Origin: Chthonomonadales bacterium | GTDB taxonomy: Bacteria > Armatimonadota > Chthonomonadetes > Chthonomonadales > CAJBBX01 | Assembly (NCBI GenBank): GCA_038229495.1 | Contig: JBBROJ010000007.1 | Span: 3,263-67,262 of the forward strand | Length of the DNA: 64,000 nucleotides | Reading direction: 5' to 3' | Shown here: positions 1-64,000 of the stretch, one piece after another | Numbering within the stretch: the stretch's first letter is position 1 | Layout: each line of letters begins with the position of its first letter | The notes under the pieces: model-generated | The model's input: only the letters and a program-made list of their open reading frames with translations | Told to the model about the DNA's origin: nothing | Databases searched by the model: none | Program-made: the position numbers and the translations under genes

Positions 1-1107
1 CGCTACGAACAGCCGCCTCCCGTCGGCCGAAACGACGCATGAAGTAGGATACCAACCGGTCGGCACGTAACCGGACAGGCGGCCGGCGGGAAGCTCGACC
101 ACCGCCACGGCGTTCATGTCGCCCAGCGTCACGTAGAGCCTTCGCTCGTCGGGCGAGAGGGCAAGGCCGGTAGGTGTAGCGCCCGGCAGTCCGCGCATGT
201 CGTCCGGTCGAAGCAGAATCGTTCTTGCTACACGATCATTGCCGGTGTCGATAATGCTGACGGTGTCGCTGCCCGCGTTCGCGACGAACAGACGCCGCTG
301 GCTCTTGTCCAGAAGAAGCGCCAGTGCGTTCTGGCCCGTCCGAATGTCGCGCGTCACCGTCCCCGCCGCCGGGTCGACCACCGAAACCACGCCGTCACGC
401 TCGCTGGAGACATAGACTTTGCGGTCACCGGAGGGGCCGGCCGTGAGGGCCGCGACGCCGAAGGGAAAACCCGAAACAGGAATCTTGCGAATCACGTTGT
501 TGGCAGCCGCGTCCAGAACGCTGAGAGACCCCTTCAGCCCGGTCTCGGTCGTAGTGTTGTTATTGACCGCATAAACTCGGGCGCCGTCCCTGCTCACCGC
601 GACCCCCGCCACGATGTTCGCGATCTTCTTGTCGCCGTCAGCCAAGCCCGGATTATCCAGCCGCCGGCCCGTATCCGTTAGCTTTCCGTCGCCCGCAACC
701 GTGTAGACCGCGACCTTGTCCTCCGCTCCGCGCGACACGTAGAGCGTATGCCTTACATCCTCCGGTCGGACGATTGACTGCCCCACGGTACCGCTTCCGC
801 CGAATGCTAACCCATAATAGAGGCCCTGCTTGTTGTTCTTGTCGCGCGCCTTGCCGACCTCGATTCGCGAGATAAGCTTTCCGTCCTGCGCGCTCAACAC
901 GCTCAAATACTGCCTGAATCCCGTATTTGTGACCACTACGAATCTTCCGTCCGGCGTCAACAGCATATTCGCCGGGAAGCTGCCTACACCGGTCTGGCTG
1001 CCCAGGGGCGTAATTCGCTTGCCGGTCGAGAGGAGGGTCGATTCCTGGGCTGAGGCGGCCTGCGCGGCAATAATCGAGAGGGAGAGGAGAGCAAGTCTAA
1101 CAATCAT
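1..1107 (-). CDS. Secreted beta-propeller repeat protein (YncE/YVTN lactonase-like); C-terminal part runs off the window
   Basis: My own minus-strand translation from the ATG at 1107 gives a signal peptide (MIVRLALLSLSIIAAQAASAQ). It is followed by repeated blades such as RLFVANAGSDTVSIID and RLYVTLGDMNAVAVVE. The frame is open to position 1 (369 codons). It is absent from the ORF track because there is no stop in the window. Confidence 0.75.
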   Translation of the reverse strand, partial: MIVRLALLSLSIIAAQAASAQESTLLSTGKRITPLGSQTGVGSFPANMLLTPDGRFVVVTNTGFRQYLSVLSAQDGKLISRIEVGKARDKNNKQGLYYGLAFGGSGTVGQSIVRPEDVRHTLYVSRGAEDKVAVYTVAGDGKLTDTGRRLDNPGLADGDKKIANIVAGVAVSRDGARVYAVNNNTTTETGLKGSLSVLDAAANNVIRKIPVSGFPFGVAALTAGPSGDRKVYVSSERDGVVSVVDPAAGTVTRDIRTGQNALALLLDKSQRRLFVANAGSDTVSIIDTGNDRVARTILLRPDDMRGLPGATPTGLALSPDERRLYVTLGDMNAVAVVELPAGRLSGYVPTGWYPTSCVVSADGRRLFVA

Positions 1108-1197
1108 TGCGATACATTCTCCGTAGATTCGGCAGAGATTGATGAGACGAGAGTTATTATAGATCGCGCATGTACGCGGCGTTCAGATTAGGATGAC

Positions 1198-1740
1198 TTG
1201 ACGATATGTCTTGACACGGTGGTAACATCACATCCGAAATACGCTGTTGGAAGGATTCCAGCTTTGGCCTGGCCGACGCCCGCGCCCGATAACGGATTTT
1301 TGGAGAGCCACGCCGCGCTTCTGGTTGCAAGCTTCCGCAATGCGACGGGAAGAGATCTGCTTAATCCCGCATTGGCTGGGGTTGAGCGGGCGACGGCGCT
1401 GTTCCAAGCCCCGTTCGTCGTGGTTTCGCACAATACCGATCCTGACCCGTGCTTCAATTACGGTAACCAGGCCGCCCTGGATCTTTTCGAGATGACATGG
1501 GAGGAGCTCACGGCCCTGCCCTCCCGCATGTCCGCCGAGCCAATGCACAGGGATGAGCGCGCCAGGCTGATGGCAAAAGTGGCTCGCCAGGGATTCATAG
1601 ACGACTATCAGGGTATCAGAATTTCCCGCAGCGGCCGGCGATTCCGAATTGAGCACGCAACGGTCTGGAATCTGTGGGACGATTCGGGAAACCTGCGAGG
1701 GCAGGCAGCCGCCTTCAGCCAATGGACGCCCGTCGTATAA
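1198..1740 (+). CDS. MEKHLA (PAS-like) domain protein
   Basis: 180 aa ORF. The motifs FVVVSHNTDPDPCFNYGNQAALDLFEMTWEELTALPSRMSAEP..RARL and GIRISRSGRRFRIE..VWNL match my memory of bacterial MEKHLA proteins. The start codon is uncertain. Confidence 0.7.
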   Translation: MTICLDTVVTSHPKYAVGRIPALAWPTPAPDNGFLESHAALLVASFRNATGRDLLNPALAGVERATALFQAPFVVVSHNTDPDPCFNYGNQAALDLFEMTWEELTALPSRMSAEPMHRDERARLMAKVARQGFIDDYQGIRISRSGRRFRIEHATVWNLWDDSGNLRGQAAAFSQWTPVV

Positions 1741-1755
1741 GTCATTAGAGACATC

Positions 1756-1880
1756 GAGTCGATGGGTCGATGGGTCAATGGGTCAATGAGTCAACGGGTC
1801 AATGGGTCAATTTGTAAATGAACGGCCTGCCCATCTGCCCATTGACTAATTGACTAATTGACTAATTGACTAATTGACCG
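1756..1880. repeat. Paired complementary octamer arrays: 7 x GGGTCRAT (1756-1811) and 5 x ATTGACTA (1841-1880)
   Basis: Read directly from the sequence. GTCAAT and ATTGAC are reverse complements, so the arrays can form a long imperfect hairpin. They fill the gap between the convergent genes ending at 1740 and 1881. Confidence 0.9.
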
Positions 1881-2645
1881 TCAAGTAAACCGACGGCGAA
1901 TCTGGTAGCTGATCAGGTCGGCCAGCAGAACCATTCCCACCAGCAGCAGAACGTAGACACTCACCTTTTGCCACGCAAAATACCCCATCTGCGCCTTCAG
2001 CTCGAACCCGATTCCCCCCGCTCCCACGATTCCCACGATGGTCGCCGCGCTGATGTTGAGCTCCCAGGCGTAAAGCGTATGGGACAGAAACTGGGGCAGC
2101 GCCTGGGGAAGCATGCCATAGGCAAATACCTGCGCCGGGGTCCCTCCTACCGCCTTGACCGCCTCGATCGGGGCCGGGTGGACGCTTTCCAACGCCTCCG
2201 CGAAGAGCTTGGAGAGCATGACGAAGGAGCCGATTCCGATTCCAAGCGCGCCGGGGAACGGCCCAAGCCCGACGATATACACAAAGAGAATTGCATAAAT
2301 GAGGGACGGAATCGCCCGCAGGACGTTGAGGACCGTCTTGACCGCCACGGTGAGGCCCCGCGGGAGGGCGGACGTGCGGGCGGCAAGGAATCCCACGGGA
2401 AGCGCGAATATGAAGCCGATGAAGGTGCCCAGAACCGCCATCTGGATAGTCACCTTGAGCGCCTCCCACGCTTTGGGAAGCACGGACCAATCCGGCGGGA
2501 ACATCTGGCGGACGTACTCGGCTCCGAACGAAAGACCGCTCCGTAAGCGTGAGGCGTCGACGCTCATCCCCTGCCACGACCAGATCAGGACGGCGGCAAG
2601 CAGGAGGGTGAACGCAATTCGCGTGGAGACTCGGCGCAGGCGCAT
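1881..2645 (-). CDS. phnE: Phosphonate ABC transporter permease PhnE
   Basis: 254 aa polytopic membrane ORF. It has the PhnE-type EAA-loop region (EAVKAVGGTPAQVFAYGMLPQALPQF) and a GAGGIGFEL motif. Confidence 0.8.
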   Translation of the reverse strand: MRLRRVSTRIAFTLLLAAVLIWSWQGMSVDASRLRSGLSFGAEYVRQMFPPDWSVLPKAWEALKVTIQMAVLGTFIGFIFALPVGFLAARTSALPRGLTVAVKTVLNVLRAIPSLIYAILFVYIVGLGPFPGALGIGIGSFVMLSKLFAEALESVHPAPIEAVKAVGGTPAQVFAYGMLPQALPQFLSHTLYAWELNISAATIVGIVGAGGIGFELKAQMGYFAWQKVSVYVLLLVGMVLLADLISYQIRRRFT

Positions 2646-2703
2646 TGCAGGATTCTACCCCACGCCGATGCCGGGCCGGCGTGAGGGAGGGAGCGGGCAT
2701 CCG

Positions 2704-2952
2704 CTAAAGCTCATAGTAGACGTGCGCGGCGGAACGCTCTTCGTCGGTCAGAAAGCTGCGGCAGATGAGGCAAAGGCCGGTCTGGTCAATGTCCAGCGCG
2801 AAGCATTGAAAACACTTGCCACGCTTGACGGCGTTCGCCACGAGCTTGGGATTCTTGAGGGCCCACAGCACGCGGTCGCGCGCAATGCCTCCATTTGCCG
2901 AGAGCGAGAAGTAGTCGTTATTGACGGGTTTGTCGTGATAGCGATTCAGCAT
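2704..2952 (-). CDS. Small Cys-rich hypothetical protein (CFQC...CLIC zinc-ribbon-like)
   Basis: 82 aa ORF directly upstream of phnE on the same strand. It has two CxxC pairs. No family recognised. Confidence 0.45.
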   Translation of the reverse strand: MLNRYHDKPVNNDYFSLSANGGIARDRVLWALKNPKLVANAVKRGKCFQCFALDIDQTGLCLICRSFLTDEERSAAHVYYEL

Positions 2953-3267
2953 AGACGCTCGCTACGGAGTAGTTGCGGAAGGGCGCGCCTCAATATGGCA
3001 CATTAACGCTGAAATGGGAAGAGCCGAGAATCGCTGGAATTGTTAAGTCTTGGTGAGAATCGCTGCCTGCACCGTGTCCCGGAAATGAGTTTCCGGGCTG
3101 TAATACAAACCCGGCCTGCGCGGGCTAAATACAAGCCACGCAGGTGGCTTTCGTTTTGCAGCCGGGAAATTCATTTCCCGGTAATCGATCTCACCAAGAC
3201 TGAACAGATACGAATCGCTGGAACTGGCGAAGCGCCCTTCCTGCGCCCGATTCACAATAGCGGACTC

Positions 3268-4692
3268 TCAGGAGTGAGCGGAAGCGGGATGCGCGGTGTC
3301 CGCGGGCGCGGGCACGCCGTAGAAGAACTTCACCCAAAGAGAAAACATTATCACCGTCGCCACCGCAATCGTAAGCCAAACGCCGCCAATGATGTCGTAG
3401 AGCAGCTTCAGATTGAGACCCGCTATAAGCACGCACACCGCATACCCTGTCGCTTGCAACCATGCGGGATTCGTGAATTCGCCCATGCGACGGCGGTCTG
3501 AAGTGAACATCATCAGCGGGAAGATGGCGAACGAGAGCTGCATCGACAGCACCACTTGCGACATTACGAGCAGATTGACCGTACCCTTGCCGCCGTTGGC
3601 CGCAACCATGAAGATAGCGGGAACCAGCGCGATGCCTCGCGTGATCATACGGCGCAGCCACGGCGCGATGCGTATGTTCAGGAAGCCCTCCATTACAATT
3701 TGGCCGGCCAGAGTCCCGGTAATGGTTGAGGATTGGCCTGAAGCCAGCAGCGCTACCGCAAAAGCGGTCGCCGCGCCGCCGCCCAGCAGCGGGCGGAGGA
3801 GGGCGGGCGCGTCGGCAAAATCGTCCACAATGTGGCCCCTGCCATGGAAAACGGCGGCCGCCAGAACGAGAATCGCTGCGTTGACGAAGAAGGCGAAGCC
3901 CAGCGCCACAAAGGTATCCACGGAGTTGAACTTGATCGCTTCGCGGATTCCGGCAGGCGTCCGATCCGTGGCGCGGGTCTGTACGAGCGACGAATGGAGG
4001 TAGAGGTTGTGCGGCATCACCGTCGCGCCCAGAATGCCGAGCGCAACCAGAAGCGACTCGCCGGAAAGCAATGAGGGGGTCACCAGGCCATGAGCAACCG
4101 CGCCCCAGTTCGGTTTGGCAAGGAACATTTCCAGCGCGAAACAGCCCGCAACTGTACCCACGAGAGTCAGTATTATCGCCTCGATTTTGCGGAATCCGAA
4201 TCGCATAAGCGCCAGGAGGGCGAGCACGTCGAGACCGGTGATCAAGACCCCGTAAACAAGGGGAATTTTGAAAAGAAGATTGAGCGCTATGGCGGACCCG
4301 ATGACCTCCGCTAGATCGCAGGCGATAATGGCAATCTCGCAGAGCAGCCAGAGAGCGATTGCCGCGGGCTTCTTGTAGTAGTCCCTGCACGCCTGCGCAA
4401 GATCCCGACCGGTGACCAGCCCCAGCCTTGCGCAAAGTGTTTGCAGCAGCATCGCCATAAGATTCGAGGCGAGAATGACCCAGAGAAGCGAATAGCCATA
4501 GAGAGAGCCGCCTTTGAGGTCCGTAGCCCAGTTGCCGGGGTCCATGTAGCCGACGCTGACAAGATAGGCGGGGCCCGCGAACGCCAGGAATCGGCGCATC
4601 CATCCGCCGCCGGCGGGAATGCTGATCGACCTGTGCACCTCGGGAAGCGAAGGCAGTCCAACCTGATTCATTTTCGCATCCTGTGAAGTCAT
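3268..4692 (-). CDS. mntH: NRAMP-family divalent metal (Mn2+/Fe2+) transporter MntH
   Basis: 474 aa. It carries GPAYLVSVGYMDPGNWATDL and MPHNLYLHSSLV, the signature NRAMP motifs. Confidence 0.92.
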   Translation of the reverse strand: MTSQDAKMNQVGLPSLPEVHRSISIPAGGGWMRRFLAFAGPAYLVSVGYMDPGNWATDLKGGSLYGYSLLWVILASNLMAMLLQTLCARLGLVTGRDLAQACRDYYKKPAAIALWLLCEIAIIACDLAEVIGSAIALNLLFKIPLVYGVLITGLDVLALLALMRFGFRKIEAIILTLVGTVAGCFALEMFLAKPNWGAVAHGLVTPSLLSGESLLVALGILGATVMPHNLYLHSSLVQTRATDRTPAGIREAIKFNSVDTFVALGFAFFVNAAILVLAAAVFHGRGHIVDDFADAPALLRPLLGGGAATAFAVALLASGQSSTITGTLAGQIVMEGFLNIRIAPWLRRMITRGIALVPAIFMVAANGGKGTVNLLVMSQVVLSMQLSFAIFPLMMFTSDRRRMGEFTNPAWLQATGYAVCVLIAGLNLKLLYDIIGGVWLTIAVATVIMFSLWVKFFYGVPAPADTAHPASAHS

Positions 4693-4720
4693 ATAAGTCC
4701 ACGCTCTTAATCGCCGGCAA

Positions 4721-4860
4721 GCGAGGCACTGAAGTGACCTCGCTGTCTCAGGCGCTCTGACCAGTGGCGCGTCGAGAACTCTGGGCCTGCGGCAAACGAG
4801 TGAATGAATTCACTCGCTGGAGGGCCTGCAGCCAATCGTCCTCGCGGACGGAAAAATACT
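4721..4860 (+). repeat. MITE-like dispersed repeat, copy A (about 140 bp), between mntR and mntH
   Basis: The ends (GCGAGGCACTGAAGTGAC ... CCAATCGTCCTCGCGGACGGAAAAATACT) match copy C at 33498-33569. The internal palindrome (CGAGTGAATGAATTCACTCG) and the CTGTCTCAGGCGCTCTGACCAGTGGCGCG block match the reverse complement of 43085-43185. Confidence 0.75.
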
Positions 4861-4877
4861 TCAAGGAGCTTGTCACT

Positions 4878-5597
4878 TTACCAGCCCGCTGTGCCCGCCA
4901 GGACTGTTTCTCTCTCCGTCTCCGAAATACGCTCGACAAAGACGTGCCCCGCCAGCTCGCGGCCTACCGAGTGCATGATGCCGCCAATCTCCAGGAGAAG
5001 CGGACCGTTAAAGGGCTGCTTTTCCCTCACGGTAATGACGCCTTCAAGCCGCATTCCGATCCCGGCGAGGTAGCGCAGCGCTTCCGGATCGTTGTCCCGC
5101 ACTCGGAGAACGATCAGCGTATCGCCGGCCTCGCTTTCGGCGAGGGGTTCGCCGCGCTGCGGGGCTACCGTACCCTCGCGTGTCGGAATGGGGTCGCCAT
5201 GCGGATCGCGCACAGGGTAGTCCAGCATGCGATCTATGCGGTCTTCAAACTCTTCGGAGATGTGGTGCTCCAGCTTTTCGGCCTCGGCGTCCACTTCGTC
5301 CCAGCTATAACCAAGCGCCTGATGAAGATAGAGCTCCAGAAGGCGGTGATGCCGAATCACCTCCAGCGCGACGCGTTCTCCCGCCTCGGTCAGGCGGACG
5401 CCGTAGTAGGGCGTGTAATCGAGCAGCCTGCTTTCGGCGAGCGCCTTCATCATCTTGGTGGCGGCGGCGGGAGTCGTCTTCATGCGGCGCGAAAGGGCGG
5501 TCGTAGACACGGCCTCCTCTTCCTGCTGCAATTTGTAGATTACTTTCACGTAGTCTTCCACCGCCTGGCTGAAGACTCGGCCGCCCCTATCACCCAT
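4878..5597 (-). CDS. mntR: DtxR/MntR-family metal-dependent transcriptional repressor with C-terminal FeoA/SH3-like domain
   Basis: 239 aa. It has an N-terminal winged HTH (EDYVKVIYKLQ...ST..LSRRM), a metal-binding/dimerisation region (HHRLLELYL) and a C-terminal SH3-like tail. It lies immediately upstream of mntH on the same strand. Confidence 0.85.
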   Translation of the reverse strand: MGDRGGRVFSQAVEDYVKVIYKLQQEEEAVSTTALSRRMKTTPAAATKMMKALAESRLLDYTPYYGVRLTEAGERVALEVIRHHRLLELYLHQALGYSWDEVDAEAEKLEHHISEEFEDRIDRMLDYPVRDPHGDPIPTREGTVAPQRGEPLAESEAGDTLIVLRVRDNDPEALRYLAGIGMRLEGVITVREKQPFNGPLLLEIGGIMHSVGRELAGHVFVERISETERETVLAGTAGW

Positions 5598-5622
5598 CGA
5601 TTTAACCCCCAGAATATCTTAA

Positions 5623-5638
5623 TTTAACATCGGTTAAA
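5623..5638. promoter_or_regulatory. Candidate MntR/DtxR operator: inverted repeat TTTAAC-ATCG-GTTAAA
   Basis: A perfect 6-4-6 inverted repeat lies 26 bp upstream of the mntR start in an AT-rich patch. An extra TTTAAC half-site is at 5601-5606. Confidence 0.4.
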
Positions 5639-5674
5639 TATTACCATAATTTCAGGTTGAATCTATACTCACGC

Positions 5675-5703
5675 AAAAAGCGGGCGCTTTTCAGCACGCC
5701 CGC
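5675..5703 (-). terminator. Rho-independent terminator after the nucleotidyltransferase gene
   Basis: On the minus strand: GCGGGCG-tgctgaaaag-CGCCCGC followed by TTTTT. Confidence 0.7.
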
Positions 5704-5736
5704 CCGTCAAATCTAAAACTGCATGATGACTAACTC

Positions 5737-6243
5737 TTACAATTCGCCGGTCCGCTCCTCTTCGATCAGTTTTTTTAATGCCAGGAGTTCCATGACATGA
5801 TTTTGGTCTTTGGGGCGGTTCGCAGCCCGCTTCATTGAGATCAGATCGTCGATGGAGGCGACGCGCACATTCACACCATGTACCTCTAAAACAACGGACC
5901 TGTCCCAGAGTCCGTCAAAGCTGTCAGTACCAGCCGCCTCGCCCAGCATGTCGACGTCACCTATCGATGTCTCAAGCGTAAAGTTTTGCCCGTTCCGAAG
6001 CGTGCGAGCATCCCAAAGAAAGGGCAGCTCGCGCGGGGCGCCGCGCAGCCTCGGATCGTAAGGAGAGAATGCTGCGGCAATCGCCTCCAGGTTCCGATGA
6101 TCCCTGGCATAGCACATGTCCAAATCATCGGTGAGATGCGCCGAGCCATGTAAGCGCATTGCTACTCCACCGATGAGCAAGAACCGTACATCATGTTGTT
6201 GCAGGATGGATACTATGCGCAGAATTGCGTCAAGTTCTAGCAC
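5737..6243 (-). CDS. Nucleotidyltransferase-fold protein (AbiEii/MNT-like putative toxin)
   Basis: 168 aa. LLIGGVAMRLHGSAHLTDDLDM is a GG...G..R.T.DLD NTase motif. The C-terminal KRAANRPKDQNHV resembles this family. Confidence 0.55.
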   Translation of the reverse strand: MLELDAILRIVSILQQHDVRFLLIGGVAMRLHGSAHLTDDLDMCYARDHRNLEAIAAAFSPYDPRLRGAPRELPFLWDARTLRNGQNFTLETSIGDVDMLGEAAGTDSFDGLWDRSVVLEVHGVNVRVASIDDLISMKRAANRPKDQNHVMELLALKKLIEEERTGEL

Positions 6244-6445
6244 GTGAAGTCTCCGCGAGGAACCGTTGCTGCCTGAGCAATTTGTCCAGGCGTTCGGTAG
6301 GGGTGAGCTTCAGATTCGCGCGCAGAAGGGAGATATCGATTCCATTCTCGTCCTGCTCGCCGTAGGGGTGGGCGCGCTGCCACGCCTGGAATTGCTCCCA
6401 TTGCTCGTCGGTCATGTAGTCTGGCTTTTCACACTTTTCATGCAT
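6230..6445 (-). CDS. Small putative antitoxin partner (71 aa)
   Basis: In-frame ATG at 6445 within the long ORF 6230..6967 (MHEKCEKPDYMTDEQWEQF...). It overlaps the NTase start by 14 nt, which suggests translational coupling. The rest of the 245 aa ORF is antisense to GH15 and looks spurious. Confidence 0.4.
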   Translation of the reverse strand: MHEKCEKPDYMTDEQWEQFQAWQRAHPYGEQDENGIDISLLRANLKLTPTERLDKLLRQQRFLAETSRART

Positions 6446-6510
6446 AGCACTGTCCCTCGCGATTGACTTCGCTGCCTTATTTGTTATACGCGGCGTTCCG
6501 CGGCCCCGTT

Positions 6511-8499
6511 TCAGGCGCTGGTGGTCTGCTTCGCGGCCTTGCGGCGGTCGGTCAGCAGGCGGAATCGATTCTCCCACTGGCAGACCGTGGTGACGAAAGT
6601 GGCGTGGGACCAGGTGAGTGGCGACACGGAGAGCGGGTCCCCAGTGTAGGGATGGAGCTGTTCCGCGAGCACTCCCGAGGGGTACGCGTGATCCGCGACC
6701 CAGCGCAGAATCTCCATCGGCTTGTTCAGCTCTTCGGTAGTCTGCGCGCAGGCGATCTGCCACTGCGCTATCCACATGGTCGAAAGGAACCAGGGGTTTC
6801 CCGGCACCTTCTCCAAGTCCTGCGCTATCTGATAGTAGGGGTCTCGCTCGTAGCGGGCCAGGCCGCCGATCTCCGTTTTGCACCAGAGATTCTCCTGAAT
6901 TGCCTCCATCATTCTGACGACGCGGGGATCGTCGGGAGCATACATGCCGAACATGAAGAGGCCGCACTGACTGCTGTCCAGCGTCTCATCCTTCTCCCAG
7001 GTACGGTTGCGGTAGTAGAGGCTGCGCAGGAATCGGCCTTTCTCGGAATCGTACAAATGGTCTTCCGTCGCCGCCTTTATCTCCTGTGCCGCCTTGCGGT
7101 AGCGGGTCGCCCTGTTCGCGTCCCCAAATATGTCCGCGAAGTTGGCGGCGGCGTTGAGGCCGGCCCACGTGGACGCGACCGTGAAGAGATGGATGCCGCG
7201 GCGCTCTTCCCAGAGGTCCCAACTCGCATCCGGGAGGCGCATACGCGGCTCGCGAAACCCCCATAGAAAGTCGCCTGCGCGCTCGATAAACGGAGCGTAG
7301 AGCGTGCGCACGAAGTCGATATCGCGACATGCCGCGTAGTGCTCCCAAAGCGCGTAGAGCGTCAGGGCGGTCTCGTCTTCCTGAATCGGAAGCTGGAGCA
7401 GCCCGTCCGTGCCGCACCAGGGATGCCACGAGCTGCCGACAGAGCCGTCCGGGTTGTACTTATGCATGAAATAGCCGGAGGGCGAGAGAAGGTTGGCGCA
7501 GAACGCGAAGAACCTCTCAGACACGTCGTGGTAGCCTGCCATGTCGAGCGCGTGGGCAACCAGAGCCCCGTCTCGCGGCCAAAGATAGGAATACGAATCG
7601 CGGTTGTAGGTGAGCGTGTCCGAATCGTTGGCCGCGAGAATTGCGCCGCGGTTGTCTATCTGCGTACGCAGGATGAGCAGGCTGCGGCGATAAAAGGAGC
7701 GAAGGTCTTCGGGCAGGCCAGGATGCGGATGGTCGTGCGACACCCACTGCCGCCAGTAGGCCCGCACGCGGCGCAGAATCGTCTCCGGCTCCATATCGCG
7801 GATGTGCTGGTTTAGGTCCATGACCGAGGTCATGTCCTGCCCGGCCCCGATCCAGTAGTAGGCGGTGGCGGTCTTTTCCACCTGGAGATGAACGGCCCCG
7901 GTAGAATCGACCGCGCCCTGCGCAATGGCGTTGCGGCCCAGGATGCCGTCATACGCGTCGTGCCAGGTGCCTTCGTTGAGGCTGCGCGCGTGGCCGGTAG
8001 CGTAGGAGGAGAGTCCCCATACCCGCTCCGTCATCGCGTTGATAATGAACCAGTGCTGCCCCTTATAGTGCAGCAGGGCGCGTTCGGAGGGGTGGTAGAA
8101 GGCGGTGTCGCCATCGGTGGTCCCGCCGACGTGGAAATTGTGATGAAAGAAGAGCCGGACGTCGCGCACCGATTCGCGCAGATTTTCGACCTCGATCTTG
8201 CGCATATAGAGATTGAAGTCGAAATCCACGCAGTCGCGGCAGGTGATCGCCAGGCCCAGGTCATGGTTGACGCAGCGGACCTCGGTAACCAGCGTATCGG
8301 TCTCGTACCCCAGGGAACGTTCCCATCCGGCCTCTTCGATCCACGAGATGCGGCCATCAACCCAGACGCCAAATCGGAACGCGTGGCCGAGAGTATGATT
8401 CACTTGGCCGACAAAGGGGAAATAGATTTCGCGAAGGCGGTAAGTATGGTCGAAGGCGACGAGCATATTGCCGTTGCCGATAGGCAGGTCACGGGGCAA
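6511..8499 (-). CDS. Glycoside hydrolase family 15 (glucoamylase/glucodextranase/trehalase-like)
   Basis: 662 aa. The N-terminal GNGNMLVAFD and the C-terminal (alpha/alpha)6 region with YSYLWPRDGA and WEE motifs are typical of GH15. Confidence 0.85.
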   Translation of the reverse strand: MPRDLPIGNGNMLVAFDHTYRLREIYFPFVGQVNHTLGHAFRFGVWVDGRISWIEEAGWERSLGYETDTLVTEVRCVNHDLGLAITCRDCVDFDFNLYMRKIEVENLRESVRDVRLFFHHNFHVGGTTDGDTAFYHPSERALLHYKGQHWFIINAMTERVWGLSSYATGHARSLNEGTWHDAYDGILGRNAIAQGAVDSTGAVHLQVEKTATAYYWIGAGQDMTSVMDLNQHIRDMEPETILRRVRAYWRQWVSHDHPHPGLPEDLRSFYRRSLLILRTQIDNRGAILAANDSDTLTYNRDSYSYLWPRDGALVAHALDMAGYHDVSERFFAFCANLLSPSGYFMHKYNPDGSVGSSWHPWCGTDGLLQLPIQEDETALTLYALWEHYAACRDIDFVRTLYAPFIERAGDFLWGFREPRMRLPDASWDLWEERRGIHLFTVASTWAGLNAAANFADIFGDANRATRYRKAAQEIKAATEDHLYDSEKGRFLRSLYYRNRTWEKDETLDSSQCGLFMFGMYAPDDPRVVRMMEAIQENLWCKTEIGGLARYERDPYYQIAQDLEKVPGNPWFLSTMWIAQWQIACAQTTEELNKPMEILRWVADHAYPSGVLAEQLHPYTGDPLSVSPLTWSHATFVTTVCQWENRFRLLTDRRKAAKQTTSA

Positions 8500-9400
8500 G
8501 GGATTCTCCGAGTGCTGAGGGCTGAGCGCCGAGCGCTAATCTTCCCTCTTCCCACCGCGCAACCCCTATTGGAATCGAGACGCCCGGTAAGAAGCGGGGG
8601 GCCTGACATCGGAAAGTATCGGCATTTCCGGTAGTAAGGAGGAGGGAGCGGGCGGACGCGGGATCTGCTTCAACGGAAGTCGAAACGAGCATGTCATGCT
8701 CATTCAACCAGGCCGCAGCTTCGCGGGCCGGATCGATGAACTCTACAGGCTCCGAAAACAGCTCTTCCGATACGCGGCGGAGCACGGGGAGAAGGTAGGG
8801 ATAGTGCGTGCAGCCGAGGATAATCTTACGGCAGCCGAGCTTGGCGAGAAGTTGAAGGTATTCGCGCGCCGCGTCCATCGCGTCCTCGGATTCGGTGCGG
8901 CCTTCCTCTACAAGTGGCACGAACCTGGGGCACGGGACCTGGGCAATCGCGGCGCGGGGATCGCAGCAGTTGATGGTGAAGACGTACGCCCCGCTGTTGA
9001 CAGTGCCCTCGGTCGCCAGCACCCCGATGACGGGCGATTCCGCCTGGAGCTGCAGCTGCGCCTGCCCCAGGTTCTGCACGGCCCTCGCGGACGCAGGGCC
9101 AATCATGCCGACAACAGGCAGCGGAGCCAGTGATCTCTCCACGGAACGAAGCGCGACTGCCGACGAAATGTTGCAGGCCATGACTATGGCGCGGCAGCCC
9201 TGATTCGCCAGAAACTTGCTGATGCCCGTCGCGAACCCATGCACCTCTTCCAGAGGGCGGCCGCCGTAGGGCACGTGAGTCTGGTCGGCAACGTAGAGAA
9301 TACACTCATTCGGACAGATGCGGAGAATGGCGTCTACCACGGTAAGGCCGCCGACTCCCGAGTCGAATATGCCGAGCGCGCCTTCGAAAGGCCGTACCAT
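8489..9400 (-). CDS. murI: Glutamate racemase MurI
   Basis: Carries GIFDSGVGGLTV, ACNISS and GCTHYP motifs. The start is placed at M19 (9400), where TGATG overlaps the stop of the upstream GerMN gene. Confidence 0.88.
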   Translation of the reverse strand: MVRPFEGALGIFDSGVGGLTVVDAILRICPNECILYVADQTHVPYGGRPLEEVHGFATGISKFLANQGCRAIVMACNISSAVALRSVERSLAPLPVVGMIGPASARAVQNLGQAQLQLQAESPVIGVLATEGTVNSGAYVFTINCCDPRAAIAQVPCPRFVPLVEEGRTESEDAMDAAREYLQLLAKLGCRKIILGCTHYPYLLPVLRRVSEELFSEPVEFIDPAREAAAWLNEHDMLVSTSVEADPASARSLLLTTGNADTFRCQAPRFLPGVSIPIGVARWEEGRLALGAQPSALGESLAP

Positions 9401-9951
9401 CACCGGCTTTCTCCGGCGGAGGCGTCCTCGTCGCGAACCGGAATATCGTCCCACGGGCCGCTGTGCCCGTCCTCAAACAGCTTGCCATCGACCGTCACGC
9501 GCATCTTCTTGATATCGGGGAACTGGGCGAGCGCGGCGCGAATCTGCTGCTGCGCGAGGGACTGCATTGTGTCGCCCTTCTTGTTGAGCAGATTAAAATC
9601 ATCGGTCAGGTCCACGACTGCACGGCCACCCTTTACCTTCAGGCTCAAGAGACCCGTTCCAGCGGGAATCGCGCTCTCGAAACCCTTTGTGCCGCCTGCT
9701 TTCAACAGCGCTTCGAGCGTCTTTACCGCCGGGTCTCCGCCGGGGCTGATATTGACGGACTGTTTCTTCAACTTGAATTCATTGTCTTCAACGACCGGAG
9801 TAGTGATGTCGGCGCGGTCACGGCCAGTTTGGCGGACAGGCGCGGAATCGACCTGTTGCGCGGACGGCGACGCGAGCTTGCGGGCGAAGTAGACTCCAAG
9901 CCCCGCGAAAGCGAGCACGATCAGTAAAACTACGGGTAATACGCGGCGCAT
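9400..9951 (-). CDS. GerMN domain-containing membrane-anchored protein
   Basis: 183 aa with an N-terminal TM helix. It has a GerMN-like region (AVKTLEALLKAG..G..SAIP.GT.LLSLKVKGGRAVVDL..DF). Confidence 0.6.
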   Translation of the reverse strand: MRRVLPVVLLIVLAFAGLGVYFARKLASPSAQQVDSAPVRQTGRDRADITTPVVEDNEFKLKKQSVNISPGGDPAVKTLEALLKAGGTKGFESAIPAGTGLLSLKVKGGRAVVDLTDDFNLLNKKGDTMQSLAQQQIRAALAQFPDIKKMRVTVDGKLFEDGHSGPWDDIPVRDEDASAGESR

Positions 9952-10091
9952 AAGGTTAGAACGGCTCCTGATGGCAGCGGTATGCCACCATTATGAAAGG
10001 CCGGCATTGTGAAAGGCCGGCATTATGAAAGCCCGGCAAGGGCTTGCCGGGCTGCCGGGTTGCAGTGTGACGAGCGGGATAATGGTGCGCG

Positions 10092-11909
10092 TCAACGCAT
10101 TCCCATCTGCGTTACCGGTGTCACGACCCCCGTAGGGCCCGCTACATTTTCCACGAGCGAGGCTTCCACGTACCCGCGAATACCTTCGACGATAGCCTGC
10201 GCAATCGTGTCCTGGAACTCTGGGTTTATCAGCCTGGTTCGGTCGTTGACATTGTTAATGTACCCGATCTCAACGAGCGTGGATGGGATCGCGCCGGTGT
10301 GCAGGACCGCCATACCCGTTCCCACGAACCGCTCGCGATCCGACCGGGCGCGTCGATTCGGCAGACCGCTCACCGCGGCTATGTTCTCGACGATCGAGTG
10401 CGCAAGCGCCCGTCCGTTCGGGTCATCCTTCGAATAATATGCGGTCGTGCCGGACGCGCTGTTGGGCCGCGGGCAGTCGTCGACATGTATGCTCACGAAA
10501 AGATCGGCATTATTCTGAATCGCGATTCTCGGGCGATCGGTCAGCGGGATGGCGACATCTTTCGTACGCGTCATGAGGACAGTCGCGCCTTCCTCTTCCA
10601 AAAGCCGCTGGACGCGCTTCGCAATGGAGAGAGTCAGTTGCTTCTCCATAATGCATTGTCCCGCGCAGACAATTGAGCAACCTACCGGATTTTTGCCCTC
10701 GCTGCCGCCGTGTCCGGGATCGACGACAACCACGAGTTCACTTATCTTGCGTCCAACGCCCTGCGGAAGCCCGAAATTGATCGTAATTCCGTTCGCATCG
10801 GGCGGCAGGAGTCGATACGTGATAAGTCGAGAGAGGTCAAGTACGAATCGCGTGGAGCCGGGCGTCTCGCCGTCCACAGCGTGGATTCCACTCAGGAACG
10901 GATGCTCGATATTCCAATCCCTCTGGTCGCCTTCGATAACGGCATTGGGCACGTCGATGGCAAGGCGCGACGGCTGGCCAAGCAGTCTGGTGGTCGCCTG
11001 AGCCTTTCCGACGGTCCTGATGCGTATGCGCGCCGATTGCATCCCGGTAGTCTCGAAAGCTACATCCTCGATGCGGACGGCCGCTACGAATGGCTTCACC
11101 CCCACCGCAGGGCGGGGGTTTACCGCGCCCCGGCTTGCTAGAGGGCCCGGGGGTGTTGCGCCGGGCCGCGGTAACGTGGTGGCGGGACTGCCAGTGTTGT
11201 CCAGTGCGCCGGAAGGCTGTATGTTCTGCGGCGGCGCAGCGCCCTGATCCGCCGCTTTCGCATTGGTATAAGCATTCGATTTGTTGAGACCGAATTTGCC
11301 CGGCGGAAGCGGAACAACTATCCTTGATTCGATCGGCGGTTTCTTATCGAACGCGGGCCTGCTTATCCTGGCGGCGCCAATGGCATGCGAGTCGTTCAAT
11401 TCCACCGGTAGAGGGAGCGGCGCCCGCTTCTCGACAATCGGACGCGAAGTCTCCGACCTGGCTGGAGGATCGATCTTCTCTAACGCCGGGCGTTCGCCTT
11501 CGCGCCGCACGTCGCACATATTCTGCTTAACGATGACGACGATGCCGAGCGGCTTCGCGAGCGTGGAGAGCGGCACCATGGGCTGCTTGCCCGGCCGTGC
11601 CAAAGCGACCTCCGTCTTCAAGCCGTTCGGAAGGGTGACGACCGCCGTCTCATCGCGGCGGCCTAGCGTGTAGGTCGCGCCGAGAGCGGTGAGAGCGTCA
11701 AGTGGAAGATAAACTTCACGGCCGTCGTAGACGGCGGGGGTTCTTAGTGCGACTTCTTTGCCACTGATCCGGAGCTTAATCGGATTCAGCGTGCCAGCAA
11801 GGGCAGACATCGTGGTCAGCGAAAGAGCGAGCGCCGTGATTATGGCGACCGCGAGCGTCGCGGGGCGGATGGATGCGCATCTCCTCAATAATCCCGTCCT
11901 CCGAAACAT
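10092..11909 (-). CDS. N-acetylmuramoyl-L-alanine amidase (Amidase_3) with N-terminal stalk-like and AMIN-like domains
   Basis: 605 aa with a signal peptide. It has a copper-amine-oxidase-N-like domain (ISGKEVALRTPAVYDGREVYLPLDAL). The C-terminal VVVDPGHGG...DLFVSIHVD...LVEIGYINN motifs mark an amidase_3 catalytic domain. Confidence 0.85.
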   Translation of the reverse strand: MFRRTGLLRRCASIRPATLAVAIITALALSLTTMSALAGTLNPIKLRISGKEVALRTPAVYDGREVYLPLDALTALGATYTLGRRDETAVVTLPNGLKTEVALARPGKQPMVPLSTLAKPLGIVVIVKQNMCDVRREGERPALEKIDPPARSETSRPIVEKRAPLPLPVELNDSHAIGAARISRPAFDKKPPIESRIVVPLPPGKFGLNKSNAYTNAKAADQGAAPPQNIQPSGALDNTGSPATTLPRPGATPPGPLASRGAVNPRPAVGVKPFVAAVRIEDVAFETTGMQSARIRIRTVGKAQATTRLLGQPSRLAIDVPNAVIEGDQRDWNIEHPFLSGIHAVDGETPGSTRFVLDLSRLITYRLLPPDANGITINFGLPQGVGRKISELVVVVDPGHGGSEGKNPVGCSIVCAGQCIMEKQLTLSIAKRVQRLLEEEGATVLMTRTKDVAIPLTDRPRIAIQNNADLFVSIHVDDCPRPNSASGTTAYYSKDDPNGRALAHSIVENIAAVSGLPNRRARSDRERFVGTGMAVLHTGAIPSTLVEIGYINNVNDRTRLINPEFQDTIAQAIVEGIRGYVEASLVENVAGPTGVVTPVTQMGMR

Positions 11910-11934
11910 CGCGCGTTCAGGACCCAGGGAGCCC

Positions 11935-11965
11935 TTTATTGACAGTCATTTATTGACAGTCAATA
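11935..11965. promoter_or_regulatory. Direct repeat 2 x TTTATTGACAGTCA containing the palindrome ATTGACAGTCAAT, upstream of the amidase operon
   Basis: Read directly from the sequence. It lies 26-56 bp upstream of the amidase start. On the minus strand it reads TTGACT-17 nt-AATAAA (weak promoter-like). Confidence 0.35.
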
Positions 11966-12112
11966 TAGATTTTCGGTAAGTATAGCGGCTTTCCTCTCGC
12001 TTGTCCAGAGGATTCTCGTAATTCTAACAGTGGACAACCGACATGAGGGGGTAAAAAGACTGCGCCGTTGCGTGCGGATAGGTGTCTGCAACGGCGGGCA
12101 TTCGTTTCTCAA

Positions 12113-12176
12113 GGGCGAATAAATCTCGGCAAAGGTTGGGTGCGGAGATCGAAATTCTGCAGCGATTTATTCGCCC
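12113..12176 (-). terminator. Long hairpin downstream of the DUF4139 gene
   Basis: A 13-bp inverted repeat (GGGCGAATAAATC / GATTTATTCGCCC) with an inner ATCTC/GAGAT stem, about 20 nt after the stop at 12197. A second 9-bp inverted repeat is at 12063-12096. Confidence 0.4.
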
Positions 12177-12196
12177 CTACGCCTCCCGTGCCGCCG

Positions 12197-14017
12197 CTAC
12201 TCCGAGAAATAGTGCCAAGTGTAGCCGAGGTCTATGGACTTGCCAGGTTCCAAAGCGACCTTCCAATCGATTCGACCCACGCCGTGGAAGCGCCACCACC
12301 ATCCAGGCCAGTTGTACCAGCGCCACCAGTACGGAAGCTCATCCGGCGCGACTATGCTGCCCTCCTCAAAGGAGTTCACCATCTTTGTCTTGCCATCGTG
12401 ATCGGCTGTATCGACCTGCCCCAGAACGTAGCGGGCGACCTCCACATCGACCGGCTGCGTCCGGTAGTTTGACAGGTTTATCGTTCCCGCCAGATCGATC
12501 CTCGCAAGATGAACTCCGTGCCACTCAAGCGCATTGGGCATGCGCCCGGTCTCCCGCTCCGTCTTCTTCACCTTGATGTCTATAGCCGTGGTAATCGGCA
12601 GGTCCACTGTGCCGCCTACCGAGGTGTAGGTCATCATTGCCTGCGCCATCACCTTTTCGCCATTCAGAATCAGGGCGGGCGAGGTGGTGAGCGGATAGGC
12701 GTTTTTGTTCTCCAGACGCAGCTTGTGCATCACCTTCGGCGCAGCCATGAGCCGCGCAATCTCCGCCTGCTGATCGCTGTTCAGGCTGCCGCGCATCTCG
12801 GGCGGCGGCCCAAAGTGAAGCTCCAGGGTGTAAACATCCCGATATTTAAGCGTAAACTCGGTGACGGGAATCACCATCCGCTCGCCGCGCTTCAACGACA
12901 CATGTTTTACAGTGAAGACATAGAGGTCTTCGTTCTTCTCGGAGCCGCTTAGCTCTGGCCCGGCTTCGACGGGCGGTGGCTGTCCACCGCCTCCGCCTCC
13001 CCCGCCTAAGCCTCCGCCTCCGAACCCGCCCATTCGTTCCCCTGCCCGCGCGCTCTGCGACATGATGGCATTGGACATGGCGAATCCGGATCGCGAGTCC
13101 GTCTGGAAATACTGGCCCAGCTGCGCGAACGTCTGCTGGATTCCAATGGGATCGGGCGTGTCCTTGAAAAAGAAGGAAGGTACGCCGATGACGAGATTGG
13201 CTGTTACATCGTCCAGATCGACCATCTCATTGACAAGAGTCGCGTGCATCTTGATTGCCGCCGTTCCCTTGCCGTCGATAGTGATCCGGTAGCTCGGAAT
13301 CCACCGGATGCCCTTTTGCAGATAGATCATGCCGACCGCTGCATTTGGCGCGGGCTTCTGATTCTGCCACTCCAGTTTGAGCGTCAGCAGATTGCGGAAT
13401 TCCTCGCCGGTTACCTTTCCGCTATATGGCCCCTTGAACGCTACGCTTCGAATCCGCTCGATAGGCTTGACGGCAACCCCCTCGGTGGTCTTCAGCAGAA
13501 TCACGCTGCCCTTCTCCGGGAGAGGCTGGGGAGCGTTCGGCGGATTCGTCGCGTCGAGCTCCTGCGACGTGCGCGTGGGAAACCCCACAACCTGCGCCGG
13601 GTAGGACTTGCCGTCCACTTCGGTGACGACGACGGACGCGCCCGGATTCGCTTCCAACAGCTCGCGGAGAGTTAGGCCGGTGCGGCTGACCTGTACGCGG
13701 CGCGGGCTCGCCCTGACCGCGCTCAACTTGACGCCGCGCTCGGCTGAATAGGGCCAGAAGGTTCCAATCACGGGCGTCGGAAGGTAGTCCATCTGGACGT
13801 TTCCCGAAGCGTCTGTAGGCATCCGTCCCTCGTGGAGCATGAACGCATGCCCATCCTTGAAGACCGTAATCTCCCTGACGGGCATCTTCGCGAGCGCGCT
13901 GAGCGGCGCTGCCCCCTGGCCCGACGCGGTATCCATACAGACTGCACAGAACGATAGGACTGGGACGACGGAAAATCCCCGCGTGATAATCTTCACGTGC
14001 ATGTAGCTCTCCTCCAA
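12197..14017 (-). CDS. DUF4139-like (mucoidy-inhibitor MuiA-like) secreted protein with internal poly-Gly tract
   Basis: 606 aa with a signal-like N-terminus (from M at 14002). It has the general DUF4139 architecture, and GGFGGGGLGGGGGGGG lies mid-protein. Family assignment is from memory. Confidence 0.5.
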   Translation of the reverse strand: MEESYMHVKIITRGFSVVPVLSFCAVCMDTASGQGAAPLSALAKMPVREITVFKDGHAFMLHEGRMPTDASGNVQMDYLPTPVIGTFWPYSAERGVKLSAVRASPRRVQVSRTGLTLRELLEANPGASVVVTEVDGKSYPAQVVGFPTRTSQELDATNPPNAPQPLPEKGSVILLKTTEGVAVKPIERIRSVAFKGPYSGKVTGEEFRNLLTLKLEWQNQKPAPNAAVGMIYLQKGIRWIPSYRITIDGKGTAAIKMHATLVNEMVDLDDVTANLVIGVPSFFFKDTPDPIGIQQTFAQLGQYFQTDSRSGFAMSNAIMSQSARAGERMGGFGGGGLGGGGGGGGQPPPVEAGPELSGSEKNEDLYVFTVKHVSLKRGERMVIPVTEFTLKYRDVYTLELHFGPPPEMRGSLNSDQQAEIARLMAAPKVMHKLRLENKNAYPLTTSPALILNGEKVMAQAMMTYTSVGGTVDLPITTAIDIKVKKTERETGRMPNALEWHGVHLARIDLAGTINLSNYRTQPVDVEVARYVLGQVDTADHDGKTKMVNSFEEGSIVAPDELPYWWRWYNWPGWWWRFHGVGRIDWKVALEPGKSIDLGYTWHYFSE

Positions 14018-14242
14018 TGATAATTCTGCTTCTTAGACGAGCCGGGCGGGTAACTGGTCACCTCCGGGACCGTTCTCCGCGCGGACGTCTCAATTACGAG
14101 ACGGTGGCTACAGGATTGAGCGCGTTTTGCACTGCATTTGAAAATAGTAGAAAGATTGTGACCTATTTATGTGTAAAACACCCGTTTTGAACGGCTATAT
14201 ATATGAGGGCGATTAAAACAAGGCGCAAGGTGAGGTGCAAGA

Positions 14243-14704
14243 ATGGCAGTAATGGAGCCCCCAATCCCAGACACGATTTGTATTCAGCAGGGTCCGCCTA
14301 ATAGGCCGGATTCAATATGGGATGTACGCGAACGGCTGGAGGAGAACTTCCGGCGCGTCGAGCGGCTGCTGACCGAAATGGAGATGCAGCAGGTTCCGAA
14401 GATGAGGCTGGCGGCCGCTGCCGAGATGAGGCAGCACATCGCCCTGGCGGAGAAAACATTGGAGACGGCCGCGCGCGCCGAAGCGGTGCGAGCGTTCGAG
14501 GAGATCGTGCTAACCGTCCTGTCGGAGGCGAGCGCTAAGGTGCTGCGCAGGGTATTGGAGGCGTTGAAAGCGAGGGGTGCACATGGAAACGATCACGCCG
14601 TACCTGACGTCACTCTGTCGGAAGATAGAGGCGAAGTTCGGCAGCGAGATTTGGGACGACAGGATGCTGAGCTATCGGAGCAGTCCGGAGAGCTTTGCGG
14701 ATGA
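14243..14704 (+). CDS. Coiled-coil hypothetical protein in the terminase small-subunit position
   Basis: 153 aa, directly upstream of and overlapping TerL. Assignment is by position only, with no recognisable motif. Confidence 0.35.
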   Translation: MAVMEPPIPDTICIQQGPPNRPDSIWDVRERLEENFRRVERLLTEMEMQQVPKMRLAAAAEMRQHIALAEKTLETAARAEAVRAFEEIVLTVLSEASAKVLRRVLEALKARGAHGNDHAVPDVTLSEDRGEVRQRDLGRQDAELSEQSGELCG

Positions 14705-16145
14705 GGTGCTCGGCTCGCGCTGGTGGTCGCGGCAGCGTTCGGTGGCCGGGCTGGTAGCTAAGCACCGGCGAACGGCAGTCAAATCCGCGAATGGAGTCGG
14801 CAAGACCTATCTGGCGGCCGATCTGGCGCTCTGGTTTCTCTACACGCACCGCCCGTCGATTGTCCTGACGACTGCCCCTACGTGGAGGCAGGTGCGGCAT
14901 CTGCTCTGGGAAGAGATTCGAAAGCGGATGCGCTCCGCGCGGACGCCGCTGCCGGGAACGCTGCTCAATACGCGAATCTCGGCGGGTGAAGGCTGGTTCG
15001 CGCTGGGGCTGGCGACCGACGATCCGGTCAAGTTTCAGGGGTTTCACGCGGAGAACCTGCTCATTATCTTTGACGAGGCGAGCGGCATCCCCGATCCAAT
15101 CTGGGATGCGGCCGAGGGAGTGGCGGTCGGAAGGCATAACCGGATTCTTGCAATTGGCAACCCGCTGACGACATCGGGCCGGTTCTACAAGCTGTTCCGG
15201 TCTGGGTCCGCGTGGAGAAGAGAGACGATTAGCGCCCTGGAGCATCCGAATGTGACCGGAGAAGAGCCGCCGATTCCCGGCGCGGTAACCCCGGAGGCAA
15301 TTTCCGAGCGAGTCGCGGAGTGGTGCCAAGAAGAGGTCGTTGGGTCGTTGGGTGATGGGGTCGTCGGGGACGGCGCATCTGTAATGCCGGGAGCGTTCGT
15401 GTGGCAAGGGCGGCGGTACAAGCCCAACAACCTATTTAAGGCGCGCGTTTTGGGCGAGTTCCCGGATTCGGAGGATGACACACTCATTCCGCTACCCTGG
15501 ATAGAGGCGGCCGTCGAGCGAGAACTACCACCTCTATCCACGGAAGGGTGCAAGCGCGTGGCGGCGGATGTTGCGCGATTCGGCAGCGACTGTACGGTAA
15601 TCGGAATGCGAATCGGGCCGCGCGTGGTGAGGATGGATGTCGTGCGGGGAGCGGACCTAATGGAGGTGGCGGGCCGTATTATGAAGCTCGCCTATGAGGA
15701 GCATCCTGACAGCATTGCCGTGGACGCAATCGGCCTGGGCGCGGGAGTCGTGGACCGCCTGGTGGAACTGAACCTGGGCGAAGTCGAGGCGGTAAACGTC
15801 GCGAATACGGCGAATAATTCACAACGATTCGCAAACCGGCGCGCCGAGCTCTACTGGTCGCTGCGCGAGCGATTCCGAATTGGCAACATTTCGATTCCGC
15901 GCGATGATGCGCTCGTGGAGGAATTGTCCGGGCTGCGATATTTGCACACGTCCAGGGGCCAGATTAGAATGGAGAGCAAAGAGGATATGAAACGGCGTGG
16001 CATGCATTCGCCGGACAGGGCCGACATGCTGGCGATGCTTTTCGATTCGAGCGCGGAAGTATTGGCCGCGATTCATCCGGGCCGCGCGGCGAGGACGGAA
16101 GATTCGCCGTCAGCGCAATTCCGCTCCGAAATGAACGGCTGGTGA
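14577..16145 (+). CDS. terL: Phage terminase large subunit
   Basis: 522 aa. It has Walker A (KSANGVGKTY), Walker B (LLIIFDEASGI) and a C-terminal RNaseH-like nuclease region (RVAADVARFGSD...DAIGLG). The start is uncertain (14577, 14583 or 14664). Confidence 0.88.
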   Translation: MHMETITPYLTSLCRKIEAKFGSEIWDDRMLSYRSSPESFADEVLGSRWWSRQRSVAGLVAKHRRTAVKSANGVGKTYLAADLALWFLYTHRPSIVLTTAPTWRQVRHLLWEEIRKRMRSARTPLPGTLLNTRISAGEGWFALGLATDDPVKFQGFHAENLLIIFDEASGIPDPIWDAAEGVAVGRHNRILAIGNPLTTSGRFYKLFRSGSAWRRETISALEHPNVTGEEPPIPGAVTPEAISERVAEWCQEEVVGSLGDGVVGDGASVMPGAFVWQGRRYKPNNLFKARVLGEFPDSEDDTLIPLPWIEAAVERELPPLSTEGCKRVAADVARFGSDCTVIGMRIGPRVVRMDVVRGADLMEVAGRIMKLAYEEHPDSIAVDAIGLGAGVVDRLVELNLGEVEAVNVANTANNSQRFANRRAELYWSLRERFRIGNISIPRDDALVEELSGLRYLHTSRGQIRMESKEDMKRRGMHSPDRADMLAMLFDSSAEVLAAIHPGRAARTEDSPSAQFRSEMNGW

Positions 16146-16206
16146 ATTCTGCGAACCATGAGAAACGTGAGAGAAGACAATGCGTGTAAAACGCATGTCT
16201 GGTGGA

Positions 16207-16245
16207 CCTTCGGCCAAACGTCCTTCGGCCAAACGTCCTCCGGAC
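16207..16245. repeat. 2.5 copies of the 15-mer CCTTCGGCCAAACGT
   Basis: Read directly from the intergenic region after terL. An adjacent 8-bp hairpin (GTCCTCCG...CGGAGGAC) follows. Confidence 0.85.
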
Positions 16246-16336
16246 GGTAAGACATTGTTGCATTCGGAGGACGCTTGACGGTGCATCCGTCCCACCGGAC
16301 GCCGATTTACTCCGTTGGGCCGACGTCAGAATCATG

Positions 16337-16365
16337 TTGACTGTGCCCCTCCCGTCTGCTACACT
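16337..16365 (+). promoter_or_regulatory. Sigma70-type promoter TTGACT-17 nt-TACACT
   Basis: Hexamers and 17-nt spacer read directly. It lies about 80 nt upstream of the DUF3467 gene. Confidence 0.55.
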
Positions 16366-16443
16366 GATCACAGCGGGAGGGCCCTTCTCTAAGCGGATGC
16401 CCTTTCCAATTCGCTTCGAATCAAACCGAGGAGAGGGGTTCAA

Positions 16444-16713
16444 ATGAACGACGACGATTTCATCCGCCTGCCGGAATACTACACGGACTCGGTCAATTTC
16501 ATGACCAACATTTACGGCTTCACGCTGGAGTTCGGCGCTACCCAGGCGCAGGAACAGCCGCCGAGACCTCTCGTCCGCATCAAAATGAGCCCGCAGCACG
16601 CCAAGATCATGAGCCTGCTGCTTCGCAAGAACGTGCAGGAGTACGAAAAGCGAATCGGCACCGTCATCCTTCCTGAGGGGCTCTACCAGGAGCTGGGCAT
16701 TCAGGACGAATAG
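16444..16713 (+). CDS. DUF3467 domain protein
   Basis: 89 aa. YTDSVNFMTNIYGFTLEFG...RIKMSPQHAKIMSLLLRKNVQEYEKRIG matches my memory of DUF3467. Confidence 0.6.
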   Translation: MNDDDFIRLPEYYTDSVNFMTNIYGFTLEFGATQAQEQPPRPLVRIKMSPQHAKIMSLLLRKNVQEYEKRIGTVILPEGLYQELGIQDE

Positions 16714-16790
16714 CGAGGCGTGAGGCGTGAGGCGTGAGGCGAGTAGCGCGGGGCGTGAGTTAAGAGTCGAGAGTTAAGAGTCGAGAGTTT
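16713..16790. repeat. Heptamer array (GYGAGGC x about 7) followed by 2 x 14-mer TAAGAGTCGAGAGT
   Basis: Starts on the stop codon of the DUF3467 gene. GAGTCGAGAG is the reverse complement of the CTCTCGACTC units at 22133-22153. Confidence 0.9.
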
Positions 16791-16792
16791 TA

Positions 16793-16824
16793 GAGGGGCC
16801 GCTTCCATATGGAAGCGGCCCCTC
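16793..16824 (+). terminator. Perfect 14-bp GC-rich hairpin GAGGGGCCGCTTCC-ATAT-GGAAGCGGCCCCTC
   Basis: Read directly. The trailing CGCTTT is only weakly U-rich. Confidence 0.55.
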
Positions 16825-16828
16825 CGCT

Positions 16829-18118
16829 TTGGGCGGCCATTCGAGGTCGCGGGAGACAGGTATGGCGCTCACAGACGAATTGAATGGCAGCTACCAGCGG
16901 GCCGCAGAGAAGACAGCGCCGGAACAGTTCCGCGAGGAGATGACCGCGTGGGACGCCGTGTTCCGTCAGGCGTTTCGGATTCCACCCTACAATCCTGACG
17001 GCCTGTTATCGTCGCGCGGCATTGAGACCTACGACAAGATGATGGCCGATAGTCAGATTCGGGCCTCGATCAATACAAAACGTTACGCCTTACTCGCCCG
17101 GCCGTGGCAGGTTTTCCCATCCGTAAAGGACCAGGCGCACCCGGAATACCGCGCGGCATGCGAGGCGCGGGACTTCGTCGAGGATGCGCTTCGGAGCCTG
17201 CGCGGGCCGGACGGATCGGGCCGCGAATTTCGCCACACCCTTTTCGAGATGATGTCGGCGTTCTATCGCGGGTTCTCGCTGGCCGAGATGATCTGGCGGG
17301 TGGAGGAGCGGGGACGATGGCGGGGCAGGTATACGCTCGGGGCCATCAAGTTCAAGAATCCGAAGCAGATCGGCTTCGAGCTGGACGATTACCTCAACGT
17401 GCAGGCGGTGACGAGCCTCACCCCGACCGGCGGCCTGGTGAGTGTGCCCCGCGGCAAGTGCTTGCTCTATGTTTATAACCAGCGGGACGAGCTACCCTAC
17501 GGAGACAGCGATCTGCGCGCGGTCTACAAGCACTACATGAGCAAGCTGCGAATCATCGAGTTTTGGAACCTGCGATTGCAGCGGTTCGGCATTCCCTTCG
17601 CCTTTGCGAGCGTGGGGAACGGATCGGATACGCAATCCAGTAAGGTCAAGGAAATTCTGAGGGACTTCCAACAGGAATCGAGCGCGGTTTTCCCCACGAA
17701 CGTCAAGCCGGAGCTTCTCGAGCCGCGCAGCGATACCGGCGATCCGTTCCTGAGCGCATTGGAGTGGCACAACCAGCAGATCGCCGTCGGCATCTTGCTG
17801 CAAACGTTAACATCAACCGAAGGCAAGCGATCTGGCTCCATGGCGCTGGGGCGGGTGCATTTCGACATCCTTCTGTTCGCGCTGGAGTGCATGAAGCAGG
17901 ATATTGAAGCTACGGTGAACGCGCAGATAGTGCGCCCGCTGATCGACTACAACTTCGGGCATGGGCTGTACCCCTCGTTCTCGCTGGGGAATCTGGACGA
18001 AAAGGACCTACCCAAGCTGGCTCAGGCGGTGGACGTACTGCTAAGACACCAGGTCGTGGGGCCGAAGGAGCCGGTTCTGCGGGAGATGTTCAATCTGCCC
18101 GCGGCGGAAGAGGGATAG
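16829..18118 (+). CDS. Phage portal protein (DUF935 / Mu gp29-like)
   Basis: 429 aa, located after terL. N-terminal region ETYDKMMADSQIRASINTKRYALLARPWQV is typical of DUF935 portals. The likely start is M at 16862. Confidence 0.75.
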   Translation: MGGHSRSRETGMALTDELNGSYQRAAEKTAPEQFREEMTAWDAVFRQAFRIPPYNPDGLLSSRGIETYDKMMADSQIRASINTKRYALLARPWQVFPSVKDQAHPEYRAACEARDFVEDALRSLRGPDGSGREFRHTLFEMMSAFYRGFSLAEMIWRVEERGRWRGRYTLGAIKFKNPKQIGFELDDYLNVQAVTSLTPTGGLVSVPRGKCLLYVYNQRDELPYGDSDLRAVYKHYMSKLRIIEFWNLRLQRFGIPFAFASVGNGSDTQSSKVKEILRDFQQESSAVFPTNVKPELLEPRSDTGDPFLSALEWHNQQIAVGILLQTLTSTEGKRSGSMALGRVHFDILLFALECMKQDIEATVNAQIVRPLIDYNFGHGLYPSFSLGNLDEKDLPKLAQAVDVLLRHQVVGPKEPVLREMFNLPAAEEG

Positions 18119-18120
18119 AA

Positions 18121-18240
18121 GTCGTTGGGTCGCCCCCGGCCCCCAATTCTGGGGGAGTATGCGGGTGGTTGGGTCGTTGGGATGCCCCCCGGCCCCCAAT
18201 CCTGGGGGAGTATGCGGGTGGATGGGCCGTTGGGCGGGCG
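18121..18240. repeat. Two about 50-bp direct repeats, each containing GGGTCGTT-type octamers plus the hairpin GGCCCCCAATYCTGGGGGAGTATGCGGGTGG
   Basis: Copy 1 is 18121-18168 and copy 2 is 18169-18221. The array begins 2 nt after the portal stop. ORF 18169..18384 over it looks spurious. Confidence 0.9.
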
Positions 18241-18327
18241 TTTAACACTCATTCCAGTGTAGAAGCGGCGCAAGCGGAGGCCAGGACGTCTCCGATTGTC
18301 TACAGGCGAAGCGGCGCAACTACAATG

Positions 18328-18353
18328 AGGGAGGCCGCAATAGCGGCCTCCCT
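18328..18353. terminator. Hairpin AGGGAGGCCGC-AATA-GCGGCCTCCCT (bidirectional terminator candidate)
   Basis: An 11-bp perfect stem lying 36 nt beyond the stop of the minus-strand PEP-CTERM gene. Confidence 0.55.
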
Positions 18354-18388
18354 TGAGTTTACTCGTGAATTTGGAGCGCTCTGAATGT

Positions 18389-18958
18389 CTATGCGCGCTT
18401 ACGACGGATCAAGTACGCAGCGCCCGGAACGAGCATTCCGGCCATCAGGCCCAGCGTGCCCGGCTCAGGAACGCTGTTCGCGACCTGGGTTACGCTGATG
18501 TCGTCGATGCGAAGGTAAGACGGATCTTGTCGAAAGCCGAACTTCAGATTCGTGCTGGCGCCGGTGGCAGCGACATTATAGGAATACTCGGTGTAACCTC
18601 CCGCAGGCAGCGTATCAGGGCTGCCGGTACGGTCGTCAATAATGGATCCATCCCACGAAACTTGAAATTCGCGGGTGCCGCCGTCGACCTGCAGCCATAG
18701 GTCGATCAGGTACGACGCTCCAGGCGCGGTGACGATGTTCTGCTCGATAAACCCGAGGGAACCGACCGGGCCAAATTGTGCGGCCCAAAGCCCCGTATGC
18801 ACAGGAGAGGTGACGACGCTCGTAAATCCCATATTGCCGGAACGGACCCATCCTGAGAAGTCGCCTGTTTCGAAATCGCCATTTACGACCTGTGCTCGCG
18901 CCGCAAGAGGCGCGATTGCCAGGGCTATTAGCCCAAGAACTACGACCGGATTCTTCAT
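18389..18958 (-). CDS. PEP-CTERM sorting-domain protein with CBM/DUF642-like beta-sandwich
   Basis: 189 aa with a signal peptide and NGDFETGDFSGW. The C-terminal VPEPGTLGLMAGMLVPGAAYLIRRKRA is a PEP-CTERM anchor. Confidence 0.85.
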   Translation of the reverse strand: MKNPVVVLGLIALAIAPLAARAQVVNGDFETGDFSGWVRSGNMGFTSVVTSPVHTGLWAAQFGPVGSLGFIEQNIVTAPGASYLIDLWLQVDGGTREFQVSWDGSIIDDRTGSPDTLPAGGYTEYSYNVAATGASTNLKFGFRQDPSYLRIDDISVTQVANSVPEPGTLGLMAGMLVPGAAYLIRRKRA

Positions 18959-19116
18959 CTGATATACACTCCTGAATCTGAAAAATGAGTAGTCTGCTGG
19001 CAGTCAGCAGACTCAACCGTTCAGAGTGCATATCAGCAATCATCATGCCAGAAAGGGGCGTTGGGGACCAAACAGGTACATGCGCGGGCGTGGCTTCACG
19101 CTCGGGAGCGTGCTTT

Positions 19117-19893
19117 TCAGGTGTCCTTACGAGGTGTTTCCAGCGGCTCCCATTCTAGGAGCCGCTTCCCTTTTTCGTGTTTGAATGCTCTGCCGGAGGT
19201 GTCGCCCGTAATGTGGATTACCTCAAAGCCGTCGTGATCGAGCAGCAGCGCCGCTTCGAGGGCGCGGGCAAGGTCGGGGGCGCTTGTTCGCGGATCGATC
19301 GCTTTGGCAGGATCGTGCTTTGCGTGCCAATCCTCTCTCGATACCGGCAGGAAGAGGCGAAGAACAAGAATAGGGAGATGGTGGACGCGATGGGCGAATC
19401 TACATGCCTCTTCGCCCATCCACTTGGTCAGACCGTATACGCTTAGCGGCTCGGGCGTCACCGTTTCACTGTCATATGCGCCGCTCAGGAGATCATGGCC
19501 ATCGTGGACCGACAGACTGCTCGTATAGACTGCGCGGCCGATGCCCGCCTGTACGGCAGCCTCCATCGCGAGATGGACACCCTTCACGTTTACGTCGTGC
19601 GCGGCGGCAATATTCTGGATGCCGCCGGGCTGCGCACTGCCCATCGCCATGTAAAGTAGGAGGTCCATGCCCTCCACTGCTCTTTTGAGCGAATCGAAAT
19701 CCGTCACTTCGCCCAGAATAAAGTCCTCTGTGATGGATTCCCAGACCCTTTTAGCGGAAGGCGACCGGTCATACACACGCAGTTGAAATCGCTCTTGCAG
19801 CAGCGGGAGCACAAGGCCGGCGACGTATCCGCTGCCGCCGACCACGAGAAGTTTCGGGCGGCTTTCGGATGGCTGGTCGTTTTGCATTCCCAT
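19117..19893 (-). CDS. NAD-dependent epimerase/dehydratase family protein
   Basis: Rossmann motif LLVVGGSGYVAG and an SDR-like body. The start is chosen at M17 (19893), which is preceded by GAGGGGA. The ORF is open to 19941. Confidence 0.75.
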   Translation of the reverse strand: MGMQNDQPSESRPKLLVVGGSGYVAGLVLPLLQERFQLRVYDRSPSAKRVWESITEDFILGEVTDFDSLKRAVEGMDLLLYMAMGSAQPGGIQNIAAAHDVNVKGVHLAMEAAVQAGIGRAVYTSSLSVHDGHDLLSGAYDSETVTPEPLSVYGLTKWMGEEACRFAHRVHHLPILVLRLFLPVSREDWHAKHDPAKAIDPRTSAPDLARALEAALLLDHDGFEVIHITGDTSGRAFKHEKGKRLLEWEPLETPRKDT

Positions 19894-19940
19894 GAACGGA
19901 TTCCCCTCGACCATTTTACTTGTTCGCCAGGAGGAACACA

Positions 19941-20969
19941 ATGGATTCTGAACGCCTCAAATGGAAATTTACAAATGACGGGGCTTTCGTGGAACGGGAG
20001 TGCCTGCTCTTCGAGGCAGGCGAATACCCCGACCGCGGCGTTACGATCACACCCGCAGATCTACTCGCCATCGCGAAGAACTCGCCGGAATCGATACCGG
20101 TCAGGGTGGAGCACCTTGCGCGATCTCCGTTCGATGGAGCGCTTGGCGCTGTAATGCGCCTGCGGGCTGTTGGGAACCGACTCTGGGGAACCCTCCGTCA
20201 GCCTGCGGAGGCCTGGCAGTTCGTACAGAGAGCGGGCGCGAAAGCCCTGTCGGTCGCTATCGACACCGGTGCTACGAAAGGGTGGCGGCTGGCAGAGGTG
20301 TCATTCGTGTGCTTGCCTCGCGTGGCGAGCGCGCAGGTTTTTAACGACAACGGCAATGACAACGCCAATCTAGGAGCGCAGCCGTCATGCCGCGCTCTAT
20401 TTCATTCGTCTCCACTCTTTGGTCAGGGTGAGACGGAAACAGAGGAGGAGAGAGACATGGTAAGCGTGCGGCAGTTTGCCGATGGCTTGATGCTGTATGT
20501 GCGCAGCATGCTGGGAGCAGAGGCTGGTAATACGGAGGAGTTTTCCCGCGCGTTGTCCGCCGAGCGCACACAACTCTCCACGGAGCGAGACATGCTCCAA
20601 AGTGAGCGGGTCGGCCAGAAGATCGAAGAGATGAAACGGCGCGGCCTTATCCGCGCCACGGATGAGACGCAGGAGCTGGCAAAGTCGTTGCTGCTATTCG
20701 GTGTGACAAATGTCGTACAATTTAATAACGAACCTGTCAGCATTGATCGGCTGTTCATGCGCTTTCTGGAAGCCAACGGCCCCGTCGTTCCTATGGGCGA
20801 GGTGGCAGCGGCCGTTCCCGAAATGCACGGCGCCTCGGACCGCTTGATTGCCCTCGCGGGCGAAGCGTCGCGGCGGGACGGCCTTCCCTATGTTACGGCT
20901 TTCTCGCGGGTAAGCGCCGCGCATCCGGAGCTCGCCCGTGCCGCCCGCGAGGAGAGCATCAACGGATAA
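19941..20969 (+). CDS. Putative prohead protease-scaffold fusion (Mu gpI-like N-terminal domain, coiled-coil C-terminal half)
   Basis: The N-terminus (FEAGEYPDRGVTITPADLLAIAKNSPESIPVRVEH) resembles Mu-like prophage protein I. The C-terminal half is acidic and coiled-coil. It sits between the portal and capsid genes. Confidence 0.5.
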   Translation: MDSERLKWKFTNDGAFVERECLLFEAGEYPDRGVTITPADLLAIAKNSPESIPVRVEHLARSPFDGALGAVMRLRAVGNRLWGTLRQPAEAWQFVQRAGAKALSVAIDTGATKGWRLAEVSFVCLPRVASAQVFNDNGNDNANLGAQPSCRALFHSSPLFGQGETETEEERDMVSVRQFADGLMLYVRSMLGAEAGNTEEFSRALSAERTQLSTERDMLQSERVGQKIEEMKRRGLIRATDETQELAKSLLLFGVTNVVQFNNEPVSIDRLFMRFLEANGPVVPMGEVAAAVPEMHGASDRLIALAGEASRRDGLPYVTAFSRVSAAHPELARAAREESING

Positions 20970-20996
20970 CGGGAAATCAACCACCCGTTTTGATTG

Positions 20997-21087
20997 AGGC
21001 ACAGAGACACAGAGTTGGAAGGAAGCTGATTCGAGCTTAAGGTCAGGTTACACTCCTCCTTGCTCTTCTCTGTGTCTCCCTGTCTCT
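20997..21087. repeat. Inverted repeat GAGACACAGAG (21004-21014) / CTCTGTGTCTC (21068-21078) built from CAGAGA-type short repeats
   Basis: Read directly. It lies between the scaffold gene and the DUF2190 gene. Confidence 0.8.
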
Positions 21088-21131
21088 AGCGAAGCGGGTG
21101 GTAAATCGCATCTTTTTCGAAGGAGAATGAA

Positions 21132-21548
21132 ATGGCGAAACAGACGCCTCTTCTGGTAAAGTCGTTTGCGGCCGACACGGCCATTGCGAATGCGAACGTA
21201 TGCGTGGTCATGTCGGGAGCCAATGCTGGTAACGTGACGCTTCCGGGCGGCGCGCTGGCAACCAAGTTTGCCGGGATCACATGGGAGCCCGTGCAGTCCG
21301 GCTCCACGGCCAATGAGATCGCCGTGCAGGTCGCGGGAATTGCGCAGATCCAGACGGACGGCTCCGCGCTTATCGCCGCGGGTGACTACGTGGCGATTGC
21401 CAATGCGTCGGGACAGATAAAGACGGTCGTGCCTGCCACCGGCGCCGTTCTGCGGCAGGTAGTGGGAATCGCGGTGAGCGGCGCGACCAACACAGCCGGC
21501 CTGCTCGTTGACGTGCTGCTTCAACCGGCAATCTATATCGGCGCATAG
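21132..21548 (+). CDS. DUF2190-family head decoration / capsid cement protein
   Basis: 138 aa, Ala/Gly/Val-rich beta protein. GDYVAIANASGQIKTV and VVGIAVSGATNTAGLLVDVLL are typical of DUF2190. It lies immediately before the capsid gene region. Confidence 0.6.
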   Translation: MAKQTPLLVKSFAADTAIANANVCVVMSGANAGNVTLPGGALATKFAGITWEPVQSGSTANEIAVQVAGIAQIQTDGSALIAAGDYVAIANASGQIKTVVPATGAVLRQVVGIAVSGATNTAGLLVDVLLQPAIYIGA

Positions 21549-21711
21549 ACGAGAACGGCGTCACGCTGCGTCACAAATGGCGGACTCTAGCGTCTCACGT
21601 AATGAAGGTCGAGTACGGAGTCGAGAAAAGGAATGCTCGAATCGAATCTCGAATAGTACGTAGAATCGCGATACTGTGGCGAACTGGTCGCCACGACAAG
21701 GGAGTTCCGAT

Positions 21712-21984
21712 ATGGTCAAGAAGATCGTTGCATTGATGGCAGCGGGTGCATTCGCCGCGTCCCTCTCAACTGTTGCCGTCGCACAAAAGGACAAGCACAA
21801 GACGGCAAAGCACAATCCAACCTGTCCCGTCTGCAAGATGGAGTTCTCCTCAACGAAGGACGACAAGAATCCCGTAGCCGTAAAGGCAGGAAAGAAGACT
21901 GTCTACTGCTGCTCCGGCTGCGACATGAAGGACTGGAAGAAAGACAAGAAGGGCACCCTGCTTCTGCCCAAAGAGAAGAAGTAA
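21712..21984 (+). CDS. Secreted small YHS/TRASH-like metal-binding protein
   Basis: Signal peptide MVKKIVALMAAGAFAASLSTVAVA. CPVCKM...YCCSGCDMKDW resembles the YHS/TRASH pattern CPVCGM...Y.FCS..C. The start is at M13, preceded by AAGGGAG. Confidence 0.5.
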   Translation: MVKKIVALMAAGAFAASLSTVAVAQKDKHKTAKHNPTCPVCKMEFSSTKDDKNPVAVKAGKKTVYCCSGCDMKDWKKDKKGTLLLPKEKK

Positions 21985-22011
21985 GCGTTCGTTCATTTTA
22001 GACCCGAGCAT

Positions 22012-22046
22012 TCACAATGGACCGCCAATTTGGCGGTCCATTGTGA
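22012..22046 (+). terminator. Perfect 15-bp hairpin TCACAATGGACCGCC-AATTT-GGCGGTCCATTGTGA
   Basis: Read directly, 28 nt after the stop at 21984. There is no clear U-tract. Confidence 0.5.
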
Positions 22047-22111
22047 TTCGGCGAAGATAAGAAATAACCCATCGACCATGATCCGCCCGGCGCTAACCCG
22101 CCGGGATTTCT

Positions 22112-22160
22112 CACGACTCACGACTCACGACTCTCGACTCACGACTCTCGACTCACGACT
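22112..22160. repeat. Seven tandem heptamers CWCGACT ending 1 nt before the capsid gene Shine-Dalgarno
   Basis: The units read CACGACT x3, CTCGACT, CACGACT, CTCGACT, CACGACT. GAGGAG follows at 22161-22166 and the ATG is at 22173. Confidence 0.92.
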
Positions 22161-22172
22161 GAGGAGACTTCC

Positions 22173-23192
22173 ATGCCAACCCTTGGACAGATTCACATCG
22201 ATCAGGCGCTCACCAACATTTCCGTGATGTACCGCAATGAGACCTACATCGGCGATCAGGTCCTTCCCACCGTGCCCGTTGCCCAGCGCTCCGACAAGTA
22301 CTTCCTCTACAAAAAGGAGGACTTCCTCAGCCCCAGCGGCTCCAGCGGAACCGGCGCGCTCAACTCACTCCGCCGCCCCGGATCCGAAGCCGCCGAGATC
22401 GACTATGGCGTCTCCACAGCGAGCTACTTCGCGGAAGAGTACGCCTATCGCGGCATTGTCACCGATGCGGAAGTCGCAGTCGCGGACAATCCCATGCAGC
22501 CGGACATGGACCAGACCGTTCAGCTTACCGAGCGGCTGATGCTCGATAATGAGGTGTCTGTTGCCACCATCGTATGCAAGCGCGCCAACTATCCGTCTTC
22601 CAACCGAGTGGCGCTCACCGGTGGAGGCACTGGAACTTCATGGGCGCAATATACAAGCGCCAACTCCACTCCGTTCACCGACATTAAGAACGGTAAGCTG
22701 GCCGTTATCAAAGGAATCGCACGGGAAGCGAACGCGCTGCTCCTCGGTGTCGATACCGCGCGAACGCTTGCAGACCATCCAAACGTGAAAGACCTGGTTA
22801 AGTACGTCCATCAGGATGCGCTCACAATGAGTGGGCTGCCCAAAGTGCTTCGCGGTATGACCGTCATTGAAGGCGCGACGCAGAAGAACACCGCCGCCGA
22901 GGGAGCTTCCTATACCGGCGCAAATGTGTGGCAGGCCGACGACGGAACAGGATTCGCGCTCCTGTACTACCGGAATCCCAATCCGACGCTCCGTTCCGTC
23001 AGTCTCGGCTACACCTTCGATGCGCCGGACGACGCCACTGGCGCGCGTGGCTATGCAGTTCGGCGTTGGCGAGAAGAGAAGCGCAAAGGCTCCATGATTG
23101 AGGTCGCGTTCCTTCGAGATTGGCGTCTCATCGCCGTGGATGGCTCCGGTCTGGCGCTTGGAGGCTATCTGGTCAGCAGCGCGACTCTCTAA
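22173..23192 (+). CDS. Phage major capsid protein (HK97-fold, capsid protein E-like family)
   Basis: 339 aa. N-terminus QALTNISVMYRNETYIGDQVLPTVPVAQRSDKYFLYKKEDF matches my memory of this MCP family. Its position after the decoration and scaffold genes also fits. Confidence 0.7.
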   Translation: MPTLGQIHIDQALTNISVMYRNETYIGDQVLPTVPVAQRSDKYFLYKKEDFLSPSGSSGTGALNSLRRPGSEAAEIDYGVSTASYFAEEYAYRGIVTDAEVAVADNPMQPDMDQTVQLTERLMLDNEVSVATIVCKRANYPSSNRVALTGGGTGTSWAQYTSANSTPFTDIKNGKLAVIKGIAREANALLLGVDTARTLADHPNVKDLVKYVHQDALTMSGLPKVLRGMTVIEGATQKNTAAEGASYTGANVWQADDGTGFALLYYRNPNPTLRSVSLGYTFDAPDDATGARGYAVRRWREEKRKGSMIEVAFLRDWRLIAVDGSGLALGGYLVSSATL

Positions 23193-23268
23193 AGACCCAA
23201 CGGCATAACGATGACGGCCGGCCAGGATAGCTTGCGGCCGGCCGTCAAACAAACAGGAGGGAACGAGA

Positions 23269-23565
23269 ATGCCCGACTACGCCGCGGTATCAGTCTTTAG
23301 CCCCCGTACGCGGCGATGGGAGCTCATGAGCGACAGGGGCCGAGTGATTGTGTTCGATACAGCGGAGGTAGCCTGGAACTGGCTGCCTCTGCTCGGAGGC
23401 GGGCGTACCTATGCATCGGACGCCCGTTCTCTTTCTCTCTGCTTTCTGGAGCTGTCCGGCGTCGCTCCCAATCGCGCGCGGGTCGTAACGCACTACATGC
23501 CCGAAGAGCGCGCGCCATGGCGGGGCCATATCATTTGGTCCGAATGGTGGGACAGACAATTGTAA
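23269..23565 (+). CDS. Hypothetical protein (phage module)
   Basis: 98 aa ORF with an AGGAGGGAACGAG SD region upstream. No family recognised. Confidence 0.45.
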   Translation: MPDYAAVSVFSPRTRRWELMSDRGRVIVFDTAEVAWNWLPLLGGGRTYASDARSLSLCFLELSGVAPNRARVVTHYMPEERAPWRGHIIWSEWWDRQL

Positions 23566-23663
23566 GTGCTGAGTGCTGAGTGATGAGTGCTGAGTAGGGA
23601 GCAACCTCCGTGTTGCGCCGTGTTCTTGACGTTCTCTCAGCACTCGGCACTCAGCACTCAGCG
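23566..23663. repeat. Complementary heptamer arrays GTGCTGA x4 (23566-23593) and CTCAGCA x4 (23636-23663) flanking a 42-nt loop
   Basis: Starts on the nucleotide after the stop codon. The loop contains AGGGAGCAACCTCCGTGTTGCGC (23596-23618), the exact reverse complement of 63321-63343. Confidence 0.92.
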
Positions 23664-23681
23664 CTAAAGAGGGAGGTTCCC

Positions 23682-24071
23682 ATGATTGCATTCACTTACG
23701 ACGCCGGCACGCTCGTTGGCCAGGTGCGGCTGTACTCGGGAGATACCGATGCTGACGGCTTGAACCGCGTGGGCGGCGATCGCACGCGTACCGACGATGA
23801 GGTCGCCCTGCTGCTTGCTCAGCACGACAATAATCCACGACTGGCCGCCGCCGCCCTGCTCGAATCCCGCGCGGCGGAGTTCGCGGGCCTCTCGACCAAC
23901 ATCACGCAGGGCACGCTGCGGCAGGACTACCGTCAGCGGAGTCTTCGCCTTCTGCAAGCGGCGGAGATGCTGCGGGCATCGGCTCGCGCTTCGGCGCTGC
24001 CAGTCTGGAATCCGCCCACCCGGGCCGCCCCATTTACGGCCGGAGAAGGTGGCACAATGGATGATTGGTGA
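23682..24071 (+). CDS. Hypothetical protein in head-tail adaptor position
   Basis: 129 aa from the ATG at 23682, preceded by GAGGGAGG. The upstream part of ORF 23610.. crosses the repeat and looks spurious. The adaptor call is by gene order only. Confidence 0.45.
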   Translation: MIAFTYDAGTLVGQVRLYSGDTDADGLNRVGGDRTRTDDEVALLLAQHDNNPRLAAAALLESRAAEFAGLSTNITQGTLRQDYRQRSLRLLQAAEMLRASARASALPVWNPPTRAAPFTAGEGGTMDDW

Positions 24072-24082
24072 GGAGGGCGTTC

Positions 24083-24152
24083 AGGTATCAGGTTCCAGGT
24101 ATCGGCCTCACCTGCCACCTGTCACCTGACACCTGTTACCTGACACCTGAAC
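24083..24152. repeat. CAGGTWY x3 followed by 6 x YACCTGW heptamers (mutually complementary), ending at the SD of the next gene
   Basis: Read directly. GGAGG is at 24156-24160 and the ATG at 24169. GGTGTCAGGTG at 57007-57030 is the complement of these units. Confidence 0.9.
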
Positions 24153-24168
24153 ACCGGAGGACAACACG

Positions 24169-24588
24169 ATGGCGTTTCCCAAGAGCCCTTTAACTAGAGA
24201 TGATTTGGACCGGACTCCAACACGCTCCGGCAACCTGCCTGGAACGATTAACTCTGGTCTCATCTTCCTGGAGTACGTGAATATCGAGCGCAAGATCGCA
24301 AGCGTGTGGACCGCTGTCGTTTCAAATTTGCCCGCGACGTTCGAGCCGATCAGCACGGACCGCAGGCTGAAGCTTGAGACGTGGACTCACAAGCCCATCT
24401 TCTGCGTCTGGCTTCCGCCGGATGCGCCGATTCAGGACGGCGATCGCATTATCCGTTGCGATGGCTCGCACTGGTATCTGCGGGGGGCTGCAATTGCCTC
24501 GCCGGATCGTACTCACATCGCCCTGGTGGCCGAGGCCGCCACCGAAGATAACCTGTTTGCCGCCCGGACCGCTTCCGAACCACCGTAG
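24169..24588 (+). CDS. Hypothetical protein in head-closure/connector position
   Basis: 139 aa ORF with a good SD. Assignment is by position only. Confidence 0.4.
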   Translation: MAFPKSPLTRDDLDRTPTRSGNLPGTINSGLIFLEYVNIERKIASVWTAVVSNLPATFEPISTDRRLKLETWTHKPIFCVWLPPDAPIQDGDRIIRCDGSHWYLRGAAIASPDRTHIALVAEAATEDNLFAARTASEPP

Positions 24589-24614
24589 GTCTCCGCGGGC
24601 CGGCAGCTGGAGGC

Positions 24615-24872
24615 ATGAAAATGAACATGCATGAACGAGGAGAGATGGGCCAGATGCGCGACTGCATCCAGCAGCTTGCGGTCGAAATTGCGCGATTGAG
24701 CCAGGCGGTCGAGCCGCTTGTGCGGATGCAGCAGGACCAGGACAGCCTGCGCGACCGAGTGGCCCAACTAGAAGGATTCCGCGCCGCGCTGCTCTGGCTT
24801 TCGGGCCTGAGCGTAATCAGCGCACTGTTTCGTTACCTGGTCTCATTTTGGATGGGAGGAACCGACCGATGA
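24615..24872 (+). CDS. Small coiled-coil protein with C-terminal TM helix
   Basis: 85 aa. LLWLSGLSVISALFRYLVSFW is a predicted TM segment. Holin-like topology is possible but not supported by any motif. Confidence 0.4.
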   Translation: MKMNMHERGEMGQMRDCIQQLAVEIARLSQAVEPLVRMQQDQDSLRDRVAQLEGFRAALLWLSGLSVISALFRYLVSFWMGGTDR

Positions 24873-25078
24873 ATAGAATTTTGCGAAGCCTGCGCGCTCC
24901 GCCGTCGCTGCTCATAGCCTACGCCGTACTCCGTGCCGACGCAGTGGCCGCGTTCAATGACCCCGCCGTCAGCAACGCGCTGGATCGTTTCAAAGCCGAT
25001 CCCGCCATCGCACCGCTTGTTCCGCGAATCTCGTCGGAATGGCGCGCGGTCGAGGATGCCCTGGAGCAGATGCGTTAA
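24869..25078 (+). CDS. Small hypothetical protein
   Basis: 69 aa from M8 of ORF 24848... An ATGA start/stop overlap with the preceding gene suggests coupling. Confidence 0.35.
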   Translation: MNRILRSLRAPPSLLIAYAVLRADAVAAFNDPAVSNALDRFKADPAIAPLVPRISSEWRAVEDALEQMR

Positions 25079-25152
25079 GACGTGCGAGACTGCCAATACC
25101 GGAAAGTTGGCCTTAAGCTTCAAGAATTATGCTTATTGAGAGGAGGTGAATT

Positions 25153-25503
25153 ATGCCCGACGGATTCGCAAAAGTGAGGCGCGGAGAGAAGCGACCGCTC
25201 TATGGGCAGGTGTCGGTGGCGACGGGAACGCTCACCATCGCTGCCAGCCCTGCCCCGAGCTGCACTGTGTACGATTCAAATGGAACAGCAGTCGCGGGGC
25301 TGTCGGCGGTGGCCGTTACAGCGTTCGACGCCGCCGCCCTCGCCGCGCCGCAAATCTGGCTCGATCTGGATACGACTACACCAGCGGACCTTGCGCCGGG
25401 TTTCTATACGCTCGTCTTCAAGCTGAATGCAACCGGCTCCGATGGAATCGCCCGCATTCTGGAGCCAGCCATAGAGTTTCAGGTGCTGGACGTACGGGCG
25501 TAA
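25153..25503 (+). CDS. Hypothetical Ig-like/beta-sandwich protein (last gene of the phage-like module)
   Basis: 116 aa, preceded by GAGAGGAGG. Beta-rich composition; no family recognised. Confidence 0.4.
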   Translation: MPDGFAKVRRGEKRPLYGQVSVATGTLTIAASPAPSCTVYDSNGTAVAGLSAVAVTAFDAAALAAPQIWLDLDTTTPADLAPGFYTLVFKLNATGSDGIARILEPAIEFQVLDVRA

Positions 25504-25642
25504 CCGCTTGCCCGCTGCTTTCGTCTAACCAGCGTCATTACGAAACGAGCCGCACCGCGGGGAGACTGTGCGAGAGTAGACTTCAAGACGACCTGGTTAT
25601 ACGAAAGCGGTCGGCCTTCCGCCCGCAAGGAGTGAAATCGAA

Positions 25643-26461
25643 ATGAGCGGCATGCATGGTCCTTTGAATCGCGAATCACACGTATCAAGAGTTCGCACGG
25701 TAAGAAATGCAGCGAGACTTACCGCGGTGGCCGGCGCCGCAGCTCTGACAGCCGCGCTGTGCGTGGCCACGCCTGGTTTCTCGCATGCACAGGAGCCTGC
25801 GAAGTCCGCCGGCCAAAGCCAGGACATCAATAGTAAAAGAGTGACTCTAAATCTGGAGAACGCGGACATCCGATATGCCCTCAAGCTTCTGTTCCAGTCG
25901 GCCGGCGCTAACTATACGCTGGGCGGCGGCGTGCAGGGCACGGTTACCGCTTCCCTGTCGGACGTTCCGTTTCGCACCGCCCTGGAGAGCCTGCTTAAAA
26001 GCGTTCAGTCGCAGTCGCCTCTCATCTACCGAGTGGAGAACGGCGTCTATAACGTCACATTGAAACAGGAAGAGGGCCGGATCGTCGACTCGCCCCGGCT
26101 TCCCGAAGAACCGGCGCGGAAACCCTTCAAAGTGGCGGCAATCCAGATCAACTACGCCGACCCGGCGGACATTACGGCAGCACTCGGCGGAGTCATGCTC
26201 GAATCGCGCCTCGGCCGCCTTGCCGGCGCGGGATTGGGTTCCGGAGGCTTTGGCAGCGGCCAGGGCGCCAGACAGGGCGGCGGACAAGGCAATACCGGTG
26301 GCAGCACGAACGGAAGCAGTGGGATCGGAATAGTCAATCTCGGAAGTGGCCTGGGGCAGTTCGGCAGTTCGGGAAACCAATCCGGCGCGAGCGGTACCGG
26401 ACTCCTGGGCAATTTCGGCTCCGGCAATAACAACGGCGGCGGCAACGGCGCGCGCCGCTGA
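25643..26461 (+). CDS. Secretin N-terminal-domain-like secreted protein with Gly-rich tail; lacks a secretin beta-barrel domain
   Basis: Signal peptide, then VTLNLENADIRYALKLLFQSAGANYTL...VTASLSDVPFRTALESLL (STN/N0-like). Next comes KVAAIQINYADPADITAAL (N1-like), then about 85 aa of G/S/N-rich sequence and the stop. It is paralogous in layout to the N-terminal half of the secretin at 54246. Confidence 0.55.
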   Translation: MSGMHGPLNRESHVSRVRTVRNAARLTAVAGAAALTAALCVATPGFSHAQEPAKSAGQSQDINSKRVTLNLENADIRYALKLLFQSAGANYTLGGGVQGTVTASLSDVPFRTALESLLKSVQSQSPLIYRVENGVYNVTLKQEEGRIVDSPRLPEEPARKPFKVAAIQINYADPADITAALGGVMLESRLGRLAGAGLGSGGFGSGQGARQGGGQGNTGGSTNGSSGIGIVNLGSGLGQFGSSGNQSGASGTGLLGNFGSGNNNGGGNGARR

Positions 26462-26581
26462 TTCGAATAACTCGAGTTAAGAGGCGCTGCGCTGATAATT
26501 GCGCAGCGCGTCTTCATCTGTATGCTCGGAACGACTTGCGCGGACGAAGGTATCCTTTAGTCCCCTGTCGAAACGAAACTC

Positions 26582-27589
26582 ATGGCAACCGAGACTTCGC
26601 CGTCGGCTTCCCCGCTATCTGCCAAGAATAGCGCCGGAGCAGGCCGCTCTCGCACCGGACGTACCGAACGGCGCGACACGCTTAACGGCCTCATGTTCTG
26701 CGCGCCGGCTATTGTCGGGCTGATCGGACTCACGCTCTACCCTCTCTGCGCTTCGCTCTACTACAGCTTCTGCTCCTATTCGGTGCTCAAGCCCGCGAAA
26801 TGGGTGGGAATCGGAAACTACCGCCTCATCTTCAGTGACATCGCGCACCACGGCCAGTTATACGAATCGATTCTGAATTCGCTTTTCTATGCATCTCTCG
26901 CGGTGCCGCTCGGCATCGCCACCGCTTTCGCGCTCGCCATGCTGCTGAATCAGAAGGTGCGCGGACTGGCTTTCTTTCGAACGCTCTTCTACGTCCCCTC
27001 CGTTTTGCCCGTCGTCGCCTCTTCCGTCCTCTGGCTCTGGCTTCTGAACCCGCAGCACGGCATGATCAATCTCATACTGGAATGGACGCGGGTGGATCGG
27101 CTGATTGCGGCGGTTGGAATCAAGACCCCGCTGGGGTGGATAGCGGATCCCGCGTGGTCCAAGCCCGCGCTCGTCCTCATGAGCTTGTGGGGCGTCGGAA
27201 ACGCGACCGTTATCTTCCTGGCCGGCCTCCAGAACGTTCCCGTCGAGCTCTACGAGGCGGCTGAGTTGGACGGCGCAAGCCCCTGGCAGCGGACACGCAA
27301 TGTTACGTTCCCAATGGTAAGCCCTCAGATTCTCTTTATGCTAGTGATGGGGATGATTGGCGCGCTGCAATATTTCACGCAGGCATGGATTATCTCAAAT
27401 GGCACGGGTGGTCCAGCCAACTCAACCATGATGTACCCCATGTACCTGTTTCAGAACGCCTTCCAATTCTTCAAAATGGGTTATGCCTGCGCGATGGCAT
27501 GGCTCATGTTCGTCGTTATCGTCGCCGCGACCGCCCTGCTCTTCAAGACCACCGCCCGCTACGTGTATTACGGCGGCGACGCCCGGTAG
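26582..27589 (+). CDS. Carbohydrate ABC transporter permease (MalF/UgpA-like)
   Basis: 335 aa with 6 TM segments. The EAA loop (ELYEAAELDGASPWQRTRNVTFP) is present. Confidence 0.85.
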   Translation: MATETSPSASPLSAKNSAGAGRSRTGRTERRDTLNGLMFCAPAIVGLIGLTLYPLCASLYYSFCSYSVLKPAKWVGIGNYRLIFSDIAHHGQLYESILNSLFYASLAVPLGIATAFALAMLLNQKVRGLAFFRTLFYVPSVLPVVASSVLWLWLLNPQHGMINLILEWTRVDRLIAAVGIKTPLGWIADPAWSKPALVLMSLWGVGNATVIFLAGLQNVPVELYEAAELDGASPWQRTRNVTFPMVSPQILFMLVMGMIGALQYFTQAWIISNGTGGPANSTMMYPMYLFQNAFQFFKMGYACAMAWLMFVVIVAATALLFKTTARYVYYGGDAR

Positions 27590-27690
27590 ACGCGCTCCCC
27601 GTAGCCTCTACAACAATTTCCGGCATTCCCTTCGATGAGAATTGGCAGTTTGGCCCAGGATATTGCCGAATGCCACCGGGTCAGAGATCT

Positions 27691-28605
27691 TTACCGATAG
27701 CCGCTGATCCAGTCGAACTCGCCCTTGTCCCACGACTCGGTGACGGCGATTGCTTCTGGTACAAGCGCCTCGCGCTCCGCTTCGGAAAGCGTTGGTGGAT
27801 TGCTCTTGATGATTCGGACCTTCTGCTCGAGCTGCTCGACGCTGTCCGAACCAATGATCATGGTGTCCACCGGAACGTGCAGCGCGTGGCGGAGGTAAGG
27901 CTCAACCGATGCCGCATGCTTGACCCGCCCCGCGCCGAACACCTTCATTCCAAACACCGCCATGCCGCGTTCACGCGCGACCGGAAGAACCGTATCCACG
28001 AACCGGTAGTTGTAGGCATGATTGAAGAGGCCGATAGGAAACAGCACGGCGTCAAATGCATATTCCGTCAGTATGCGCGCCATCACGTCCTTCACCCAGT
28101 GCCCGGAAATGCCTATATGGCGAATATGCCCCGTCGCCCTCAATTCCTCGACGGCCTTTAGAACGCTGTTCGGCCCCATGATCTGTTGGCGCTGCTCTTC
28201 GGAATCGAGCGAATGGACGAACATTAGGTTGACATGGTCCGTCCGCAGCCTCTTGAAGGAGGTTTCCATCTGACGCATAGCGCCATCGTACGTACGATCA
28301 ATGACCTTTGTGTTCAGCCAGACCTGATCCCTGCGGCCCTCCAGCGCCAGGCCCAATTTTCGCTCGCTCTCGCCGTCCCCATAAATGTGGGCCGTGTCGA
28401 ACGTATTGACGCCGAGCTCCATCGCGCGATGAATCAGCGCGACAGCCTCGGCGTCGGTGCAGTCTGTATCCCACTTGACTCCGCCCAGCGTCAGCACGCT
28501 TGCATTCCAGCCCAAGCGGCCAAGCGGCCGCCGCGGCATGGGCGCGAGAAGGGTATTCTCTGAAGATTGCGGCGTCAGGACGGCGGTCATCGGCGGGCTC
28601 CTCAA
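27691..28605 (-). CDS. Aldo/keto reductase
   Basis: 304 aa. LGGVKW, FDTAHIYGDGESE and GISGH motifs. The start is possibly at M23 (28539). Confidence 0.85.
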   Translation of the reverse strand: MRSPPMTAVLTPQSSENTLLAPMPRRPLGRLGWNASVLTLGGVKWDTDCTDAEAVALIHRAMELGVNTFDTAHIYGDGESERKLGLALEGRRDQVWLNTKVIDRTYDGAMRQMETSFKRLRTDHVNLMFVHSLDSEEQRQQIMGPNSVLKAVEELRATGHIRHIGISGHWVKDVMARILTEYAFDAVLFPIGLFNHAYNYRFVDTVLPVARERGMAVFGMKVFGAGRVKHAASVEPYLRHALHVPVDTMIIGSDSVEQLEQKVRIIKSNPPTLSEAEREALVPEAIAVTESWDKGEFDWISGYR

Positions 28606-28731
28606 AGGTCGGCAGGCTGGAAGTTTAATTCGAAAGTCACGAAGAAGAGCATCTTAGATTCTATGGATTTTATTCTACCCGTTGAGGAATACGCCGTCGT
28701 TTGCCGTTAAATCGGCAGGAAGTCTACGTAA

Positions 28732-28983
28732 TTACAGGCGTGAGAGCGGATCAGAAAGAATGTTCTGTTTCACGGCTGTGAGCTGCGGCTCCACGTCGAG
28801 CAGCTTGATGACGCGCACGGCGGTGTATGGAAAGAGAAGCATCTCGCCGTTATCCTTGGCTAGCTGTATCCAGTTGCCGTCCATATCGACAACCGTACCC
28901 GTGTCAGTGCGCTCCTGGCTACCCGGCGCGCCACTCAATACGGTAACATGGCGACCGGCGAAAGCCGTACTAAACGTGCTCAT
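28732..28983 (-). CDS. Small hypothetical protein
   Basis: 83 aa ORF with normal GC. No family recognised. Confidence 0.35.
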   Translation of the reverse strand: MSTFSTAFAGRHVTVLSGAPGSQERTDTGTVVDMDGNWIQLAKDNGEMLLFPYTAVRVIKLLDVEPQLTAVKQNILSDPLSRL

Positions 28984-29447
28984 AGGGATCCTCTTTATTC
29001 GGTTACAAATTAGGGTTGTATAACAATGAGCCCAGATTATTCATGAACACCGCATAGGGAACAACGTCCGTCGCACACCATAGCGCCGCTCTCCACCTGA
29101 ACATTCCGCTCTAACGGAATACCTCCCCGCTAAAAGGACGCTCGCCGATTGTGCAAAGTTCCTCGTAGGTGGAACCATATTGCCCCAAATGACCATCGAA
29201 CCACAACTATTGATGAAAATGTAACAGTTCAGCGCCGTATTATCCGGTGAAAGGCAGAATATCCGTGCTCGAATTAGCGAGAAATGAATGCAAGAAATGC
29301 GAAAGTGGGTTGGATAGTTCGTAAGTTTGATTATCGACATCGAGCTTACGAGTTCCGACATGAATCTGCATCCACTATTTTTCCCAAAGGAAGCCTGCCC
29401 GATAAGAGGCATCGAGGGAGTCGGCAACACAAGCAACATCCGAGCCC

Positions 29448-29702
29448 ATGACACACCCCATCAACGCTGGCGCACCACCTGTCGCCGGCCGCCAAAGAGC
29501 GCCCTTGCATCGGCTCAAAACAGACGAGACGACGGTCCTTCTTGTCGTTACCATGTTGGTTTATGGCTGCCCGGTGCAAGCCATCGCGCAGGCATTCGGC
29601 TTTGACGAGCGCACAGTCAGGAATTGGAATGGCCGAGCAGGCAGACATTGCGAGCGTGTGCACGACTTGCTGGTAGCAGAGTATCCATGGGACCTCGTAT
29701 AA
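29448..29702 (+). pseudogene. Transposase N-terminal HTH fragment (remnant)
   Basis: 84 aa. VYGCPVQAIAQAFGFDERTVRNW is an HTH typical of IS transposase N-termini. No catalytic domain follows, and it is adjacent to an AT-rich tract. Confidence 0.5.
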
Positions 29703-29811
29703 GCGGTGGCAGTCGACGTTCGGCTCCGCTTGCCCCTCCGCAATGGATTCGCCGATCCGTTGGATCGTCCCGGACTCGGCGTGGACTCGGAAGAGGAGAA
29801 ACTCCGTTCAC

Positions 29812-29855
29812 TTGATACCCCGCCTTAACCACGTTATAATCTAGACAGACTAGAT
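29812..29855 (+). promoter_or_regulatory. Promoter TTGATA-17 nt-TATAAT overlapping inverted repeat ATCTAG-N5-CTAGAT (candidate VapB operator)
   Basis: Hexamers at 29812-29817 and 29835-29840 and the inverted repeat at 29839-29855 are read directly. It lies 20 nt upstream of the antitoxin ATG. Confidence 0.6.
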
Positions 29856-29875
29856 AGAGCGGGAGAGGGCATCCT

Positions 29876-30130
29876 ATGGCACGCGTGTGGCAGCTTCAAG
29901 AAGCAAAGAATAGGTTCAGCGAAGTCGTGGAGGAAGCGATCAAGCATGGGCCGCAAGTCATTACTAAACGCGGAGTCGAGACCGTTGTAATCCTCTCAAC
30001 CGCTGAATATCGCAAAATGACCATCAGTCGGACAAAACTCTCCGACTTCTTTCGCGAGTCGCCCTTATGCGAAGTAGACCTTGATCTGGCGTGCGATAAA
30101 AACGGCTGGCGAGCAGATTCCGCCTTATGA
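29876..30130 (+). CDS. vapB: Type II antitoxin (Phd/YefM-type)
   Basis: 84 aa. The WQLQEAKNRFSEVVEEA...PQVITKRG..VVILS motif is present. It overlaps the PIN gene by 4 nt. Confidence 0.8.
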   Translation: MARVWQLQEAKNRFSEVVEEAIKHGPQVITKRGVETVVILSTAEYRKMTISRTKLSDFFRESPLCEVDLDLACDKNGWRADSAL

Positions 30131-30555
30131 ACTACGTGCTCGATACCAATGTCATTTCAGAATTCATAGCGAAGCAGCCGAACCAGGAGGTAATCGCGTG
30201 GCTCGACAGCCTCGATCCAAATTCGATCTACCTGACGGTGATCACCATTGGCGAGATTCGGAAGGGTATTGAAAAACTCCCGCCTTCGAAACGCAGAGAT
30301 TCGATCAAAGAATGGCTGGAAACGGATTTCCTGCTCCGGTTTCAGGGGCGAATTTTAAACATTACAATAGGGGTAATGCTGGCATGGGGAGAGCTTGTCG
30401 GGCGATTGGAGAATGCGGGGCAGCCAATATCCGCGATAGATTCTCTCGTTGCAGCAATTGCGTTCGAGGGAGACTTAACGCTTGTCACCCGAAATGACAG
30501 TGACGTTCAGCATACGGGCATCAAGATTATCAATCCCTGGAAACATGTGAACTGA
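30127..30555 (+). CDS. vapC: PIN-domain ribonuclease toxin VapC
   Basis: 142 aa. N-terminal YVLDTNVISE and C-terminal LVTRN motifs. Confidence 0.85.
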   Translation: MNYVLDTNVISEFIAKQPNQEVIAWLDSLDPNSIYLTVITIGEIRKGIEKLPPSKRRDSIKEWLETDFLLRFQGRILNITIGVMLAWGELVGRLENAGQPISAIDSLVAAIAFEGDLTLVTRNDSDVQHTGIKIINPWKHVN

Positions 30556-30571
30556 ACAGACAGGTTGCTTA

Positions 30572-31861
30572 TCAAGGAATCTTATCCAGCGGAGGCGCAG
30601 CTTGTTCAATCGAAATAGATGGCTGCCGGGTCAATCCAATGAGCGCTATTCCACAGAATGCCGCGCCCGCATAAAAAGTGTACGAAGCGCCGAGACGATC
30701 CCACAAAAGCCCCGCGACCGCGCTTGCCGCGAGCATTGCCAGCCCGCTCGCCAGGTTGAAGAATCCGTAGGCTGTCCCGCGCAGGTCCCTCGGAGAAGCG
30801 TCGGCCACCATCGTGACCAACAGCCCCTGCGTCATTCCCATGTGCAGCCCCCACAATCCAACCCCTGCCAGAATAGCGCTCCAATGGTCGCTCGGGGCCA
30901 GAAATAGATCCGCCGCAATCAGGACGAATAGGCCCCGCGACAGCAGCGTCGCGTGGTTCATTTTGTCGGAGAGTTTGCCGAACGGGTAGGCGGACAGCGC
31001 ATAGATCAGGTTCATCGCGACCATGACGAGCGGTACGAGCGCGATAGGGATGCCTCCCTGCCGGGCGCGCAGCACGAGAAACGCTTCGCTGAATCGTGCC
31101 AGTGTGAAAATCGAGCCGATTCCAACCACGCGCCAATAGCCTGGCCCCAGGCGCTTGAGGTTCTCCCGCCGGATCGGGTTGACGCGTCTCTCATTCTGCT
31201 CGCGTAGAGGCTCCTTTACGCCGAGCAGCAGAATCACGACGGCCATCAGTCCCGGAATGACGGCCACCCGGAATACGGCCCTGAAATCGCCTGCCCAATG
31301 CAGCATGAGGCCTACGGCCAGCAATGGACCGAGAAAAGCGCCGACCGTATCGAGGGATTGACGCAGTCCGAAAGCCGCGCCGCGAAGATGTGGAGGCGTA
31401 ATGTCCGCGACGAGAGCATCGCGCGGCGCGCCACGGATGCCCTTCCCGATCCTGTCGAGTAAGCGGGCAGTCAGCACGACGCCGACACTCTGGGCTAAAG
31501 CGAAGAGCGGCTTGGTCAACGCCCCCATCGCGTAGCCGAACAGAGCCAGCCCTTTTCGCCGTCCCAGATAGTCGCTCAATGTGCCTGAGAACACTTTGAC
31601 GATGAGAGCCGTGGATTCGGCCAGCCCCTCGATAATGCCGACCGCGAACGCGCTTGCGCCGAGCGTGGTGACCATGAATAGGGGCAGCAGACTGTGGATC
31701 ATTTCCGAAGAGATGTCCATTAGCATGCTTACAAAGCCCAGCGCCCAGACGCCGGGAGGAATCGCGCGCAGTGGGCTGCCGGGATGTAGGGGGAGTTTCA
31801 AGGATTCGCGCCCTCGCCTGATTCGCGTACCAGATCGTGATCGGAGCAACCCCATCTCCAT
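30572..31861 (-). CDS. MFS transporter
   Basis: 12-TM protein with VWALGFVSMLMDISSEMIHSLLPLF. The start is placed at M56 of the 484 aa ORF; the upstream part is Arg-rich and crosses the tRNA-like repeat. Confidence 0.75.
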   Translation of the reverse strand: MEMGLLRSRSGTRIRRGRESLKLPLHPGSPLRAIPPGVWALGFVSMLMDISSEMIHSLLPLFMVTTLGASAFAVGIIEGLAESTALIVKVFSGTLSDYLGRRKGLALFGYAMGALTKPLFALAQSVGVVLTARLLDRIGKGIRGAPRDALVADITPPHLRGAAFGLRQSLDTVGAFLGPLLAVGLMLHWAGDFRAVFRVAVIPGLMAVVILLLGVKEPLREQNERRVNPIRRENLKRLGPGYWRVVGIGSIFTLARFSEAFLVLRARQGGIPIALVPLVMVAMNLIYALSAYPFGKLSDKMNHATLLSRGLFVLIAADLFLAPSDHWSAILAGVGLWGLHMGMTQGLLVTMVADASPRDLRGTAYGFFNLASGLAMLAASAVAGLLWDRLGASYTFYAGAAFCGIALIGLTRQPSISIEQAAPPLDKIP

Positions 31862-31973
31862 ATCCCCATCGATGCGCACATGAGTGCCTCGATGGGAACA
31901 AGGAGTTGGGAGATAGGATCTTGGTTGAAACCGGAGGGATCGATGGAGCAGTCGCCATGAAGAGCTGACATAA

Positions 31974-32005
31974 ACGGTACGAGATTTGAGATTGTGACCT
32001 CTTCC
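31974..32005 (-). repeat. Decayed copy of the 3' half of tRNA-Val (att-like direct repeat)
   Basis: ACGGTACGAGATTTGAGATTGTGACCTCTTCC compared with tRNA gene 33119-33150 GCGGTACAAGATTTGAACTTGTGACCTCTTCC. That is 28 of 32 identical, in the same orientation. Confidence 0.7.
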
Positions 32006-32057
32006 TCGGCATGGAAGAGGCCACAATTACCCCAACTAGCAGGAGAGCAGTAACGGG

Positions 32058-32913
32058 TTAGTCAGTAAACCACTGCACGCCATTCAACATGTCGGCGGCT
32101 ACCTGGCCGCATGGCAGAGTTTTGGAACCGCCAATTATCATAACCTGGTTCGGATCGGCGCACCACTTTGACCAGTCGGCCTGATTTCTGGGAGCGGCGA
32201 CCCTCCCCGACGGCACAAAGTACCCGTTCAAGAAATTGGAAACCTTCGCCGCGCGCCAGCCCATGTTCTTGGCGTGTCCATCAACGTAGGACATGTTGTA
32301 GCGGCCCCCGTGAACCAACCCGCCGTTCGAATTTGCCGCCGATCGTCGCAGAATCGTGTTTGCGCTGAGATCGTAGAGGACATAGGAACCGGAGTCGCCG
32401 AAGGCGAAGGTGTCGGCGGTGGCTGCGAACGCCGCGAGAGCTTTACCCGGGTGATAGATGTCTCCGTTAGAACTAAACTGAATCGCGGTGTATAGTCCGC
32501 CGCTGTTATCCGTAAAAAGAGCCGGGCCGAAATTATAGCCTATACCCCAGCACCTGTCTGTCTGGGACGCGCCCCCAATAATGCCCAGGTCACAGCCTTT
32601 GTCACTGCGGCTGGGGCAATAGAAGATGTCCTTGTTCTTTATATAGGGCTGAATCTGAAGACGCGCCTCATCGATGTGGAATCCCCCCCGCATCATTATA
32701 TTCCCGCTCGGATGGCAAAGTTTCGTCATAATCCTGGGCGTACATAAGCATGCCGGTGGTTGTTTGCTTCGTGTTGGAAAGGCATGAGGAGCGTCGCGCA
32801 CCTTCCCTGGCCTGCGCGAACACCGGGAAGAGAATCGCTGCGAGAATGGCTATAATCGCGATAACAACAAGCAGCTCGATCAGCGTGAAGCCTGTCGTAC
32901 GATTACTGTTCAT
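32058..32913 (-). pseudogene. DUF1559 / prepilin-type N-terminal methylation-motif protein, frameshifted in a homopolymer
   Basis: ORF 32668..32913 ([37 protein letters not shown]...) and ORF 32058..32801 (..[24 protein letters not shown]...VDGHAKN) are two frames of one gene. They join at C7 (32683-32689). Removing one base restores ...[12 protein letters not shown]... Confidence 0.8.
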
Positions 32914-33112
32914 CCATATTCTACCTTTCTGAAGATGGCTGCCTCTGGCAACCGGCGTGAACGCTCGCTTACTATCACAGATACCGTAGAATTGCTATGC
33001 GTGCAGTTGTAGGTAATTGCGGCTCCTCGAGCCGAAACACCATATCAAATTGAATGCGAAAGAATAATTAACTGGACGTCGAGGCTCGAAAGAGGGTTAA
33101 AAGGAGGGTATT

Positions 33113-33187
<75 letters not shown>

Positions 33188-33497
33188 ACATTGATGGAGA
33201 ATATGACTGCTAATATAACAGAAATTGGTGCCAAAATCAAGAGACTTGGATGATAATTACAGGTTAGCGATTTGCCCTGAGACCCCCATCCACTTCCCTC
33301 AAGACCAGGGGAAGGGATGACTGTGGCGAAGCTGCGAGACTTGCGCATTAGCTCCCCCTGTCCGGAAATTGGGAGCAAGCGAACCGCGCTCCGAAGCCGC
33401 GCAGGAGCGAGGGGCCGGGGGATGGGGGGGGCGCCCATAGGCGATTCTCATTAAGACTGAACAGATAACTTTTGCAAAAGTCCGCTGCGCCGGGGGA

Positions 33498-33569
33498 GCG
33501 AGGCGCTGAAGTGACGACGGCTTCGTGGCTGCGAGGCGCTCCCAATCTTCCTGCCGGACGAAAAACACT
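33498..33569 (+). repeat. MITE-like dispersed repeat, short copy C (72 bp)
   Basis: GCGAGGCGCTGAAGTGAC...CCCAATCTTCCTGCCGGACGAAAAACACT matches both termini of copy A (4721-4860) but lacks its central blocks. Confidence 0.65.
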
Positions 33570-33595
33570 CATGTTATAGATCTACGGGATGAGGG

Positions 33596-34072
33596 CTACG
33601 AGTGGCGGATGTTCAGTATCTCGTAACGCGCAGTTCCGTCCGGGATTCGTATCTCTACCGAATCACCCGCCTTCAGTCCAACTAGCTCCTGGCCAACCGG
33701 GGACTGCACCGAGATGCGGTCGTTCACGGGATCCGCCTGGTGCGCGTCGACGAGAAAATACTCCCATTCATCGCCGGTTTCCAGATCACGCACCATGACT
33801 ATCGCGCCAAGGCCGATCTCGTTGCTTACGGTCACTGCGTCGGGTACTACTTTTGCAAGTTCCAGCGTCTTCTCGAGGTCGGCGATCTTGCCGTTGAGAA
33901 TGCCCTGGTCACGGCGCGCGGCGTGATATTCAAAATTCTCCGACAAATCCCCGTAAGCGCGCGCCTTCCGCAGCGCCTCCGCCATCTCCGCGCGCTTGAC
34001 GGTTTTCATATGCTCCAAATCCTGCTGAAGCTTTTGAACACTGCTCTCCGTAAGAATTATCTCATCCGCCAT
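33596..34072 (-). CDS. greA: Transcription elongation factor GreA
   Basis: 158 aa from M50 of the ORF. RKARAYGDLSENFEYHAAR is the GreA signature. An AAGGAG SD precedes the ATG at 34072. Confidence 0.9.
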   Translation of the reverse strand: MADEIILTESSVQKLQQDLEHMKTVKRAEMAEALRKARAYGDLSENFEYHAARRDQGILNGKIADLEKTLELAKVVPDAVTVSNEIGLGAIVMVRDLETGDEWEYFLVDAHQADPVNDRISVQSPVGQELVGLKAGDSVEIRIPDGTARYEILNIRHS

Positions 34073-34103
34073 CGGCTGATTATGCTCCTTATTGCGTAGC
34101 GCT

Positions 34104-34132
34104 AACATACCACAGCTCGGTTGGAGAGTCAA
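34104..34132 (-). promoter_or_regulatory. Promoter TTGACT-17 nt-TATGTT for greA
   Basis: Read on the minus strand, about 30 nt upstream of the greA start region. Confidence 0.5.
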
Positions 34133-34381
34133 TGCCGTTATGGCCGCTTTGCTGCTACCCAATGAATCCCGCTTCTGCGCCCGATCACTGTTTTTGCAGG
34201 CCGCCCAGGCAGTGGGCAAGAATGAGATTCAACGTCGCGGATTCGCCCGGACGACTCGTCTATCGATTAACACCGTGATGTAAGATGATGCAATCCAAGC
34301 ATCATAATGAAGCAATTGAGGCTTCAGAAGCGGCATGGAGCTGCTTCCGCCTCCTCTGACCGAAAGGAGAGACTATCTTCC

Positions 34382-35185
34382 ATGCTAAGAACCAAGCATT
34401 TCGCGTGGCTGGCCGGATTATGCGGCCTGACGGCTCTGGCCTGCCTGAGCGCGGGCGGACAGGCCGCTGCCCCGGATGACGCTAAGAGTCTGCAGGACCG
34501 CGAAAAGGTCCAGAAGGAGCTTCGGGAGCTGGAATCCCAGCGCGCGAAGATCGATTCCAGGATCGGGGAGCTTCGCCGGCAGGCAGGCCGCGGCGCCACT
34601 CGCACATTCATCTATAACGACCGCAAGGCTCAGTTCTTTGGTGTACCGGGAGACCATGGTTTTCTGTTTTCAGACGGCAACGTTCAGGGGCTGAAGGAGT
34701 TGTCGGCCGAGCAGCGCAAGAAGGTGGACGAGGCCATGACCGAAGCGCGCAAGGCTTTGGAAAAGGCGAAGATGGACCTGCCCGAGGGGTTTGTATTGCC
34801 GGACATCGACGGTATTGTCGGTAATTCGCTCCGCTTTCATGCCCTGCCAAATGGCAGGTCGCTGGAGCTATTAACTCCCGCGCTACTGGATAAGGAGAAG
34901 ATGAAGGAGCAGATAGACAGGCTGCGGAGGATGCCTAAGTCCAACGCCGAGGTCTATCGCAATTACGTGACTCCGCGCGTCTATACCACGCCAGGCATTC
35001 CGGCGGTTCCCGCCATGCCCGGATCTCCACTCTATAGGGAGGGGTCTCAGGACCTCCGTAACGAAGTCCGCGAGCTGCGCCAGGAGGTCGAGCGGCTTCG
35101 CGGCGAGATTCGCCGCGACCGTGGCGGTAAGAAGGATCGAAACGATACGAAGACTCAATTCCTGGAGCCTTTCGGCGCGATCTGA
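34382..35185 (+). CDS. Secreted coiled-coil hypothetical protein
   Basis: Signal peptide from M26 (MLRTKHFAWLAGLCGLTALACLSAGG). The body is charged and heptad-like. Confidence 0.5.
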   Translation: MLRTKHFAWLAGLCGLTALACLSAGGQAAAPDDAKSLQDREKVQKELRELESQRAKIDSRIGELRRQAGRGATRTFIYNDRKAQFFGVPGDHGFLFSDGNVQGLKELSAEQRKKVDEAMTEARKALEKAKMDLPEGFVLPDIDGIVGNSLRFHALPNGRSLELLTPALLDKEKMKEQIDRLRRMPKSNAEVYRNYVTPRVYTTPGIPAVPAMPGSPLYREGSQDLRNEVRELRQEVERLRGEIRRDRGGKKDRNDTKTQFLEPFGAI

Positions 35186-35200
35186 AAGTCTACGTGCAAT

Positions 35201-35226
35201 CAGGCGGCCGCGTGAGCGGCCGCCTG
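35201..35226. terminator. Bidirectional hairpin CAGGCGGCCGC-GTGA-GCGGCCGCCTG
   Basis: An 11-bp perfect stem between the convergent genes ending at 35185 and 35247. Confidence 0.6.
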
Positions 35227-35246
35227 TCCCAGTTTCCATCTTCGAT

Positions 35247-36584
35247 CTACACCTCTAACAGATCCTTCAGCCCCTCTAGGCGCGCCTGTATGTCGTTCAC
35301 GAAGCGGGCGGCCCCAATCCCATTGGCGATCCTGTGGTCGAACGTGAAGACCATGTTCGCCGACCGCCGGAAGCCGGCTCCTCCGCCCGGCAGCGGATAC
35401 GCCTGATCGTAGGGAGCTCCGATAAACAGGGTTCCCGCGGCGGGGGCGACTACGACGGGAATGCCGGTCCGCACGCCCGCGGCCGACATGTTCGAAATAC
35501 TGATCTGCATCGCTTCCGCCGTCTGATCCTCGCCATCCCTCGCTCGATCGATGGCCGCCTGCGCCTGCGACACAAACTCCCTGAATCCAAGCGTATCGGC
35601 GCTGAGAACGCGGGCCATAAGCAGCTCGTCTCCCGGGCGCGCGACCGCGATTCCAAGATGGAGATGCGCGTACTCGCGGATGGAAATATCGGTGACGAGC
35701 GCGGACCGAAACGAGGGATGCACTTTCGCCGCCTGCGCGACGCACCACGCGAACAGAAGAAACTGCGAGGGAGGACGATCTCCCTCCGCCTGTGCCTGCA
35801 CCCTCATCTCCGCGCGCACAGCCTCGACAGCGTTCCAGTTAACCACGATCTCCATGGTGGCGGGGATGACCGCCTGTGCGCTCCGCTGCAGCCTGTGAAC
35901 CAGCATGCGCTGAGGCTGCGACAGCGGCAGGTCCCTGTATTCCAGTCCCTCGCGGTTCTCTGCCCGGCCCGATACGATCGCGGAAGCGCTCACCGATTCG
36001 CCCGAAGAGGAGGCGCGCCTGCCTTCGAGATAGGCATCGACCGACTGAGGCATCAGCTTGCCGTCCACGTGCTGCGCCAGTCGCGCCAGCTCGGTATCGC
36101 CTACCCCTCTTTCACGGGCATAGCCTCGCGTGCGCGGCGGCACGGAACCATTTCGCAACCGGCCGGGACCCGCCGTGACGTGGACTAATTCCTTCGGGGA
36201 AGCGGATACTGCGTGCGAATTGTGGACATCTTCCGGAGCCTGAGCGCCTGCTAAGGACAGGGGTGGCTTGGATCCGTTTGTGGTGACGGGAATTTCGCCA
36301 GCCGCCAGCCGCGTGTCCTTGTCGCCGACGGGCTCCGGCGGCGTCACCGTAGCAATTCGACCGACTACCGCTCCGATGGGAAGCACGTCATCCTCATTTG
36401 CGCCCCACGATTCCATGACGCCGGCGACAGGAGACTCTATCTCCAATATCGCCTTGTCCGTTTCCATTTCGTAGATCGGTTCATCCTTGGCTACGGACTC
36501 GCCAGTCTGCTTAAGGAATCGAATCAGTCGGGCCTCCTGGAGCCCTTCTCCCAATTGTGGAATCTTGATCTCGATCGTAGCCAT
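35247..36584 (-). CDS. 2-oxoacid dehydrogenase E2 (dihydrolipoamide acyltransferase)
   Basis: Lipoyl domain (EMETDKA), a peripheral subunit-binding region, and a catalytic domain ending with the FDHRIANG motif. Confidence 0.88.
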   Translation of the reverse strand: MATIEIKIPQLGEGLQEARLIRFLKQTGESVAKDEPIYEMETDKAILEIESPVAGVMESWGANEDDVLPIGAVVGRIATVTPPEPVGDKDTRLAAGEIPVTTNGSKPPLSLAGAQAPEDVHNSHAVSASPKELVHVTAGPGRLRNGSVPPRTRGYARERGVGDTELARLAQHVDGKLMPQSVDAYLEGRRASSSGESVSASAIVSGRAENREGLEYRDLPLSQPQRMLVHRLQRSAQAVIPATMEIVVNWNAVEAVRAEMRVQAQAEGDRPPSQFLLFAWCVAQAAKVHPSFRSALVTDISIREYAHLHLGIAVARPGDELLMARVLSADTLGFREFVSQAQAAIDRARDGEDQTAEAMQISISNMSAAGVRTGIPVVVAPAAGTLFIGAPYDQAYPLPGGGAGFRRSANMVFTFDHRIANGIGAARFVNDIQARLEGLKDLLEV

Positions 36585-36598
36585 GCGTATGCTCCCGC

Positions 36599-38626
36599 CT
36601 ACTCCATCACGGTGCGAATGGCGTCCATCACCTGGTCCAAATTCGGCAGAACCGTGTATTCGAGCGTTGGATTGAACGGGACGTGGGTATCCATCCGCGC
36701 TACGAGCTGAGGCGCGGACACCAGCTGATTCCAGTTGGACAGGCGCGATGTCATCTCCGCCACGATCGTCTGGCCAAAACCGCCTGTCCGGCTGTCTTCA
36801 TGAAGCACAACCAGCCTGCCCGTCTTTGCGACCGACGCGGCAATCCCGTCCCAATCGCATGGCGTGATGCACCGCAGGTCGATTATTTCGACCGACGTGT
36901 TCTCCTCTTCGGCGCGTTCGGAGGCTTCATCCGCCAACTCCATGCCGTTGCCCCACGTCACCAGAGTTACGTCCGTACCCTCGCGCCGAATAGCCGCCTT
37001 CCCAAGAGGCACGGCGGGAAAGGCGTCGCGGATGGTGACCCGCTTTCGGAAGATGTGCTTGGGCACCAGAAAGAGCGTCGGATCATCGCCCCGGATTGCC
37101 GTCCATAGCATTCCCGCGGCATCTTCGGGCGTGCTCGGAATACAGATCCGAACGCCGTGGATATGCGCCCACGTACCTTCGTTGCTCTGGCTGTGCCATA
37201 GGCTGCCGCCGGGCAGATAGGCCCCGCACGGCGCGATGAGCACCATAGGGCACGACCACTCGCCGCGCGATCTCCAGCGAAGAGACGCGACCTGAGTCAT
37301 TAGCTGATTCAGGCCCGGGGCCAGGAAGTCGATGAACTGCAGCTCGAAGATGGGGCGGTAGCCGGATGCGGCGAGTCCGACCGCCGCGCCGACAATGGTG
37401 GCTTCTGCGAGCGGCGCGTTAAAAACGCGGTTCGGAAAATCGGTGCTCAGCCCTTTTGTAAGACCGAAGACGCCGCCCTTGGGGTCCTCGATGTCCTGTC
37501 CCAGCATGATGACGCGGTCGTCCCGCGTCAGCGCGGCGCGCAGGGTGTCGTTGATGGTCGAGACCATCGTCATTGTCTCTGACGGGCGTATCGGGGGCGG
37601 TTCTAGGGACGCGTGCGAATCCGAATATAGCCAGTCCATTACGCGGTCCGGCTCCACATCGGCGGACTGTTCGGCGCGAGTGTAGTCGTTCTCGACCATC
37701 TCGCTTATGTCCGCCTGCATCCGCTTCCATTCGGATTCGGACAGCGCACCCTCCTGAATTAGCCGCCGCGAAAGCGCAAGGATCGGGTCGCGGCGCGTCA
37801 TGGCCGCGATATCCTCCGGGGTGCGGTAGACTCGGTGATCGTCCGAGGAGGTATGCGACGAGAGCCGATCCATTTCACACCATAAAACAGTCGGTCCTTC
37901 TCCGCGCCGCGCCTTTTCTACAGCCTTTTTCCCCGCCGCAAACAGCTCGTAGGGGTCGCGCGCATTGACGAAGGCAACATGATTCTCGGTGAAAATGTGC
38001 AGGCGGTAGGGGTTGTGGCGCTCGGTGGGAGTGCTGATGCCGTACAGGTTATCTTCGACCACCATGACGAGCGGAAGGCTCTCCTGGATGGCGAAAGCTA
38101 TCGCCTCATAGTATTCGCCCTGCCGCGTCGCGGCATCTCCGACCGTGCAGAGGGCGACGGAGTCCGACCCGTTCAGCTTCAATCCCCACGCGGCGCCTGC
38201 CGCGGGTATGCACTGCGAGGCGGTGGGCGTGGCGACGGAGAAGATGTTCAGGTCGCGGCTGCTGTAGTGACCCGGCATGTGTCGGCCGCCGCTCGATGAG
38301 TCGCGTTTTGCGAAGTAGGCGAGCGCCAATTCGTAGTTGGAAACGCCGCGCGCCAGCGCTATGGCTCGGTCGCGGTAGTAGGGGAAGATGTAATCCGCGG
38401 GCCGCAGATGAAACATCAACGCGGCGAGCGGTTCGTGGCCCATCGCCGAAACATGGAACCACCCGCGGCTCTGGCGCAGCAGAATGCCTTCGCGCCGATC
38501 TCCCTGCCGGGAGGTCTCCATAATGCGGAGGAGCTCAATGGCCCGATCCTGGTCCAAGATATCGAGGGCGCCGAGGGATTCGGAGTTCAAGTTTGTTGCG
38601 GTTGCAGGCGCGGCCGCTGCGGTCAT
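36599..38626 (-). CDS. 2-oxoacid dehydrogenase E1 component, fused alpha-beta subunits (TPP-dependent)
   Basis: The alpha part (GDAATRQGEYYEAI) and the transketolase-like beta part are in one ORF. The start is set at M15, preceded by AGGAAAG. Confidence 0.85.
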   Translation of the reverse strand: MTAAAAPATATNLNSESLGALDILDQDRAIELLRIMETSRQGDRREGILLRQSRGWFHVSAMGHEPLAALMFHLRPADYIFPYYRDRAIALARGVSNYELALAYFAKRDSSSGGRHMPGHYSSRDLNIFSVATPTASQCIPAAGAAWGLKLNGSDSVALCTVGDAATRQGEYYEAIAFAIQESLPLVMVVEDNLYGISTPTERHNPYRLHIFTENHVAFVNARDPYELFAAGKKAVEKARRGEGPTVLWCEMDRLSSHTSSDDHRVYRTPEDIAAMTRRDPILALSRRLIQEGALSESEWKRMQADISEMVENDYTRAEQSADVEPDRVMDWLYSDSHASLEPPPIRPSETMTMVSTINDTLRAALTRDDRVIMLGQDIEDPKGGVFGLTKGLSTDFPNRVFNAPLAEATIVGAAVGLAASGYRPIFELQFIDFLAPGLNQLMTQVASLRWRSRGEWSCPMVLIAPCGAYLPGGSLWHSQSNEGTWAHIHGVRICIPSTPEDAAGMLWTAIRGDDPTLFLVPKHIFRKRVTIRDAFPAVPLGKAAIRREGTDVTLVTWGNGMELADEASERAEEENTSVEIIDLRCITPCDWDGIAASVAKTGRLVVLHEDSRTGGFGQTIVAEMTSRLSNWNQLVSAPQLVARMDTHVPFNPTLEYTVLPNLDQVMDAIRTVME

Positions 38627-38695
38627 GGGAGTCTTTCCTGTGGGGTGCAAAGAATAAAAGCGACCCATCGGCTAAGCGGTCTGCATGGCTGTCGC

Positions 38696-38766
38696 GGACT
38701 AACTGGCATCGACTGGAATCGACTGACATCAACTGGCATCGACTGGAACGGACTAATACGGACTAG
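38696..38766. repeat. About 7 tandem decamers (GGCATCGACT / GGAATCGACT / GGAACGGACT ...)
   Basis: Read directly, 70 nt upstream of the E1 start in a 680-nt divergent intergenic region. Confidence 0.88.
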
Positions 38767-38825
38767 TCGCGGGAGGAGAGGAAACGTTTAACAGCTTCGC
38801 GGGCTCCATTGCCTGGCTGATTAGC

Positions 38826-38903
38826 CCGGATTATTCACGTGGAGAGCGGAGCTACGGAATGTGGCGGAGGTTGCTCCCTACGTGGGATTAACGAATAATC
38901 CGG
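38826..38903. repeat. 78-bp hairpin-type element: 11-bp terminal inverted repeat CCGGATTATTC/GAATAATCCGG around the core CGGAGGTTGCTCCCT
   Basis: The core at 38865-38879 is identical to part of the 23-nt core at 63321-63343 and 23596-23618. Confidence 0.7.
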
Positions 38904-39122
38904 ATTTGGGGATTGAATGGAAGGCCGTAACTCACCCTGCGTCCCTCTTATTATGGCGGAGGCAGGGACTGTTGTCAAGGCGCGGAACTTGGAGCTGCTT
39001 GCAGGCTGCTGTTTGCGACTTATCGCGTCGGGCCGCTCGTACCCCTGGTGTCTACCATTATCACGAATCGTAGATTGCCTGGATGCTGCTCTCCGGCCAC
39101 TCCTGCACTCCTGCGCAATTCG

Positions 39123-39151
39123 TTGACACGCCTGGAACGGACGGATATAAT
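39123..39151 (+). promoter_or_regulatory. Perfect-consensus sigma70 promoter TTGACA-17 nt-TATAAT
   Basis: Hexamers at 39123-39128 and 39146-39151 read directly. Confidence 0.7.
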
Positions 39152-39157
39152 AACTGG

Positions 39158-39235
39158 ACATGCGGGCCGGCGGACTGACGAAATTGCCGCCCGCTTCAAG
39201 AGCGCTTCTAGCCCCGGCTCGCGGCCGGGGTTGTC
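39158..39235 (+). ncRNA. Structured leader or small RNA candidate (two GC hairpins) downstream of the consensus promoter
   Basis: Hairpin 1 is GCGGGC..GGC / GCC..GCCCGC (39162-39194). Hairpin 2 is CCCCGGC-TCGCG-GCCGGGG (39212-39230), followed by TTGTCCTATATGT. The M16 peptidase ATG is at 39308. Confidence 0.3.
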
Positions 39236-39307
39236 CTATATGTCCGCTCTGCTGTGATGTCGCTTTTCTCGACTTGCTGTCGTCATTGCCAAGAGGTCAA
39301 TCGGACT

Positions 39308-40579
39308 ATGCCCAATTCACCAGCCGCCTTCAATGAGAACATCGAGATAACCACCCTCGCGAATGGAATCCGCGTCGTCTCCGAGACGGTCACGCACGTG
39401 CAGTCCGTCTCCATCGGCATATGGGTCGGCGTCGGCTCACGTGACGAGGAGCGGGGCGTACGGGGGATAACGCACTTCATCGAGCACATGCTTTTCAAGG
39501 GGACCGCCCGCCGCGATGCCCGCCAGATCGCCGATGAGATCGAATCGCGGGGCGGAAGCCTGAACGCCTTTACGGACAAGGAGTACACCTGCTACTACGC
39601 CAAAGCGCTAGCCGAGCATGCCGACCTCGTTATGGACGTCCTGACCGACATGCTGCGCCACTCCGCGCTCGACGCCGAGGAGCTTGGGCGGGAGCAAAAC
39701 GTCGTCCTGGAGGAGATCAAGCGATACGACGACACGCCGGACGACATCGTGCACGACATCTTCGCGCAGACCGTGTGGAGCACGCACCCGCTGGGCCGCC
39801 CCGTCATCGGCACGAGCAAGACCGTGGCCGCGCTGGACCGGAACAATCTCATCGACTACATTTCGACGCACTACACGCCGGACCGAATCGTGGTCTCAGC
39901 GTCCGGCAATATGCGGCATGACGAGATTGTCGCGCTCGCCGAAAAGAGCTTGGGCGACATGACCGGGTCTACCTACCAGCGGCGTCCAATTCGTCCCCCG
40001 CTGCCCTCCGGCAAGGACAAGCGGACTCGCAGGCGAACCGAGCAGGTCCACTTCTGTTATGGCGCTCCCGCCTTTGGCCAGCACGATGACGACCGCTACG
40101 TGCTCGCGATTCTGGACACGGTTCTGGGCGGCAACATGAGTTCGCGCCTCTTCCAGGAGGTCCGGGAGAAGCGCGGCCTCGCCTACGCCATCGGCTCCTA
40201 CAGCGTGGCCTATGACGAGGGCGGCCTGTTCACCGTCTATGGGGGCACGAGTCCCGACACTTTCAAGCAGGTGCTCGACATCACCAAAACGGAGATCGAA
40301 AAGGTGAAGCGCGAGGGACTGACCGACGACGAGATCACGAAGTCGAAGACCCAGATTCGCGGGGCGCTCGTGCTTGGGCTGGAGAACATGAGCAGCCGGA
40401 TGATGCGCATGGGCAAGTCGCTGCTCTATTTCGACCGGGTGATTCCGCTCAACGAGATCATCCACAAGATTAACGCGGTTACGCACGACGACCTCGCACG
40501 GATTAGCAATATGCTGTTTGATGAATCGAAGCTGACGCTGGCCGCGGTCGGCCCGTTCCGAAAAGGAGAGTTGGGATGA
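39308..40579 (+). CDS. M16 family (pitrilysin/insulinase-like) zinc peptidase
   Basis: HFIEHMLFKGT (inverted HxxEH zinc motif) and a two-domain M16 layout. The start is at M19 of the ORF. Confidence 0.88.
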   Translation: MPNSPAAFNENIEITTLANGIRVVSETVTHVQSVSIGIWVGVGSRDEERGVRGITHFIEHMLFKGTARRDARQIADEIESRGGSLNAFTDKEYTCYYAKALAEHADLVMDVLTDMLRHSALDAEELGREQNVVLEEIKRYDDTPDDIVHDIFAQTVWSTHPLGRPVIGTSKTVAALDRNNLIDYISTHYTPDRIVVSASGNMRHDEIVALAEKSLGDMTGSTYQRRPIRPPLPSGKDKRTRRRTEQVHFCYGAPAFGQHDDDRYVLAILDTVLGGNMSSRLFQEVREKRGLAYAIGSYSVAYDEGGLFTVYGGTSPDTFKQVLDITKTEIEKVKREGLTDDEITKSKTQIRGALVLGLENMSSRMMRMGKSLLYFDRVIPLNEIIHKINAVTHDDLARISNMLFDESKLTLAAVGPFRKGELG

Positions 40580-41052
40580 CCCCACGCGTGGAGCAACTAT
40601 TTACGGCGCCGGCAGAGGGCGAGCCGATGCATGCGCACCAAGCCGTCGAATTGGTAGCCGGTTTCGGCATCACCGGCGACCGGTATGCCCTCGGCAAAGG
40701 CCATTTCAGCGATCCGAAGTACGCCGACCAGCAGCTTACGCTCGTGGAGGCGGAGGTGGCGGAGCGCGTGGGGCTGACCCCTGATGAGACTCGCCGGAAC
40801 ATCGTAACGCGCGGAATCGTGCTCGAATCGCTCATCGGCAAGTCCTTCCTGCTGGGCGAGGCAGAGATTCGCGGCATCCGGTCCTGCGACCCCTGCGCCT
40901 ACTTGGAAGGGCGGACGCGCCCGGGCCTGGTGAAGGACATGGCGCACAAGGGCGGCCTGCGCGCGGAGATTGTGCGCAGCGGAACGGTCCGCATTGGCGA
41001 TCCGCTCATCTTGGATTCCTATTCCGATTCGGGCGAGCGGACGGCCGTATGA
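40576..41052 (+). CDS. MOSC domain protein
   Basis: 158 aa. GITGDRY, RRNIVTRG and the conserved Cys (RSCDPCAYLE) are present. A 4-nt overlap with the upstream gene. Confidence 0.75.
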   Translation: MTPRVEQLFTAPAEGEPMHAHQAVELVAGFGITGDRYALGKGHFSDPKYADQQLTLVEAEVAERVGLTPDETRRNIVTRGIVLESLIGKSFLLGEAEIRGIRSCDPCAYLEGRTRPGLVKDMAHKGGLRAEIVRSGTVRIGDPLILDSYSDSGERTAV

Positions 41053-41855
41053 CCATTCGCGTCGCCGTAGCGGGAGCGGCAGGCCGCATGGGCCGCGAGG
41101 TTATACGCGCGGTGCACGAGACAGAGGACATGGAGGTTGTCGCCGCCATTGACCGCCGGCACGCCGGCGAGGATATCGGCGAGGTTGCCGGATTGGGGAA
41201 CATCGGGATTGCCGTGCGGGACGACCTGGCCGCCGCACTGCGGGAATCGCGGGCGGAGGTCGTAGTCGATTTCACGGTTCCGGCCAGCGCGATGGGCAAC
41301 ATTCGTGCGGCCATCGAGGCGCGGGTCGCGCCGGTCGTCGGGACCACCGGCTTGAAGCCCTCGGACGTGGAGCAGGTCCGGAAGTGGGCCGAATCGGCTG
41401 GAATCGGGGCGTTGATCGCCCCCAACTTCGCGATAGGCGCGGCGCTGATGATGCAATTCGCGGCCCAGGCCGCGCGCTTCCTGCCGGACGTGGAGATTAT
41501 CGAGCTTCATCACGAAAACAAGCTTGATTCGCCCTCCGGCACGGCGCTCATGACCGCGCAGAAGATTGCGGAGGCGCGCATCGGCAGTCCCAAGCCGCCG
41601 CCTTCCGAACCGGTCGAGAAGATACCCGGCGCGCGGGGCGCGAACTGGGCCGGAATCCCGATTCACAGCGTGCGGCTGCCCGGTTACGTGGCGCATCAGG
41701 AAGTCATCTTCGGGGGTCTCGGCCAGACGCTGACCCTGCGCCACGACTCGATTGACCGCCGCTCCTTCATGCCGGGCGTCGTCCTCTCCATCCGCAAAGT
41801 CCGCTCTCTGCCAGGTTTGGTGACAGGCCTGGAGCACCTGCTGGACGACCGCTGA
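41049..41855 (+). CDS. dapB: 4-hydroxy-tetrahydrodipicolinate reductase DapB
   Basis: IRVAVAGAAGRMGRE Rossmann motif and EIIELHHENKLDSPSGTA, the DapB signature. Confidence 0.92.
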   Translation: MTIRVAVAGAAGRMGREVIRAVHETEDMEVVAAIDRRHAGEDIGEVAGLGNIGIAVRDDLAAALRESRAEVVVDFTVPASAMGNIRAAIEARVAPVVGTTGLKPSDVEQVRKWAESAGIGALIAPNFAIGAALMMQFAAQAARFLPDVEIIELHHENKLDSPSGTALMTAQKIAEARIGSPKPPPSEPVEKIPGARGANWAGIPIHSVRLPGYVAHQEVIFGGLGQTLTLRHDSIDRRSFMPGVVLSIRKVRSLPGLVTGLEHLLDDR

Positions 41856-41903
41856 CGGCATTATTTGACCACGGCGGGCACGGCGAACGGCTTTTTTGCC
41901 ACT

Positions 41904-42225
41904 GGGACACGGGGACACGGGGAGAATAGACACACGACCACCGACCCCAGACCGCTGCCCCGATATTCCGATGGGAGCCTTAGCGGCCTGAAGAATCCGG
42001 CCACTCTCGCTAATTGTCAAGGTAGATTGCTATGACGCCTGCCCGCCGTTTCTCTGTTGGCATATGGGCAGTCGGCCTGTTTATCGTGAGTCGGCGAACG
42101 GGTGACGGCGGGTTCCGACGGACTTAATTGAACCACAAAGGCACCAAGACACAAAGAAGGGCCAACAAGAAGGGCGATAAATCCCCATTCTGGTATTTCC
42201 CCGTGTCCCCCGTGCTCCCCGTGGT
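41904..42225. repeat. Complementary short-repeat arrays GGGACACGGGGACACGGGGAG (41904-41924) and TCCCCGTGTCCCCCGTGCTCCCCGTGG (42198-42225) bracketing about 270 bp of non-coding DNA
   Basis: Read directly. ORF 42017..42289 across the right arm looks spurious. Confidence 0.8.
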
Positions 42226-42633
42226 TAATTGTCCTTTCGGTCCGGCTCAAGGCGCGATTCTTGCACGAATGAGAACGAGATGCTTGCACGACGATTGGTT
42301 ATGCCCCCTAACCCCCCATTCTGGGGGAAGAGGAGTTGGAATCCGGGTTGGCCGGTCTTCCGATGGGTAGGGCTTCTTGTAGCAAGTTGACTGCCGGGAC
42401 GCCGTAGTTTGGTTGATCGGCGGTGCGACCGTCTTTTCCTCTGTCCCGCGATTTACCTCCTGAATAGTAGTTATATGTATGCTTACTCTTATCAGACGAG
42501 CGAATGCGGAATAATGTTTCATCAAATGTAGACATTTATATATGGGTTATTAGAGATGGGAGCGTGCAATGCCCTGTGTGCCAAGATAGAGTGAGACATT
42601 TGGGGTGACCCCCAATTAGTGTAGATAAGGGCT

Positions 42634-42960
42634 CTAGGGAGTTTTGTCCTTGATTAACTCGACGATAGGCAGCAACGGAATCCGAAATGGATTCGCGACC
42701 AACTCGCTTCCAGCCACTGCGAATTTTGGCGGCTCGCTTCGGCTGGTGTCGGCCTCCCTCCGCTCGCCGCCAAAATTCGCAGTGGCGGCCTCAGCCGGCG
42801 TTCCCGCCGACGCGCCGGGTGATCGGCTCAACAGCTCCGCCACCTTTGAATCGGAAACATCCCGTACCCCGAACTTTACGTCGTGCCCCTTCTCCGCCCA
42901 CCGCCAGCCCAGCATTCCGCCCACATTGCCCGTTCCGATAATTCGTATTTTCAGTTGATT
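42634..42960 (-). pseudogene. Truncated NAD(P)-binding oxidoreductase (F420-dependent NADP reductase-like N-terminal Rossmann fragment)
   Basis: The minus strand reads LKIRIIGTGNVGGMLGWRWAEKGHDVKFGVRD.. with no ATG start. Family-like sequence ends at the 20-bp inverted repeat, after which the frame is nonsense-like. Confidence 0.55.
42714..42785. repeat. Perfect 20-bp inverted repeat CCACTGCGAATTTTGGCGGC / GCCGCCAAAATTCGCAGTGG with 32-nt spacer
   Basis: Read directly, inside the truncated oxidoreductase frame. Confidence 0.9.
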
Positions 42961-43084
42961 CTTCTCCTCTGTCGGCGCTCAAAGCATAGATTCTCATTCG
43001 GTCAGATGCAATTGTCCATTGGGGAGTTTTCTTCGCGAGGGAAAATCGGGATCGGCAGAGAACGAACTGTCGGACCTGTTGCAT

Positions 43085-43185
43085 ATGTGTTTCCCGTCCG
43101 CGAGGACGGTTGGCCCATGGCCCAGAGTTCTCAGGCGCGCCACTGGTCCGAGCGCCTGAGACAGCGAGTGAATTCATTCACTCGT
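43085..43185 (-). repeat. MITE-like dispersed repeat, copy B (inverted relative to copy A)
   Basis: Its reverse complement reads ACGAGTGAATGAATTCACTCGCTGTCTCAGGCGCTCGGACCAGTGGCGCG..GAGAACTCTGGGCC..CCAACCGTCCTCGCGGACGGGAAA. This aligns block by block with 4738-4858. Confidence 0.75.
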
Positions 43186-43224
43186 ATGAGTGCGGATTTG
43201 AAAGCTGGAAATATCTGTTTGGAA

Positions 43225-44133
43225 ATGAAACACGACGAGAGTGTAGTTATGAGCCCGACCCAAAGGAAGCTCTCCGCGGAAGCAATGGAAGATGTGCGGC
43301 TGCGCGCGACGCTGCGAGCGCAAAAGCGCATTCTGGTGATTGTGCTCTTGCTGCCTGCCGGATATGCGCTGACGCTCGGATTGCCCATTGAGATCCGAGC
43401 GGCTCTGCTCGCCATATGGGGAGTTCTGTTTCTGCTCGTTACCGCCAAGGCCGCCTTTCCTATGCTCCAACTGTCCGGCGAGAAGTTCTCAATACAGAGC
43501 GAAGATGCGATTCGCGCGCTTGCCGAAGAGGACAATCCGGAGAACATCGGCATATTGATAGACGCGGAGGCTGTGGCATGGGCAGAAAGCAGACAAGCGA
43601 TTCAGACCGCGCTGACACGACTTTTGCCGGCCGCTTCGGTCGGTTTAGCAGGCGAGCATCTTGAATTGCTCTACACGCACCTGAATGTCTTCGCGAGGTT
43701 AACAGCCTACACGACCACGCCGATGACCTGGTCGGCCTACCCGCTCGGAGGCGCATGGGAGCGGACCAAGGTCATCTCCGAAGAGTTTCCTGAGCTGCGC
43801 GAAAAGTACATCGATTTCCTGGTCGCGATTCTGGCAGGGCTGGAGAATTTTGGAACCGCCGATTCAGTGCGCTATGTCGAGGCATTGGCTAACGGCGAGC
43901 CAAAGACTGCTCAGGCTGACCGAATCCAGCAGGCGGCCTGGCAGTGTCTCGACGCAATCCACGAACGCCTTGAAGCGGAGCGGCTGGGCAGGACGCTTCT
44001 TCGCTCCGCCTCCGAGCCAATAGACGCGCTGCTCCGCCCCGCGACGCATACCGCCGCTAATGCGCCCGAATCGCTGCTAAGGTCGAATGCGCCGGACGAC
44101 GATGACCAGAACGTGACCGACTCATCGGGATAG
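43225..44133 (+). CDS. Membrane-anchored helical-repeat hypothetical protein
   Basis: Start chosen at MKHDES (43225), downstream of the repeat. It has two TM helices followed by an alpha-helical domain. No family recognised. Confidence 0.45.
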   Translation: MKHDESVVMSPTQRKLSAEAMEDVRLRATLRAQKRILVIVLLLPAGYALTLGLPIEIRAALLAIWGVLFLLVTAKAAFPMLQLSGEKFSIQSEDAIRALAEEDNPENIGILIDAEAVAWAESRQAIQTALTRLLPAASVGLAGEHLELLYTHLNVFARLTAYTTTPMTWSAYPLGGAWERTKVISEEFPELREKYIDFLVAILAGLENFGTADSVRYVEALANGEPKTAQADRIQQAAWQCLDAIHERLEAERLGRTLLRSASEPIDALLRPATHTAANAPESLLRSNAPDDDDQNVTDSSG

Positions 44134-47100
44134 CCGAGACGCGCAGCGTAACCGTTACGGGCCGGTCGTTGAGCGGAACCTCGTAGGCATCTCTCGATTC
44201 ACGAGCGGCGGGCGATAACCTTCCAGTGATGTTCACGCCGGCCTGTTCCACGCGTAGACGCGCCGTTTTTGTAGTGGCAGTTCCCGCTGAGAGCGTAATT
44301 CGCACGTTCCCCGTAGCAGAATTGAAGACAACGCTTTCAAACATCCCCGCGTCCAGCGTCAGCCACAGCTTCAGCGGCCCGAAGAATATTCGTGTCCGCA
44401 GGCCGTCGCGCGGGACGACCCGAATCAAATTCCCCTCCGGTTTCACGTCGCACCCGAAGCCAAGCCAGCCAAATTCAAGACTCTTCGCTACGTACGCTCC
44501 GGCACAGCGCGCGTACCCAAAAAACGCGATGCCGTAGTCCGCCGTATAGGGGTCGAACTGAAGAATCGCCGGGTCGCAGTCGAAACCGTACGACGCAAAC
44601 CCCTCCGAATCGATGTTCGCCAGAATCTGGCTCATGCCCGCGTAACCCACGCGCAGCAGATGCAGGTCGTCCGGGTCTCGGCGCGCGGCGTCCATGACAG
44701 GAATCGCGTTGATGGCTGAGCCGTAGTGGTTCGTCGTGCGGATGATATGCGGCCACTTGTTGCCATTCACGGGCGCGTCGAAATAGCGCCGCGCGGCCCC
44801 GTTGTAGGCCCAGTTCGGCACGGTCGGCATATAGCCGAGAATGGCGTTCAGGGTGACGCCGGCCTTGTCGTCCGCGCCGAAGAACCGGCACCAGGTGTAT
44901 ATCTCCTCCTGGCCGGTCGAATCCCACGGCATTTCGCTGCCGAACGGATAGCGCAGGCCCGCCCAATGGGTCTCTCGCTGCTTCATGTAGGCTTCGAGCG
45001 CTTCCGCCTTCTCTGTCCAGCCCTCGCGGCGCAGGTCCTTCAATATTTCGGGGAAGACGCTGCCGACCATCAGGCCGACCTCCGCGTAGCCCGGCGCGAA
45101 TTTGCGAATCGCCATCGTCGTCTGACAGGCCTGCTCCAGATACCACTGCCACGGGTGGTTCTTGACGAGTCCCTCGTGGTCACGCGCGAGGTGGTAGAGC
45201 GACCAGTAGACCGCCGCCACGTGCGGATAGTTGAAGGAGCGCCACGTCGTCTCGGTGCGCGGCTTGTCCCAGCCGCCGCGAATCGTGTAGTAGCCGGGAT
45301 GCAGCTTCGGATCGTAGTAGAATAGGCTTGCCCGCACGCTGTAGTCACGATTCTGCACCCTGCCCCACAGTGTGTTGTCGACATACTTCTCCAGCTGGGC
45401 AATCTCGCGGACATCCGGCTGGCCGAGGTTCTTCATCGCGACCGCCACCGAAGCGCCCGCGCCTATCTCGTCGCTGAGGCCCACGAACCACGAGTGCGAA
45501 TGCTGGAGCACCATGCTGTTGGTTTCGCGGTTGAACGGCAGGAATGAGAAGGTTCGGTGGAAGGGGTCCGCCGCGTCGGTAAACCACTGTTTCTCCGCAT
45601 GAAACCGACCGAGATTCTTGACCTGCTCCGTCTCCGGCAAAGTGATAAAGTAGTGGACAGCCTGGGTTGAGCCGTCGGCGTAGGTAATCAACAGGCGGCA
45701 GCGGCCCGGCTTCATCCCTCGCAGTGAATACCCCTTCCAGTCGTGCGACGTTGGACTGTGGTCGGGCTGAAAGCGGATAGCCGCATCCGGTTCGCAGACA
45801 ACGGAGCGAACCGACGTCGCGCTGTGCAGAAACAGCCGGCCCGTCTGATCGGTAGGCAATACATATCCCGGAATGCCGATGGCGACAGGCCGCTTCTCCG
45901 CAATCAGCGTCGATTCGATCTCGCGGATGGACGGCGCGAGGACGATCCGGAACCCGTAAACCGCCTCTTCTCCGGGCTTCAGCCGCCGCGAGGTGGGCCG
46001 ATTCCACGGCTGCGCCCGCTTCCAGTCATTCTTCGCGTAGGCTTGCGAATGGACCATCCACTCGTAAAAGCCCTCGAAGGTCACGTCGCGCGGCGTGGGG
46101 TCATCGTAGAGCGGGCGGTACGCCTCGAAGGATGTTCCCTTTTCAGGAATGACTACCAGCGCAGGTCCCTGGCCGTTCAGGCGCGTCACCTGTAGATAGC
46201 CGCCCTCCTGCCCGATGTAGGGGTCGGCAAAAGAGCAGCGGTCGTGCGTCTCCTCCAGCGACCGGCCCGTGATCAGGTTATTGAAGACCATGGCTGCGCC
46301 GAACGCGCCCAACTCAACCTCTTCGCTGCCGGGATTCGAGATTCGGAATCGCAGAACAAGTCTGCCATTCTCGTTCACCCATTCGCGAATCACGTGCAGT
46401 GGGCTTGCCGAACCAAACGCAAGAGTAATATCGGAAGCCTGGAGAACGCCGTGTTGCGGAGGAAGCGGTTTGGCGCTCTCGTGCGCCGTGGCGGAGGCGA
46501 GAGATTTCCACGGGCCGCTGCCCGCGCGAACGCGAAGCGTGCAGTCGCCCAGATGGTAGTAACCGTCCGCCGCGCGGCCCATCACTCGGTCGCCGGGAAG
46601 AAAATCGAATTGGCTGCCCTTCGGCGAGAGGCTCGCGGCGGTTCCGGTGGCGCGCAGCAGAGTAAGCGAAAAGCCGCCCACCTCCCGCGTATCGCGGCCC
46701 TTCGAGGCGAACCCCTCGATGTCCGCCCGCGACGCGCCGAAGCGGGGAGCCTCCGCGTCGAAAGTCTGCGCAATCTGCTCCGGAGTCAGCGCCCCTGATC
46801 GGATCCGGACGACGGCCAGATAAAGCGATCCCGCCTGCTGCCCGCCGGTATATTCGTTCCGGAACTGAATCTGGCCGTTCGGACCGGTCTGAGCCCCGAG
46901 CAGGATCGGATACCCGCTCGCGGTCCGCACCGCCATCTCACGCGACTGCTTCTCCACGCCGTTATCGAAAACTCGCGCGGTCCGTCCGTCATAGCTGTAG
47001 ACCAGATAGTGCCACCGCTTTGCGGAGGGCGGCCCGTTCCAGCCGAGGTCGGCGGCCCAGTGCGCCATCGCGCCGTAGGCTGCGTTCCGGCCCCACCCGA

Positions 47101-47485
47101 ACGCGATGAGCGACCCGCCGGGCCCGCCGCGTTTGCCCCACGAAACCAGCGTCTCTTCATCCGCATTAAGGGACGGATTGTAAGCCCACGTCTCAATCGT
47201 TCGCGGCGCGCGTCCCTCCAGCGCCGGCGTCGTCTTCGGCCCGCGATAGGCGTCCTGGCTGCCGTCGAAAGCGATTCCCTTTATTCCGCCTCCCGCCTCG
47301 ACTACTTTTGGCGCGCCCACGCGTTCGAACGCTCCCAGCGACCCGCGATTCTGCCACGTTTCCGTTCCCGCGCTCGGGTCGCGCGCATCCAAATCGACCA
47401 GAAGACGCGGGAGTTGGGCACGCGTTCCGGTCGCTGCAAACAGCAGGAGACAGACAGTGGCAAAGTTTGTAATTAGGTTTCTCAT
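44057..47485 (-). CDS. Large secreted protein: N-terminal LamG/concanavalin-like domain plus about 850 aa uncharacterised (DUF5695-like?) region
   Basis: 1142 aa with a signal peptide. It has a LamG-like segment (TWQNRGSLG...IAFDGSQDAY...TIETWAY). The C-terminal family assignment is from memory and weak. It is coupled (ATGA) to the upstream NagB-like gene. Confidence 0.6.
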   Translation of the reverse strand: MRNLITNFATVCLLLFAATGTRAQLPRLLVDLDARDPSAGTETWQNRGSLGAFERVGAPKVVEAGGGIKGIAFDGSQDAYRGPKTTPALEGRAPRTIETWAYNPSLNADEETLVSWGKRGGPGGSLIAFGWGRNAAYGAMAHWAADLGWNGPPSAKRWHYLVYSYDGRTARVFDNGVEKQSREMAVRTASGYPILLGAQTGPNGQIQFRNEYTGGQQAGSLYLAVVRIRSGALTPEQIAQTFDAEAPRFGASRADIEGFASKGRDTREVGGFSLTLLRATGTAASLSPKGSQFDFLPGDRVMGRAADGYYHLGDCTLRVRAGSGPWKSLASATAHESAKPLPPQHGVLQASDITLAFGSASPLHVIREWVNENGRLVLRFRISNPGSEEVELGAFGAAMVFNNLITGRSLEETHDRCSFADPYIGQEGGYLQVTRLNGQGPALVVIPEKGTSFEAYRPLYDDPTPRDVTFEGFYEWMVHSQAYAKNDWKRAQPWNRPTSRRLKPGEEAVYGFRIVLAPSIREIESTLIAEKRPVAIGIPGYVLPTDQTGRLFLHSATSVRSVVCEPDAAIRFQPDHSPTSHDWKGYSLRGMKPGRCRLLITYADGSTQAVHYFITLPETEQVKNLGRFHAEKQWFTDAADPFHRTFSFLPFNRETNSMVLQHSHSWFVGLSDEIGAGASVAVAMKNLGQPDVREIAQLEKYVDNTLWGRVQNRDYSVRASLFYYDPKLHPGYYTIRGGWDKPRTETTWRSFNYPHVAAVYWSLYHLARDHEGLVKNHPWQWYLEQACQTTMAIRKFAPGYAEVGLMVGSVFPEILKDLRREGWTEKAEALEAYMKQRETHWAGLRYPFGSEMPWDSTGQEEIYTWCRFFGADDKAGVTLNAILGYMPTVPNWAYNGAARRYFDAPVNGNKWPHIIRTTNHYGSAINAIPVMDAARRDPDDLHLLRVGYAGMSQILANIDSEGFASYGFDCDPAILQFDPYTADYGIAFFGYARCAGAYVAKSLEFGWLGFGCDVKPEGNLIRVVPRDGLRTRIFFGPLKLWLTLDAGMFESVVFNSATGNVRITLSAGTATTKTARLRVEQAGVNITGRLSPAARESRDAYEVPLNDRPVTVTLRVSAIPMSRSRSGHRRPAHSTLAAIRAH

Positions 47486-48492
47486 GCCATGTGAATCTCA
47501 ACGTCGTCTGCGACGTTGCCCAAAATCGTGTAGTCGGTGCGCGCGGTCTGGAGAATCGAGCCGGGTACATAGGTGCTGACAGGACCATGCGCTACGAGCC
47601 GGGCGATGAACCGCTGCCACGATATGCCGCCGCCCAGATCGCCGTCCAGCCAGAACGAGCGATGCTTCGCGCCCAGTATCTCGGCCGGACCGATGGTGTT
47701 CGCTTTCGGAGGGACCCACGACCAATCGCCCCCGAACGAGTGCAGCGCGTTTTGCATGATGGTCATCGGGTGCAGCTCCACGCAGCGCGGCCCCGCTCTC
47801 TTATAGGATTCGATGTCGTCGCCAAACTCGTCGCCCAGGTGCGCCTCCCAGAAGGCAATATGCCCGCACCAACCAATACCGCCGTAGCACACGTCCGCGC
47901 CGCCCAGGTCCTCGATTCGCCTGCCGTAACCGGGGAGAGCTTCTTTGGTCGGAAAGTGAATCTGGCCGTCCGGCGGGCGCAGCTCGGATCGGATGAGGCT
48001 GAAGAATGAGGCCCACATCGACCTCTGAAAAGACCCAGGCCAATCCAGCGGCGCGGTATTGCCGTCCTGGTCCGCATATTCGTCCATATTGAACGTATGG
48101 ACATGCCTCAGTGACAAATTAGTATCGTTAATTAGCTTCGCAGCGAACGTGTACTGCGGCATGGGTCCGACCGGAAAGATTCCCACGAATTGACGTCCAT
48201 CGTCCGCAGCCTGCCTGATTCGCGAGACGATGTCCAGCGCAAATTCGAAATAGAACTGCGCCGGGTCGTCCATCGCGCGAATCCTGAATTCGGGGTTCAG
48301 ATGCTTCGTAATCTCCGCCCGTGTAATGGCGCGCACACGCTCGCAGGCAGCCAGGTCTCGGAACGGTATAAATCGGGCAAGGTCGTAATGGAACGACAAG
48401 TGGCAGTCCTCCGTAGAGAAGCCATAAAATGTGATTGGCTTCGATGGGACAGGCATGTTCCGGAACGGTAGAAACAGGAATTTCAGCGACAC
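47482..48492 (-). CDS. Glucosamine-6-phosphate deaminase/isomerase-like (NagB superfamily) protein
   Basis: 336 aa. The FNMDEY motif and overall NagB-like pattern are present. Confidence 0.65.
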   Translation of the reverse strand: MSLKFLFLPFRNMPVPSKPITFYGFSTEDCHLSFHYDLARFIPFRDLAACERVRAITRAEITKHLNPEFRIRAMDDPAQFYFEFALDIVSRIRQAADDGRQFVGIFPVGPMPQYTFAAKLINDTNLSLRHVHTFNMDEYADQDGNTAPLDWPGSFQRSMWASFFSLIRSELRPPDGQIHFPTKEALPGYGRRIEDLGGADVCYGGIGWCGHIAFWEAHLGDEFGDDIESYKRAGPRCVELHPMTIMQNALHSFGGDWSWVPPKANTIGPAEILGAKHRSFWLDGDLGGGISWQRFIARLVAHGPVSTYVPGSILQTARTDYTILGNVADDVEIHMA

Positions 48493-48615
48493 ACTATTCT
48501 GAATGCGCCTGGGTATCTCCTGTTTGCGGATGCAATAGGGCCCGCATCGTATTAGTTAGTTATAAGTTGCCCGCAGGATGGTCCCAATGATTCTCCCTTT
48601 GTCTGTAAGAATTGC

Positions 48616-48644
48616 TTGACCTCCCTGACTAAACCGTCTATAAT
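48616..48644 (+). promoter_or_regulatory. Near-consensus sigma70 promoter TTGACC-17 nt-TATAAT
   Basis: Hexamers at 48616-48621 and 48639-48644 read directly. Confidence 0.65.
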
Positions 48645-48650
48645 ATACTA

Positions 48651-48752
48651 CTGCGTCCGAAATCAATAGCGATTTCTTCAACGTCATTACACTCGGTTGA
48701 GGCATGAGCCTCCACTTCCCGCGCGTAATTGCGCGAGCAGTGGAGGTTTTTT
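48651..48752 (+). ncRNA. Candidate about 100-nt small RNA or terminator-type attenuator
   Basis: The promoter is followed about 60 nt later by a strong intrinsic terminator: CCTCCACT-tcc-CGCGC-gtaatt-GCGCG-agc-AGTGGAGG plus TTTTTT (48709-48752). An alternative GAGGC-atga-GCCTC hairpin (48699-48712) competes with the terminator's 5' arm. Confidence 0.45.
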
Positions 48753-48873
48753 ATATATACCAGCGATTCCAAGCTGAGTTGTAACCGTAGTCTTTATCAG
48801 CGTCGTAATCGGGGAAACTGGCCGGCCTCCGCAATGTAGCGGGGAGCGCGGCGCAGAGAAACTGGAGATCACC

Positions 48874-49083
48874 ATGCCACCCCCTGAGGTAGCAGTAGTA
48901 TGTGTCGGGTGCGGCAACCGCACAATGATGCCCATGGCATCGGTACGACGCGACAGCTCGTATTGCGGCAAGTGCGGCAAGCGGCTGGAATTTACAAATG
49001 TCACTGCGCCGGTGCACGACAGCGGTCCCACCCAGGCGCGGCAGAAACCGAAGCGCAGCTCTCGTCCCGCGAAGCGTCGATAG
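48874..49083 (+). CDS. Small zinc-ribbon protein with basic tail
   Basis: 69 aa with CVGC...CGKC and a C-terminal KPKRSSRPAKRR. GGAGATCACC precedes the ATG. Confidence 0.5.
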   Translation: MPPPEVAVVCVGCGNRTMMPMASVRRDSSYCGKCGKRLEFTNVTAPVHDSGPTQARQKPKRSSRPAKRR

Positions 49084-49157
49084 CGGTAATGCGTCGATGG
49101 CCGCAAAGCGTCGAAACTTGGGCGCTTTTGTGCGGAACTAAGCGAACGGAGAGCGCA

Positions 49158-49385
49158 ATGGCGACCGAGTTTGAGCGATTGAAGTGCGACATTGTGGGTC
49201 ATTCGGTCATGATAACCTCGTGGTATGATGACCGTCTGGATGCGTGGCGCGCAAGCGCTCCTGCTTATGCCGCCCTCTTTTCTGAGCGAACGGGCGAAAA
49301 CTGCCCACCAGCGAGCCGCAAGGCCGCGATTGACGATGTTATTAACCGCCTCGTCGATCACTTCCAAACCACACCCCGGTTATAG
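49158..49385 (+). CDS. Small hypothetical protein
   Basis: 75 aa from an internal ATG preceded by GGAGAG (MATEFERLKCDIVGH...). The upstream part of ORF 48900.. overlaps the zinc-ribbon gene. Confidence 0.4.
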   Translation: MATEFERLKCDIVGHSVMITSWYDDRLDAWRASAPAYAALFSERTGENCPPASRKAAIDDVINRLVDHFQTTPRL

Positions 49386-49450
49386 AACCGGAGACCGGCT
49401 TGATTCCATCTTTCGTCAAGAGGACAGGCCACACCCATAAGGAGCTCTAG

Positions 49451-49912
49451 ATGGCGAAACGCATCTACGTAGGCAGCTTGCCCTACAGCACGGACGAGAG
49501 ACAATTGGAAGCTCTGTTCGCTCAGTACGGTCAGGTTAGCGATGTACAGGTTATCACGGACAAGTACACCGGACAGGCAAAAGGGTTCGCCTTTGTCGAA
49601 ATGGCAAACGACGACGAGGCCCAGAAGGCCATGGACGCCCTGAACGGCAGTGAGATGGGCGGTCGCACCCTTACCGTCAATGAAGCGCGCGAGCGCGACA
49701 GCGGCGGCGGTGGCGGTCGTTCAGGTGGCGGTGGCGGCGGCCGATTCGGCGGTGGTGGCGGTGGTGGCTACGGTGGTGGCGGCGGCGGTGGTTACGGCGG
49801 AGGAGGCGGCGGCTATGGCGGCGGCGGCGGCGGAAGTCGTGGTGGCGGCGGCGGCGGAGGCTACGGCGGTGGTGGCGGAAGCCGCGGTGGCGGGGACAAG
49901 CGACGCTACTAA
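49451..49912 (+). CDS. RRM-type RNA-binding protein with about 70-aa Gly/Tyr/Arg-rich tail
   Basis: RNP2 (IYVGSL) and RNP1 (KGFAFVEM) motifs. The tail is made of GGGGGGY/GGSRGG repeats. Confidence 0.9.
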   Translation: MAKRIYVGSLPYSTDERQLEALFAQYGQVSDVQVITDKYTGQAKGFAFVEMANDDEAQKAMDALNGSEMGGRTLTVNEARERDSGGGGGRSGGGGGGRFGGGGGGGYGGGGGGGYGGGGGGYGGGGGGSRGGGGGGGYGGGGGSRGGGDKRRY

Positions 49913-49940
49913 ACCTTCAAGCTGCATCCGAGCAAGCGTA

Positions 49941-49976
49941 AAGCGGCCTGCGAGATACTCTTCTCGCAGGCCGCTT
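49941..49976 (+). terminator. 15-bp perfect hairpin AAGCGGCCTGCGAGA-TACTCT-TCTCGCAGGCCGCTT
   Basis: Read directly, 29 nt after the RRM gene stop. Confidence 0.65.
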
Positions 49977-50105
49977 CTCATATTGCTTCATTCTCCACCA
50001 GATCAATGGCCGGGGCGAATTGCTCCGGTCTTTTCAATTCCTCGTTCTATCATCCCGTCTCCGGGCCCCACCTGCCAATGCTGCGGAGCTTGGTGTCGCG
50101 CCCCA

Positions 50106-50149
50106 GGTTCGAGCCCTGGTTCGAGCCCTGGTTCGAGACATGGTTCGAC
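50106..50149. repeat. 3.7 copies of the 12-mer GGTTCGAGCCCT
   Basis: Read directly from an intergenic region. Confidence 0.9.
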
Positions 50150-50287
50150 AATGCGAGCGTGGCGTCTTGCTTATGCGACATTGACGTACTGTTCGAGAAC
50201 CTAATGCAACAGGTGTCCTTGTCGAAGGACACGAGGCTATCGGCCCCACAGCGAGGGCTGGCCGCCCCTCGCACAAACCCCCGCTCC

Positions 50288-50418
50288 TACTCCTCCAGGA
50301 TTGGGGGCCCGGGGGTGGGCCGCTCCTCCAGGATTGGGGGCCGGGGGTGGGCCGCTCCTCCACGATTGGGGGCCGGGGGTGGGCTGCTCCCCCAGGATTG
50401 GGGGCCGGGGGGTGGCTC
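50288..50418. repeat. Four tandem about 31-bp units CTCCTCCAGGATTGGGGGCCGGGGGTGGGCCG
   Basis: The units are the reverse complement of the GGCCCCCAATCCTGGGGGAG hairpin module at 18136-18212. ORFs 50006..50485 and 50301..50759 over them look spurious. Confidence 0.9.
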
Positions 50419-50556
50419 AGGACTCCCCAAACAGAAAAACCGGCAAATTTATTGTGATCGGGTCCCAGCGATGTGGAATGATTAACCAGAACTGTTTCCC
50501 CTGCATGAGCGGCGCTTCTCCAATTAACCGGTCCGGTACGAAAAAAGGTAAGGCTA

Positions 50557-51072
50557 ATGAAAATACCGGGTACGAACCGACAATCAACACATCAACGCAG
50601 CACGCTTCGACCATTCGCTCGCTCCATTCGCTGGAGGCGCGCGGAACGAGGCGCGGGACTCATCGAGCTTATGATAGCCAGCCTGCTGCTCTGCATCGGC
50701 GTCATGGGACTCGTCAACGCATGGGTGTTCTCGCTGCGGGTCACGCAGATCACCGATGACCGCGGAATAGCGTATAACCTGGGCCGTCAGGCAGTCGAGC
50801 GCGTGAAAATGTCGGGCTTCGCGAACGCGGCGGAAGGACCCAGCACGCTCTATTATAACGGTGATCAGGTGGCTCAAGGAGGTGCGTCTACGGCGCGCTA
50901 CAGTGTGAGCACCAACATCATGAGCGACGCGATGCAGAGTGGAACGGCGGGAGTGGCGGGAGGCGTGCCGGCGCCCGCGTCTCTGCGCACCGTCACGGTC
51001 ACAGTTCAGGTTATCTCGCCGTCGCAGACGCTCTATGCGACAACGACATACCTTGCGAGGGCGGGCATATGA
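50557..51072 (+). CDS. Prepilin-type N-terminal domain protein (minor pseudopilin)
   Basis: G-AGLIELMIASLLLCIGVMGL has Glu at +5 and a hydrophobic helix. The leader is unusually long, so the true start may lie downstream. Confidence 0.6.
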   Translation: MKIPGTNRQSTHQRSTLRPFARSIRWRRAERGAGLIELMIASLLLCIGVMGLVNAWVFSLRVTQITDDRGIAYNLGRQAVERVKMSGFANAAEGPSTLYYNGDQVAQGGASTARYSVSTNIMSDAMQSGTAGVAGGVPAPASLRTVTVTVQVISPSQTLYATTTYLARAGI

Positions 51073-51587
51073 AGAGCTTACGACAGCCTGCGCGCCGACG
51101 CGGCTTCACTCTCATAGAGATGATTATTTCCGGCTTCGTCAGTGTTATGCTCGGCGCGGCCCTGTGGACCCTGATGCGAAGCAGTTACGACACGCAATAT
51201 ACGGTTTTGAACGAGAATCTCGTGAACACGACCACGAGGCAGGCAATAGACACTTTTGCCGACAACCTTCGCGGGTCAGCGGGCATCACCTTATGCGACG
51301 GATCCAGCCTCACCTACACGAATAACAGCGGCCAGAATGTCCGGTACTGGCTGTCGGGAACGAACCTGCTGAAAACGGTCAACGCGCTGCCGGCCGGTGG
51401 CACGACGGTTGTATCGAACGTGTCGGCAATGACGTTCTCATACTGGACCTGGAACGGTACCGCATGGGTCGCTTCAAGCACGCCGGGAACGCCCAGCGCC
51501 GTGTCCGCCGTGGACTTCGCCGTAACTCTCTCGCTAAACGGCGCGAGCCGAAAGATATCGGGGTCGGCAAAGATACGCCAGAAGTGA
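51069..51587 (+). CDS. Prepilin-type N-terminal cleavage/methylation domain protein (minor pseudopilin)
   Basis: MKSLRQPARRRG-FTLIEMIISGFV is the canonical motif. A 4-nt overlap with the upstream gene. Confidence 0.8.
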   Translation: MKSLRQPARRRGFTLIEMIISGFVSVMLGAALWTLMRSSYDTQYTVLNENLVNTTTRQAIDTFADNLRGSAGITLCDGSSLTYTNNSGQNVRYWLSGTNLLKTVNALPAGGTTVVSNVSAMTFSYWTWNGTAWVASSTPGTPSAVSAVDFAVTLSLNGASRKISGSAKIRQK

Positions 51588-51748
51588 TCTACTAATATTG
51601 AGTAACTGACATTGGGTGATTTGTCTCAATCGAAGACCGCCGGTCCCGCGGCCCCGTTCCAGCTGTTGAATCCTCGCCGGCCAGATTGAATAAGAATGAA
51701 TCGGCCAAACACCCGTTATCTGACTATTTCGCACTAAAGGCCAGACTT

Positions 51749-53527
51749 ATGAAATATCGCGCAATTATCGGCATTGAAGTATCGCCGGAAGAAGTTCGCG
51801 GCGCGTGCGTGCGCACCACTAACGGCGTACCGCAGCTAGTAGCCGTGGCCAGCGTGCCTACGCCGGCGGCAGGCATGGATGCGGAGGGCATCCTGGATCC
51901 TGTGGAAATAGGTGAAGCGATACGCAGCGTGTGCGCCCAGTTGGACGCCAAGACCAATCACGTATCGATCGGCATGACGGCCTGCAACCTTGTTGCCCGC
52001 GTCATGGAGATCCCACCCGTCCCCGACCACGAGGTGAGAGCCGTACTTCGGGGCGAGATGGATCACTACCGCATCCTGCCGGCCGGACAGAGCGCATTCG
52101 ACTACTACCGCCTGCCTGAACTGCCATCCAAAAGTGGCGGCAAGGCCGCGCAGGCGGAGCAGACAGAGCCGGTTGCGCGGGTCCTTCTCATGGGGGCCGA
52201 AGAGCGCCTGGTGGCCAGCTATCGGGCCACCGTCGACGCCGCAAATCTCCATCTCGTAGCCGTCGAGCCCGGCTCCATCGCCATCATGCGCGCATTGCAG
52301 CCCATGCTTCGCGCCGAGCGTTCCGTTGCAACCGTCATCGTGGGAGTTGCAGGCACCGATGTTTTTATTACACAAGATGGATTCTTACAGTTCTACCGGC
52401 GAATTGACACCGGTATACCCGAGCTTCGATCTCAGACAGGATTTGCAGATCAGCGGCCCGCGAGCGGAAACTCCGCGGCGCGCGGTGGGCTGTTGGCGGC
52501 GGATGATGAGCCGGTCATCGAGAAGGCTATCGCCGCGGTCCCACTTGTCGCCGACCCCTACAATCGCCAGGCGATCTCCCTGCTCATGACAGAGGTGCAG
52601 AGGTCGCTCGACTACTTCTCCCGCGAATTTCCGCTCGGAGAGGATGCGATGGCAGTACGATTCGCTCTCGACACGGAAGATGCTCCCGACATGTTCAGCG
52701 TGATGGCCCAGTATCTGCGCAGCGATGCGGAGATGGCCTCCGCGCTGCAGCACCTGGGCGTGGCGGACGAGGTTCGAGACGCCGTTACGGGCGCGCGGGG
52801 CTTTCGATATATGGTCCCCGTGGGCCTTGCTCTGCGCTGTGCGGAGGGCGAGTATGCGGAAGCGGCGGAGCTGGACCTAGGAATCGGGGACCGTGTGGTG
52901 GTCGAGCGGCGTATCGCTCCCAAAGCCCTGGTCGCAAGTATGGCGGCAAGCGCAATAATCTTCCTCGGTACGATTAGCGCCGCTCTCGTAGTGGGGCATC
53001 ATACTGCTCGCTTGAATCAACGGCTTGCCCAAGAAAAGCATGCACTGCAAGAGCTTACTCAACAGCATGCCACAAGGGTCGCATCGCTAGATAGGCAAAA
53101 AAATCTTGTCAATGCGATTCATAACCGGGACAAGCCGATGCGCGAAGCGATCGAATTTCTATCTGCGTCGGTGTCGCGAAAGGCGTGTCTGAACACATTG
53201 ACCATCGATTCCGCGGGTCAAATTTTCCTGAGCGGCGAGGCCGCGAACTCCCGCGTGGTGGCGGACATCATGGACACCATCAATCTCGCGCCCACGCTGG
53301 AGCCCATACGGCTGAACAACATTATGCGCGTCGATCCCGACAAGGGAGGCACGACGTTTAAGTTCGATATGCAAACGGGCCTCATGAAACGGCTCGCCCT
53401 GGCGGCAGTTCCGGCAGTGATAGCCGCCCAAGCTGCGCAAACTACGCAAGCCCCGAAAGTAGGGCAAGCACGGCAAGCGCCGCCGGAGTCCGCCGCGCCC
53501 GTCGCGTCAAAACAGGGAGGAAGCTAA
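51749..53527 (+). CDS. pilMN: Fused PilM-PilN type IV pilus assembly protein
   Basis: The N-terminal actin-like PilM region (IGIEVSPEEVRGACV...LVAVEPGSIAIMRAL) is followed by a TM helix. A PilN-like periplasmic domain (LNTLTIDSAGQIFLSGEA) comes after it. The start could also be 51686. Confidence 0.75.
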   Translation: MKYRAIIGIEVSPEEVRGACVRTTNGVPQLVAVASVPTPAAGMDAEGILDPVEIGEAIRSVCAQLDAKTNHVSIGMTACNLVARVMEIPPVPDHEVRAVLRGEMDHYRILPAGQSAFDYYRLPELPSKSGGKAAQAEQTEPVARVLLMGAEERLVASYRATVDAANLHLVAVEPGSIAIMRALQPMLRAERSVATVIVGVAGTDVFITQDGFLQFYRRIDTGIPELRSQTGFADQRPASGNSAARGGLLAADDEPVIEKAIAAVPLVADPYNRQAISLLMTEVQRSLDYFSREFPLGEDAMAVRFALDTEDAPDMFSVMAQYLRSDAEMASALQHLGVADEVRDAVTGARGFRYMVPVGLALRCAEGEYAEAAELDLGIGDRVVVERRIAPKALVASMAASAIIFLGTISAALVVGHHTARLNQRLAQEKHALQELTQQHATRVASLDRQKNLVNAIHNRDKPMREAIEFLSASVSRKACLNTLTIDSAGQIFLSGEAANSRVVADIMDTINLAPTLEPIRLNNIMRVDPDKGGTTFKFDMQTGLMKRLALAAVPAVIAAQAAQTTQAPKVGQARQAPPESAAPVASKQGGS

Positions 53528-53528
53528 T

Positions 53529-54122
53529 ATGCGGCACATGCATCCTACGCTGCACCGGTGGCTCACAATCCTGCTGCCGCCGATTGCTCTGCTCACCTGC
53601 TGCTTCGTTATGGTCCCGCGCCACAACAAGATGCGGCAGGCGGCAAAGTCGATTACGGAGGCGCAGGCCGGCATCAAGGATTATCTTGTCAAGCTGAAGG
53701 CCATCAGCGATCTGCCGCGCGACCCGCGCGTGGCATCGCTTCCCGCGACCAAGCAGGAGCAGACGGACTTCCTGCGCGGCCTCTCGGCTTTGTGCAGCCG
53801 CACAGGCAATCGCTTGCTTACGGTAAATGCGCTGTCCGCCCCGCCCGCTGCTCCCGCCGCGGCGGTCGGCAGCCCCGTGCCGCCGCCGGTAGAGGGCGCA
53901 TTGCCGCCGGATGTTTTGGAGATTAAGAGCACCATCATTTTCGAGGGCAACTTCCGGTCGTTGCGCGCGTTTCTGGCGACCGTGCAGCAGTCCTACCGCC
54001 TAGTATCGTTGTCGGATTGCCGGATTGGTCCCGGCCAGGATGGATTCCCGATTCTGCAGACCACCCTTAGCGTGTCACGTTACGTGGACGTGCCGCCTGC
54101 CAGCGCCGTACCGGCCGCGTAA
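53529..54122 (+). CDS. pilO: PilO-like pilus assembly protein
   Basis: 197 aa with an N-terminal TM helix, a coiled coil and a C-terminal ferredoxin-like region. It lies after pilMN and before the secretin. Confidence 0.55.
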   Translation: MRHMHPTLHRWLTILLPPIALLTCCFVMVPRHNKMRQAAKSITEAQAGIKDYLVKLKAISDLPRDPRVASLPATKQEQTDFLRGLSALCSRTGNRLLTVNALSAPPAAPAAAVGSPVPPPVEGALPPDVLEIKSTIIFEGNFRSLRAFLATVQQSYRLVSLSDCRIGPGQDGFPILQTTLSVSRYVDVPPASAVPAA

Positions 54123-54245
54123 CACACAGAGCCGGGTTCCGGTCCGATTAAGATGGGATAGCGCCCGACTTCCGAGTCGGCGCCCGGGCCTGCCATTTGT
54201 TTGACGGCCCGCGTTAGTCGACTTTCTGCATAGAGGATTCTGATA

Positions 54246-56147
54246 ATGAAATCGTGGAAATCATGGAAATCGTGGATGATAACCGGGGCTGCCGCTCCTA
54301 TAGCGCTTACGGCGCTGACCGGCAGTTTCCGCACTGTTTGCCTGGCCGACAGCAAAACTAGCGAGCCGGCGGCGAGACCGTTCGAGCGAGCCGAAGTGAG
54401 GACTGTTTCTTTAGCAGCTAAAGAAGCAGCTAAGGAGGCTCCGAGGCGGTTAGTGACGGTCGACTACGTTAATGCCGAGGTGAACGATGTAATACGTACC
54501 CTCTCGGCCCAGAGCGGAGTGAATGTCGCGCTCAACCCCAATGTTAAAGGGCAGGTGACGGTTCACCTGCGCGGAAAGACCGTGGACGAGGCGATGGTCG
54601 TGGTTGCGAACCTCGCCGGCCTGGGCGCGAAAAAGGTCAGTGATACTTTTGTAATCGCTCCACGAGCGGATATGCGGCAGACGCTGGAGAGGCTCGGCGC
54701 TAAGAGGTTTGTGGGCATTGAGCACGCCAAGCTGCAAGATGCCGCCGATCTGGCCCAGGGAGCGTTTCCGGATCTTACCGCCCGTCCGCAGGGGAGGGGT
54801 GTTGCATTGACCGGCGCGGACGACGACCTGGAATCGGCGGAACGGCTGCTAAAGCAGAACGACTCAGTTTTGCCGGACGACATACACGTTGTAGAGAAGA
54901 TTGCGCTCAAGCACATCAAGGCGGCCCAGGCGGCCTCGGCGCTCGTCAAAATGGAGCCCGGACTTTCCGCCGAGGCTGCCGGAAGCTCCATCGTATTGAG
55001 TGGCGCAAAAGCGAAAGTCGAAGCCGGCAAGCGGGGTGTCGAGCTGATCGACGTACAGGCCCCGCCAAACGCGGATACCCGAGTCTATAACCTCAAGTAT
55101 TCTACCGCGCCGGAGCTTGCCCTGGTGGTGGAGCGCTCCGTTCCCGGCATACAGGTAGTCGCGGGGCCGGAGAGCATGGCAATCGCAAGGCCGGCATTCA
55201 ACCCCCTCACAGGACAGTTCGCGGGCGGCGGCAGCGGCACGACGAGCGGCTCCGGCTCGACATCGCCATCCGCAGGATCCACGGGCGCTGGGGCTGGTGG
55301 GGCCGGCGTCGGCACAAATGGCGGCTCAGGATCGGGCGCAAATGGCGGCCCGGGAGTCGGCGCGGCAATAAATAAAAACGCGCTCACGCTGCTTCTCACG
55401 GGAAATCCGGCCGATCTCGATCAGGCGATGAAGATTCTGGCGCTCACGGACGTGCCTCCGGCTCAGGTTGTTATTGAGGCGAAGGTAGTCGAAACATCGC
55501 CGTCGCTCATCGAGGATATTGGCGTCAATTGGTCCTGGGATCCGCTGAAATTCATCGAGGCAAAGCCGGGATCCAGCTCGGGCGGATTCGCGGACGTCAC
55601 CAAGCACGCCGGAATCGGCATGTTCAGCCGCGTTCCCTGGTCATTTACGGGCGTGCTGGCTGCCCTTATTACTAAGGGAGATGCAAAGCTGCTTGCGAAT
55701 CCGAATGTCACGGTGGTGAACGATCAGGACGCGTCGGTATTCATTGGAGATACGCTTCGGTTTCAGTCACTGGCGCAGTCCAGCCCCACGACCGGTAACC
55801 AATTCACCGTTGTCGAGGTGCCGGTAGGAATCGTTCTCCTCGTGCATCCGCGCATCAATGGCGACGGAAACGTTACCCTTCGCGTTCATCCGGTTGTGAG
55901 CACGGTAACAGGACTGATTAACGGGCTTCCACAGACGAGCTCGCGCGAAGCGGAAACCACCGTCCGTGCGAAGGACGGCGATACCATCGTTATCGGCGGC
56001 CTGATTCGAGACGAAGACATTAGGACAATGGAGAAGATTCCTTTGCTCGGCGACCTGCCGCTCATTGGGCAGCTTTTCCGGCATACGAATCGCAACCACC
56101 GGCGCACCGAAGTAATGGTGGTCCTAACTATAAAAATTCTTAAATAG
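54246..56147 (+). CDS. pilQ: Type IV pilus / type II secretion secretin (PilQ/GspD family)
   Basis: N0/N1-type domains, a Gly/Ser linker and a C-terminal secretin domain (LLANPNVTVVNDQDASVFIGD...IPLLGDLPLIGQLFR). The N-terminus contains KSWKSWKSW. Confidence 0.88.
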   Translation: MKSWKSWKSWMITGAAAPIALTALTGSFRTVCLADSKTSEPAARPFERAEVRTVSLAAKEAAKEAPRRLVTVDYVNAEVNDVIRTLSAQSGVNVALNPNVKGQVTVHLRGKTVDEAMVVVANLAGLGAKKVSDTFVIAPRADMRQTLERLGAKRFVGIEHAKLQDAADLAQGAFPDLTARPQGRGVALTGADDDLESAERLLKQNDSVLPDDIHVVEKIALKHIKAAQAASALVKMEPGLSAEAAGSSIVLSGAKAKVEAGKRGVELIDVQAPPNADTRVYNLKYSTAPELALVVERSVPGIQVVAGPESMAIARPAFNPLTGQFAGGGSGTTSGSGSTSPSAGSTGAGAGGAGVGTNGGSGSGANGGPGVGAAINKNALTLLLTGNPADLDQAMKILALTDVPPAQVVIEAKVVETSPSLIEDIGVNWSWDPLKFIEAKPGSSSGGFADVTKHAGIGMFSRVPWSFTGVLAALITKGDAKLLANPNVTVVNDQDASVFIGDTLRFQSLAQSSPTTGNQFTVVEVPVGIVLLVHPRINGDGNVTLRVHPVVSTVTGLINGLPQTSSREAETTVRAKDGDTIVIGGLIRDEDIRTMEKIPLLGDLPLIGQLFRHTNRNHRRTEVMVVLTIKILK

Positions 56148-56246
56148 GAGAAAGCGTTTCCTAAATCGGAGAGTGCGACGCCCGGCGCATCACCAGGACC
56201 GGCGTCGCGCTCCTCCCATTTTCTCCATCAGATCTGGAGCAATACC

Positions 56247-57008
56247 ATGAGCTTCGCTAACATGAGTCCGGCGGACCGGATGAAGGCCTCCGGCTTAATA
56301 GGACTGATAGTTGTTATTCTGTTCTTTGTCGTTCATACGATTCTCGGATCGGTCGCTCCCAAGAAGCCGGCCGCAACGACTGCGGATGCCACAAGCGTAG
56401 CCGGGGTTGCGGCGGCGCCCGCGCCGGCGACCGGTCCCAGCCCCACGGCACCCGCGACCGGAGACGGGTCTTTCCCAATGGAAAAAGTTACCGGCGCTAA
56501 GGGAAGCGGACTGGCGCATAGTCTGGCGATGGACATACCGGACCCGTTTGTGCCCATTAACGATCCGAAGAATAAAGGGAACAAGGCAAGCCAGACTGCC
56601 GGCAGCAAGCCCACGGAGCCGCGCGTCGAGGTGGATCCCATATTCAATTCGAATCGGCCTGGTGGAAGCGGCCCGTCGGGGGGCTTTGTGTCTGGCCCGA
56701 CCCTTCCGGCCCTTCCTTCCGCCGGCGCGGGCAATACCGGCGCGCCCGGTCCCATGGCTATCGCTCCTCTTGGCGCGCCTCATGTTGAGCCGGAGATCAA
56801 GGTCATCGGGCTCGTCGACGGCGATCCTCCCGTGGCGACCGTGCAGGTGTCCGGCCGGGTCATAGTCGCCCGGCGCGGGGATGCTCTCGCCATCGGTTAC
56901 CGCGTAATGAATATCTCTCCCGAAGGCGTCGTGGTGCGGTGCGGCAAGGAGTGGAAAACGCTGCGCGTGGGTGGCATGTTGAACGAAGCGAAGATTGAGG
57001 GCAAGTAG
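56247..57008 (+). CDS. Membrane-anchored Pro-rich protein with PilP/GspC-HR-like C-terminal beta domain
   Basis: TM helix, a long P/A/G linker, then IKVIGLVDGDPPVATVQVSGRVIVARRGDALAIGYRVMNISPEGVVV. Confidence 0.45.
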   Translation: MSFANMSPADRMKASGLIGLIVVILFFVVHTILGSVAPKKPAATTADATSVAGVAAAPAPATGPSPTAPATGDGSFPMEKVTGAKGSGLAHSLAMDIPDPFVPINDPKNKGNKASQTAGSKPTEPRVEVDPIFNSNRPGGSGPSGGFVSGPTLPALPSAGAGNTGAPGPMAIAPLGAPHVEPEIKVIGLVDGDPPVATVQVSGRVIVARRGDALAIGYRVMNISPEGVVVRCGKEWKTLRVGGMLNEAKIEGK

Positions 57009-57030
57009 GTGTCGGGTGTCAGGTGTTAGG
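57007..57030. repeat. Three heptamers RGGTGTY overlapping the stop codon
   Basis: AGGTGTC GGGTGTC AGGTGTT, the complement of the YACCTGW units at 24108-24152. Confidence 0.85.
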
Positions 57031-57050
57031 CGCGCGGCAATCGCCGCCGT

Positions 57051-57101
57051 ATAGAAAAGCGGCCCCATTTCGGTTATCACCGAGTGAGGCCGCTGCTTTA
57101 T
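57051..57101. terminator. Bidirectional compound hairpin AGCGGCC..TTCGGT-TATC-ACCGAG..GGCCGCT flanked by A/T runs
   Basis: Read directly, between the convergent genes ending at 57008 and 57128. Confidence 0.6.
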
Positions 57102-57127
57102 TCAAGCTCATCCCAAACCACTAATCC

Positions 57128-58825
57128 CTACTTATTCTCTATCAGCAGTTTTCCGGACTTTTCATCGAAGTTGATCTTGACTCCGAGGGCATCGCGCACG
57201 AAGGTCAATGGAACGATGGTCCGCCCGCTCTCGATGAAAGGCTTACGCTCCATCTTCAAGCTGTGGTTGTTGACCGTGGCGTTCTCGTTGCCTATCTTGA
57301 TCTCGATCTCTTTGCTCTCGTTGACCGCGCGAACGGTTTGCGCCGAGCCGCCGAACCAGTAGAGCCGCCCGCCCGTATGCTCGAATATCTGCCGGAAGGG
57401 GGCCAGCTTCATGCCGTTATCAACGCGCGGCTGCACGTCGAAGAGGATGGGCGAGCCGTTGAACGCGACGTCGAACGTGCCGCTCTTTGGAACGACGAGG
57501 CGGGAACCTCTACGCAGTTCCGTTCCATTCTTCAGGTTGTTGAGACGCGCGATCTCGTCGGGATTGACACCGGTACGCTTGCTCACGTCGTTCAGAGTTT
57601 CGCGCGGCTTGACGATTGTCGTAGTACCCGAGTCTCGTGGGCGGGCAATCACCGGCACCAGCGCGGACGAATCGGGAAGCGCCGGGAGCAACCCCTTGGG
57701 CCGGCCGGCTATTACCATCCGGTCGGTGGGCTGAACCGCCGCGCCCCCCGCCATCTTGGGACCAAGCTGAATCGACGGGACCTTTGCCGTCGCGCCGCTC
57801 CTGGGGTTGATCCCTGCCGCCGCCGTGTTTCCCAGGCCGAGCGCGCTTGGCTCAGTGGAGCGTGCCCCGCCGTTCACGGCAGGGGTTTTAACGCCACCGA
57901 TATTAGCTGCGTGCCCGGTTGCTCCCGGTGTTGTGATGTTGGATCCGGTCACCGCTGTAGAAGGATCGACCTTTGCCGGCTTTGCCACGGCTTTCTCTAA
58001 CGGCTTCTCTACCGGCTTAACTACTGGCTCTACCGGGGGCTTTGCGCTATTGCCGATGGGCAGCTCGATGGCCTTCCTGCTTGCGGCGGGATCGACAGCC
58101 TTCTTGCCGGGGTCGCGAAGGTCCTCGATGCCGTCCTGCTTCTTTGTCTCGCCGCTCGCATTGTTCACGTTGACATGGATCGGGCGCGCTTTCGTGGGCG
58201 AGAGTGAATCTTCCGTGGTGGTCCAGGCTTCGAGAAGATGCCAGCCATTGGCGGACTTCGACGTATCCCAGGTGTACTCGTACGGGGGATAGTTGCGGAG
58301 CACCTTCAACTCTTTGTCGACGAAGAAGGTGACATAGGGCTTCAGCTTCTGCAAGTCGGAGTCTAGCGTCACGCGGATTGGAATGACACCACTTATCTGA
58401 GTGCCGTTCTGCGGATAGGCGATGCGGACGGGAGCGGACAGGTCGGCAGCGGGAATCTTGAGCCTGCCGGACGCGATGCTGGGTTTGCCATCGGCTCCAT
58501 ATGCTTTCACCGTCACCTCATGCGAGCCGGACGCCAGCAAAACCGCATCCAGGCTGAAAGAGATGATGCCATGCGTCTGCATGGCGTTAATGCGTCGCTG
58601 AGCGACCAGTGCATTGTCCATGTAAAGCTCTACCGTCTCCACCGCCCCGCCCCGGTAGCTCACATCCAGCGACAATCGGTCGCTGATGCTGCCAGGGTCA
58701 GGAGTCAGGATGGAGAGCAGGAGCTTGTCGGATACTCGCTTGGAGGCGGCTTCGACGTCGCATGTGACGCCCATAAATGTGACTGCCGATCCTGCCAAGA
58801 CGAGAGCGCAAGCCAACCTCTTCAT
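57128..58825 (-). CDS. Secreted multidomain protein: Ig-like domains, LysM domain, C-terminal copper-amine-oxidase-N-like stalk domain
   Basis: 565 aa with a signal peptide. LysM segment: TIVKPRETLNDVSKRTGVNPDEIARLNNL. C-terminal IESGRTIVPLTFVRDALG is typical of the stalk domain. Confidence 0.7.
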   Translation of the reverse strand: MKRLACALVLAGSAVTFMGVTCDVEAASKRVSDKLLLSILTPDPGSISDRLSLDVSYRGGAVETVELYMDNALVAQRRINAMQTHGIISFSLDAVLLASGSHEVTVKAYGADGKPSIASGRLKIPAADLSAPVRIAYPQNGTQISGVIPIRVTLDSDLQKLKPYVTFFVDKELKVLRNYPPYEYTWDTSKSANGWHLLEAWTTTEDSLSPTKARPIHVNVNNASGETKKQDGIEDLRDPGKKAVDPAASRKAIELPIGNSAKPPVEPVVKPVEKPLEKAVAKPAKVDPSTAVTGSNITTPGATGHAANIGGVKTPAVNGGARSTEPSALGLGNTAAAGINPRSGATAKVPSIQLGPKMAGGAAVQPTDRMVIAGRPKGLLPALPDSSALVPVIARPRDSGTTTIVKPRETLNDVSKRTGVNPDEIARLNNLKNGTELRRGSRLVVPKSGTFDVAFNGSPILFDVQPRVDNGMKLAPFRQIFEHTGGRLYWFGGSAQTVRAVNESKEIEIKIGNENATVNNHSLKMERKPFIESGRTIVPLTFVRDALGVKINFDEKSGKLLIENK

Positions 58826-59318
58826 TGATACGCCTCCCTCTTCGTCAATCTAGGTCAATCTAGTTCGGTCGTGGCTGAGTGTTGCGATAAGGCTGCGGGG
58901 ACTGCGCGCGCGGCGGCGTTTCGCCGGATCAGGCGCAGAGTGTACCACTTTAGCACATCTATATCTCAATGTCAACCAGACACATGACCGTAATCCACCA
59001 TCTAGCCCGACTCTAGCGGTCCAAACGCGTCTGTTGGCTTCCACGACGTCTACAGGAATTGGGTTGGACTGAAATCAGTGTCACTCAACAGTCTGAAGCG
59101 GGTGATATAGCTAGTGCGGTTGTCGTCAACTGTCACTGTTTGGCACCGAATTTGAGCGTTGTAAGCCATACATGGACATCACGAGGCATGGCGCCATAGT
59201 CGTAAGAAGACGCCAGCACGATCCCGGACATCCGTTCAAATCCCAGCTCGTACTCCGCGTCTGCTGCGCGAATTACCAGTCTTCCGCCCACGTGGATCTG
59301 AATCTGGGCGGGGTGCTT

Positions 59319-60368
59319 TCAGATTCGCATCGAGCGAAGGGAGCGGAATAGGGCCACGTGATGGCGATCGTCGTGCACACCGACTGGGCGGGCAGCTCCT
59401 GCCCGTGAATAGACGCGAAACTGCCGTGCAGAGCCCACAAGCCGGTTAAACTGAGCGGCATCGCGAATCCAGGCCAGTCCGCGCCGGGTTGGGCTCTTCC
59501 GATGCTGCAGGAATACCGCGTCGCCGCCGACAACTTGGGCGGTCACAGCCGATACCCATACCTCCGCGGTCTCCGTATTGTTTTCCAGAGGGTAAACGAA
59601 AATCCAGGCCAGTTCCGCAGGTGGGTGGGTGATCGCGGACGCTGGCCCCGTTGACCAGAACGTATTGGGCTGCACGTACTGCAGGACCGGCTCCCTCGCA
59701 GCGGATCGGACTCCGGTGTTGCGGGCAGGGCCCTCCGCCACCCGGGCGGCCGTCTCAGCGCCTACCTGCGCCCGTTGGCTAATGGGGGGAAGGCAGATGA
59801 AGTTCTTACTCAAGATCTTCAACGCGCCCGTTTCGGCATCAAGGAGCACGGCGACCTCTTCCACCCGGAACGGAATCCCCTTGACGACGCGCTGGAAAGA
59901 AACGCGCCAGACGTGGGCAGAAGCTCTGGGAGGCCTTGTAAACTGTCGCTCAATGGTCACGGGATCGCCGGTCTCATCGCCCAGGCCGGACGCGCCCAAT
60001 ACGGATTTCGAGATGCTGATGGCTGTTTCCTTTGGGATCGCCTCGCCCGCGGGACGCGAATCAATATCCAGATCGTCGAGGAGCGCGTCGTTTCTGAAAT
60101 GAGCGATCTCTCCCGTGGACTCCACGATTTCAACGGTATACGCCCGGCCGTTTGCCCGATTGAACTTCACTTCCCTGCATGGAGACATATATCCGGGAAT
60201 GGATCGAGGCGAGCCCACAATACAATCCTTGCCGGACGGCAGCCCGAGTCGAACGCAAAAGTCAGTGGCGGCGCGTTCAGCGGCGCCATCCTGGCTGGGG
60301 GACGATGATGGCGTCTTCACCGCGAATAACAACAAGAACGGCGCAAGCCCGGGCAATACTTGCAGCAT
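59319..60368 (-). CDS. Secreted hypothetical protein (possible PepSY-like repeats); ends at a TGA followed by 61 further in-frame sense codons
   Basis: 349 aa ORF with a signal-like N-terminus. The same frame continues after the TGA at 59319-59321 down to a second stop at 59133-59135. Confidence 0.5.
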   Translation of the reverse strand: MLQVLPGLAPFLLLFAVKTPSSSPSQDGAAERAATDFCVRLGLPSGKDCIVGSPRSIPGYMSPCREVKFNRANGRAYTVEIVESTGEIAHFRNDALLDDLDIDSRPAGEAIPKETAISISKSVLGASGLGDETGDPVTIERQFTRPPRASAHVWRVSFQRVVKGIPFRVEEVAVLLDAETGALKILSKNFICLPPISQRAQVGAETAARVAEGPARNTGVRSAAREPVLQYVQPNTFWSTGPASAITHPPAELAWIFVYPLENNTETAEVWVSAVTAQVVGGDAVFLQHRKSPTRRGLAWIRDAAQFNRLVGSARQFRVYSRAGAARPVGVHDDRHHVALFRSLRSMRI

Positions 60369-60437
60369 AGAATGCCTCCAATTCGTGAGCGATAACGCTC
60401 ACATCGAGTAGGAACGAAATTTGTCCTTTTCGGGAAT

Positions 60438-61445
60438 TCATCGGAACCACTGCCCGACAGCGCCCTGATAAACGCCATGCACTTTTGAGGTGGGGTCTCC
60501 CAGAATGGTCCATTGCGATCCGGGATTCCCCTGTGCTGTTGCGTCCTGAACGGCTGACAGGACTGTTTCTTGGGCAGCAAGGAATTGCCAGACGCTCTTG
60601 ACCCAATTAGTCTTTTGAAGGGAATCGTAGCAACCGGTGTACCATCCGAGGAATGCCCTGTCGACCGAGGAAGTGATTATTCCGAATGCCGTTGACAGGG
60701 AGTCGTCGCCGGTACTCTCGCAGGCGTCGATGTGAACAAAAGAGTACGGAGGAAAGGACGTGCCTTTCGCGGAGACACGAGCGTTAATCTCCCCGGCATG
60801 AATATAATAAGTAGCGTCGTCACTGTTCGGCAACGAGAAACAATCCCCAAAAACGCCGGGAGCGCCGTGCGTATCCACATAGTAATGGGTAAAAATCGGC
60901 ATGTCATTCAGCATGGTGGTCTTCCGGTCCTCCGTTCCCCGGTACGAGGTCGGGAAAATCGCGACCTGCTGCGTCTGAACGTTTTGAGCGGATGCGATGG
61001 CATAATTCAGCGTATTTTTGCCATAGGACAGGCCCTTGTTGTATGCGGGCGGCGATGTCGTCCCTACAGCGGAACCGTAGTGGCCCTGCATGTCCCAGGC
61101 CTCGATCTTCACCGTGAGAAGCGTACCGTTCGGCCAATGTGTGCTGTCGAACGCAAAGCCGACTGTCGAGGGGACAGGAGGCGGGGTAGAATACGTGAAG
61201 TCTTTGCCCGTTTCTCCGTTGATGGTGAGCCTTATGTGATTGATCCACCCACTGCTGGTAGTCGCTCCGCCGCCCATCTGGGAGTTCGTTCCGGAGAACC
61301 AAGGAGGCATCGGGCCATTACGATAGATAGGAACGCAACACGTAACCTGGGCGTATGTCGGGCAGGAGACAATGGGGACGATCAACGTAATTGCTGCGAG
61401 GATTGAAAAGGTTCGGGAATTTAAGGCTGACCGACTTATCGGCAT
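60438..61445 (-). CDS. Secreted protein with Ig-like domain and clan CD (legumain/gingipain/caspase-like) cysteine peptidase-like domain
   Basis: Signal peptide from M29. YYVDTHGAPG (His-Gly) and FVHIDACESTG (Ala-Cys-Glu-Ser; compare legumain EACESGS) form a candidate catalytic dyad. Confidence 0.45.
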   Translation of the reverse strand: MPISRSALNSRTFSILAAITLIVPIVSCPTYAQVTCCVPIYRNGPMPPWFSGTNSQMGGGATTSSGWINHIRLTINGETGKDFTYSTPPPVPSTVGFAFDSTHWPNGTLLTVKIEAWDMQGHYGSAVGTTSPPAYNKGLSYGKNTLNYAIASAQNVQTQQVAIFPTSYRGTEDRKTTMLNDMPIFTHYYVDTHGAPGVFGDCFSLPNSDDATYYIHAGEINARVSAKGTSFPPYSFVHIDACESTGDDSLSTAFGIITSSVDRAFLGWYTGCYDSLQKTNWVKSVWQFLAAQETVLSAVQDATAQGNPGSQWTILGDPTSKVHGVYQGAVGQWFR

Positions 61446-61589
61446 GATGGTCTCCTTTGGAGTTGACCCTGCTTCGAGGAGTTCGGGTGAAATCGGATCG
61501 AAATCACCTGAATGGAGTATTTGTAGCATGAATCCCCCCTCTCTCCGTCAATGCGTGTGATGTTGCATAATAATATTGATCGGCCCGTT

Positions 61590-62165
61590 TTAACTCGCGG
61601 GATCCGGCCGAGGATCGAGATTATGCGCCTTAAGCGAGGCTACCGCCTCCTCCTTACTGATTCCCAGCTTCTCCAGCATGGTAATCAAAACGGCGTTCTG
61701 AAACTCCAGATGGCTGAGAATCACCTCAATCTCTTTCTCCGCTTTCACGTTCACTTCGAAGTCGTTCTCGGCGCGCAGCTCGGAGTGATGGCCTTGAAGG
61801 TTCTGGCCTACCATGATGAGCGGCATGAGAAGTATTTGAATCACGTTGCTCATAAGGAGATAGGCGACGAACGCGGGGAAAGGGTCGAATGCCTTCCAAT
61901 GGAGCGCAGGGACTTCCGTGGCAAGGATGTTGTAGCCGCACCAAAGAACGGTCCAAATGAAGATAGAGAGAAAGAAGCCCATCGTTCCGACCCGCGTTGT
62001 GATGAATATCGCCAACCTGTCTAGTCGGGACATTTTCTCTACGTGCTCCTTGTTAATATTTCGCGCCGGCTTGCGCGCTTTGATGAGTTCCCGCACGGGG
62101 CGCGGATGAAACTGGTTTAGAACGTCTGGCATTGCGCGCATTCCTCCACATAACCGAATTATCAA
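61590..62165 (-). CDS. DUF1003 membrane protein
   Basis: 191 aa. LDRLAIFITTRVGTMGFF..., DPFPAFVAYLLMSNVIQILLMPLIMVGQN and a C-terminal coiled coil are typical of DUF1003. The start is uncertain. Confidence 0.65.
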   Translation of the reverse strand: MIIRLCGGMRAMPDVLNQFHPRPVRELIKARKPARNINKEHVEKMSRLDRLAIFITTRVGTMGFFLSIFIWTVLWCGYNILATEVPALHWKAFDPFPAFVAYLLMSNVIQILLMPLIMVGQNLQGHHSELRAENDFEVNVKAEKEIEVILSHLEFQNAVLITMLEKLGISKEEAVASLKAHNLDPRPDPAS

Positions 62166-62287
62166 ATTATCGAGTTCGAGAAGCGGTCTCTAGCAACTGA
62201 GCGAAAGGCCTCGTGTTGAAGTTCCATATTGGCGACCGCTCCACAGAGTGTGCCCGCCGTAGTTCCGCAGCTTAAAGGTTCAACCGC

Positions 62288-63226
62288 ATGCTGAAACCTG
62301 CCGCATCGACCGGTGGTACAATCATTCATGCGATGAATCCTAATCTGCCTGTTTCACATTCTTCGCATGTTCACATTGTACGCTTCTTGTGCTTCTTGCG
62401 CTTTGCGATGAACAACATTGCGGACTGCCCATTTTACCCGCCCATGAATACTACCAGGACGTGCAGGATATGCCTGTACTGTTCAAAACCGATCCTCGAC
62501 GATGACCGCGTGGCAGCCTGCAGCTGCTGCTTCACCGCGCACCATGAGGAGTGCTGGAATCGCAACGGCCGATGCAGCACGTTCCGATGCATGGGCGAAC
62601 CGCGGACCATGCGGGGCGGTGATCTTCCCATAGTGGTTCAGGCTGCCCTGGACACCGGTAATGAGCAGCCTGAAACATGCCCCTTCTGCGCCAACCGAGT
62701 CTATCCCGGCACACTGCAAAGCAAGCCGGTTCACGCGGCAGGCCAGCCGAATCAGGGCGCGCAAAGCGGACTCATGTTTGTAGGGAAAGGAAAGCCGAAT
62801 CCGCACAAGGATTGGTTCGGGAAGCGCTTTCTATCCAAGATGCTCGGTAACAGAAGCTGGTTCCTCCCTGGAGGGCACATCAAATCCCGTTCATGCGCCA
62901 AGTGTCACAGACTGTTCTTGTGGGGAGCGGCGGTGGACGACGCTTTCTCTCAGAAGGCGCTGGACGAGTCCGGAGATCGATTCTGCCCTCACTGCGCGGT
63001 GCCACTCTGGCAGGGGCAAATATTATTGAACAACAAGCATCATGGCGGCGCGCGATTCGAATGCGACGGCATACCCACTCTGCATCAGGATTGGTTCGGC
63101 CATAATGTTCTCGACCGCTTCTTTCTTAATCGGTGGAACCCGACCGTCCAGACGCTTCCCGCCCGCTCCTGCCCCGACTGCCAGTTTACGGAGGTTGCCG
63201 GTCGGCCCATCTATCGGTTTCGATAA
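62288..63226 (+). CDS. Prok-RING-like zinc finger protein with two C-terminal zinc-ribbon repeats (DUF6487-like)
   Basis: CRICLYCSKPI...AACSCCFTAHHEECW..NGRCSTFRC is a binuclear treble-clef/RING-like pattern. It is followed by two repeats of CPxC...H(K/Q)DWFG...SCxxC. The likely start is M41 (62408). Confidence 0.55.
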   Translation: MLKPAASTGGTIIHAMNPNLPVSHSSHVHIVRFLCFLRFAMNNIADCPFYPPMNTTRTCRICLYCSKPILDDDRVAACSCCFTAHHEECWNRNGRCSTFRCMGEPRTMRGGDLPIVVQAALDTGNEQPETCPFCANRVYPGTLQSKPVHAAGQPNQGAQSGLMFVGKGKPNPHKDWFGKRFLSKMLGNRSWFLPGGHIKSRSCAKCHRLFLWGAAVDDAFSQKALDESGDRFCPHCAVPLWQGQILLNNKHHGGARFECDGIPTLHQDWFGHNVLDRFFLNRWNPTVQTLPARSCPDCQFTEVAGRPIYRFR

Positions 63227-63233
63227 GCGGTAT

Positions 63234-63396
63234 GGGTCGTTGGGTCGACGGGCCGTTGAGCCGTTGGGTCGTTGGGTCGATGGGCCGTTGGGTCGTTGGG
63301 TCGTTGGGCCGTTGGGAGCGGCGCAACACGGAGGTTGCTCCCTCCAAAAGGCGAGCGGCCACATAGGGCCGCCCCTACTCAGCACTCAGCACTCAA
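63234..63396. repeat. Composite element: 10 x octamer GGGYCGWY (63234-63313), 23-nt core GCGCAACACGGAGGTTGCTCCCT (63321-63343), GC hairpin, then 3 x ACTCAGC heptamers (63376-63396)
   Basis: Read directly. It starts 8 nt after the stop at 63226. The core and heptamers equal the reverse complement of 23566-23618. Confidence 0.92.
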
Positions 63397-63524
63397 AACC
63401 CGTAGTCTTGCGTTGTGCCGCGCCACCTTTCTGGCACGAATCATGCAGTTACAGAGTGAAAGCAGCTGCAATATCACTACAAAGTAACTACAAAGTAACT
63501 ACATGGTTTGTGGAGTAGAAAGAA

Positions 63525-64000
63525 TGAACACCCCGATTCGCCGCCAAGCGCTCCTGGTCTTCGCACTGATAGTCCTCGCAAATGCAGCGGACCTCGTAAG
63601 CACTTACCTGGCTTCGCCGGACCTCGCGGACGAATGGAATGTCCTTCAACGCCACTTTCATCTGGGTTGGGCCGGCCTTTTCGGTGCCAAGATCATCGGC
63701 GGGTCGCTTGCCATCCTGGGCTACTACTACTATCTGCTCCACCGTGACCGTTGCTATCCGCCGCCGGGCGCGGACCCGCAGGCATTCCGGCGGCATCTGT
63801 CATTCGGGCGGCAGGTCTCGGTCGCGGAGATGTGGGGCGGCTTTCCGGTGGGACTGCACCTCGGCGTGAATCTGGGCTACTTCTGGGCGGGAATGCAGGG
63901 ACTGGTCCTGTGGGTCGCGATGGACAACATGTTGCTCCGACAGGGAATCGTATTCCCGCTGCGCAATTGGTCGGAAATGGGCTATCATCTTCTACAGAGC
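63525..64000 (+). CDS. Polytopic membrane protein, partial (runs off window)
   Basis: My own translation from the ATG at 63525: MNTPIRRQALLVFALIVLANAADLVSTYLASPDL...GAKIIGGSLAILGYYYYLL... It is open to the window end and absent from the ORF track because there is no stop. Confidence 0.6.

Follow-up and report, generated by a model that had tools for sequence, protein, structure and literature searches.

What are the short tandem repeats that lie between the genes of a soil bacterium of the order Chthonomonadales (phylum Armatimonadota), many of them set directly against stop codons, and do they form a regulatory system? A preliminary description of the 64-kb stretch of DNA analysed here (the window) listed 14 such loci and suggested a regulatory role. 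Here the arrays are examined in the window and at related loci.

Sequences and analysis

The analysis covered the window of about 64 kb and about 100 kb of related loci. These included L013-L016, L020 and L021 (sister species; assembled independently, from four samples, by two pipelines, ENA and JGI), L005, and L017, L018, L025 and L026, of which L017 and L018 are assemblies of a further species from Logan and NCBI. The window's own species has a single assembly, a metagenome-assembled genome, so that the exact copy numbers of the window arrays are provisional. Tandem repeats were called with TRF, and arrays were counted where the unit was 5-16 nt and present in at least three copies. Controls were 50 dinucleotide-preserving shuffles of the window and 100 shuffles of the intergenic DNA alone. 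Folds were compared with 200 dinucleotide shuffles per locus, and 60 window proteins were scanned against Pfam.

Abundance of the arrays

All 14 loci were recovered, exactly or within a few bases of where they had been placed (Table 1), although the repeats at 20996-21014 (x2.4), 41900-41923 and 42199-42223 (x3 each) and 57007-57030 (x3.4) are weak. The description of the units as short holds except at 18121-18234 and 50290-50411, where they measure 53 and 32 nt and are both built on a REP-like palindrome, CCCCCGGCCCCCAATCCTGGGGGAG. The intergenic placement that had been described is not strict, since one array lies inside the terminase-like gene (15335-15368).

Table 1. Repeat arrays and associated features of the window
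Position	Strand	Unit and copies	Context
1756..1811	+	GRGTCRAT octamer x6.8	17 nt past stop of MEKHLA-domain gene (1264-1740); left hairpin arm
1841..1878	+	ATTGACTA x4.8, 100% homogeneous	Right hairpin arm, mirroring 1756..1811 at 78%; ends 2 nt from stop of convergent ABC-permease gene (1881-2645, minus strand)
15335..15368	+	GGTCGTTG x4.2	Within terminase-large-subunit-like gene; translated in variable surface loop (VVGSLGDGVVGDG)
16207..16243	+	15-nt repeat CCTTCGGCCAAACGT x2.5	Gap between terminase-like and DUF3467 genes
16715..16789	+	GAGGCGT x6.4, then GAGTTAAGAGTCGA x2.4	Unpaired; begins 1 nt past DUF3467 stop
16793-16825		Conserved GC-rich hairpin	Directly after array 16715..16789
18121..18234	+	53-nt composite unit x2.2: GGGTCGTT octamers and REP-like palindrome CCCCCGGCCCCCAATYCTGGGGGAG	2 nt past portal-gene stop
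20996..21014	+	GAGACACA x2.4, marginal	3' of gene 19941-20969
22110..22160	+	CTCACGA x7.3, C/A-rich	Unpaired; ends 1 nt 5' of SD (GAGGAG) of major-capsid-like gene
23565..23662	+	Foldback unit: GTGCTGA x4.4, core AGGGAGCAACCTCCGTGTTGCGCCG, CTCAGCA x3.9	GTGCTGA overlaps stop codon; ends 8 nt before SD; arms 90% mirrored; stem is nt 1-99 of 116-nt spacer
24081..24155	+	Foldback unit: YCAGGTW x3.3 and NCACCTG x6.6	Fills 97-nt spacer
38702..38746	+	10-nt ACTGGCATCG x4.5	Sole array found between divergent genes
41900..41923	+	CACGGGGA x3	44 nt past dapB stop; complementary to 42199-42223
42199..42223	+	CCCCGTGYC x2.8	Inverted partner of 41900 array; the pair flanks ~275 nt with a 31-codon ORF
50102..50148	+	12-nt CCCTGGTTCGAG x3.9	3' of RRM/glycine-rich protein gene
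50290..50411	+	32-nt unit x3.8	On reverse complement of REP-like palindrome at 18133 and 18186 (25-26 nt, 88-100% complementary)
57007..57030	+	AGGTGTC x3.4	Overlaps stop of gene 56247-57008; 24108 family, opposite orientation
63233..63316	+	TGGGTCGT x10.5, longest array	6 nt past stop of Prok-RING gene (ends 63226)
63319..63395	+	Dispersed module: core CGGCGCAACACGGAGGTTGCTCCCT, 30-nt inserted hairpin, CTCAGCA x2.7	Core is 100% reverse complement of 23596-23620

The comparison with a shuffled control that had been proposed was run on the window. TRF found 15-17 arrays with units of 6-16 nt (15 in the count set against the control), compared with a mean of 0.02 and a maximum of 1 in the window shuffles; shuffles of the intergenic DNA gave none. 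Non-coding sequence makes up about 20% of the window, yet it holds 12 of the 15 arrays. An origin as assembly artefacts, through collapse or chimerism of repeats in a metagenome-assembled genome, might be entertained for a species with one assembly, but is extremely improbable: the same architecture and identical arrays occur in the independent sister-species assemblies, the architecture recurs in both assemblies of the other species (L017, L018), and array lengths of 24-110 nt are well within read length.

The G-rich arrays might instead be G-quadruplex-forming elements (G3N5 repeats), as DNA or RNA, a role already suggested for GGGNATC repeats in Xanthomonas and Nostoc. Downstream of stops, on the sense strand, GGGTCAAT x6.8, TGGGTCGT x10.5 and CACGGGGA x3 fit or nearly fit G3+N1-7 x4, and their placement follows the same rules as in those genera (PMC4692102). 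We nevertheless consider this account very unlikely, as many arrays have no G-run (GTGCTGA, CAGGTA, GAGGCGT, TGATGAAG, ACGCAAAG, GGAAATTG), a duplex stem competes wherever a complementary arm is present, and copy numbers, from 2.8 to 13.6, show no preference for exactly four units.

Placement relative to genes

Seven arrays had been described as abutting stop codons, and they lie 17, 1, 2, -1, 9, -2 and 6 nt from them. The upstream ORFs are backed by Pfam or by conservation in relatives, except 56247-57008, a gene called in this analysis only. The three arrays claimed to end just 5' of a Shine-Dalgarno (SD) sequence are likewise evident in the sequence. With the window and two related species pooled, 21 arrays are flush with such signals, compared with 6.2 expected were each placed at random within its own spacer. 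Array density is 3.1 per kb in convergent gaps and 2.3 in co-directional gaps, against 0.18 in divergent (promoter) gaps. Of the two strands, the G-rich one lies closer to the gene 5' of it in 35 cases versus 8 (p=4e-5).

These placement rules are those published for the GGGNATC repeats. Rehm et al. (2015; PMC4692102) found GGGNATC and GGGGA(C/T)T repeats in Xanthomonas and Nostoc at most 50 bp past the stop on the coding strand, stop overlap included, or, on the other strand, at most 50 bp upstream of an ORF; they are scarce between divergent ORFs, inverted repeats can form stem-loops, and their function is unknown. The combination of paired complements and stop-codon abutment, previously thought unusual in the window, had thus already been reported. 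These repeats fall within the class of 'long simple sequence repeats', which is credited to Mrazek and co-workers (reviewed in PMC4679880).

Pairing and folding

All four complementary pairs named in the preliminary description are real, three of them adjacent. Neighbouring complementary arrays form long stems, with fold z-scores from -3.4 to -7.7 in the window; the three adjacent pairs give -6.9 for 1741-1880, -6.7 for 23566-23681 and -3.4/-6.0 for 24072-24168, with none of the 200 shuffles as good. Folds in L013 and L015 reach z-scores of -17 to -19. The hairpins with periodic mismatches that had been predicted are exemplified by 1741-1880, which folds into 6-7-bp helices split by single unpaired bases. 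Mirror identity between arms, unit variants included, is 97% in L015, 94% in L013 and 90% and 78% in the window. With the paired insert folded out, the distance from stop to next start is 11-35 nt in seven of nine paired spacers.

Folds of this stability, arms kept 90-97% complementary, the excess of arrays flush at stops and SDs and their confinement to transcribed gaps would all suit functional RNA elements, the paired arrays being stem-loops under selection, whether intercistronic or in 3' UTRs. These might shield upstream mRNA from 3' exonucleases or serve as RNase III processing sites; an array that begins inside the footprint of the terminating ribosome might adjust how strongly the gene before it is translated, an effect that REPs have in E. 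coli, or how tightly the following gene is coupled; and C/A-rich single arrays before an SD would be unstructured, translation-enhancing leaders. Similar C/A-rich arrays do lie directly 5' of the capsid-gene SD in two species, and the comparable Xanthomonas repeats are mostly transcribed (PMC4692102). Against such roles, both strands fold about equally well, with no G-U/A-C asymmetry favouring the sense strand, no U-tail follows the array hairpins, and arrays are found in coding loops too. We judge these roles unlikely.

Turnover among relatives

In a tree of the capsid protein, all array-rich loci (the window; L013-16, L020, L021; L005; L017, L018, L025, L026) form one clade, whose sister lineages have no intergenic arrays. 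Coding density is 0.78-0.86 at array-rich loci versus 0.87-0.95 in the sister lineages, and orthologous intercistronic spacers measure 62-269 nt with arrays versus about 0-50 nt in array-free relatives, spacers with which those lineages evidently get by. Between species with 83-86% identical capsid proteins, the presence, unit and pairing of arrays all vary at orthologous spacers, counter to what functional RNA elements would lead one to expect. According to species, the g23269->g23682 spacer carries GTGCTGA/TCAGCAC, CTCAACA or TGTGTGGG/CACACCCA. With its arrays, the g23682->g24169 spacer of the window measures 97 nt; L013, which has none there, has 12 nt, and array-free relatives have 4-31 nt. 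Before the capsid-gene SD, L013 has CTCAACA x4.6 at the position of CTCACGA in the window.

A comparison of copy number between strains had also been proposed, and length polymorphism was seen among strains of the sister species (L013-L016), not of the window's own. Over 13.1 kb, 148 SNPs separate L013 from L015, and the three indels between them (24, 15 and 80 nt) fall without exception inside arrays, two of the three being whole multiples of the 8-nt unit; L014 and L016 are each closer to L013, at about 10 SNPs, with a single indel of 24 nt (3x8) that lies in a coding array. Since every strain indel lies within an array and most of those between L013 and L015 keep to the unit length, the arrays grow and shrink by slippage. 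One strain variant, in L015, has unbalanced arms, x13.6 on the right versus x4 on the left, a further difficulty for selected stem-loops.

Recurrence of units and modules

Distant loci do share unit families, with 12 identical-unit pairs at non-adjacent loci versus 0.9 expected. A coordinated system whose complementary partners lie far apart is not supported: those partners are members of one unit family inserted in opposite orientation. A few families recur at non-orthologous loci and across species, among them the pair family GGTCAAYN/NRTTGACC at three unrelated spacers. A 25-nt core with a CTCAGCA array occurs at 23565-23620 and, in opposite orientation, 40 kb away at 63319-63395. That identical units and core-plus-array modules turn up again at new loci is more than slippage alone explains; ectopic recombination or some mobility mechanism is needed.

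The modules invite the idea that the arrays belong to small non-autonomous mobile elements, foldback-type MITEs or REP/BIME-like mosaics with a palindromic core and tandem-repeat arms. A transposase elsewhere in the genome (e.g. an IS200/IS605-family RAYT or TIRYT) would copy them into gene-end gaps, with occasional in-frame insertion into genes like that of Rickettsia palindromic elements. Besides the recurrences above, several features agree with this: a species-specific core, CCCCGGCCTGAA..., stands beside arrays at three sites in L013; SD-like GGAGGRC lies on both flanks of the 24081-24155 insert; variable-length array-bearing inserts occur inside terminase-like and DinB genes; and GTAG, the tag of RAYT-associated REPs (PMC3733652), is present at an array-core junction (GAGTAGGGAGC). 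However, the Pfam scan revealed no transposase or RAYT among the 60 window proteins, neither consistent target-site duplications nor defined termini are shared by the insertions, several loci have arms of very unequal length, and the four strains show no filled-versus-empty site polymorphism, only changes in unit number. Mobile elements of this sort are, in our view, distinctly improbable.

Comparison with known repeats

The window arrays most resemble the Xanthomonas/Nostoc heptamers (GGGAATC, GGGGA(C/T)T). Both are strongly enriched, non-coding tandem arrays of 6-9-nt units, with the G-rich strand a few tens of nt past a stop or the opposite strand just 5' of an ORF. Both are rare between divergent ORFs, form stem-loops where copies are inverted, vary in length and sequence at conserved positions between close relatives, and neighbour ordinary housekeeping genes. 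The window arrays differ in belonging to another phylum, Armatimonadota, and in having many unit families rather than one, most without G-runs; octamers are as common as heptamers, four copies are not preferred, and paired, even nested, mirror-image arms dominate inside operons.

Likening the arrays to STRR-type repeats was apt, but the cyanobacterial affinity that this implied is not supported, the relatives being Chthonomonadales. The cyanobacterial STRR of Mazel et al. (1990) are reportedly short tandemly repeated repetitive heptamers. TAACTGA repeats are known from Beggiatoaceae, cyanobacteria and Bacteroidetes (MacGregor 2015, PMC4679880). Like these, the window reuses a small set of 7-nt-class units at many intergenic sites, with strains differing by whole units and arrays directly 5' of start codons or over stops. 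The window units have other sequences, however, and TAACTGA sets are mostly unpaired, with 2-6 copies facing a downstream start, whereas the window is dominated by stop-flush G-rich arrays and hairpin pairs.

REP/BIME/REPIN elements of E. coli and Pseudomonas (PMC3733652) are also extragenic, after stops and between operon genes, hairpin-forming, mosaic, at times tandem and occasionally intragenic, with known effects on mRNA stability and upstream-gene translation. The 25-nt cores of the window resemble REPs, one with GTAG at its edge. REPs, though, are 20-40-nt palindromic units rather than 7-8-nt tandem ones, with a conserved family consensus and usually a linked RAYT, neither of which could be shown for the window arrays. 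Foldback transposons of eukaryotes have long inverted arms built of short tandem repeats, and Rickettsia palindromic elements (RPEs) are selfish palindromic DNA tolerated in-frame in protein-coding genes. The window shares such arms with the former and in-frame occurrence with the latter (RPEs are mentioned in PMC3733652), an architectural analogy only, as the window offers no evidence of transposition, termini or transposase. The contingency repeats behind phase variation in Haemophilus, Neisseria and Moraxella are similarly slippage-prone and polymorphic in copy number, but have 1-5-nt (rarely 7-nt) units within reading frames or between promoter elements and switch surface antigens on and off; the window arrays come after stops of housekeeping and phage-like genes.

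Discussion

The arrays, with their units of 7-12 nt, are probably long simple-sequence repeats of the LSSR or STRR kind, driven by slippage together with inverted duplication and kept only where harmless; the best reading is that they proliferated within one Chthonomonadales clade. The kind of repeat is not new, being known from Xanthomonas and Nostoc. Inverted duplication, or template switching within a strand, may give rise to the arms of a pair, which would then drift through independent slippage. Selection would purge arrays where they are harmful, so that survivors remain in transcribed gaps 3' of genes, flush with a stop or just 5' of an SD. There the G/T-rich arm would come first; the C/A-rich arm, in which start codons and SD-like motifs are absent, would border the following gene. 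A paired insert would be tolerated in tight operons since, folded out into a single long stem, it leaves the stop and the next ribosome-binding site 11-35 nt apart, as close as in array-free relatives (0-48 nt).

The variation at orthologous spacers, the equal folding of both strands and the lack of a U-tail argue against both locus-specific regulation, which is not supported, and intrinsic terminators. A positive function, exerted at the stop codon or in RNA, could account equally well for the flush excess and the G-rich-first polarity, and the CTCACGA/CTCAACA arrays, which occupy one site 5' of the capsid gene in two species, could have a conserved role. Overall, the arrays look less like a regulatory system than like selfish DNA that the genome tolerates. 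In transcripts they give rise to long, imperfect stem-loops, both in 3' UTRs and between cistrons, which may incidentally stabilise or expose mRNA.

Genomic setting

The window is ordinary chromosome, its genes including dapB and those for an M16 peptidase, 2-oxoacid dehydrogenase E1 and E2, greA, an RRM protein, Nramp with a DtxR-family repressor, and a secretin with pilM. On the plus strand lies a phage-like head-gene cluster (Table) encoding a terminase large subunit (phrog_2), a DUF3467 protein, a Mu-type portal and a major head protein (phrog_1005), together with six small ORFs. Its gene order is kept across many Chthonomonadales MAGs, with portal and major head protein identities of 57-87%, and orthologues occur in the related loci L001-L029 from other assemblies of the order. 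Relatives have the same host flanks, and host genes are interspersed, namely a minus-strand epimerase gene and, in L017 and L025, that of a DinB polymerase. No tail genes were found near the cluster; it resembles a domesticated element, GTA-like or capsid-only, more than an ordinary prophage. A scan of viral contigs with the capsid protein gave a single short and distant locus, which was uninformative.

The portal-like protein matches only Chthonomonadales/Chthonomonadaceae MAGs (Armatimonadota), at 57-76% identity. The capsid-like protein, P0001, has one 100% match, on a single NCBI contig, and its next relatives, at 83-87% identity, come from soil and rhizosphere metagenomes. A cyanobacterial origin was rejected, since every relative belongs to Chthonomonadales.

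Other features of the chromosome are listed in the Table. One copy of the ~115-nt inverted duplicate lies upstream of the Nramp gene, adjoining the repressor gene; the duplicate looks like a shared metal-responsive operator or leader that would also control a second locus near 43 kb. The 43-nt direct repeat duplicates part of tRNA-Val and looks like what is left of the att site of an integrated element that has since been largely deleted. A type II toxin-antitoxin pair lies in a stretch of locally lower GC. The RRM_1 RNA-binding protein has a long glycine-rich tail, an architecture typical of cyanobacterial Rbp proteins; any link between this protein and the G/U-rich arrays would be pure speculation.

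Table. Positions of features in the window and in related loci
Feature	Locus	Position (strand)	Remarks
Folded array pair	window	1741-1880	z = -6.9
Nramp gene	window	3268-4671 (minus)	
~115-nt inverted duplicate	window	4739-4855 and 43090-43188	segments 82-97% complementary; contains palindrome CGAGTGAATGAATTCACTCG
DtxR-family repressor gene	window	4878-5597 (minus)	
Head-gene cluster	window	14583-25503 (plus)	~14.5-25.5 kb
Array within a gene	window	15335-15368	
Portal-like gene	window	16862-18118	
Palindrome array	window	18121-18234	53-nt unit; palindrome tandem at 18133-18210
Conserved element	window	18263-18321	GGAGGCCAGGACGTCTCC[G/C]ATTGTCTAC
Conserved element	L013	~6920-6975	GGAGGCCAGGACGTCTCC[G/C]ATTGTCTAC
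Folded array pair	window	23566-23681	z = -6.7
Folded array pair	window	24072-24168	z = -3.4 and -6.0 (two strands)
Lower-GC stretch	window	28001-30000	GC 0.545, about 0.60 overall
PhdYefM antitoxin and PIN-domain toxin	window	29876-30555	
43-nt direct repeat	window	31975-32017 and 33120-33162	84% identity; ~1.1 kb apart
tRNA-Val	window	33113-33187 (minus)	
31-codon ORF	window	42032-42127	MTPARRFSVGIWAVGLFIVSRR...; in a 780-nt gap without other called gene
RRM_1 protein gene	window	49451-49912	
Coding repeat of glycine-rich tail	window	49701-49909	GGC/GGT-rich; found by TRF
Palindrome array	window	50290-50411	32-nt unit
IMS/DinB gene	L017	6752-8830	array-laden insert of ~380 nt
IMS/DinB gene	L025	2147-3770	array-laden insert of ~110 nt

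Short tandem arrays in the window

The preliminary description listed 14 intergenic repeat loci, and Tandem Repeats Finder (TRF) reports arrays at every one. Counting units of 5-16 nt in at least 3 copies, the window contains 15 arrays, against a mean of 0.02 (maximum 1) in 50 dinucleotide-preserving shuffles and none in 100 shuffles restricted to intergenic DNA. The original observation is confirmed and statistically strong. Long simple-sequence repeats (LSSRs) are defined as head-to-tail 5-11-nt units in at least three copies, far above chance, and the arrays qualify as such. Over the window and related loci, copy numbers span 2.8 to 13.6, and GGG is present in only some units. The least convincing loci are 20996 (x2.4), 41900 and 42199 (x3 each) and 57007 (x3.4). 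A search of the window with Rfam covariance models matched tRNA-Val alone and no array.

Most of the listed loci are short-unit arrays as described; the exceptions, with units of 53 and 32 nt (Table), are both built on a REP-like palindrome, CCCCCGGCCCCCAATCCTGGGGGAG, in opposite orientations. The exact palindrome is absent from all related loci examined, and the family is therefore species-specific; looser look-alikes (CCCCAATTCTAGGGG) occur in spacers of L009. Nor is the location strictly intergenic: a self-trained gene caller placed 12 of the 15 arrays in the non-coding ~20% of the window, and one array sits within a gene. The 31-codon ORF lies between inverted CACGGGGA and CCCCGTG arrays.

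That assembly artefacts account for the arrays is scarcely credible. Exact copy numbers in the window do rest on one assembly of its species, but identical arrays recur in independent assemblies from several samples, which excludes artefact as an explanation of the phenomenon.

Placement relative to genes

Array positions were assessed by pooling the window with L013 and L017, for which gene tables were supplied. Under a null of uniform placement of each array within its own spacer, 6.2 arrays would be expected to lie flush with a gene end (no more than 10 nt from a stop or 20 nt from a start); 21 do so, and placement is thus non-random. The seven arrays previously named as abutting stop codons start 17, 1, 2, -1, 9, -2 and 6 nt from them, and the three said to end just 5' of a Shine-Dalgarno (SD) sequence indeed do. 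The ORFs behind the stop-flush arrays have Pfam matches or are conserved in relatives, save 56247-57008, which is a gene call alone. Array density is 3.1/kb in convergent gaps and 2.3/kb in co-directional gaps, falling to 0.18/kb in divergent gaps (one array in 5.5 kb of such gaps). Read along the G-rich strand, an array lies closer to its 5' gene in 35 cases versus 8 (p = 4e-5): G-rich arrays follow stop codons at a median of 8 nt, and C-rich arrays end 10-30 nt upstream of start codons.

Contingency (phase-variation) loci carry their repeat inside an ORF or between the elements of a promoter, and a change of unit number switches a surface or virulence gene. This identity was rejected: the arrays follow stop codons, and their flanks include dapB and the M16 peptidase, RRM protein, portal and capsid genes.

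Complementary pairs and their folding

The complementary pairs exist, and adjacent ones fold strongly as RNA. For each adjacent pair none of 200 dinucleotide shuffles matched the native fold; the z-scores in the Table derive from these, a separate folding run having used mononucleotide shuffles. The predicted hairpins with periodic mismatches are exemplified by 1741-1880, a ladder of 6-7-bp helices with single unpaired bases between them. Sense and antisense strands fold equally well, with no consistent difference, and G-U pairing therefore shows no sign of strand-specific selection at the RNA level.

An intrinsic (Rho-independent) terminator is a GC-rich hairpin with a U-tract directly after it. 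The array hairpins precede an SD sequence and start codon, not a T-run, and none was among the terminator-like matches in a scan, so that this assignment was rejected.

Orthologous spacers in array-rich and array-free lineages

The head cluster is syntenic across the order and therefore provides a series of orthologous intercistronic spacers for comparison. In a neighbour-joining tree of the capsid protein the array-rich loci form one clade, comprising the window, L013-L016 (with L020 and L021, one sister species in four samples), L005, and L017, L018, L025 and L026. The sister lineages L001, L002, L004, L024, L022 and L023 have 0 intergenic arrays, and their coding density is 0.87-0.95 versus 0.78-0.86 at array-rich loci. 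Orthologous spacers measure 0-48 nt where array-free, sometimes with abutting tga-atg, and 62-269 nt in the array-bearing clade. The expanded spacers run from the stop codon through a G/T-rich array, a short core and a complementary C/A-rich array to the SD sequence and start. With the main stem taken out, 7 of 9 paired spacers leave 11-35 nt between stop and start, within the array-free range, so coupling geometry would be preserved.

At a given spacer the arrays differ between species. Between g23269 and g23682 (window genes named by start coordinate) the units are GTGCTGA/TCAGCAC in the window, CTCAACA in L013 and TGTGTGGG/CACACCCA in L017. The following spacer, up to g24169, has arrays in the window (97 nt) and in L017, whereas that of L013 is 12 nt long and has none. 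Where L013 has a ~100-bp stem, in the spacer between the major-capsid-like gene and g23269, the window has a plain hairpin. These differences in unit and presence show that the arrays were gained after the species split and turn over rapidly.

Such turnover at orthologous sites, and the unbalanced arms described below, weigh against a positively selected RNA function, be it as a stabiliser, an RNase III site or a means of tuning translation. In its favour are the flush array positions, the scarcity of arrays in divergent gaps and the C/A-rich leaders, alike in two species, 5' of the capsid gene. We nevertheless consider such a function rather unlikely; the earlier case for regulation is overstated.

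Downstream of the portal gene, the window and the L013 species share a conserved element, GGAGGCCAGGACGTCTCC[G/C]ATTGTCTAC, with inverted GCGGCGC(A/G) arms on both flanks, even though the arrays around it differ. Rfam has no match for this element, which may be a protein-binding site or else a small structured RNA. In L017 and L025 an IMS/DinB Y-family polymerase gene is inserted between the capsid gene and its neighbour, with inverted (A/G)GGATT-type arrays on either side; its reading frame holds an insert of variable length, itself laden with arrays.

Slippage, dispersal and mirrored arms

Comparison of copy number among strains revealed length polymorphism in the sister species (four samples), with indels inside arrays. 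L013 and L015 differ by 148 substitutions over 13.1 kb and by three indels of 24, 15 and 80 nt, every one of which falls within an array. Relative to L013, L014 and L016 each show ~10 substitutions and one 24-nt indel (three octamers), which lies in the internal array of the terminase-like gene and yields proteins of 529 and 537 residues. This pattern is the signature of slipped-strand mispairing, the evidence coming from L013-L016, as the window's species is known from a single assembly.

Slippage alone leaves unexplained both the recurrence of units and the mirroring of arms. Unit families were said to be common to distant loci, and there are indeed 12 identical pairs versus 0.9 expected, or 36 versus 8.3 when one mismatch is allowed. 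Units recurring at unrelated loci and in different species include GGGTCGTT, CTCAGCA, GGTGTTCA/CCTGAACA, ACGCAAAG and GGTCAAYN. A 25-nt core, CGGCGCAACACGGAGGTTGCTCCCT, and its CTCAGCA array occur at 23565-23620 and again, with 100% identity but in inverted orientation, at 63319-63395; the latter copy contains an inserted 30-nt hairpin. A core specific to L013, CCCCGGCCTGAA..., adjoins arrays at three sites. The motif GCGGCGCAAC was not significant as a dispersed core (2 matches versus 0.57 expected).

The arms mirror each other even in the order of unit variants, the agreement being 97% for L015, 94% for L013, and 90% and 78% for the window. L013 and L015 moreover show symmetrical nesting of two different arrays (A-B-core-B'-A'). 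Inverted duplication, or mutual homogenisation, followed by independent slippage is therefore the probable origin of the arms. Examples of the resulting divergence are the arm at 1841-1878 (ATTGACTA), which is 100% homogeneous, and the L015 pair, with x13.6 on the right and x4 on the left.

Relationship to known repeats

The likeness to cyanobacterial STRRs seen earlier is borne out in so far as the repeats are of LSSR type. STRRs, which belong beside the 'long SSRs', comprise the heptamer families CCCCAGT, TTGGTCA and CAACAGT of heterocystous cyanobacteria. The present arrays differ in host and in units, TTGGTCA occurring only within the GGTCAAYT octamer. The broader class of 'long SSRs' is reviewed in the introduction of PMC4679880, a paper on TAACTGA repeats of Beggiatoaceae, cyanobacteria and Bacteroidetes, which are start-proximal and stop-overlapping and show strain indels in 7-nt steps.

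Paired complements and stop-codon abutment were thought unusual, an overstatement given the near-identical rules published for the GGGAATC and GGGGA(C/T)T repeats of Xanthomonas and Nostoc (PMC4692102). Those repeats are biased to non-coding DNA, lie between aligned ORFs and rarely between divergent ones, and are found either no more than 50 bp from a stop on the coding strand (overlap included) or, on the other strand, up to 50 bp upstream of an ORF. They vary greatly in length and sequence between close relatives at conserved positions, their inverted copies can form stem-loops, and the flanking genes are ordinary (PMC4692102). The window arrays obey almost identical placement rules, sharing the G-rich polarity and the rarity in divergent gaps, but lack the G-run unit (GGGNATC/GGGGAYT) and the preference for four units associated with G-quadruplexes. 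G-quadruplex formation would suit the GGG-bearing subset alone, the units at issue being GGGTCGTT and GGGTCAAT, and is a very improbable basis for the arrays as a whole. The arrays are a known but still unexplained kind of bacterial repeat, now in a new phylum; in the literature searched, none was described from Chthonomonas or Armatimonadota.

Among functional analogues of hairpins located after stop codons, REP/BIME elements come closest. Their unit is an imperfect palindrome of 20-40 nt dispersed in many copies, and the cognate RAYT is an IS200/IS605-type Y1 transposase. The arrays themselves are not 20-40-nt palindromic units, the associated 25-nt cores recur at 2 loci each within 64 kb, and neither transposase nor RAYT was found among 60 window proteins scanned with Pfam. 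GTAG-tagged REPs can also be intragenic (PMC3733652).

Foldback or REP-like mobile elements served by a dedicated enzyme would be in keeping with the dispersed core-plus-array modules, the GTAG at one core edge and the intragenic inserts. For a MITE or foldback element one expects defined termini, a target-site duplication, and filled-versus-empty sites. Defined termini and filled-versus-empty alleles were not seen in the loci compared, filled and empty orthologous spacers gave one suggestive target-site duplication (GGAGGRC) and otherwise none that was consistent, and the four sister-species strains showed no presence/absence polymorphism of arrays; we regard this explanation as unlikely.

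Origin and significance of the arrays

The arrays are probably long SSRs, selfish or neutral, whose expansion took place in a single clade of Chthonomonadales. They lengthen and shorten by slippage, as the strain indels demonstrate, and the mirrored variants suggest that arms arise by inverted duplication or template switching. Dispersal is observed directly; ectopic recombination or mobility is proposed as the route to new loci. Selection would then filter the survivors, excluding promoters and also reading frames, bar variable protein loops, where the number of units varies by multiples of three. It would leave the C/A-rich arm, which has neither start codons nor SD-like motifs, beside the downstream start and the G/T-rich arm beside the stop; tight operons may tolerate the paired insert because it folds out. 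Rho possibly enforces the G-rich-first polarity.

A more speculative and doubtful idea casts the paired arrays as bacterial equivalents of foldback elements, in which a self-propagating core with arms of tandem 7-8-mers spreads to gene-end gaps and protein loops, phenotypically silent because folding of the insert in the transcript would bring the stop codon back beside the next ribosome-binding site. Taken further, the idea would have the host co-opt the arrays to set relative cistron expression in the GTA-like head-gene cluster.

Long SSRs of 7-9 nt, so far known mainly from cyanobacteria, Xanthomonas, Burkholderia and Beggiatoaceae, are hereby extended to the little-studied phylum Armatimonadota. 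The arrays inflate intergenic DNA, insert in-frame into proteins and can mislead gene callers, and they could serve as strain-typing markers for uncultured Chthonomonadales. Their main value is a clean natural contrast between an array clade and an array-free sister clade in the same conserved operon. That the same rules of placement and polarity hold in unrelated phyla speaks for a constraint, or mechanism, of a general kind and not for a regulator peculiar to one lineage.

Follow-up and report, generated by a model that had tools for sequence, protein, structure and literature searches.

The 64-kb window analysed here (64,000 nucleotides from a Chthonomonadales bacterium) contains, between positions 14243 and 25503, a module that codes for the building, DNA filling and sealing of a capsid, with tail genes absent in cis. 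Its gene complement comprises a protein in the TerS position, the large terminase TerL, a Mu-type portal, a protease-scaffold, a cement protein, a major capsid protein (MCP) of the HK97/lambda-E type, a protein in the adaptor position and a stopper resembling SPP1 gp16. With a probability a little short of 0.6, we read this module as a domesticated siphophage head-and-packaging set that is inherited chromosomally in Chthonomonadales, and neither as a prophage nor as a mobile satellite. Since a tail-less set has been kept under selection across many related species, the data point to an undescribed GTA-like domesticated virus remnant in this order of the phylum Armatimonadota. A domesticated capsid or GTA-like device had been the first hypothesis of the original prediction, and it gains support from purifying selection, from the dispersal of the module and from the sharp stop of homology at the connector. 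All genomes compared were metagenome-assembled; about 20 kb were read per related locus, in addition to the window.

Genes for capsid assembly, packaging and sealing

Upstream of the module, an element on the plus strand (14173..14211) is composed of the inverted repeat AAAACACCCGTTTT, followed by TATATATAT and GAGGG. It is unique in the window, recurs 5' of the TerS-position gene as a near-identical block in the related locus L019 and as a partial one in L027, and is a candidate operator or promoter of the module.

The DNA-filling genes code for the TerS-position protein and for TerL, whose ATPase and nuclease motifs are intact. The former (14243..14704, plus strand; 153 aa at its longest start) is rich in coiled coils, overlaps the TerL start and matches neither Pfam nor PHROG families. 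It is, as predicted, a real and conserved gene, being 45–73% identical in L002, L019 and L027 (70% in L027) and located immediately 5' of TerL; its TerS role is assigned by position, and the adaptor and C12 roles discussed below are likewise assigned by position or weak homology. TerL (14577..16145, plus strand) is given from its longest ORF start at 14577, while an identical protein in public annotation starts at 14664 and has 493 aa. Its identification is borne out by phrog_2 (E 2.8e-41) and by the Walker A (NGVGKT, aa 72) and Walker B (LLIIFDEA, aa 161) motifs. Thirty homologues of 49–72% identity show no or almost no variation at the acidic residues of ATPase and nuclease. TerL has a dN/dS of about 0.2.

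The capsid-making set is complete, consisting of portal, Mu-I-type protease-scaffold, cement protein and HK97/lambda-E-type capsid protein. The portal (16829..18118, plus strand; 429 aa; phrog_113) had been called DUF935-like, and indeed matches PF06074 Portal_Mu, formerly DUF935, at E 7.9e-68; it resembles solved portals and has orthologues in 17 chromosomal loci. The protease-scaffold of family C2 (19941..20969, plus strand) combines an N-terminal Mu-I-type protease-like domain with a C-terminal coiled coil. Pfam and PDB searches gave no direct match; the earlier assignment is nevertheless strengthened by residues E58-H59 and S105, which are invariant in 17 orthologues, and by a family HMM that matches a protein of phage L028 annotated as PF10123 Mu-like_Pro_N (6.8e-7) and its L029 counterpart (6e-9). 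The predicted DUF2190 decoration protein is the C6 cement protein (DUF2190/Phage_cement_2 type, 138 aa) at 21132..21548 on the plus strand, 62–83% identical in 19 loci. PF09956 is recorded only for orthologues (L020, L021, L029), and the C6 HMM matches the PF09956 cement protein of L029 at 1.9e-16 and RDJL Phi 1 gp73 at 0.0026. An antisense ORF at 21048-21524 is an artefact. The MCP (22173..23192, plus strand; 339 aa) is of the HK97 fold and lambda-gpE type, in agreement with the original prediction: phrog_1005 is matched at E 5.9e-56 and PDB 3bjq, by profile, at 2.4e-17. Rhizobium and Roseobacter phages carry a 'major capsid protein E' that shares about 28% identity with it; across 14 GTDB species identity is 70–87%, and dN/dS is 0.14.

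Sealing of the portal is encoded by the adaptor-position protein C5 and the gp16-like stopper C9. The first gene 3' of the MCP, C12 (23269..23565, plus strand; 98 aa), is conserved in 17 loci and homologous to the first post-MCP gene of phage L029 (11093-11509; family HMM 5e-17). C5 (23682..24071, plus strand) has 129 aa from MIAFTYD, a start set by alignment, with an invariant GGDRTRTD motif and a helical core (AF2 pLDDT >90); its family HMM matches the second post-MCP gene of L029 at 5e-13, and it would act as adaptor. C9 (24169..24588, plus strand; 139 aa) is a head-to-tail stopper or head-closure protein of the SPP1 gp16 type. Its beta core (AF2 pLDDT ~90) finds the Douge connector, PBSX XkdH, SPP1 gp16 and the T1 stopper in the PDB by Foldseek (E 2e-5 to 7e-2, target TM up to 0.66), and head-tail joining, Gp16_SPP1 and stopper proteins in BFVD (E from 4.6e-7, target TM up to 0.72). 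Past close relatives C9 is poorly conserved (dN/dS 0.59).

Three further plus-strand genes follow. TM85 (24615..24872; 85 aa, coiled-coil with one C-terminal transmembrane helix) shows a coding-like codon-phase pattern and is specific to the module, being conserved in L001, L002, L003, L013, L019, L020 and L027 and lacking a phage counterpart. ORF69 (24869..25078; 69 aa) overlaps the TM85 stop with its start (ATGA), has an excess of third-position substitutions and is called as a gene of 69–70 aa in L017, L019 and L020. C8 (25153..25503; 116 aa) is an Ig-like beta-sandwich (AF2 pLDDT 96), for which the structure search returned generic Ig-like matches only and none to tube or terminator proteins. 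It is the final module gene in most relatives for which the module end is covered, with orthologues closing the module in 12 loci; no homologue was found in L020. Other lineages have C8 in N-terminal fusions with C5, with a GDSL esterase or with a domain of about 230 aa; the fusion with C5 is seen in L022 and in 20 out of 150 representative clusters. Relatives conserve all five small ORFs originally listed downstream of the MCP (23269, 23682, 24169, 24615 and 25153), which proved to be connector or novel proteins, none of them tail or lysis proteins. ORF69, supported by the codon-phase analysis, is a sixth gene that had been missed, and of two ATGA couplings claimed, one, at 24869-24872, is confirmed.

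Passenger genes, repeats and gene spacing

Between TerL and portal lies a DUF3467 gene (16444..16713, plus strand; 89 aa), which PF11950 confirms at E 2.5e-8. Conservation within the module is highest here (95.5% identity in L019; dN/dS 0.04–0.15), and the gene holds the same place in L002, L013, L019 and L027; phages L023, L028 and L029 have no counterpart. The ORFs at 16202-16447 and 18169-18384 are probably not genes, because they overlie tandem repeats and lack homologues.

On the minus strand, a secreted PEP-CTERM protein (18389..18958) with a CBM_4_9-like domain shows a VPEP...RRKR C-terminus, its Pfam matches being weak; it is without homologue in any related locus and is an insertion specific to the window. 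The neighbouring NAD-dependent epimerase/dehydratase (19117..19941, minus strand; PF01370 E 5.5e-18; dN/dS 0.34), with its true start probably at 19887-19914, had also been seen as an interruption. Gene and strand stand, but it occupies the same place and strand in at least ten relatives, including L001, L006, L008, L009, L012, L014, L017, L019 and L027, and has long been a conserved part of the module. A small secreted protein (21712..21984, plus strand) carries a signal peptide and CxxC...CCxxC motifs; the YHS/TRASH label given to 21676-21984 finds no support (TRASH E 0.25). With a 48% identical homologue at the equivalent place in L019 only, this Cys-rich protein is a lineage-specific passenger. 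The upstream gene at 12197-14017, formerly taken for DUF4139, has no Pfam match even at E 0.5.

The module appears adapted to its host genome, as its GC content equals that of the flanks, host-type arrays fill its gaps and its intergenic spacing is wide (26–298 bp, versus tightly packed genes in the phage relatives). Tandem arrays of 7–8 bp typical of the host lineage lie in intergenic gaps of the window, L019 and L001 and are absent from the phage relatives. Heptamer arrays identified by TRF are found at 22110..22160 (CTCACGA x7.3), immediately 5' of the MCP ribosome-binding site, a place taken in L019 by a CTCAACA array, and at 24109..24155 (CACCTGA x6.6), 5' of C9. Between C12 and C5, an inverted pair (23565..23662 by TRF) is formed by (AGTGCTG)n at 23565-23595 and (CTCAGCA)n at 23636-23662, which by sequence could jointly form a long hairpin; L019 carries this repeat family as well, at a chromosomal site. 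That such arrays recur elsewhere in the window, as had been noted, is exemplified by those at 18121 and 50290, which share a G-rich core.

Probable chromosomal inheritance and the missing tail

The module resides in chromosomal contigs of at least 14 Chthonomonadales species, with 14 loci assigned to 14 GTDB species, all of this order, across which its distribution could be patchy. MCP homologues fall into 126 clusters whose identities grade without a break from 87% down to about 30%; their contigs are up to 4.86 Mb long, and TerL clusters are comparable in number. The module end in related loci is always the connector, followed by housekeeping genes. Direct neighbours in relatives include an ABC-F ATPase and topoisomerase I, flagellin, FliD and FliS, a sigma factor and a sugar kinase. 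The module can also be split over distant chromosomal sites: in the complete sequence OZ251990.1, TerL lies beside the dcw (cell-division/cell-wall) cluster at 1.10 Mb and the MCP-to-C8 block at 1.55 Mb, about 455 kb apart. Module genes may have moved between chromosomal sites, in keeping with flanks that differ among most species, only L019 sharing the downstream flank of the window.

The module genes are under purifying selection, with dN/dS of 0.04–0.37 for all but C9 and dS near saturation. Between window and L019, module genes are 58–95% identical versus 61–85% for flanking host genes. Conservation of the module at chromosomal sites in relatives, selection, dispersal and this co-divergence bear out the long residence that had been proposed. 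Apparently damaged lineages occur—L017 and L018 lack about 160 aa of the portal C-terminus, L021 has a split portal and L001 a frameshifted polymerase—and most orthologous blocks are intact and do not evolve neutrally. A slowly decaying prophage head region, the last of the earlier hypotheses, is disfavoured by this selection and gene intactness.

Pfam and PHROGs scans of 1198-38668 uphold the predicted absence of tail, lysis, integrase, repressor and replication genes in 14 kb upstream and 13 kb downstream; the sole tRNA is 7.6 kb off, past host genes. A capsid-forming satellite of the cf-PICI type that borrows tails is disfavoured as well, as integrase, regulator and primase-replicase are lacking in the scanned stretch and the module is dispersed. 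Unlike the module, the phage relatives (capsid protein 31–45% identical) have contiguous tails and an integrase, and homology with them ends past the second gene 3' of the capsid gene. Tail, integrase, HTH, TerS and TerL proteins of phages L023, L028 and L029 have no homologue in the window or the fetched chromosomal loci, and the TerL of the window is of a different lineage from theirs. The module is not an active virus, since IMG/VR holds a single contig of 3.3 kb with a close MCP and INPHARED no phage MCP above about 30% identity. Tail genes could be located elsewhere in the genome.

Proposed origin and function

For the domesticated head set, we propose a single loss, in an ancestral L029-type phage, of all genes 3' of the connector, predating the diversification of the lineage. 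DUF3467, the tail-anchored membrane protein, ORF69, the Ig-like C8 and the epimerase would have been acquired later by the remnant, as would a Y-family polymerase in many lineages. Upon expression, the module would yield sealed, tail-less, DNA-filled heads, with C8 probably seated on the adaptor ring at the portal vertex, as its fusion to the adaptor in other lineages suggests. Because the stopper, normally the tail docking face, is conserved, these heads would, by analogy, most likely work like those of cf-PICI or GTA. Speculatively, they might export DNA and become infectious only once a phage or unlinked genes provide a tail in trans; delivery by heads binding cells via C8-anchored domains is less likely.

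Literature searches found no comparable tail-less, domesticated head-and-packaging device, and the module looks like a novel form of GTA-like or cf-PICI-like biology.

Gene content and flanks of the module

The head module at 14243–25503 is read here as a domesticated, chromosomally inherited siphophage head-and-packaging module, with a probability that we put at just under 0.6. To derive its gene string, ORFs listed in all six frames were weighed together with GC by codon position and a comparison with relatives. On the forward strand, it opens with an ORF in the TerS position (14243–14704), whose role is assigned by position, followed by the large terminase subunit TerL (14577/14664–16145; phrog_2, 2.8e-41), a DUF3467 gene (16444–16713; Pfam match) and the portal gene (16829–18118; PF06074, 7.9e-68). 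Two reverse-strand genes, encoding a PEP-CTERM protein (18389–18958) and an NAD-dependent epimerase (19117–19941; Pfam match), separate the portal gene from that of the protease-scaffold protein C2 (19941–20969), after which the forward strand continues with the cement protein C6 (21132–21548), a small secreted Cys-rich protein (21712–21984), the major capsid protein (MCP; 22173–23192) and C12, the first gene after MCP (23269–23565). The remaining forward-strand genes encode C5, in the adaptor position (23682–24071), the putative stopper C9 (24169–24588), TM85, an 85-aa coiled-coil protein with a C-terminal TM helix (24615–24872), the small 69-aa protein ORF69 (24869–25078) and the Ig-like protein C8 (25153–25503).

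All structural ORFs of the window are intact and of full length relative to their homologues. The Walker A and Walker B motifs of TerL lie where the original prediction had placed them; its DUF4139 and YHS/TRASH labels were not reproduced in Pfam scans. ORF69, which that prediction did not list, gains coding support from an excess of third-position substitutions and from gene calls in relatives. Two further ORFs (16202–16447 and 18169–18384) were set aside as probably not genes; they sit over tandem repeats and are without homologues. An inverted repeat and, after it, a TATATATAT block lie at 14173–14211, ahead of the TerS-position gene; this element is near-identical in the closest long relative, the chromosomal locus L019, and partly kept in the related locus L027, and is, judged by sequence, a candidate operator or promoter of the module. 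A promoter and terminator consensus scan gave matches that were not above chance, and an Rfam scan returned nothing but tRNA-Val.

The MCP is predicted to be of the HK97-fold type, as had been proposed, by its matches to phrog_1005 (5.9e-56) and, in a profile comparison, to PDB 3bjq (2.4e-17, over residues 9–283). It is 28% identical over 98% of its length to an annotated capsid protein E, and PF03864 is recorded for a homologue of 75% identity. In C2, a Glu-His pair and a Ser are invariant among orthologues; the family HMM matches a PF10123-annotated phage protein at 6.8e-7, and the window protein and 16 orthologues gave no Pfam match to the Mu-like prohead protease I family (PF10123), even at E 1.

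The fold of C9 was taken from an AF2 model of a concatenation of C5 and C9 (mean pLDDT 75.6, cores about 90), so that the stopper assignment to C9 rests on target lengths and beta content. Foldseek matches in the PDB comprise the Douge connector, PBSX XkdH, SPP1 gp16 and the T1 stopper (E 2e-5 to 7e-2, target TM ≤ 0.66), while those in BFVD are viral head-tail joining, Gp16_SPP1 and stopper models (E from 4.6e-7, target TM up to 0.72). By this model, C9 would be a small beta-barrel resembling solved stoppers; its gene comes shortly after those of the MCP and the adaptor-position protein. C5 is helical, carries an invariant GGDRTRTD motif and occupies the adaptor position. The model of C8 (pLDDT 96) is an Ig-like sandwich that matches generic Ig folds only, and no tube or terminator protein. 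Among 50,697 phage genomes searched with tblastn, none matched C5 or C8 even at E 1, and PDB sequences compared with profiles of C8, C5 and C2 yielded nothing significant; a match of C8 to the RcGTA head-spike fibre (E = 8) was dismissed as noise.

In an exhaustive representative search, C8 proved widespread; it stands alone in 80 of 150 clusters and is fused N-terminally to C5 in 20 of them, as also in the related locus L022; in most of 24 longer clusters it is N-terminal to a ~230-aa domain without known identity, and in protein record P0355 to a GDSL esterase. The C8–C5 fusion, which is ~235 aa long, is encoded at L022 14675–15376 and found in P0273, P0290, P0305, P0309, P0314, P0320 and others; the fusion suggests a place for C8 at the portal vertex, on the adaptor ring. 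The giant surface proteins P0241 (4447 aa) and P0326 (2033 aa) contain C8-like repeats as well. Because of the results for C9, C5, C8 and C2, the small downstream ORFs are regarded as connector or novel proteins and not as tail or lysis proteins, in line with the original prediction and with a reservation for the membrane protein TM85.

The flanks, scanned with Pfam upstream from 1198 and downstream to 38668, contain no tail gene, lysis cassette, integrase, repressor or replication gene, as the first reading of the sequence had held. Upstream, genes for a MEKHLA protein, GH15, a racemase, a GerM-like protein, an AmiC-type amidase with an AMIN domain and an unassigned 606-aa protein are present; downstream, an STN-domain protein, an ABC permease, an aldo-keto reductase, a PIN toxin, an MFS transporter and GreA are encoded and, further on, 2-oxoacid dehydrogenase E2 and E1. 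The sole tRNA is located 7.6 kb past the module, beyond host genes, no tRNA or att-like site flanks the module, and GC content is equal inside and outside. The PIN-domain gene and an overlapping 84-aa ORF (29876–30555; ATGA-type junction at 30127–30130), ~4.4 kb downstream of the module, resemble a VapBC toxin-antitoxin pair.

Inheritance, selection and dispersal in Chthonomonadales

All sequence data are from MAGs and metagenome contigs. The MCP search yielded 14 loci in 14 GTDB species representatives (70–83% identity), all of them Chthonomonadales or Chthonomonadaceae MAGs. In a large protein collection, 126 MCP clusters (E ≤ 1e-10), on contigs of up to 4.86 Mb, form an identity continuum from 87% to about 30%, and the TerL homologues form a comparable series. 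The shared gene order is [TerS-TerL-DUF3467]-portal-(epimerase)-C2-C6-MCP-C12-C5-C9-TM85-ORF69-...-C8. Wherever a locus extends past the end of the module, housekeeping genes and no tail genes follow directly: an ABC-F ATPase and an S9 peptidase in L002, topoisomerase I in L005, a PSCyt/PSD1 protein and flagellin/FliD/FliS in L017, STN and ABC-permease genes in L019, as in the window, and a sigma factor in L022. ORFs of 400–520 aa before C8 in L007, L012 and L013 had been guessed to encode a tail sheath, with C8 as the tube, a notion that was rejected as they are GDSL lipases; the large ORFs downstream of C8 in this context (ABC-F ATPase, S9 peptidase, topoisomerase I) are likewise not tail genes.

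The structural genes are under purifying selection. Pairwise Nei-Gojobori dN/dS values, which are overestimates if anything because synonymous sites are near saturation, amount to 0.04–0.15 for DUF3467, 0.14 for MCP, about 0.2 for TerL, 0.22 for C6, 0.24 for the portal, 0.26 for C8, 0.29 for C12, 0.33 for C5 and 0.36 for C2. The Walker A and B motifs and the nuclease aspartates of TerL are kept in 30 homologues, down to 49% identity, and MCP orthologues keep the gene order down to about 54% identity. Between the window and L019, module proteins are 58–95% and the shared downstream host genes 61–85% identical.

These values weigh on the reading of the module as a slowly decaying prophage head without present function, the conservation of which would reflect recent common ancestry only. 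Tail, lysis and integration genes are indeed missing, the module has taken in foreign genes, three related loci have a truncated or split portal, and a neighbouring gene is frameshifted in L001. However, frameshifts, truncations or neutral evolution of structural genes were not found in the window, where dN/dS is well below 1; dS is near saturation, yet the proteins have remained 58–95% identical, with dN/dS of 0.04–0.37 for all module genes except C9 (0.59), and neither the invariant catalytic residues of TerL, the constant order around MCP nor a stand-alone TerL kept intact beside the dcw cluster of another genome fits mere decay, which we therefore hold to be very improbable. Partial decay of structural genes was seen in L017/L018 and L021 only. 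The portal is without its C-terminal ~160 residues in L017 and L018 (6641–7417), two independent assemblies of one population, and in L021 it is split into two frames (13099–14282), with the module order permuted to MCP-cement-TerL-portal. These portal defects may be lineage-specific decay or rearrangement, and they speak against a uniform function across lineages.

The module can also be split. The complete chromosome OZ251990.1 carries an intact 524-aa TerL at 1.10 Mb and an MCP-C12-C5-C9-C8 block at 1.55 Mb, the TerL-to-MCP distance being about 455 kb. At this stand-alone TerL locus (L024; OZ251990.1 1,088,760–1,110,334), the neighbours are the FtsW/MurD/MraY/MurF (dcw) cluster on one side and carbonic anhydrase, ComEA, SelA and SelD on the other; the 199-aa ORF upstream of TerL has no detectable similarity to the TerS-position protein of the window. 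In at least five other genomes, the distance between TerL and portal genes exceeds 4–7 kb, and in L008 and L010 the portal gene is separated from the protease-scaffold or MCP genes. In two metagenomes, two different TerL homologues apparently lie on one contig (P0164 and P0201, 28,052 bp; P0177 and P0193, 12,175 bp), and such pairs could be duplicated or tandem modules.

A mobile satellite of the cf-PICI type, excising, packaging itself in its own heads and borrowing the tails of helper phages, would account for a packaging half made up of the core components terS, terL, portal, protease, capsid, adaptor and connector without tail or holin, and for the differing chromosomal sites in most species; tail-less cf-PICI heads are, moreover, documented. 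Against it stand the missing integrase, AlpA/MerR-type regulator and primase-replicase, none of which was found within 13–14 kb on each side or in annotated relatives, the want of a flanking tRNA or att-like site, the scattering of genes over 455 kb in one genome, the different housekeeping-type genes that lie between module genes depending on the lineage, and the co-divergence of flanks and module, so that we regard this explanation as quite unlikely. The occurrence in 14 GTDB species, the dN/dS values, the co-divergence with the flanks at L019 and the dispersal itself point instead to vertical inheritance under purifying selection, as the preferred reading of a domesticated module has it.

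Phage ancestry and lineage-specific additions

The uncultured phage relatives L023, L028 and L029 encode MCPs that are 31%, 41% and 45% identical, respectively, to that of the module, and in all three the tail genes are contiguous with the head genes: L023 has a tail terminator, a tail chaperone and a tape measure, while L028 and L029 have large tail-type ORFs downstream. L029 additionally carries a serine recombinase and an HTH protein. Compared by family HMMs and phmmer, L029 is homologous to the chromosomal modules in its portal (17 loci), MCP (23 loci), C2 (6e-9) and C6 (1.9e-16), and the first and second genes after its MCP gene are homologues of C12 (5e-17) and C5 (5e-13). For its at least 10 downstream tail genes, recombinase, HTH protein and TerS/TerL, the modules contain no homologue; conversely, DUF3467, TM85, ORF69 and C8 have no counterpart in L023, L028 or L029. 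The simplest history is one deletion of all genes beyond the connector in an ancestor, followed by the gain of new genes. An IMG/VR scan for the MCP returned one 3.3-kb contig, and the MCPs of INPHARED phages reach about 30% identity at most; the module does not behave as a virus in databases.

With the siphophages RDJL Phi 1 (Roseobacter), RHph_Y52 (Rhizobium), L028 and L029, the module shares the order portal, protease-scaffold (about 365 aa), cement (about 125–155 aa), MCP and connector genes, with homologous portal, protease, cement and MCP and homologous first two genes after MCP. These phages then continue into neck, terminator, tube, chaperone, tape-measure and distal tail genes, for which the module has no counterparts; nor does it have the Mu-F-like head morphogenesis gene of L023, RDJL Phi 1 and RHph_Y52 or the serine recombinase integrase of L029. 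The phage genes are tightly packed, unlike those of the module, the intergenic gaps of which measure 26–298 bp.

The contiguity of phage tails bears on the view that the module is the head half of a complete but dispersed GTA, with a co-evolving tail cluster and lysis genes elsewhere in the chromosome and ordinary tailed GTAs as particles. That the module can be split, with TerL about 455 kb from MCP in OZ251990.1 and the portal detached in L008 and L010, speaks for it, as does the conserved stopper, normally a tail-docking protein; known GTAs such as RcGTA have some of their genes at unlinked loci. However, the compact loci (window, L019, L027, L002 and L017) continue after the connector with non-tail genes and then housekeeping genes, the closest true phages have their tails immediately after the connector, and roughly 0.5 Mb of sampled Chthonomonadales DNA contained no tail homologue. 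Since phage tails adjoin the connector, one ancestral deletion is more parsimonious than the moving of about 10 tail genes in each lineage, and a dispersed GTA thus appears doubtful, if still the most serious competitor of the head-only domesticated module.

Several residents of the module vary between lineages. The PEP-CTERM gene is found inside the module of the window only, and GDSL lipases are inserted before C8 in some relatives. The epimerase lies on the opposite strand inside the module, as the original prediction stated; its portrayal there as an interruption does not hold, as an NAD-dependent epimerase/dehydratase gene is kept on the reverse strand at the same site, between portal and protease-scaffold genes, in nine relatives (L001, L006, L008, L009, L012, L014, L017, L019 and L027), with dN/dS of 0.34. 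A Y-family DNA polymerase (DinB-like, PF00817 IMS), absent from the whole window, occurs inside the module in 7 relatives and is 47–65% identical between loci; it is placed between portal and C2 (L011 5424–6653; L027 13252–14568), between MCP and C12 (L001 11064–12656, frameshifted; L012 5811–7043; L020 6959–8650) or downstream of C5/C9 (L004 4717–5631; L007 7044–8348), and a tie to SOS or DNA damage is possible. Genes of structural appearance, of which the window has none, are added between C8 and the stopper region at L027 19331–21210 and L022 12732–14536; they encode a 151-aa protein, a Laminin_G_3 (LamG) protein and a PF23140 'Gp80' / phrog_240 'head protein', whose L022 counterpart weakly matches tail-fibre PHROGs too; these might be head or neck fibres.

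Such additions raise the question of a capsid function other than gene transfer, be it an anti-phage device that titrates or hijacks tails and packaging, or a DNA-export or storage particle involving TM85. DUF3467, TM85, ORF69 and C8 are lineage additions without a phage counterpart, the Y-family polymerase recurs in 7 relatives, and satellites with capsids of their own are known to interfere with their helper phages. Yet Pfam scans revealed no defence domain, the conserved TerL nuclease and stopper imply real DNA packaging, and at the sequence level nothing separates this explanation from that of the domesticated module; we give it only a slim chance.

Many intergenic regions carry tandem arrays of 7–8 bp units (some of 10–16 bp), a genome-wide habit of the sub-lineage comprising the window, L019 and L001 that is rare in other Chthonomonadales loci, absent from the related phages and reminiscent of the cyanobacterial STRR heptamer repeats. 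Arrays and wide gaps alike are traits of host DNA and favour domestication over decay or mobility, as do the cellular-type genes that various lineages have inserted in the module and its sparse record in virus databases. In the window, arrays are located at 1758–1878, 9989–10038, 16715–16789, 22110–22160, 23565–23662, 24109–24155, 38702–38746 and 63233–63316; those of the window and L019 occupy equivalent sites, e.g., just upstream of the MCP gene, with different repeat units. Between C12 and C5, (AGTGCTG)n at 23565–23595 faces its reverse complement (CTCAGCA)n at 23636–23662, ~40 nt apart, and a ~30-bp hairpin could therefore form; the AGTGCTG/CTCAGCA unit recurs at an unrelated chromosomal site of L019 (18030–18080). 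Tandem repeats of 53 bp and 32 bp, one inside the module (18121–18234) and the other 32 kb away (50290–50411), share the G/C-run core CCCCCGGCCCCCAATCCTGGrGGAG in opposite orientation.

Likely working and relation to known systems

By the predicted assignments, the gene set proves sufficient in kind for prohead assembly, maturation, terminase packaging and portal closure by adaptor and stopper, and it holds nothing for building a tail. Expression would thus yield sealed, tail-less, DNA-filled heads. DNA export through tails supplied in trans would be the most likely mode, because the stopper is the normal tail-docking surface and cf-PICIs release such heads, which are tailed later; alternatively, tails might come from an unlinked co-evolving cluster, as in an ordinary GTA, or the heads might bind cells directly by domains that C8 anchors.

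More tentatively, and with odds clearly against it, Chthonomonadales and possibly the wider Armatimonadota may keep a new class of viriforms, a fixed tail-less capsid, its packaged DNA closed in by a stopper, that scavenges phage tails or adsorbs via a C8 collar. In the scavenging form, a domesticated analogue of what cf-PICIs do, host DNA would be spread with the tails of infecting or resident phages; in the collar form, the portal-vertex Ig-like C8, in some lineages with GDSL-esterase or lectin partners, would be a minimal adsorption device replacing the tail. Full-text literature searches on Armatimonadota GTAs, Chthonomonas prophages, DUF3467 and head-only domesticated modules brought up no description of such a system. 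To our knowledge, every established GTA has a tail, and the capsid producers known to lack one are all mobile satellites; a head-only packaging system that is fixed in the host and maintained by selection would, if true, stand between the two and hint at a path by which a satellite or prophage becomes a domesticated device. No GTA-like element would have been proposed before it for Armatimonadota, a soil and hot-spring phylum that is widespread and poorly studied, and it raises the testable question of whether bacteria can keep only the capsid half of a virus, relying on foreign tails or none for DNA export. Four uncharacterised families (DUF3467, TM85, ORF69 and the Ig-like anchor C8) are given a defined structural context, and, as a warning, prophage- and virus-prediction tools would call such loci incomplete prophages.

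At the level of the connector, C9 is predicted to share the stopper fold of SPP1 gp16, and C5 is helical and in the adaptor position, as in the pair gp15/gp16 of SPP1 (gp6/gp7 of HK97); sequence similarity is absent, the putative adaptor identity of C5 derives from position and not from a specific fold match, and SPP1 gp15 is without the Ig-like fusion by which C5 is joined to C8 in related lineages. The thaumarchaeal loci Nvie-Pro1 and NCAV2-Pro1, putative domesticated Caudovirales-derived virion-morphogenesis loci proposed to be GTA-like, are likewise chromosomal modules without att sites or replication genes, but each is an isolated, highly divergent case with genes for a full tailed virion, while the present module is tail-less and kept across many species (PMC6563490).

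Compared to RcGTA of the alphaproteobacterium Rhodobacter capsulatus, the armatimonadotal module is similarly a phage-derived structural set without integration, replication and repressor genes, comprising TerS/TerL, portal, protease, HK97-fold MCP and adaptor/stopper proteins, that is fixed in the chromosome, partly dispersed and kept across a bacterial order under purifying selection. The lack of integration, replication and lysogeny-control genes extends, in Pfam and PHROG scans, over the module and 13–14 kb on each side and over the annotated relatives. The head type differs, with a Mu-type portal, a Mu-I-type protease and a lambda-E-type MCP with cement protein. RcGTA has a full tail (tube, tape measure, distal tail and fibres) contiguous with its head genes, as well as head spikes, none of which is linked to the module; neither the window (scanned over 1198–38668) nor the related chromosomal loci compared contain a tail gene. 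Among the GTA features testable from sequence, the module lacks this one and has the others.

With cf-PICIs such as EcCIEDL933, the module has in common its own terS, terL, portal, protease, capsid and head-tail adaptor/connector without tail and holin, TerS and adaptor being assigned by position or weak homology and the holin point being reserved for TM85. It falls outside the cf-PICI definition because it is not a discrete island, its genes being up to hundreds of kb apart, and because integrase, regulator and primase-replicase are missing: no integrase or recombinase domain was found in the flanks or in L017–L022, L024 and L027, and no AlpA/MerR/Stl-type regulator or primase-replicase in the module and flank scans. 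Furthermore, it co-diverges with its host flanks, its head genes stem from a different phage lineage, and it carries the extra non-phage genes DUF3467, TM85, ORF69 and C8. As cf-PICIs release tail-less DNA-filled heads that later join the tails of various phages, heads awaiting tails are the most plausible working analogy, and the module may, by that analogy, be described as GTA-like, or a viriform, working like the capsid half of a cf-PICI.

Follow-up and report, generated by a model that had tools for sequence, protein, structure and literature searches.

The hairpin at 23566-23665 of the 64-kb stretch of Chthonomonadales DNA analysed here (the window) is one of many tandem-repeat hairpins in the intergenic gaps of this lineage and shows no sign of a dedicated function. 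The core of its loop recurs elsewhere in the window and, judged by the relatives and collections scanned, appears to be a short repeat found in this genome only. The explanation that we favour, with somewhat better than even confidence, is an STRR-like hairpin that carries in its loop a low-copy, REP/BIME-like mosaic repeat, spread by recombination or template switching. The type of element is ordinary; the phylum in which it occurs is unusual. All features claimed in the original prediction were recovered, each at its position. Of the interpretation attached to them, the dispersed repeat is supported; no support was obtained for the principle of one conserved core with variable arms or for the proposed protein/RNA recognition site.

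Hairpin, loop core and core copies

The hairpin begins, as had been described, on the base right after a stop codon, the TAA of the 98-aa gene (23563-23565, read from the sequence), and ends 18 nt ahead of the next ATG at 23682 (Table 1). The units of the left array (23566-23593) read GTGCTGA GTGCTGA GTGATGA GTGCTGA, and the right array is followed by CTAAAGAGGGAGGTTCCC and then by the ATG. Both arms are tandem arrays with units in the range of 5-11 nt and at least three copies (4.4 on the left and 3.9 on the right according to TRF), and as an inverted pair they form a hairpin between co-directional genes at 23566-23665. Because seven is not a multiple of three, the GTGCTGA array places TGA in three of three reading frames. 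The repeat finder delivered arms of 30 nt (23565-23594 / 23636-23665) with 90% complementarity and 41 nt between them. RNA of the + strand folds with an MFE of -64.2 kcal/mol, compared with -36 +/- 3.7 for shuffles (z = -7.6); the value for the - strand of the hairpin is -59.3 kcal/mol. No site resembling an intrinsic terminator was detected at the hairpin or at core copy 2; the 3' arm is followed by CTAAAGAGGGAGG.

Table 1. Coordinates of the hairpin, the core copies and the arrays in the window
Feature	Position	Strand	Description
Left arm	23566-23595	+	(GTGCTGA)x4 + GT; first base directly after TAA of the 98-aa gene
Core copy 1	23596-23620	+	25-mer AGGGAGCAACCTCCGTGTTGCGCCG; holds small stem GCAAC/GTTGC
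Spacer, unpaired, 15 nt	23621-23635	+	TGTTCTTGACGTTCT; absent from copy 2
Right arm	23636-23665	+	CTCAGCA CTCGGCA CTCAGCA CTCAGCG + CT (heptamers 23636-23663)
Ribosome-binding site and start codon	23670-23684	+	AGGGAGG and ATG (23682) of the 129-aa head-cluster gene; both unpaired in the hairpin fold
Core copy 2	63319-63343	-	25-mer, exactly reverse-complemented
Insert relative to copy 1, 33 nt	63344-63376	-	Sequence reading: 29 nt + duplicated CCCT; hairpin GCGGCC-ACATAG-GGCCGC
(ACTCAGC)x2.7 array	63377-63396	+	Corresponds on the opposite strand to the GAGTGCT array; junction with the core identical to that of copy 1
(TGGGTCGT)x10.5 octamer array	63233-63316	+	Other side of core copy 2; begins 7 nt past the stop of the RING-finger gene
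Partial core copy 3	38865-38881	-	GTAGGGAGCAACCTCCG; 17 nt identical to copy 1; BLAST E = 1e-4
Palindromic element with copy 3, 78 nt	38826-38903	.	11-nt terminal inverted repeats CCGGATTATTC / GAATAATCCGG
Two possible degenerate core relatives	18266-18334	+	CGGCGCAA-N-GGAGG, hairpin after each; 3' of GGGTCGTT octamers that follow the portal gene
Array-armed hairpin	1757-1879	+	(GGGTCAAT)n / (ATTGACTA)n; -61 kcal/mol, z = -6.6
Array-armed hairpin	20980-21102	+	GAGACACA-type arms, 53-nt loop
Array-armed hairpin	24076-24155	+	(TCAGGTA)n / (CACCTGA)n; next intergenic gap after the hairpin ahead of the 129-aa gene
Third GAGTGCT-type array	8510-8537	+	GAGTGCT GAGGGCT GAGCGCC GAGCGCT

The 23-mer of the loop matches the window at exactly two places, 23596-23618 (+) and 63321-63343 (-), against a chance expectation of 0 (none in 100 shuffles). 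The exact reverse complement reported 40 kb away is thus real, and the identity reaches 25 nt, the inverted 25-mers being separated by 39.7 kb. Core orientation is + in copy 1 and - in copy 2, which lies after a prokaryotic RING-finger gene, and both gaps are flanked by + strand genes. Common to the two copies is also the junction (GAGTGCT)n-GAGTAGGG. On the opposite strand copy 2 runs GAGTGCT GAGTGCT GAGT AGGG (33 nt) AGCAACCTCCGTGTTGCGCCG, and its array-core junction therefore matches that of copy 1. This junction is split by the 33-nt insert, flanked by a direct 4-nt repeat (CCCT/AGGG); it is the GC-hairpin insertion that had been placed between the core and the ACTCAGC heptamers, and the predicted pairing is present. 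The identity of copies 1 and 2 ends abruptly after GCGCCG, where the octamer array (CCAACGAC)n follows in copy 2. Slippage alone cannot put an identical 25-mer together with its array junction at two places 40 kb apart, and in this respect the objection to an origin by random slippage was justified.

The third, partial copy is located within a 78-nt element, as had been stated, and shares 17 nt (not 15) with copy 1; the element occupies the gap that separates the divergent genes for the E1 dehydrogenase and the M16 peptidase. Copies 1 and 3 are alike in GTAG-GGAG-CAAC-CTCC. A search with small word size gave no additional core copies in the window, and the known copies number three within these 64 kb. 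The two possible degenerate relatives of the core are of low confidence, since the pattern was picked after the sites had been seen. The core can be folded as GGAG-CAAC-CUCC, as suggested earlier; ViennaRNA favours a stem GCAAC/GUUGC with the loop CUCCGU, and both are non-significant alone (z = -1.3).

A search for the 23-mer in related genomes had been proposed as a check. The core is absent from approximately 190 kb of related loci with up to 5 mismatches allowed. In a genome contig collection that does not include the source genome, an 18-mer of the core gave three unrelated single matches, in Chloroflexia, Bartonella and Prolixibacteraceae. The metagenome scan with a 15-mer, a pattern too short to discriminate, gave at least 120 single matches, which are regarded as chance because they have no flanks in common. 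In the viral collections the 23-mer had zero matches and the 15-mer solely chance matches within genes. At the Rfam gathering score the sole match in the window was tRNA-Val, with nothing at the core or hairpin, and permissive E-values added just sub-threshold matches to microRNA-precursor hairpins.

The promoter scan indicated no sigma-70 promoter at copies 1 and 2. Copy 3 is situated upstream of the perfect sigma-70 promoter TTGACA-N17-TATAAT (39124-39152) of the M16 peptidase gene, and the organism therefore appears to use canonical promoters. An ECF-sigma promoter (GCAAC-N16-GTT, by eye) was considered and rejected, as the would-be -10 element falls outside the shared 25-mer.

Genomic setting and arrays across related loci

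Copy 1 lies inside a phage-like head-gene cluster with genes for a large terminase, a Mu-type portal, a major head protein and proteins of 98, 129 and 139 aa. The closest named relatives of the E1 dehydrogenase gene (77% identical) belong to Chthonomonadales (Armatimonadota) metagenome-assembled genomes. For the major head protein there are many relatives of 339 aa with 70-87% identity, and their contigs retain the head-gene order and the same cellular neighbours; the cluster has thus been vertically inherited, and its gaps are comparable between species. On a phage contig with a 60% identical capsid protein the gaps are tight and without arrays, so that the arrays belong to the host lineage and not to the ancestral phage.

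The head-only cluster extends over 14577-25503 (cf. the related contigs L149-L157) and comprises the large terminase, a DUF3467 protein, the Mu-type portal, a cement-like 138-aa protein, a lambda gpE-type major capsid protein and six small proteins. Its gene order and cellular neighbours are kept in at least five related species, and the capsid identity of 83-87% is close to the 82% of E1, a housekeeping gene. Tail genes are absent from the vicinity, and the capsid is less than 30% identical to any phage of the reference collection. By these comparisons the cluster looks like a domesticated, possibly gene-transfer-agent-like, one rather than a recent prophage. Octamer arrays are also present within the terminase ORF at a matching place in two species (window 15335-15368, encoding VVGSLGDGVVGDG; L149 at about 3936), with an in-frame indel of 24 nt between L149 and L150/L151. 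Elsewhere in the window, tRNA-Val(GAC) has a 43-nt partial copy, 84% identical and 1.1 kb off, at the 5' end of an MFS transporter ORF (31975-32017 and 33113-33187); the copy may be what an integrated element left behind. An inverted duplicate of approximately 115 nt with 82-97% identity (4739-4855 / 43090-43188) occupies the 5' ends of two ORFs without Pfam match, 4764-5627 (+) and 43131-43553 (-).

Arrays with a period of 6-10 and at least three copies number 19 in the window, compared with about 1.2 in Markov-1 random sequences (approximately 15-fold over-representation). They are mainly intergenic, 12-13 of the 19 being located in the non-coding part that makes up about 18% of the window. 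At least four inverted array pairs fold as hairpins, namely 23565-23665 and the three further ones listed in Table 1. The same units occur more than once: GAGTGCT-type arrays at 8510, 23566 and 63377, and GGGTCGTT-type arrays at 15335, 18121 and 63233. The sense strand folds better in 18 of 27 co-directional gaps, with a mean difference of -4.8 kcal/mol (Wilcoxon p = 0.017); this bias is a weak, modest sign of RNA-level selection, and base composition could also account for it.

Heptamer arrays of the CTCAnnA type (CTCACGA, CTCAGCA, CTCAACA) recur on the sense strand directly 5' of ribosome-binding sites; sites of this type are 22110-22160, 23636-23663, 8510-8537 and 63377-63395 in the window and 11566-11607 in L149. 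Another motif of about 25-32 nt, CCCCCGGCCCCCAATCCTGGGGGAG, is found in two copies after the portal gene (18121-18234) with GGGTCGTT octamers on the flanks, and as its reverse complement in four tandem copies with a period of 32 at 50290-50411 (within 50287-50415). The sequence GGGGGCCGGGGGG in the relative L126 resembles this motif.

Logan contigs (SRR19962015) are near-identical to the window (5 mismatches over 9.8 kb, 1 over 6.0 kb), and copy 2 is found again in this independent assembly, as is the right arm of copy 1. The contig ends lie in or next to arrays: L125 starts at window position 23616 in the hairpin loop, L148 ends at 1849 and L001 starts at 54226. Since the contigs break there, elements of this type are a cause of fragmentation in short-read assemblies.

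Chthonomonadales-like DNA (189 kb) carries 5.2 arrays per 10 kb and 10 inverted pairs, compared with 1.7 arrays per 10 kb and 4 inverted pairs in a 723-kb control made up of unrelated metagenome loci. The head-cluster gaps of L149, L151 and L152 likewise contain arrays and array-armed hairpins, which fill the distance between stop codon and ribosome-binding site and have units that differ from those of the window, e.g. GTGATGA, GTGTGGGT, GGAAATT and ACGCAAAG. The hairpin structure recurs at matching positions and the sequence does not; units vary by species and by gap. This generality is what speaks against a conserved core with variable arms as a principle: array-armed hairpins are generic in the lineage, mostly with unrelated loops, and in L152 an arm sequence recurs in two gaps with different loops. 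Arms of the GGATT type (GGACGGGATTAATAGGATTT...) recur in several gaps of the relatives with differing GC-rich loops (L152 6752-6959 and 8650-8827; L158 3573-3717), the reverse of a scheme in which the core is constant and the arms vary.

The strains L149, L150 and L151 share 98.6-99.8% DNA identity and differ in array copy number. Their colinear indels (24 nt, 15 nt) are all within arrays, as slippage predicts, and the L149/L151 alignment additionally breaks at a third array. Contrary to the earlier dismissal of slippage, array copy number between strains does therefore change through slippage-type indels; at the 23566 locus the Logan contigs are near-identical to the window.

The gap matching that of the hairpin measures 62 nt in L149-L151 and holds, without a core, a (CTCAACA)x6-type array just 5' of the ribosome-binding site, with the units CTCAACA CTCAACA CTCCACA CTTAACA CTTAGCA CTCGCGA. 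L152 and L154 have a hairpin of GTGTGGG units in the matching gap, and in L157 the two genes overlap at this position. The C-termini of the 98/99-aa proteins are colinear between the window and the relatives. Because an array of this kind stands at the same place in L149-L151, the right arm is probably the older part of the hairpin; because the closest relative has it there by itself, left arm and core are most likely a lineage-specific addition. The simplest reading, taken from one sister lineage, would thus be an older (CTCARCA)n array and a gain of left arm and core in the lineage of the window, with loss in L149 as the alternative. At the other loci the relatives differ: behind the RING-finger gene they have a gap of 48-104 nt that is free of arrays and followed by a different gene, and relatives of the E1 dehydrogenase gene do not retain the gene neighbouring copy 3.

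Origin of the hairpin and its core

According to the explanation favoured here, the hairpin would be a member of a lineage-wide intergenic class with arms of inverted arrays of 7-8 nt tandem repeats. The arrays would lengthen and shorten through replication slippage, which is shown between strains of a relative and is presumed for the 23566 locus, and inverted partner arrays could plausibly arise and stay symmetrical by intrastrand template switching. The core would be a low-copy dispersed repeat, the unit (GAGTGCT)n-GTAGGG-core being common to two loci and a fragment being present at the third. Its spread would most likely have started in same-unit arrays, by ectopic recombination, gene conversion or template switching, with the arrays serving as homology and carrying adjacent unique sequence along into a BIME/BOX-like mosaic, and with no nearby-encoded transposase behind it. 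Upstream of the 129-aa gene, left arm and core would have been joined to the older (CTCARCA)n array. Simple homologous conversion leaves the inverted placement of the array-core unit relative to this resident array unexplained.

On the polycistronic mRNA of the head cluster a stem of about 30 bp would stand between stop codon and ribosome-binding site and leave the latter free. Such a stem would most likely be a determinant of mRNA processing or stability, or be without effect; by analogy with the STRR hairpins (PMC2670836) it could protect or process the upstream cistron.

Among the other explanations the one that survives best, though unlikely, regards the whole hairpin 23566-23665 as a MITE with heptamer-array terminal inverted repeats that inserted at a TAA between two closely spaced genes, copies 2 and 3 being truncated or rearranged. 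TAA is found at both ends of the hairpin (TAA, GTGCTGA...CAGCGC, TAA) and could be a target-site duplication, which would speak for insertion of a mobile element, but a flank match of 3 nt is weak and could be chance, and neither the 78-nt element nor the other array hairpins are surrounded by a duplication. The attraction of this reading is that removal of the hairpin leaves a clean tight junction, TAA-AGAGGGAGGTTCCC-ATG, of the typical kind, at a position where the genes overlap in L157; an empty-site variant would read TAA-AGAGGGAGG. Copy 3 lies within an element that itself has 11-nt terminal inverted repeats. The window holds, however, no second full-length copy, since copy 2 consists of one arm and the core with an unrelated octamer array opposite and copy 3 of 17 nt, and a CTCARCA-type array already occupies the position of the right arm in L149-L151. 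The ORFs scanned in the window contain no transposase, integrase or Y1 (RAYT-type) domain, and the earlier statement that no transposase partner is evident holds for the window.

Rather unlikely, too, is a more far-reaching scheme, in which array-armed hairpins would be a selected class of intercistronic RNA in Chthonomonadales, constant in position though not in sequence and present within the domesticated phage head cluster too, and their loops would be seeded by small mobile cores such as the GTAG-hairpin 25-mer through a hypothetical HUH/RAYT-like enzyme.

REP elements have a conserved 5' GTAG and an imperfect palindrome of about 20-40 nt, occur in tens to hundreds of copies per genome and flank the Y1 (RAYT) gene. 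It is quite improbable that the core is a REP-like site of this kind (GTAG and a small hairpin), spread by a RAYT- or IS200/IS605-type HUH transposase elsewhere in the genome. The string GTAG-GGAG-CAAC-CTCC of copies 1 and 3, the intergenic position of the copies in both orientations and the 33-nt insert of copy 2 immediately after GTAGGG would agree with it, and REP/BIME elements are described as intergenic mosaics (PMC3333891). Against it, the stem comprises just 4-5 bp (z = -1.3), the copies lack the inverted pairing that is usual in BIMEs, and the window encodes no Y1 transposase. In these 64 kb, 3 copies are visible.

Equally doubtful is a cis element, either a site bound by a protein or an RNA motif in which CCUCC / GGAGG would mask or mimic ribosome-binding sites, and with it the recognition site of the original prediction. 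The copies are 100% identical, AACCTCC of the core (23603-23609) is exactly complementary to GGAGGTT (23672-23678) of the downstream ribosome-binding site, and CGGCGCAA-N-GGAGG occurs 4 times compared with 0.06 expected, for a pattern picked after the sites had been seen. The core has, however, opposite orientations in two gaps between + strand genes and copy 3 is upstream of the predicted sigma-70 promoter of the neighbouring gene, which make a strand-specific RNA role unlikely; moreover, the core is missing from the matching gaps of the relatives, there is no Rfam family, and identical copies offer no covariation.

The exact 25-nt inverted repeats 39.7 kb apart could finally be sites of recombination or could bound a 40-kb segment able to invert or move, a reading that is extremely improbable and was rejected on account of the third, partial copy between them, the absence of a recombinase encoded in the window and the position of one end midway in a conserved head-gene cluster with the same order of genes in relatives.

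Known systems and meaning for the lineage

Cyanobacterial STRR (short tandemly repeated repetitive) heptamer hairpins are located, for example, between hupS and hupL in Nostoc and Anabaena, where transcript stability or translational coupling has been proposed and the function is unproven (PMC2670836). The hairpins described here resemble them in tandem 7-nt units, in their position in intergenic DNA between co-transcribed genes and in their ability to fold. They differ in occurring in Armatimonadota, in other unit sequences with an own unit for each gap and in 8-nt units that are as common as 7-nt units; in addition, the loop of the 23566 hairpin carries a dispersed repeat. Cyanobacterial STRR families comprise CCCCAGT and others, whereas the units here are GTGCTGA, GGGTCGTT and others, so that the working is STRR-like and the sequence family different.

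Long simple sequence repeats with units of 5-11 nt, among them TAACTGA heptamer arrays 5' of start codons, were treated by MacGregor (2015, PMC4679880), reviewing Mrazek et al. (2007). Beggiatoaceae have one dominant unit, and inverted sets are rare (1/170; PMC4679880). As in Beggiatoaceae, the heptamers here are mostly intergenic and end just 5' of start codons, slippage is the proposed source, and CTCAnnA arrays stand on the sense strand just 5' of ribosome-binding sites (22110-22160, 23636-23663, L149). Unlike there, many units exist and inverted pairs are common.

With REP/BIME elements of Enterobacteria and Pseudomonas the core shares the organisation as small intergenic mosaics of a short hairpin core and varied flank modules in either orientation. 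The likeness is one of organisation only, as the core stem has 4-5 bp, inverted pairs are absent and no RAYT gene was seen in the window. Modular BOX elements of Streptococcus pneumoniae are comparable small intergenic mosaics, and REP/BIME elements are known for effects on mRNA stability. MITEs are similar in a hairpin of about 100 nt, terminal inverted repeats, intergenic position and a possible TAA duplication; they differ in that no second full-length copy exists here, the arms are local arrays of the ordinary sort and one of them is apparently older than the rest.

A little-studied phylum thus joins the bacteria whose intergenic DNA is full of 7-8 nt arrays and derived hairpins, and such arrays can move short unique sequences from locus to locus. 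The interest is modest and rests mainly on the phylum and on the high frequency of inverted arrays there; of practical relevance is that the arrays break short-read assemblies. If the hairpins were selected RNA elements, structure would be maintained while slippage turns the sequence over, and they would offer a handle on the tuning of expression within a phage-derived gene cluster. Should a selected class with mobile cores prove true, it would be the first such system described in Armatimonadota.
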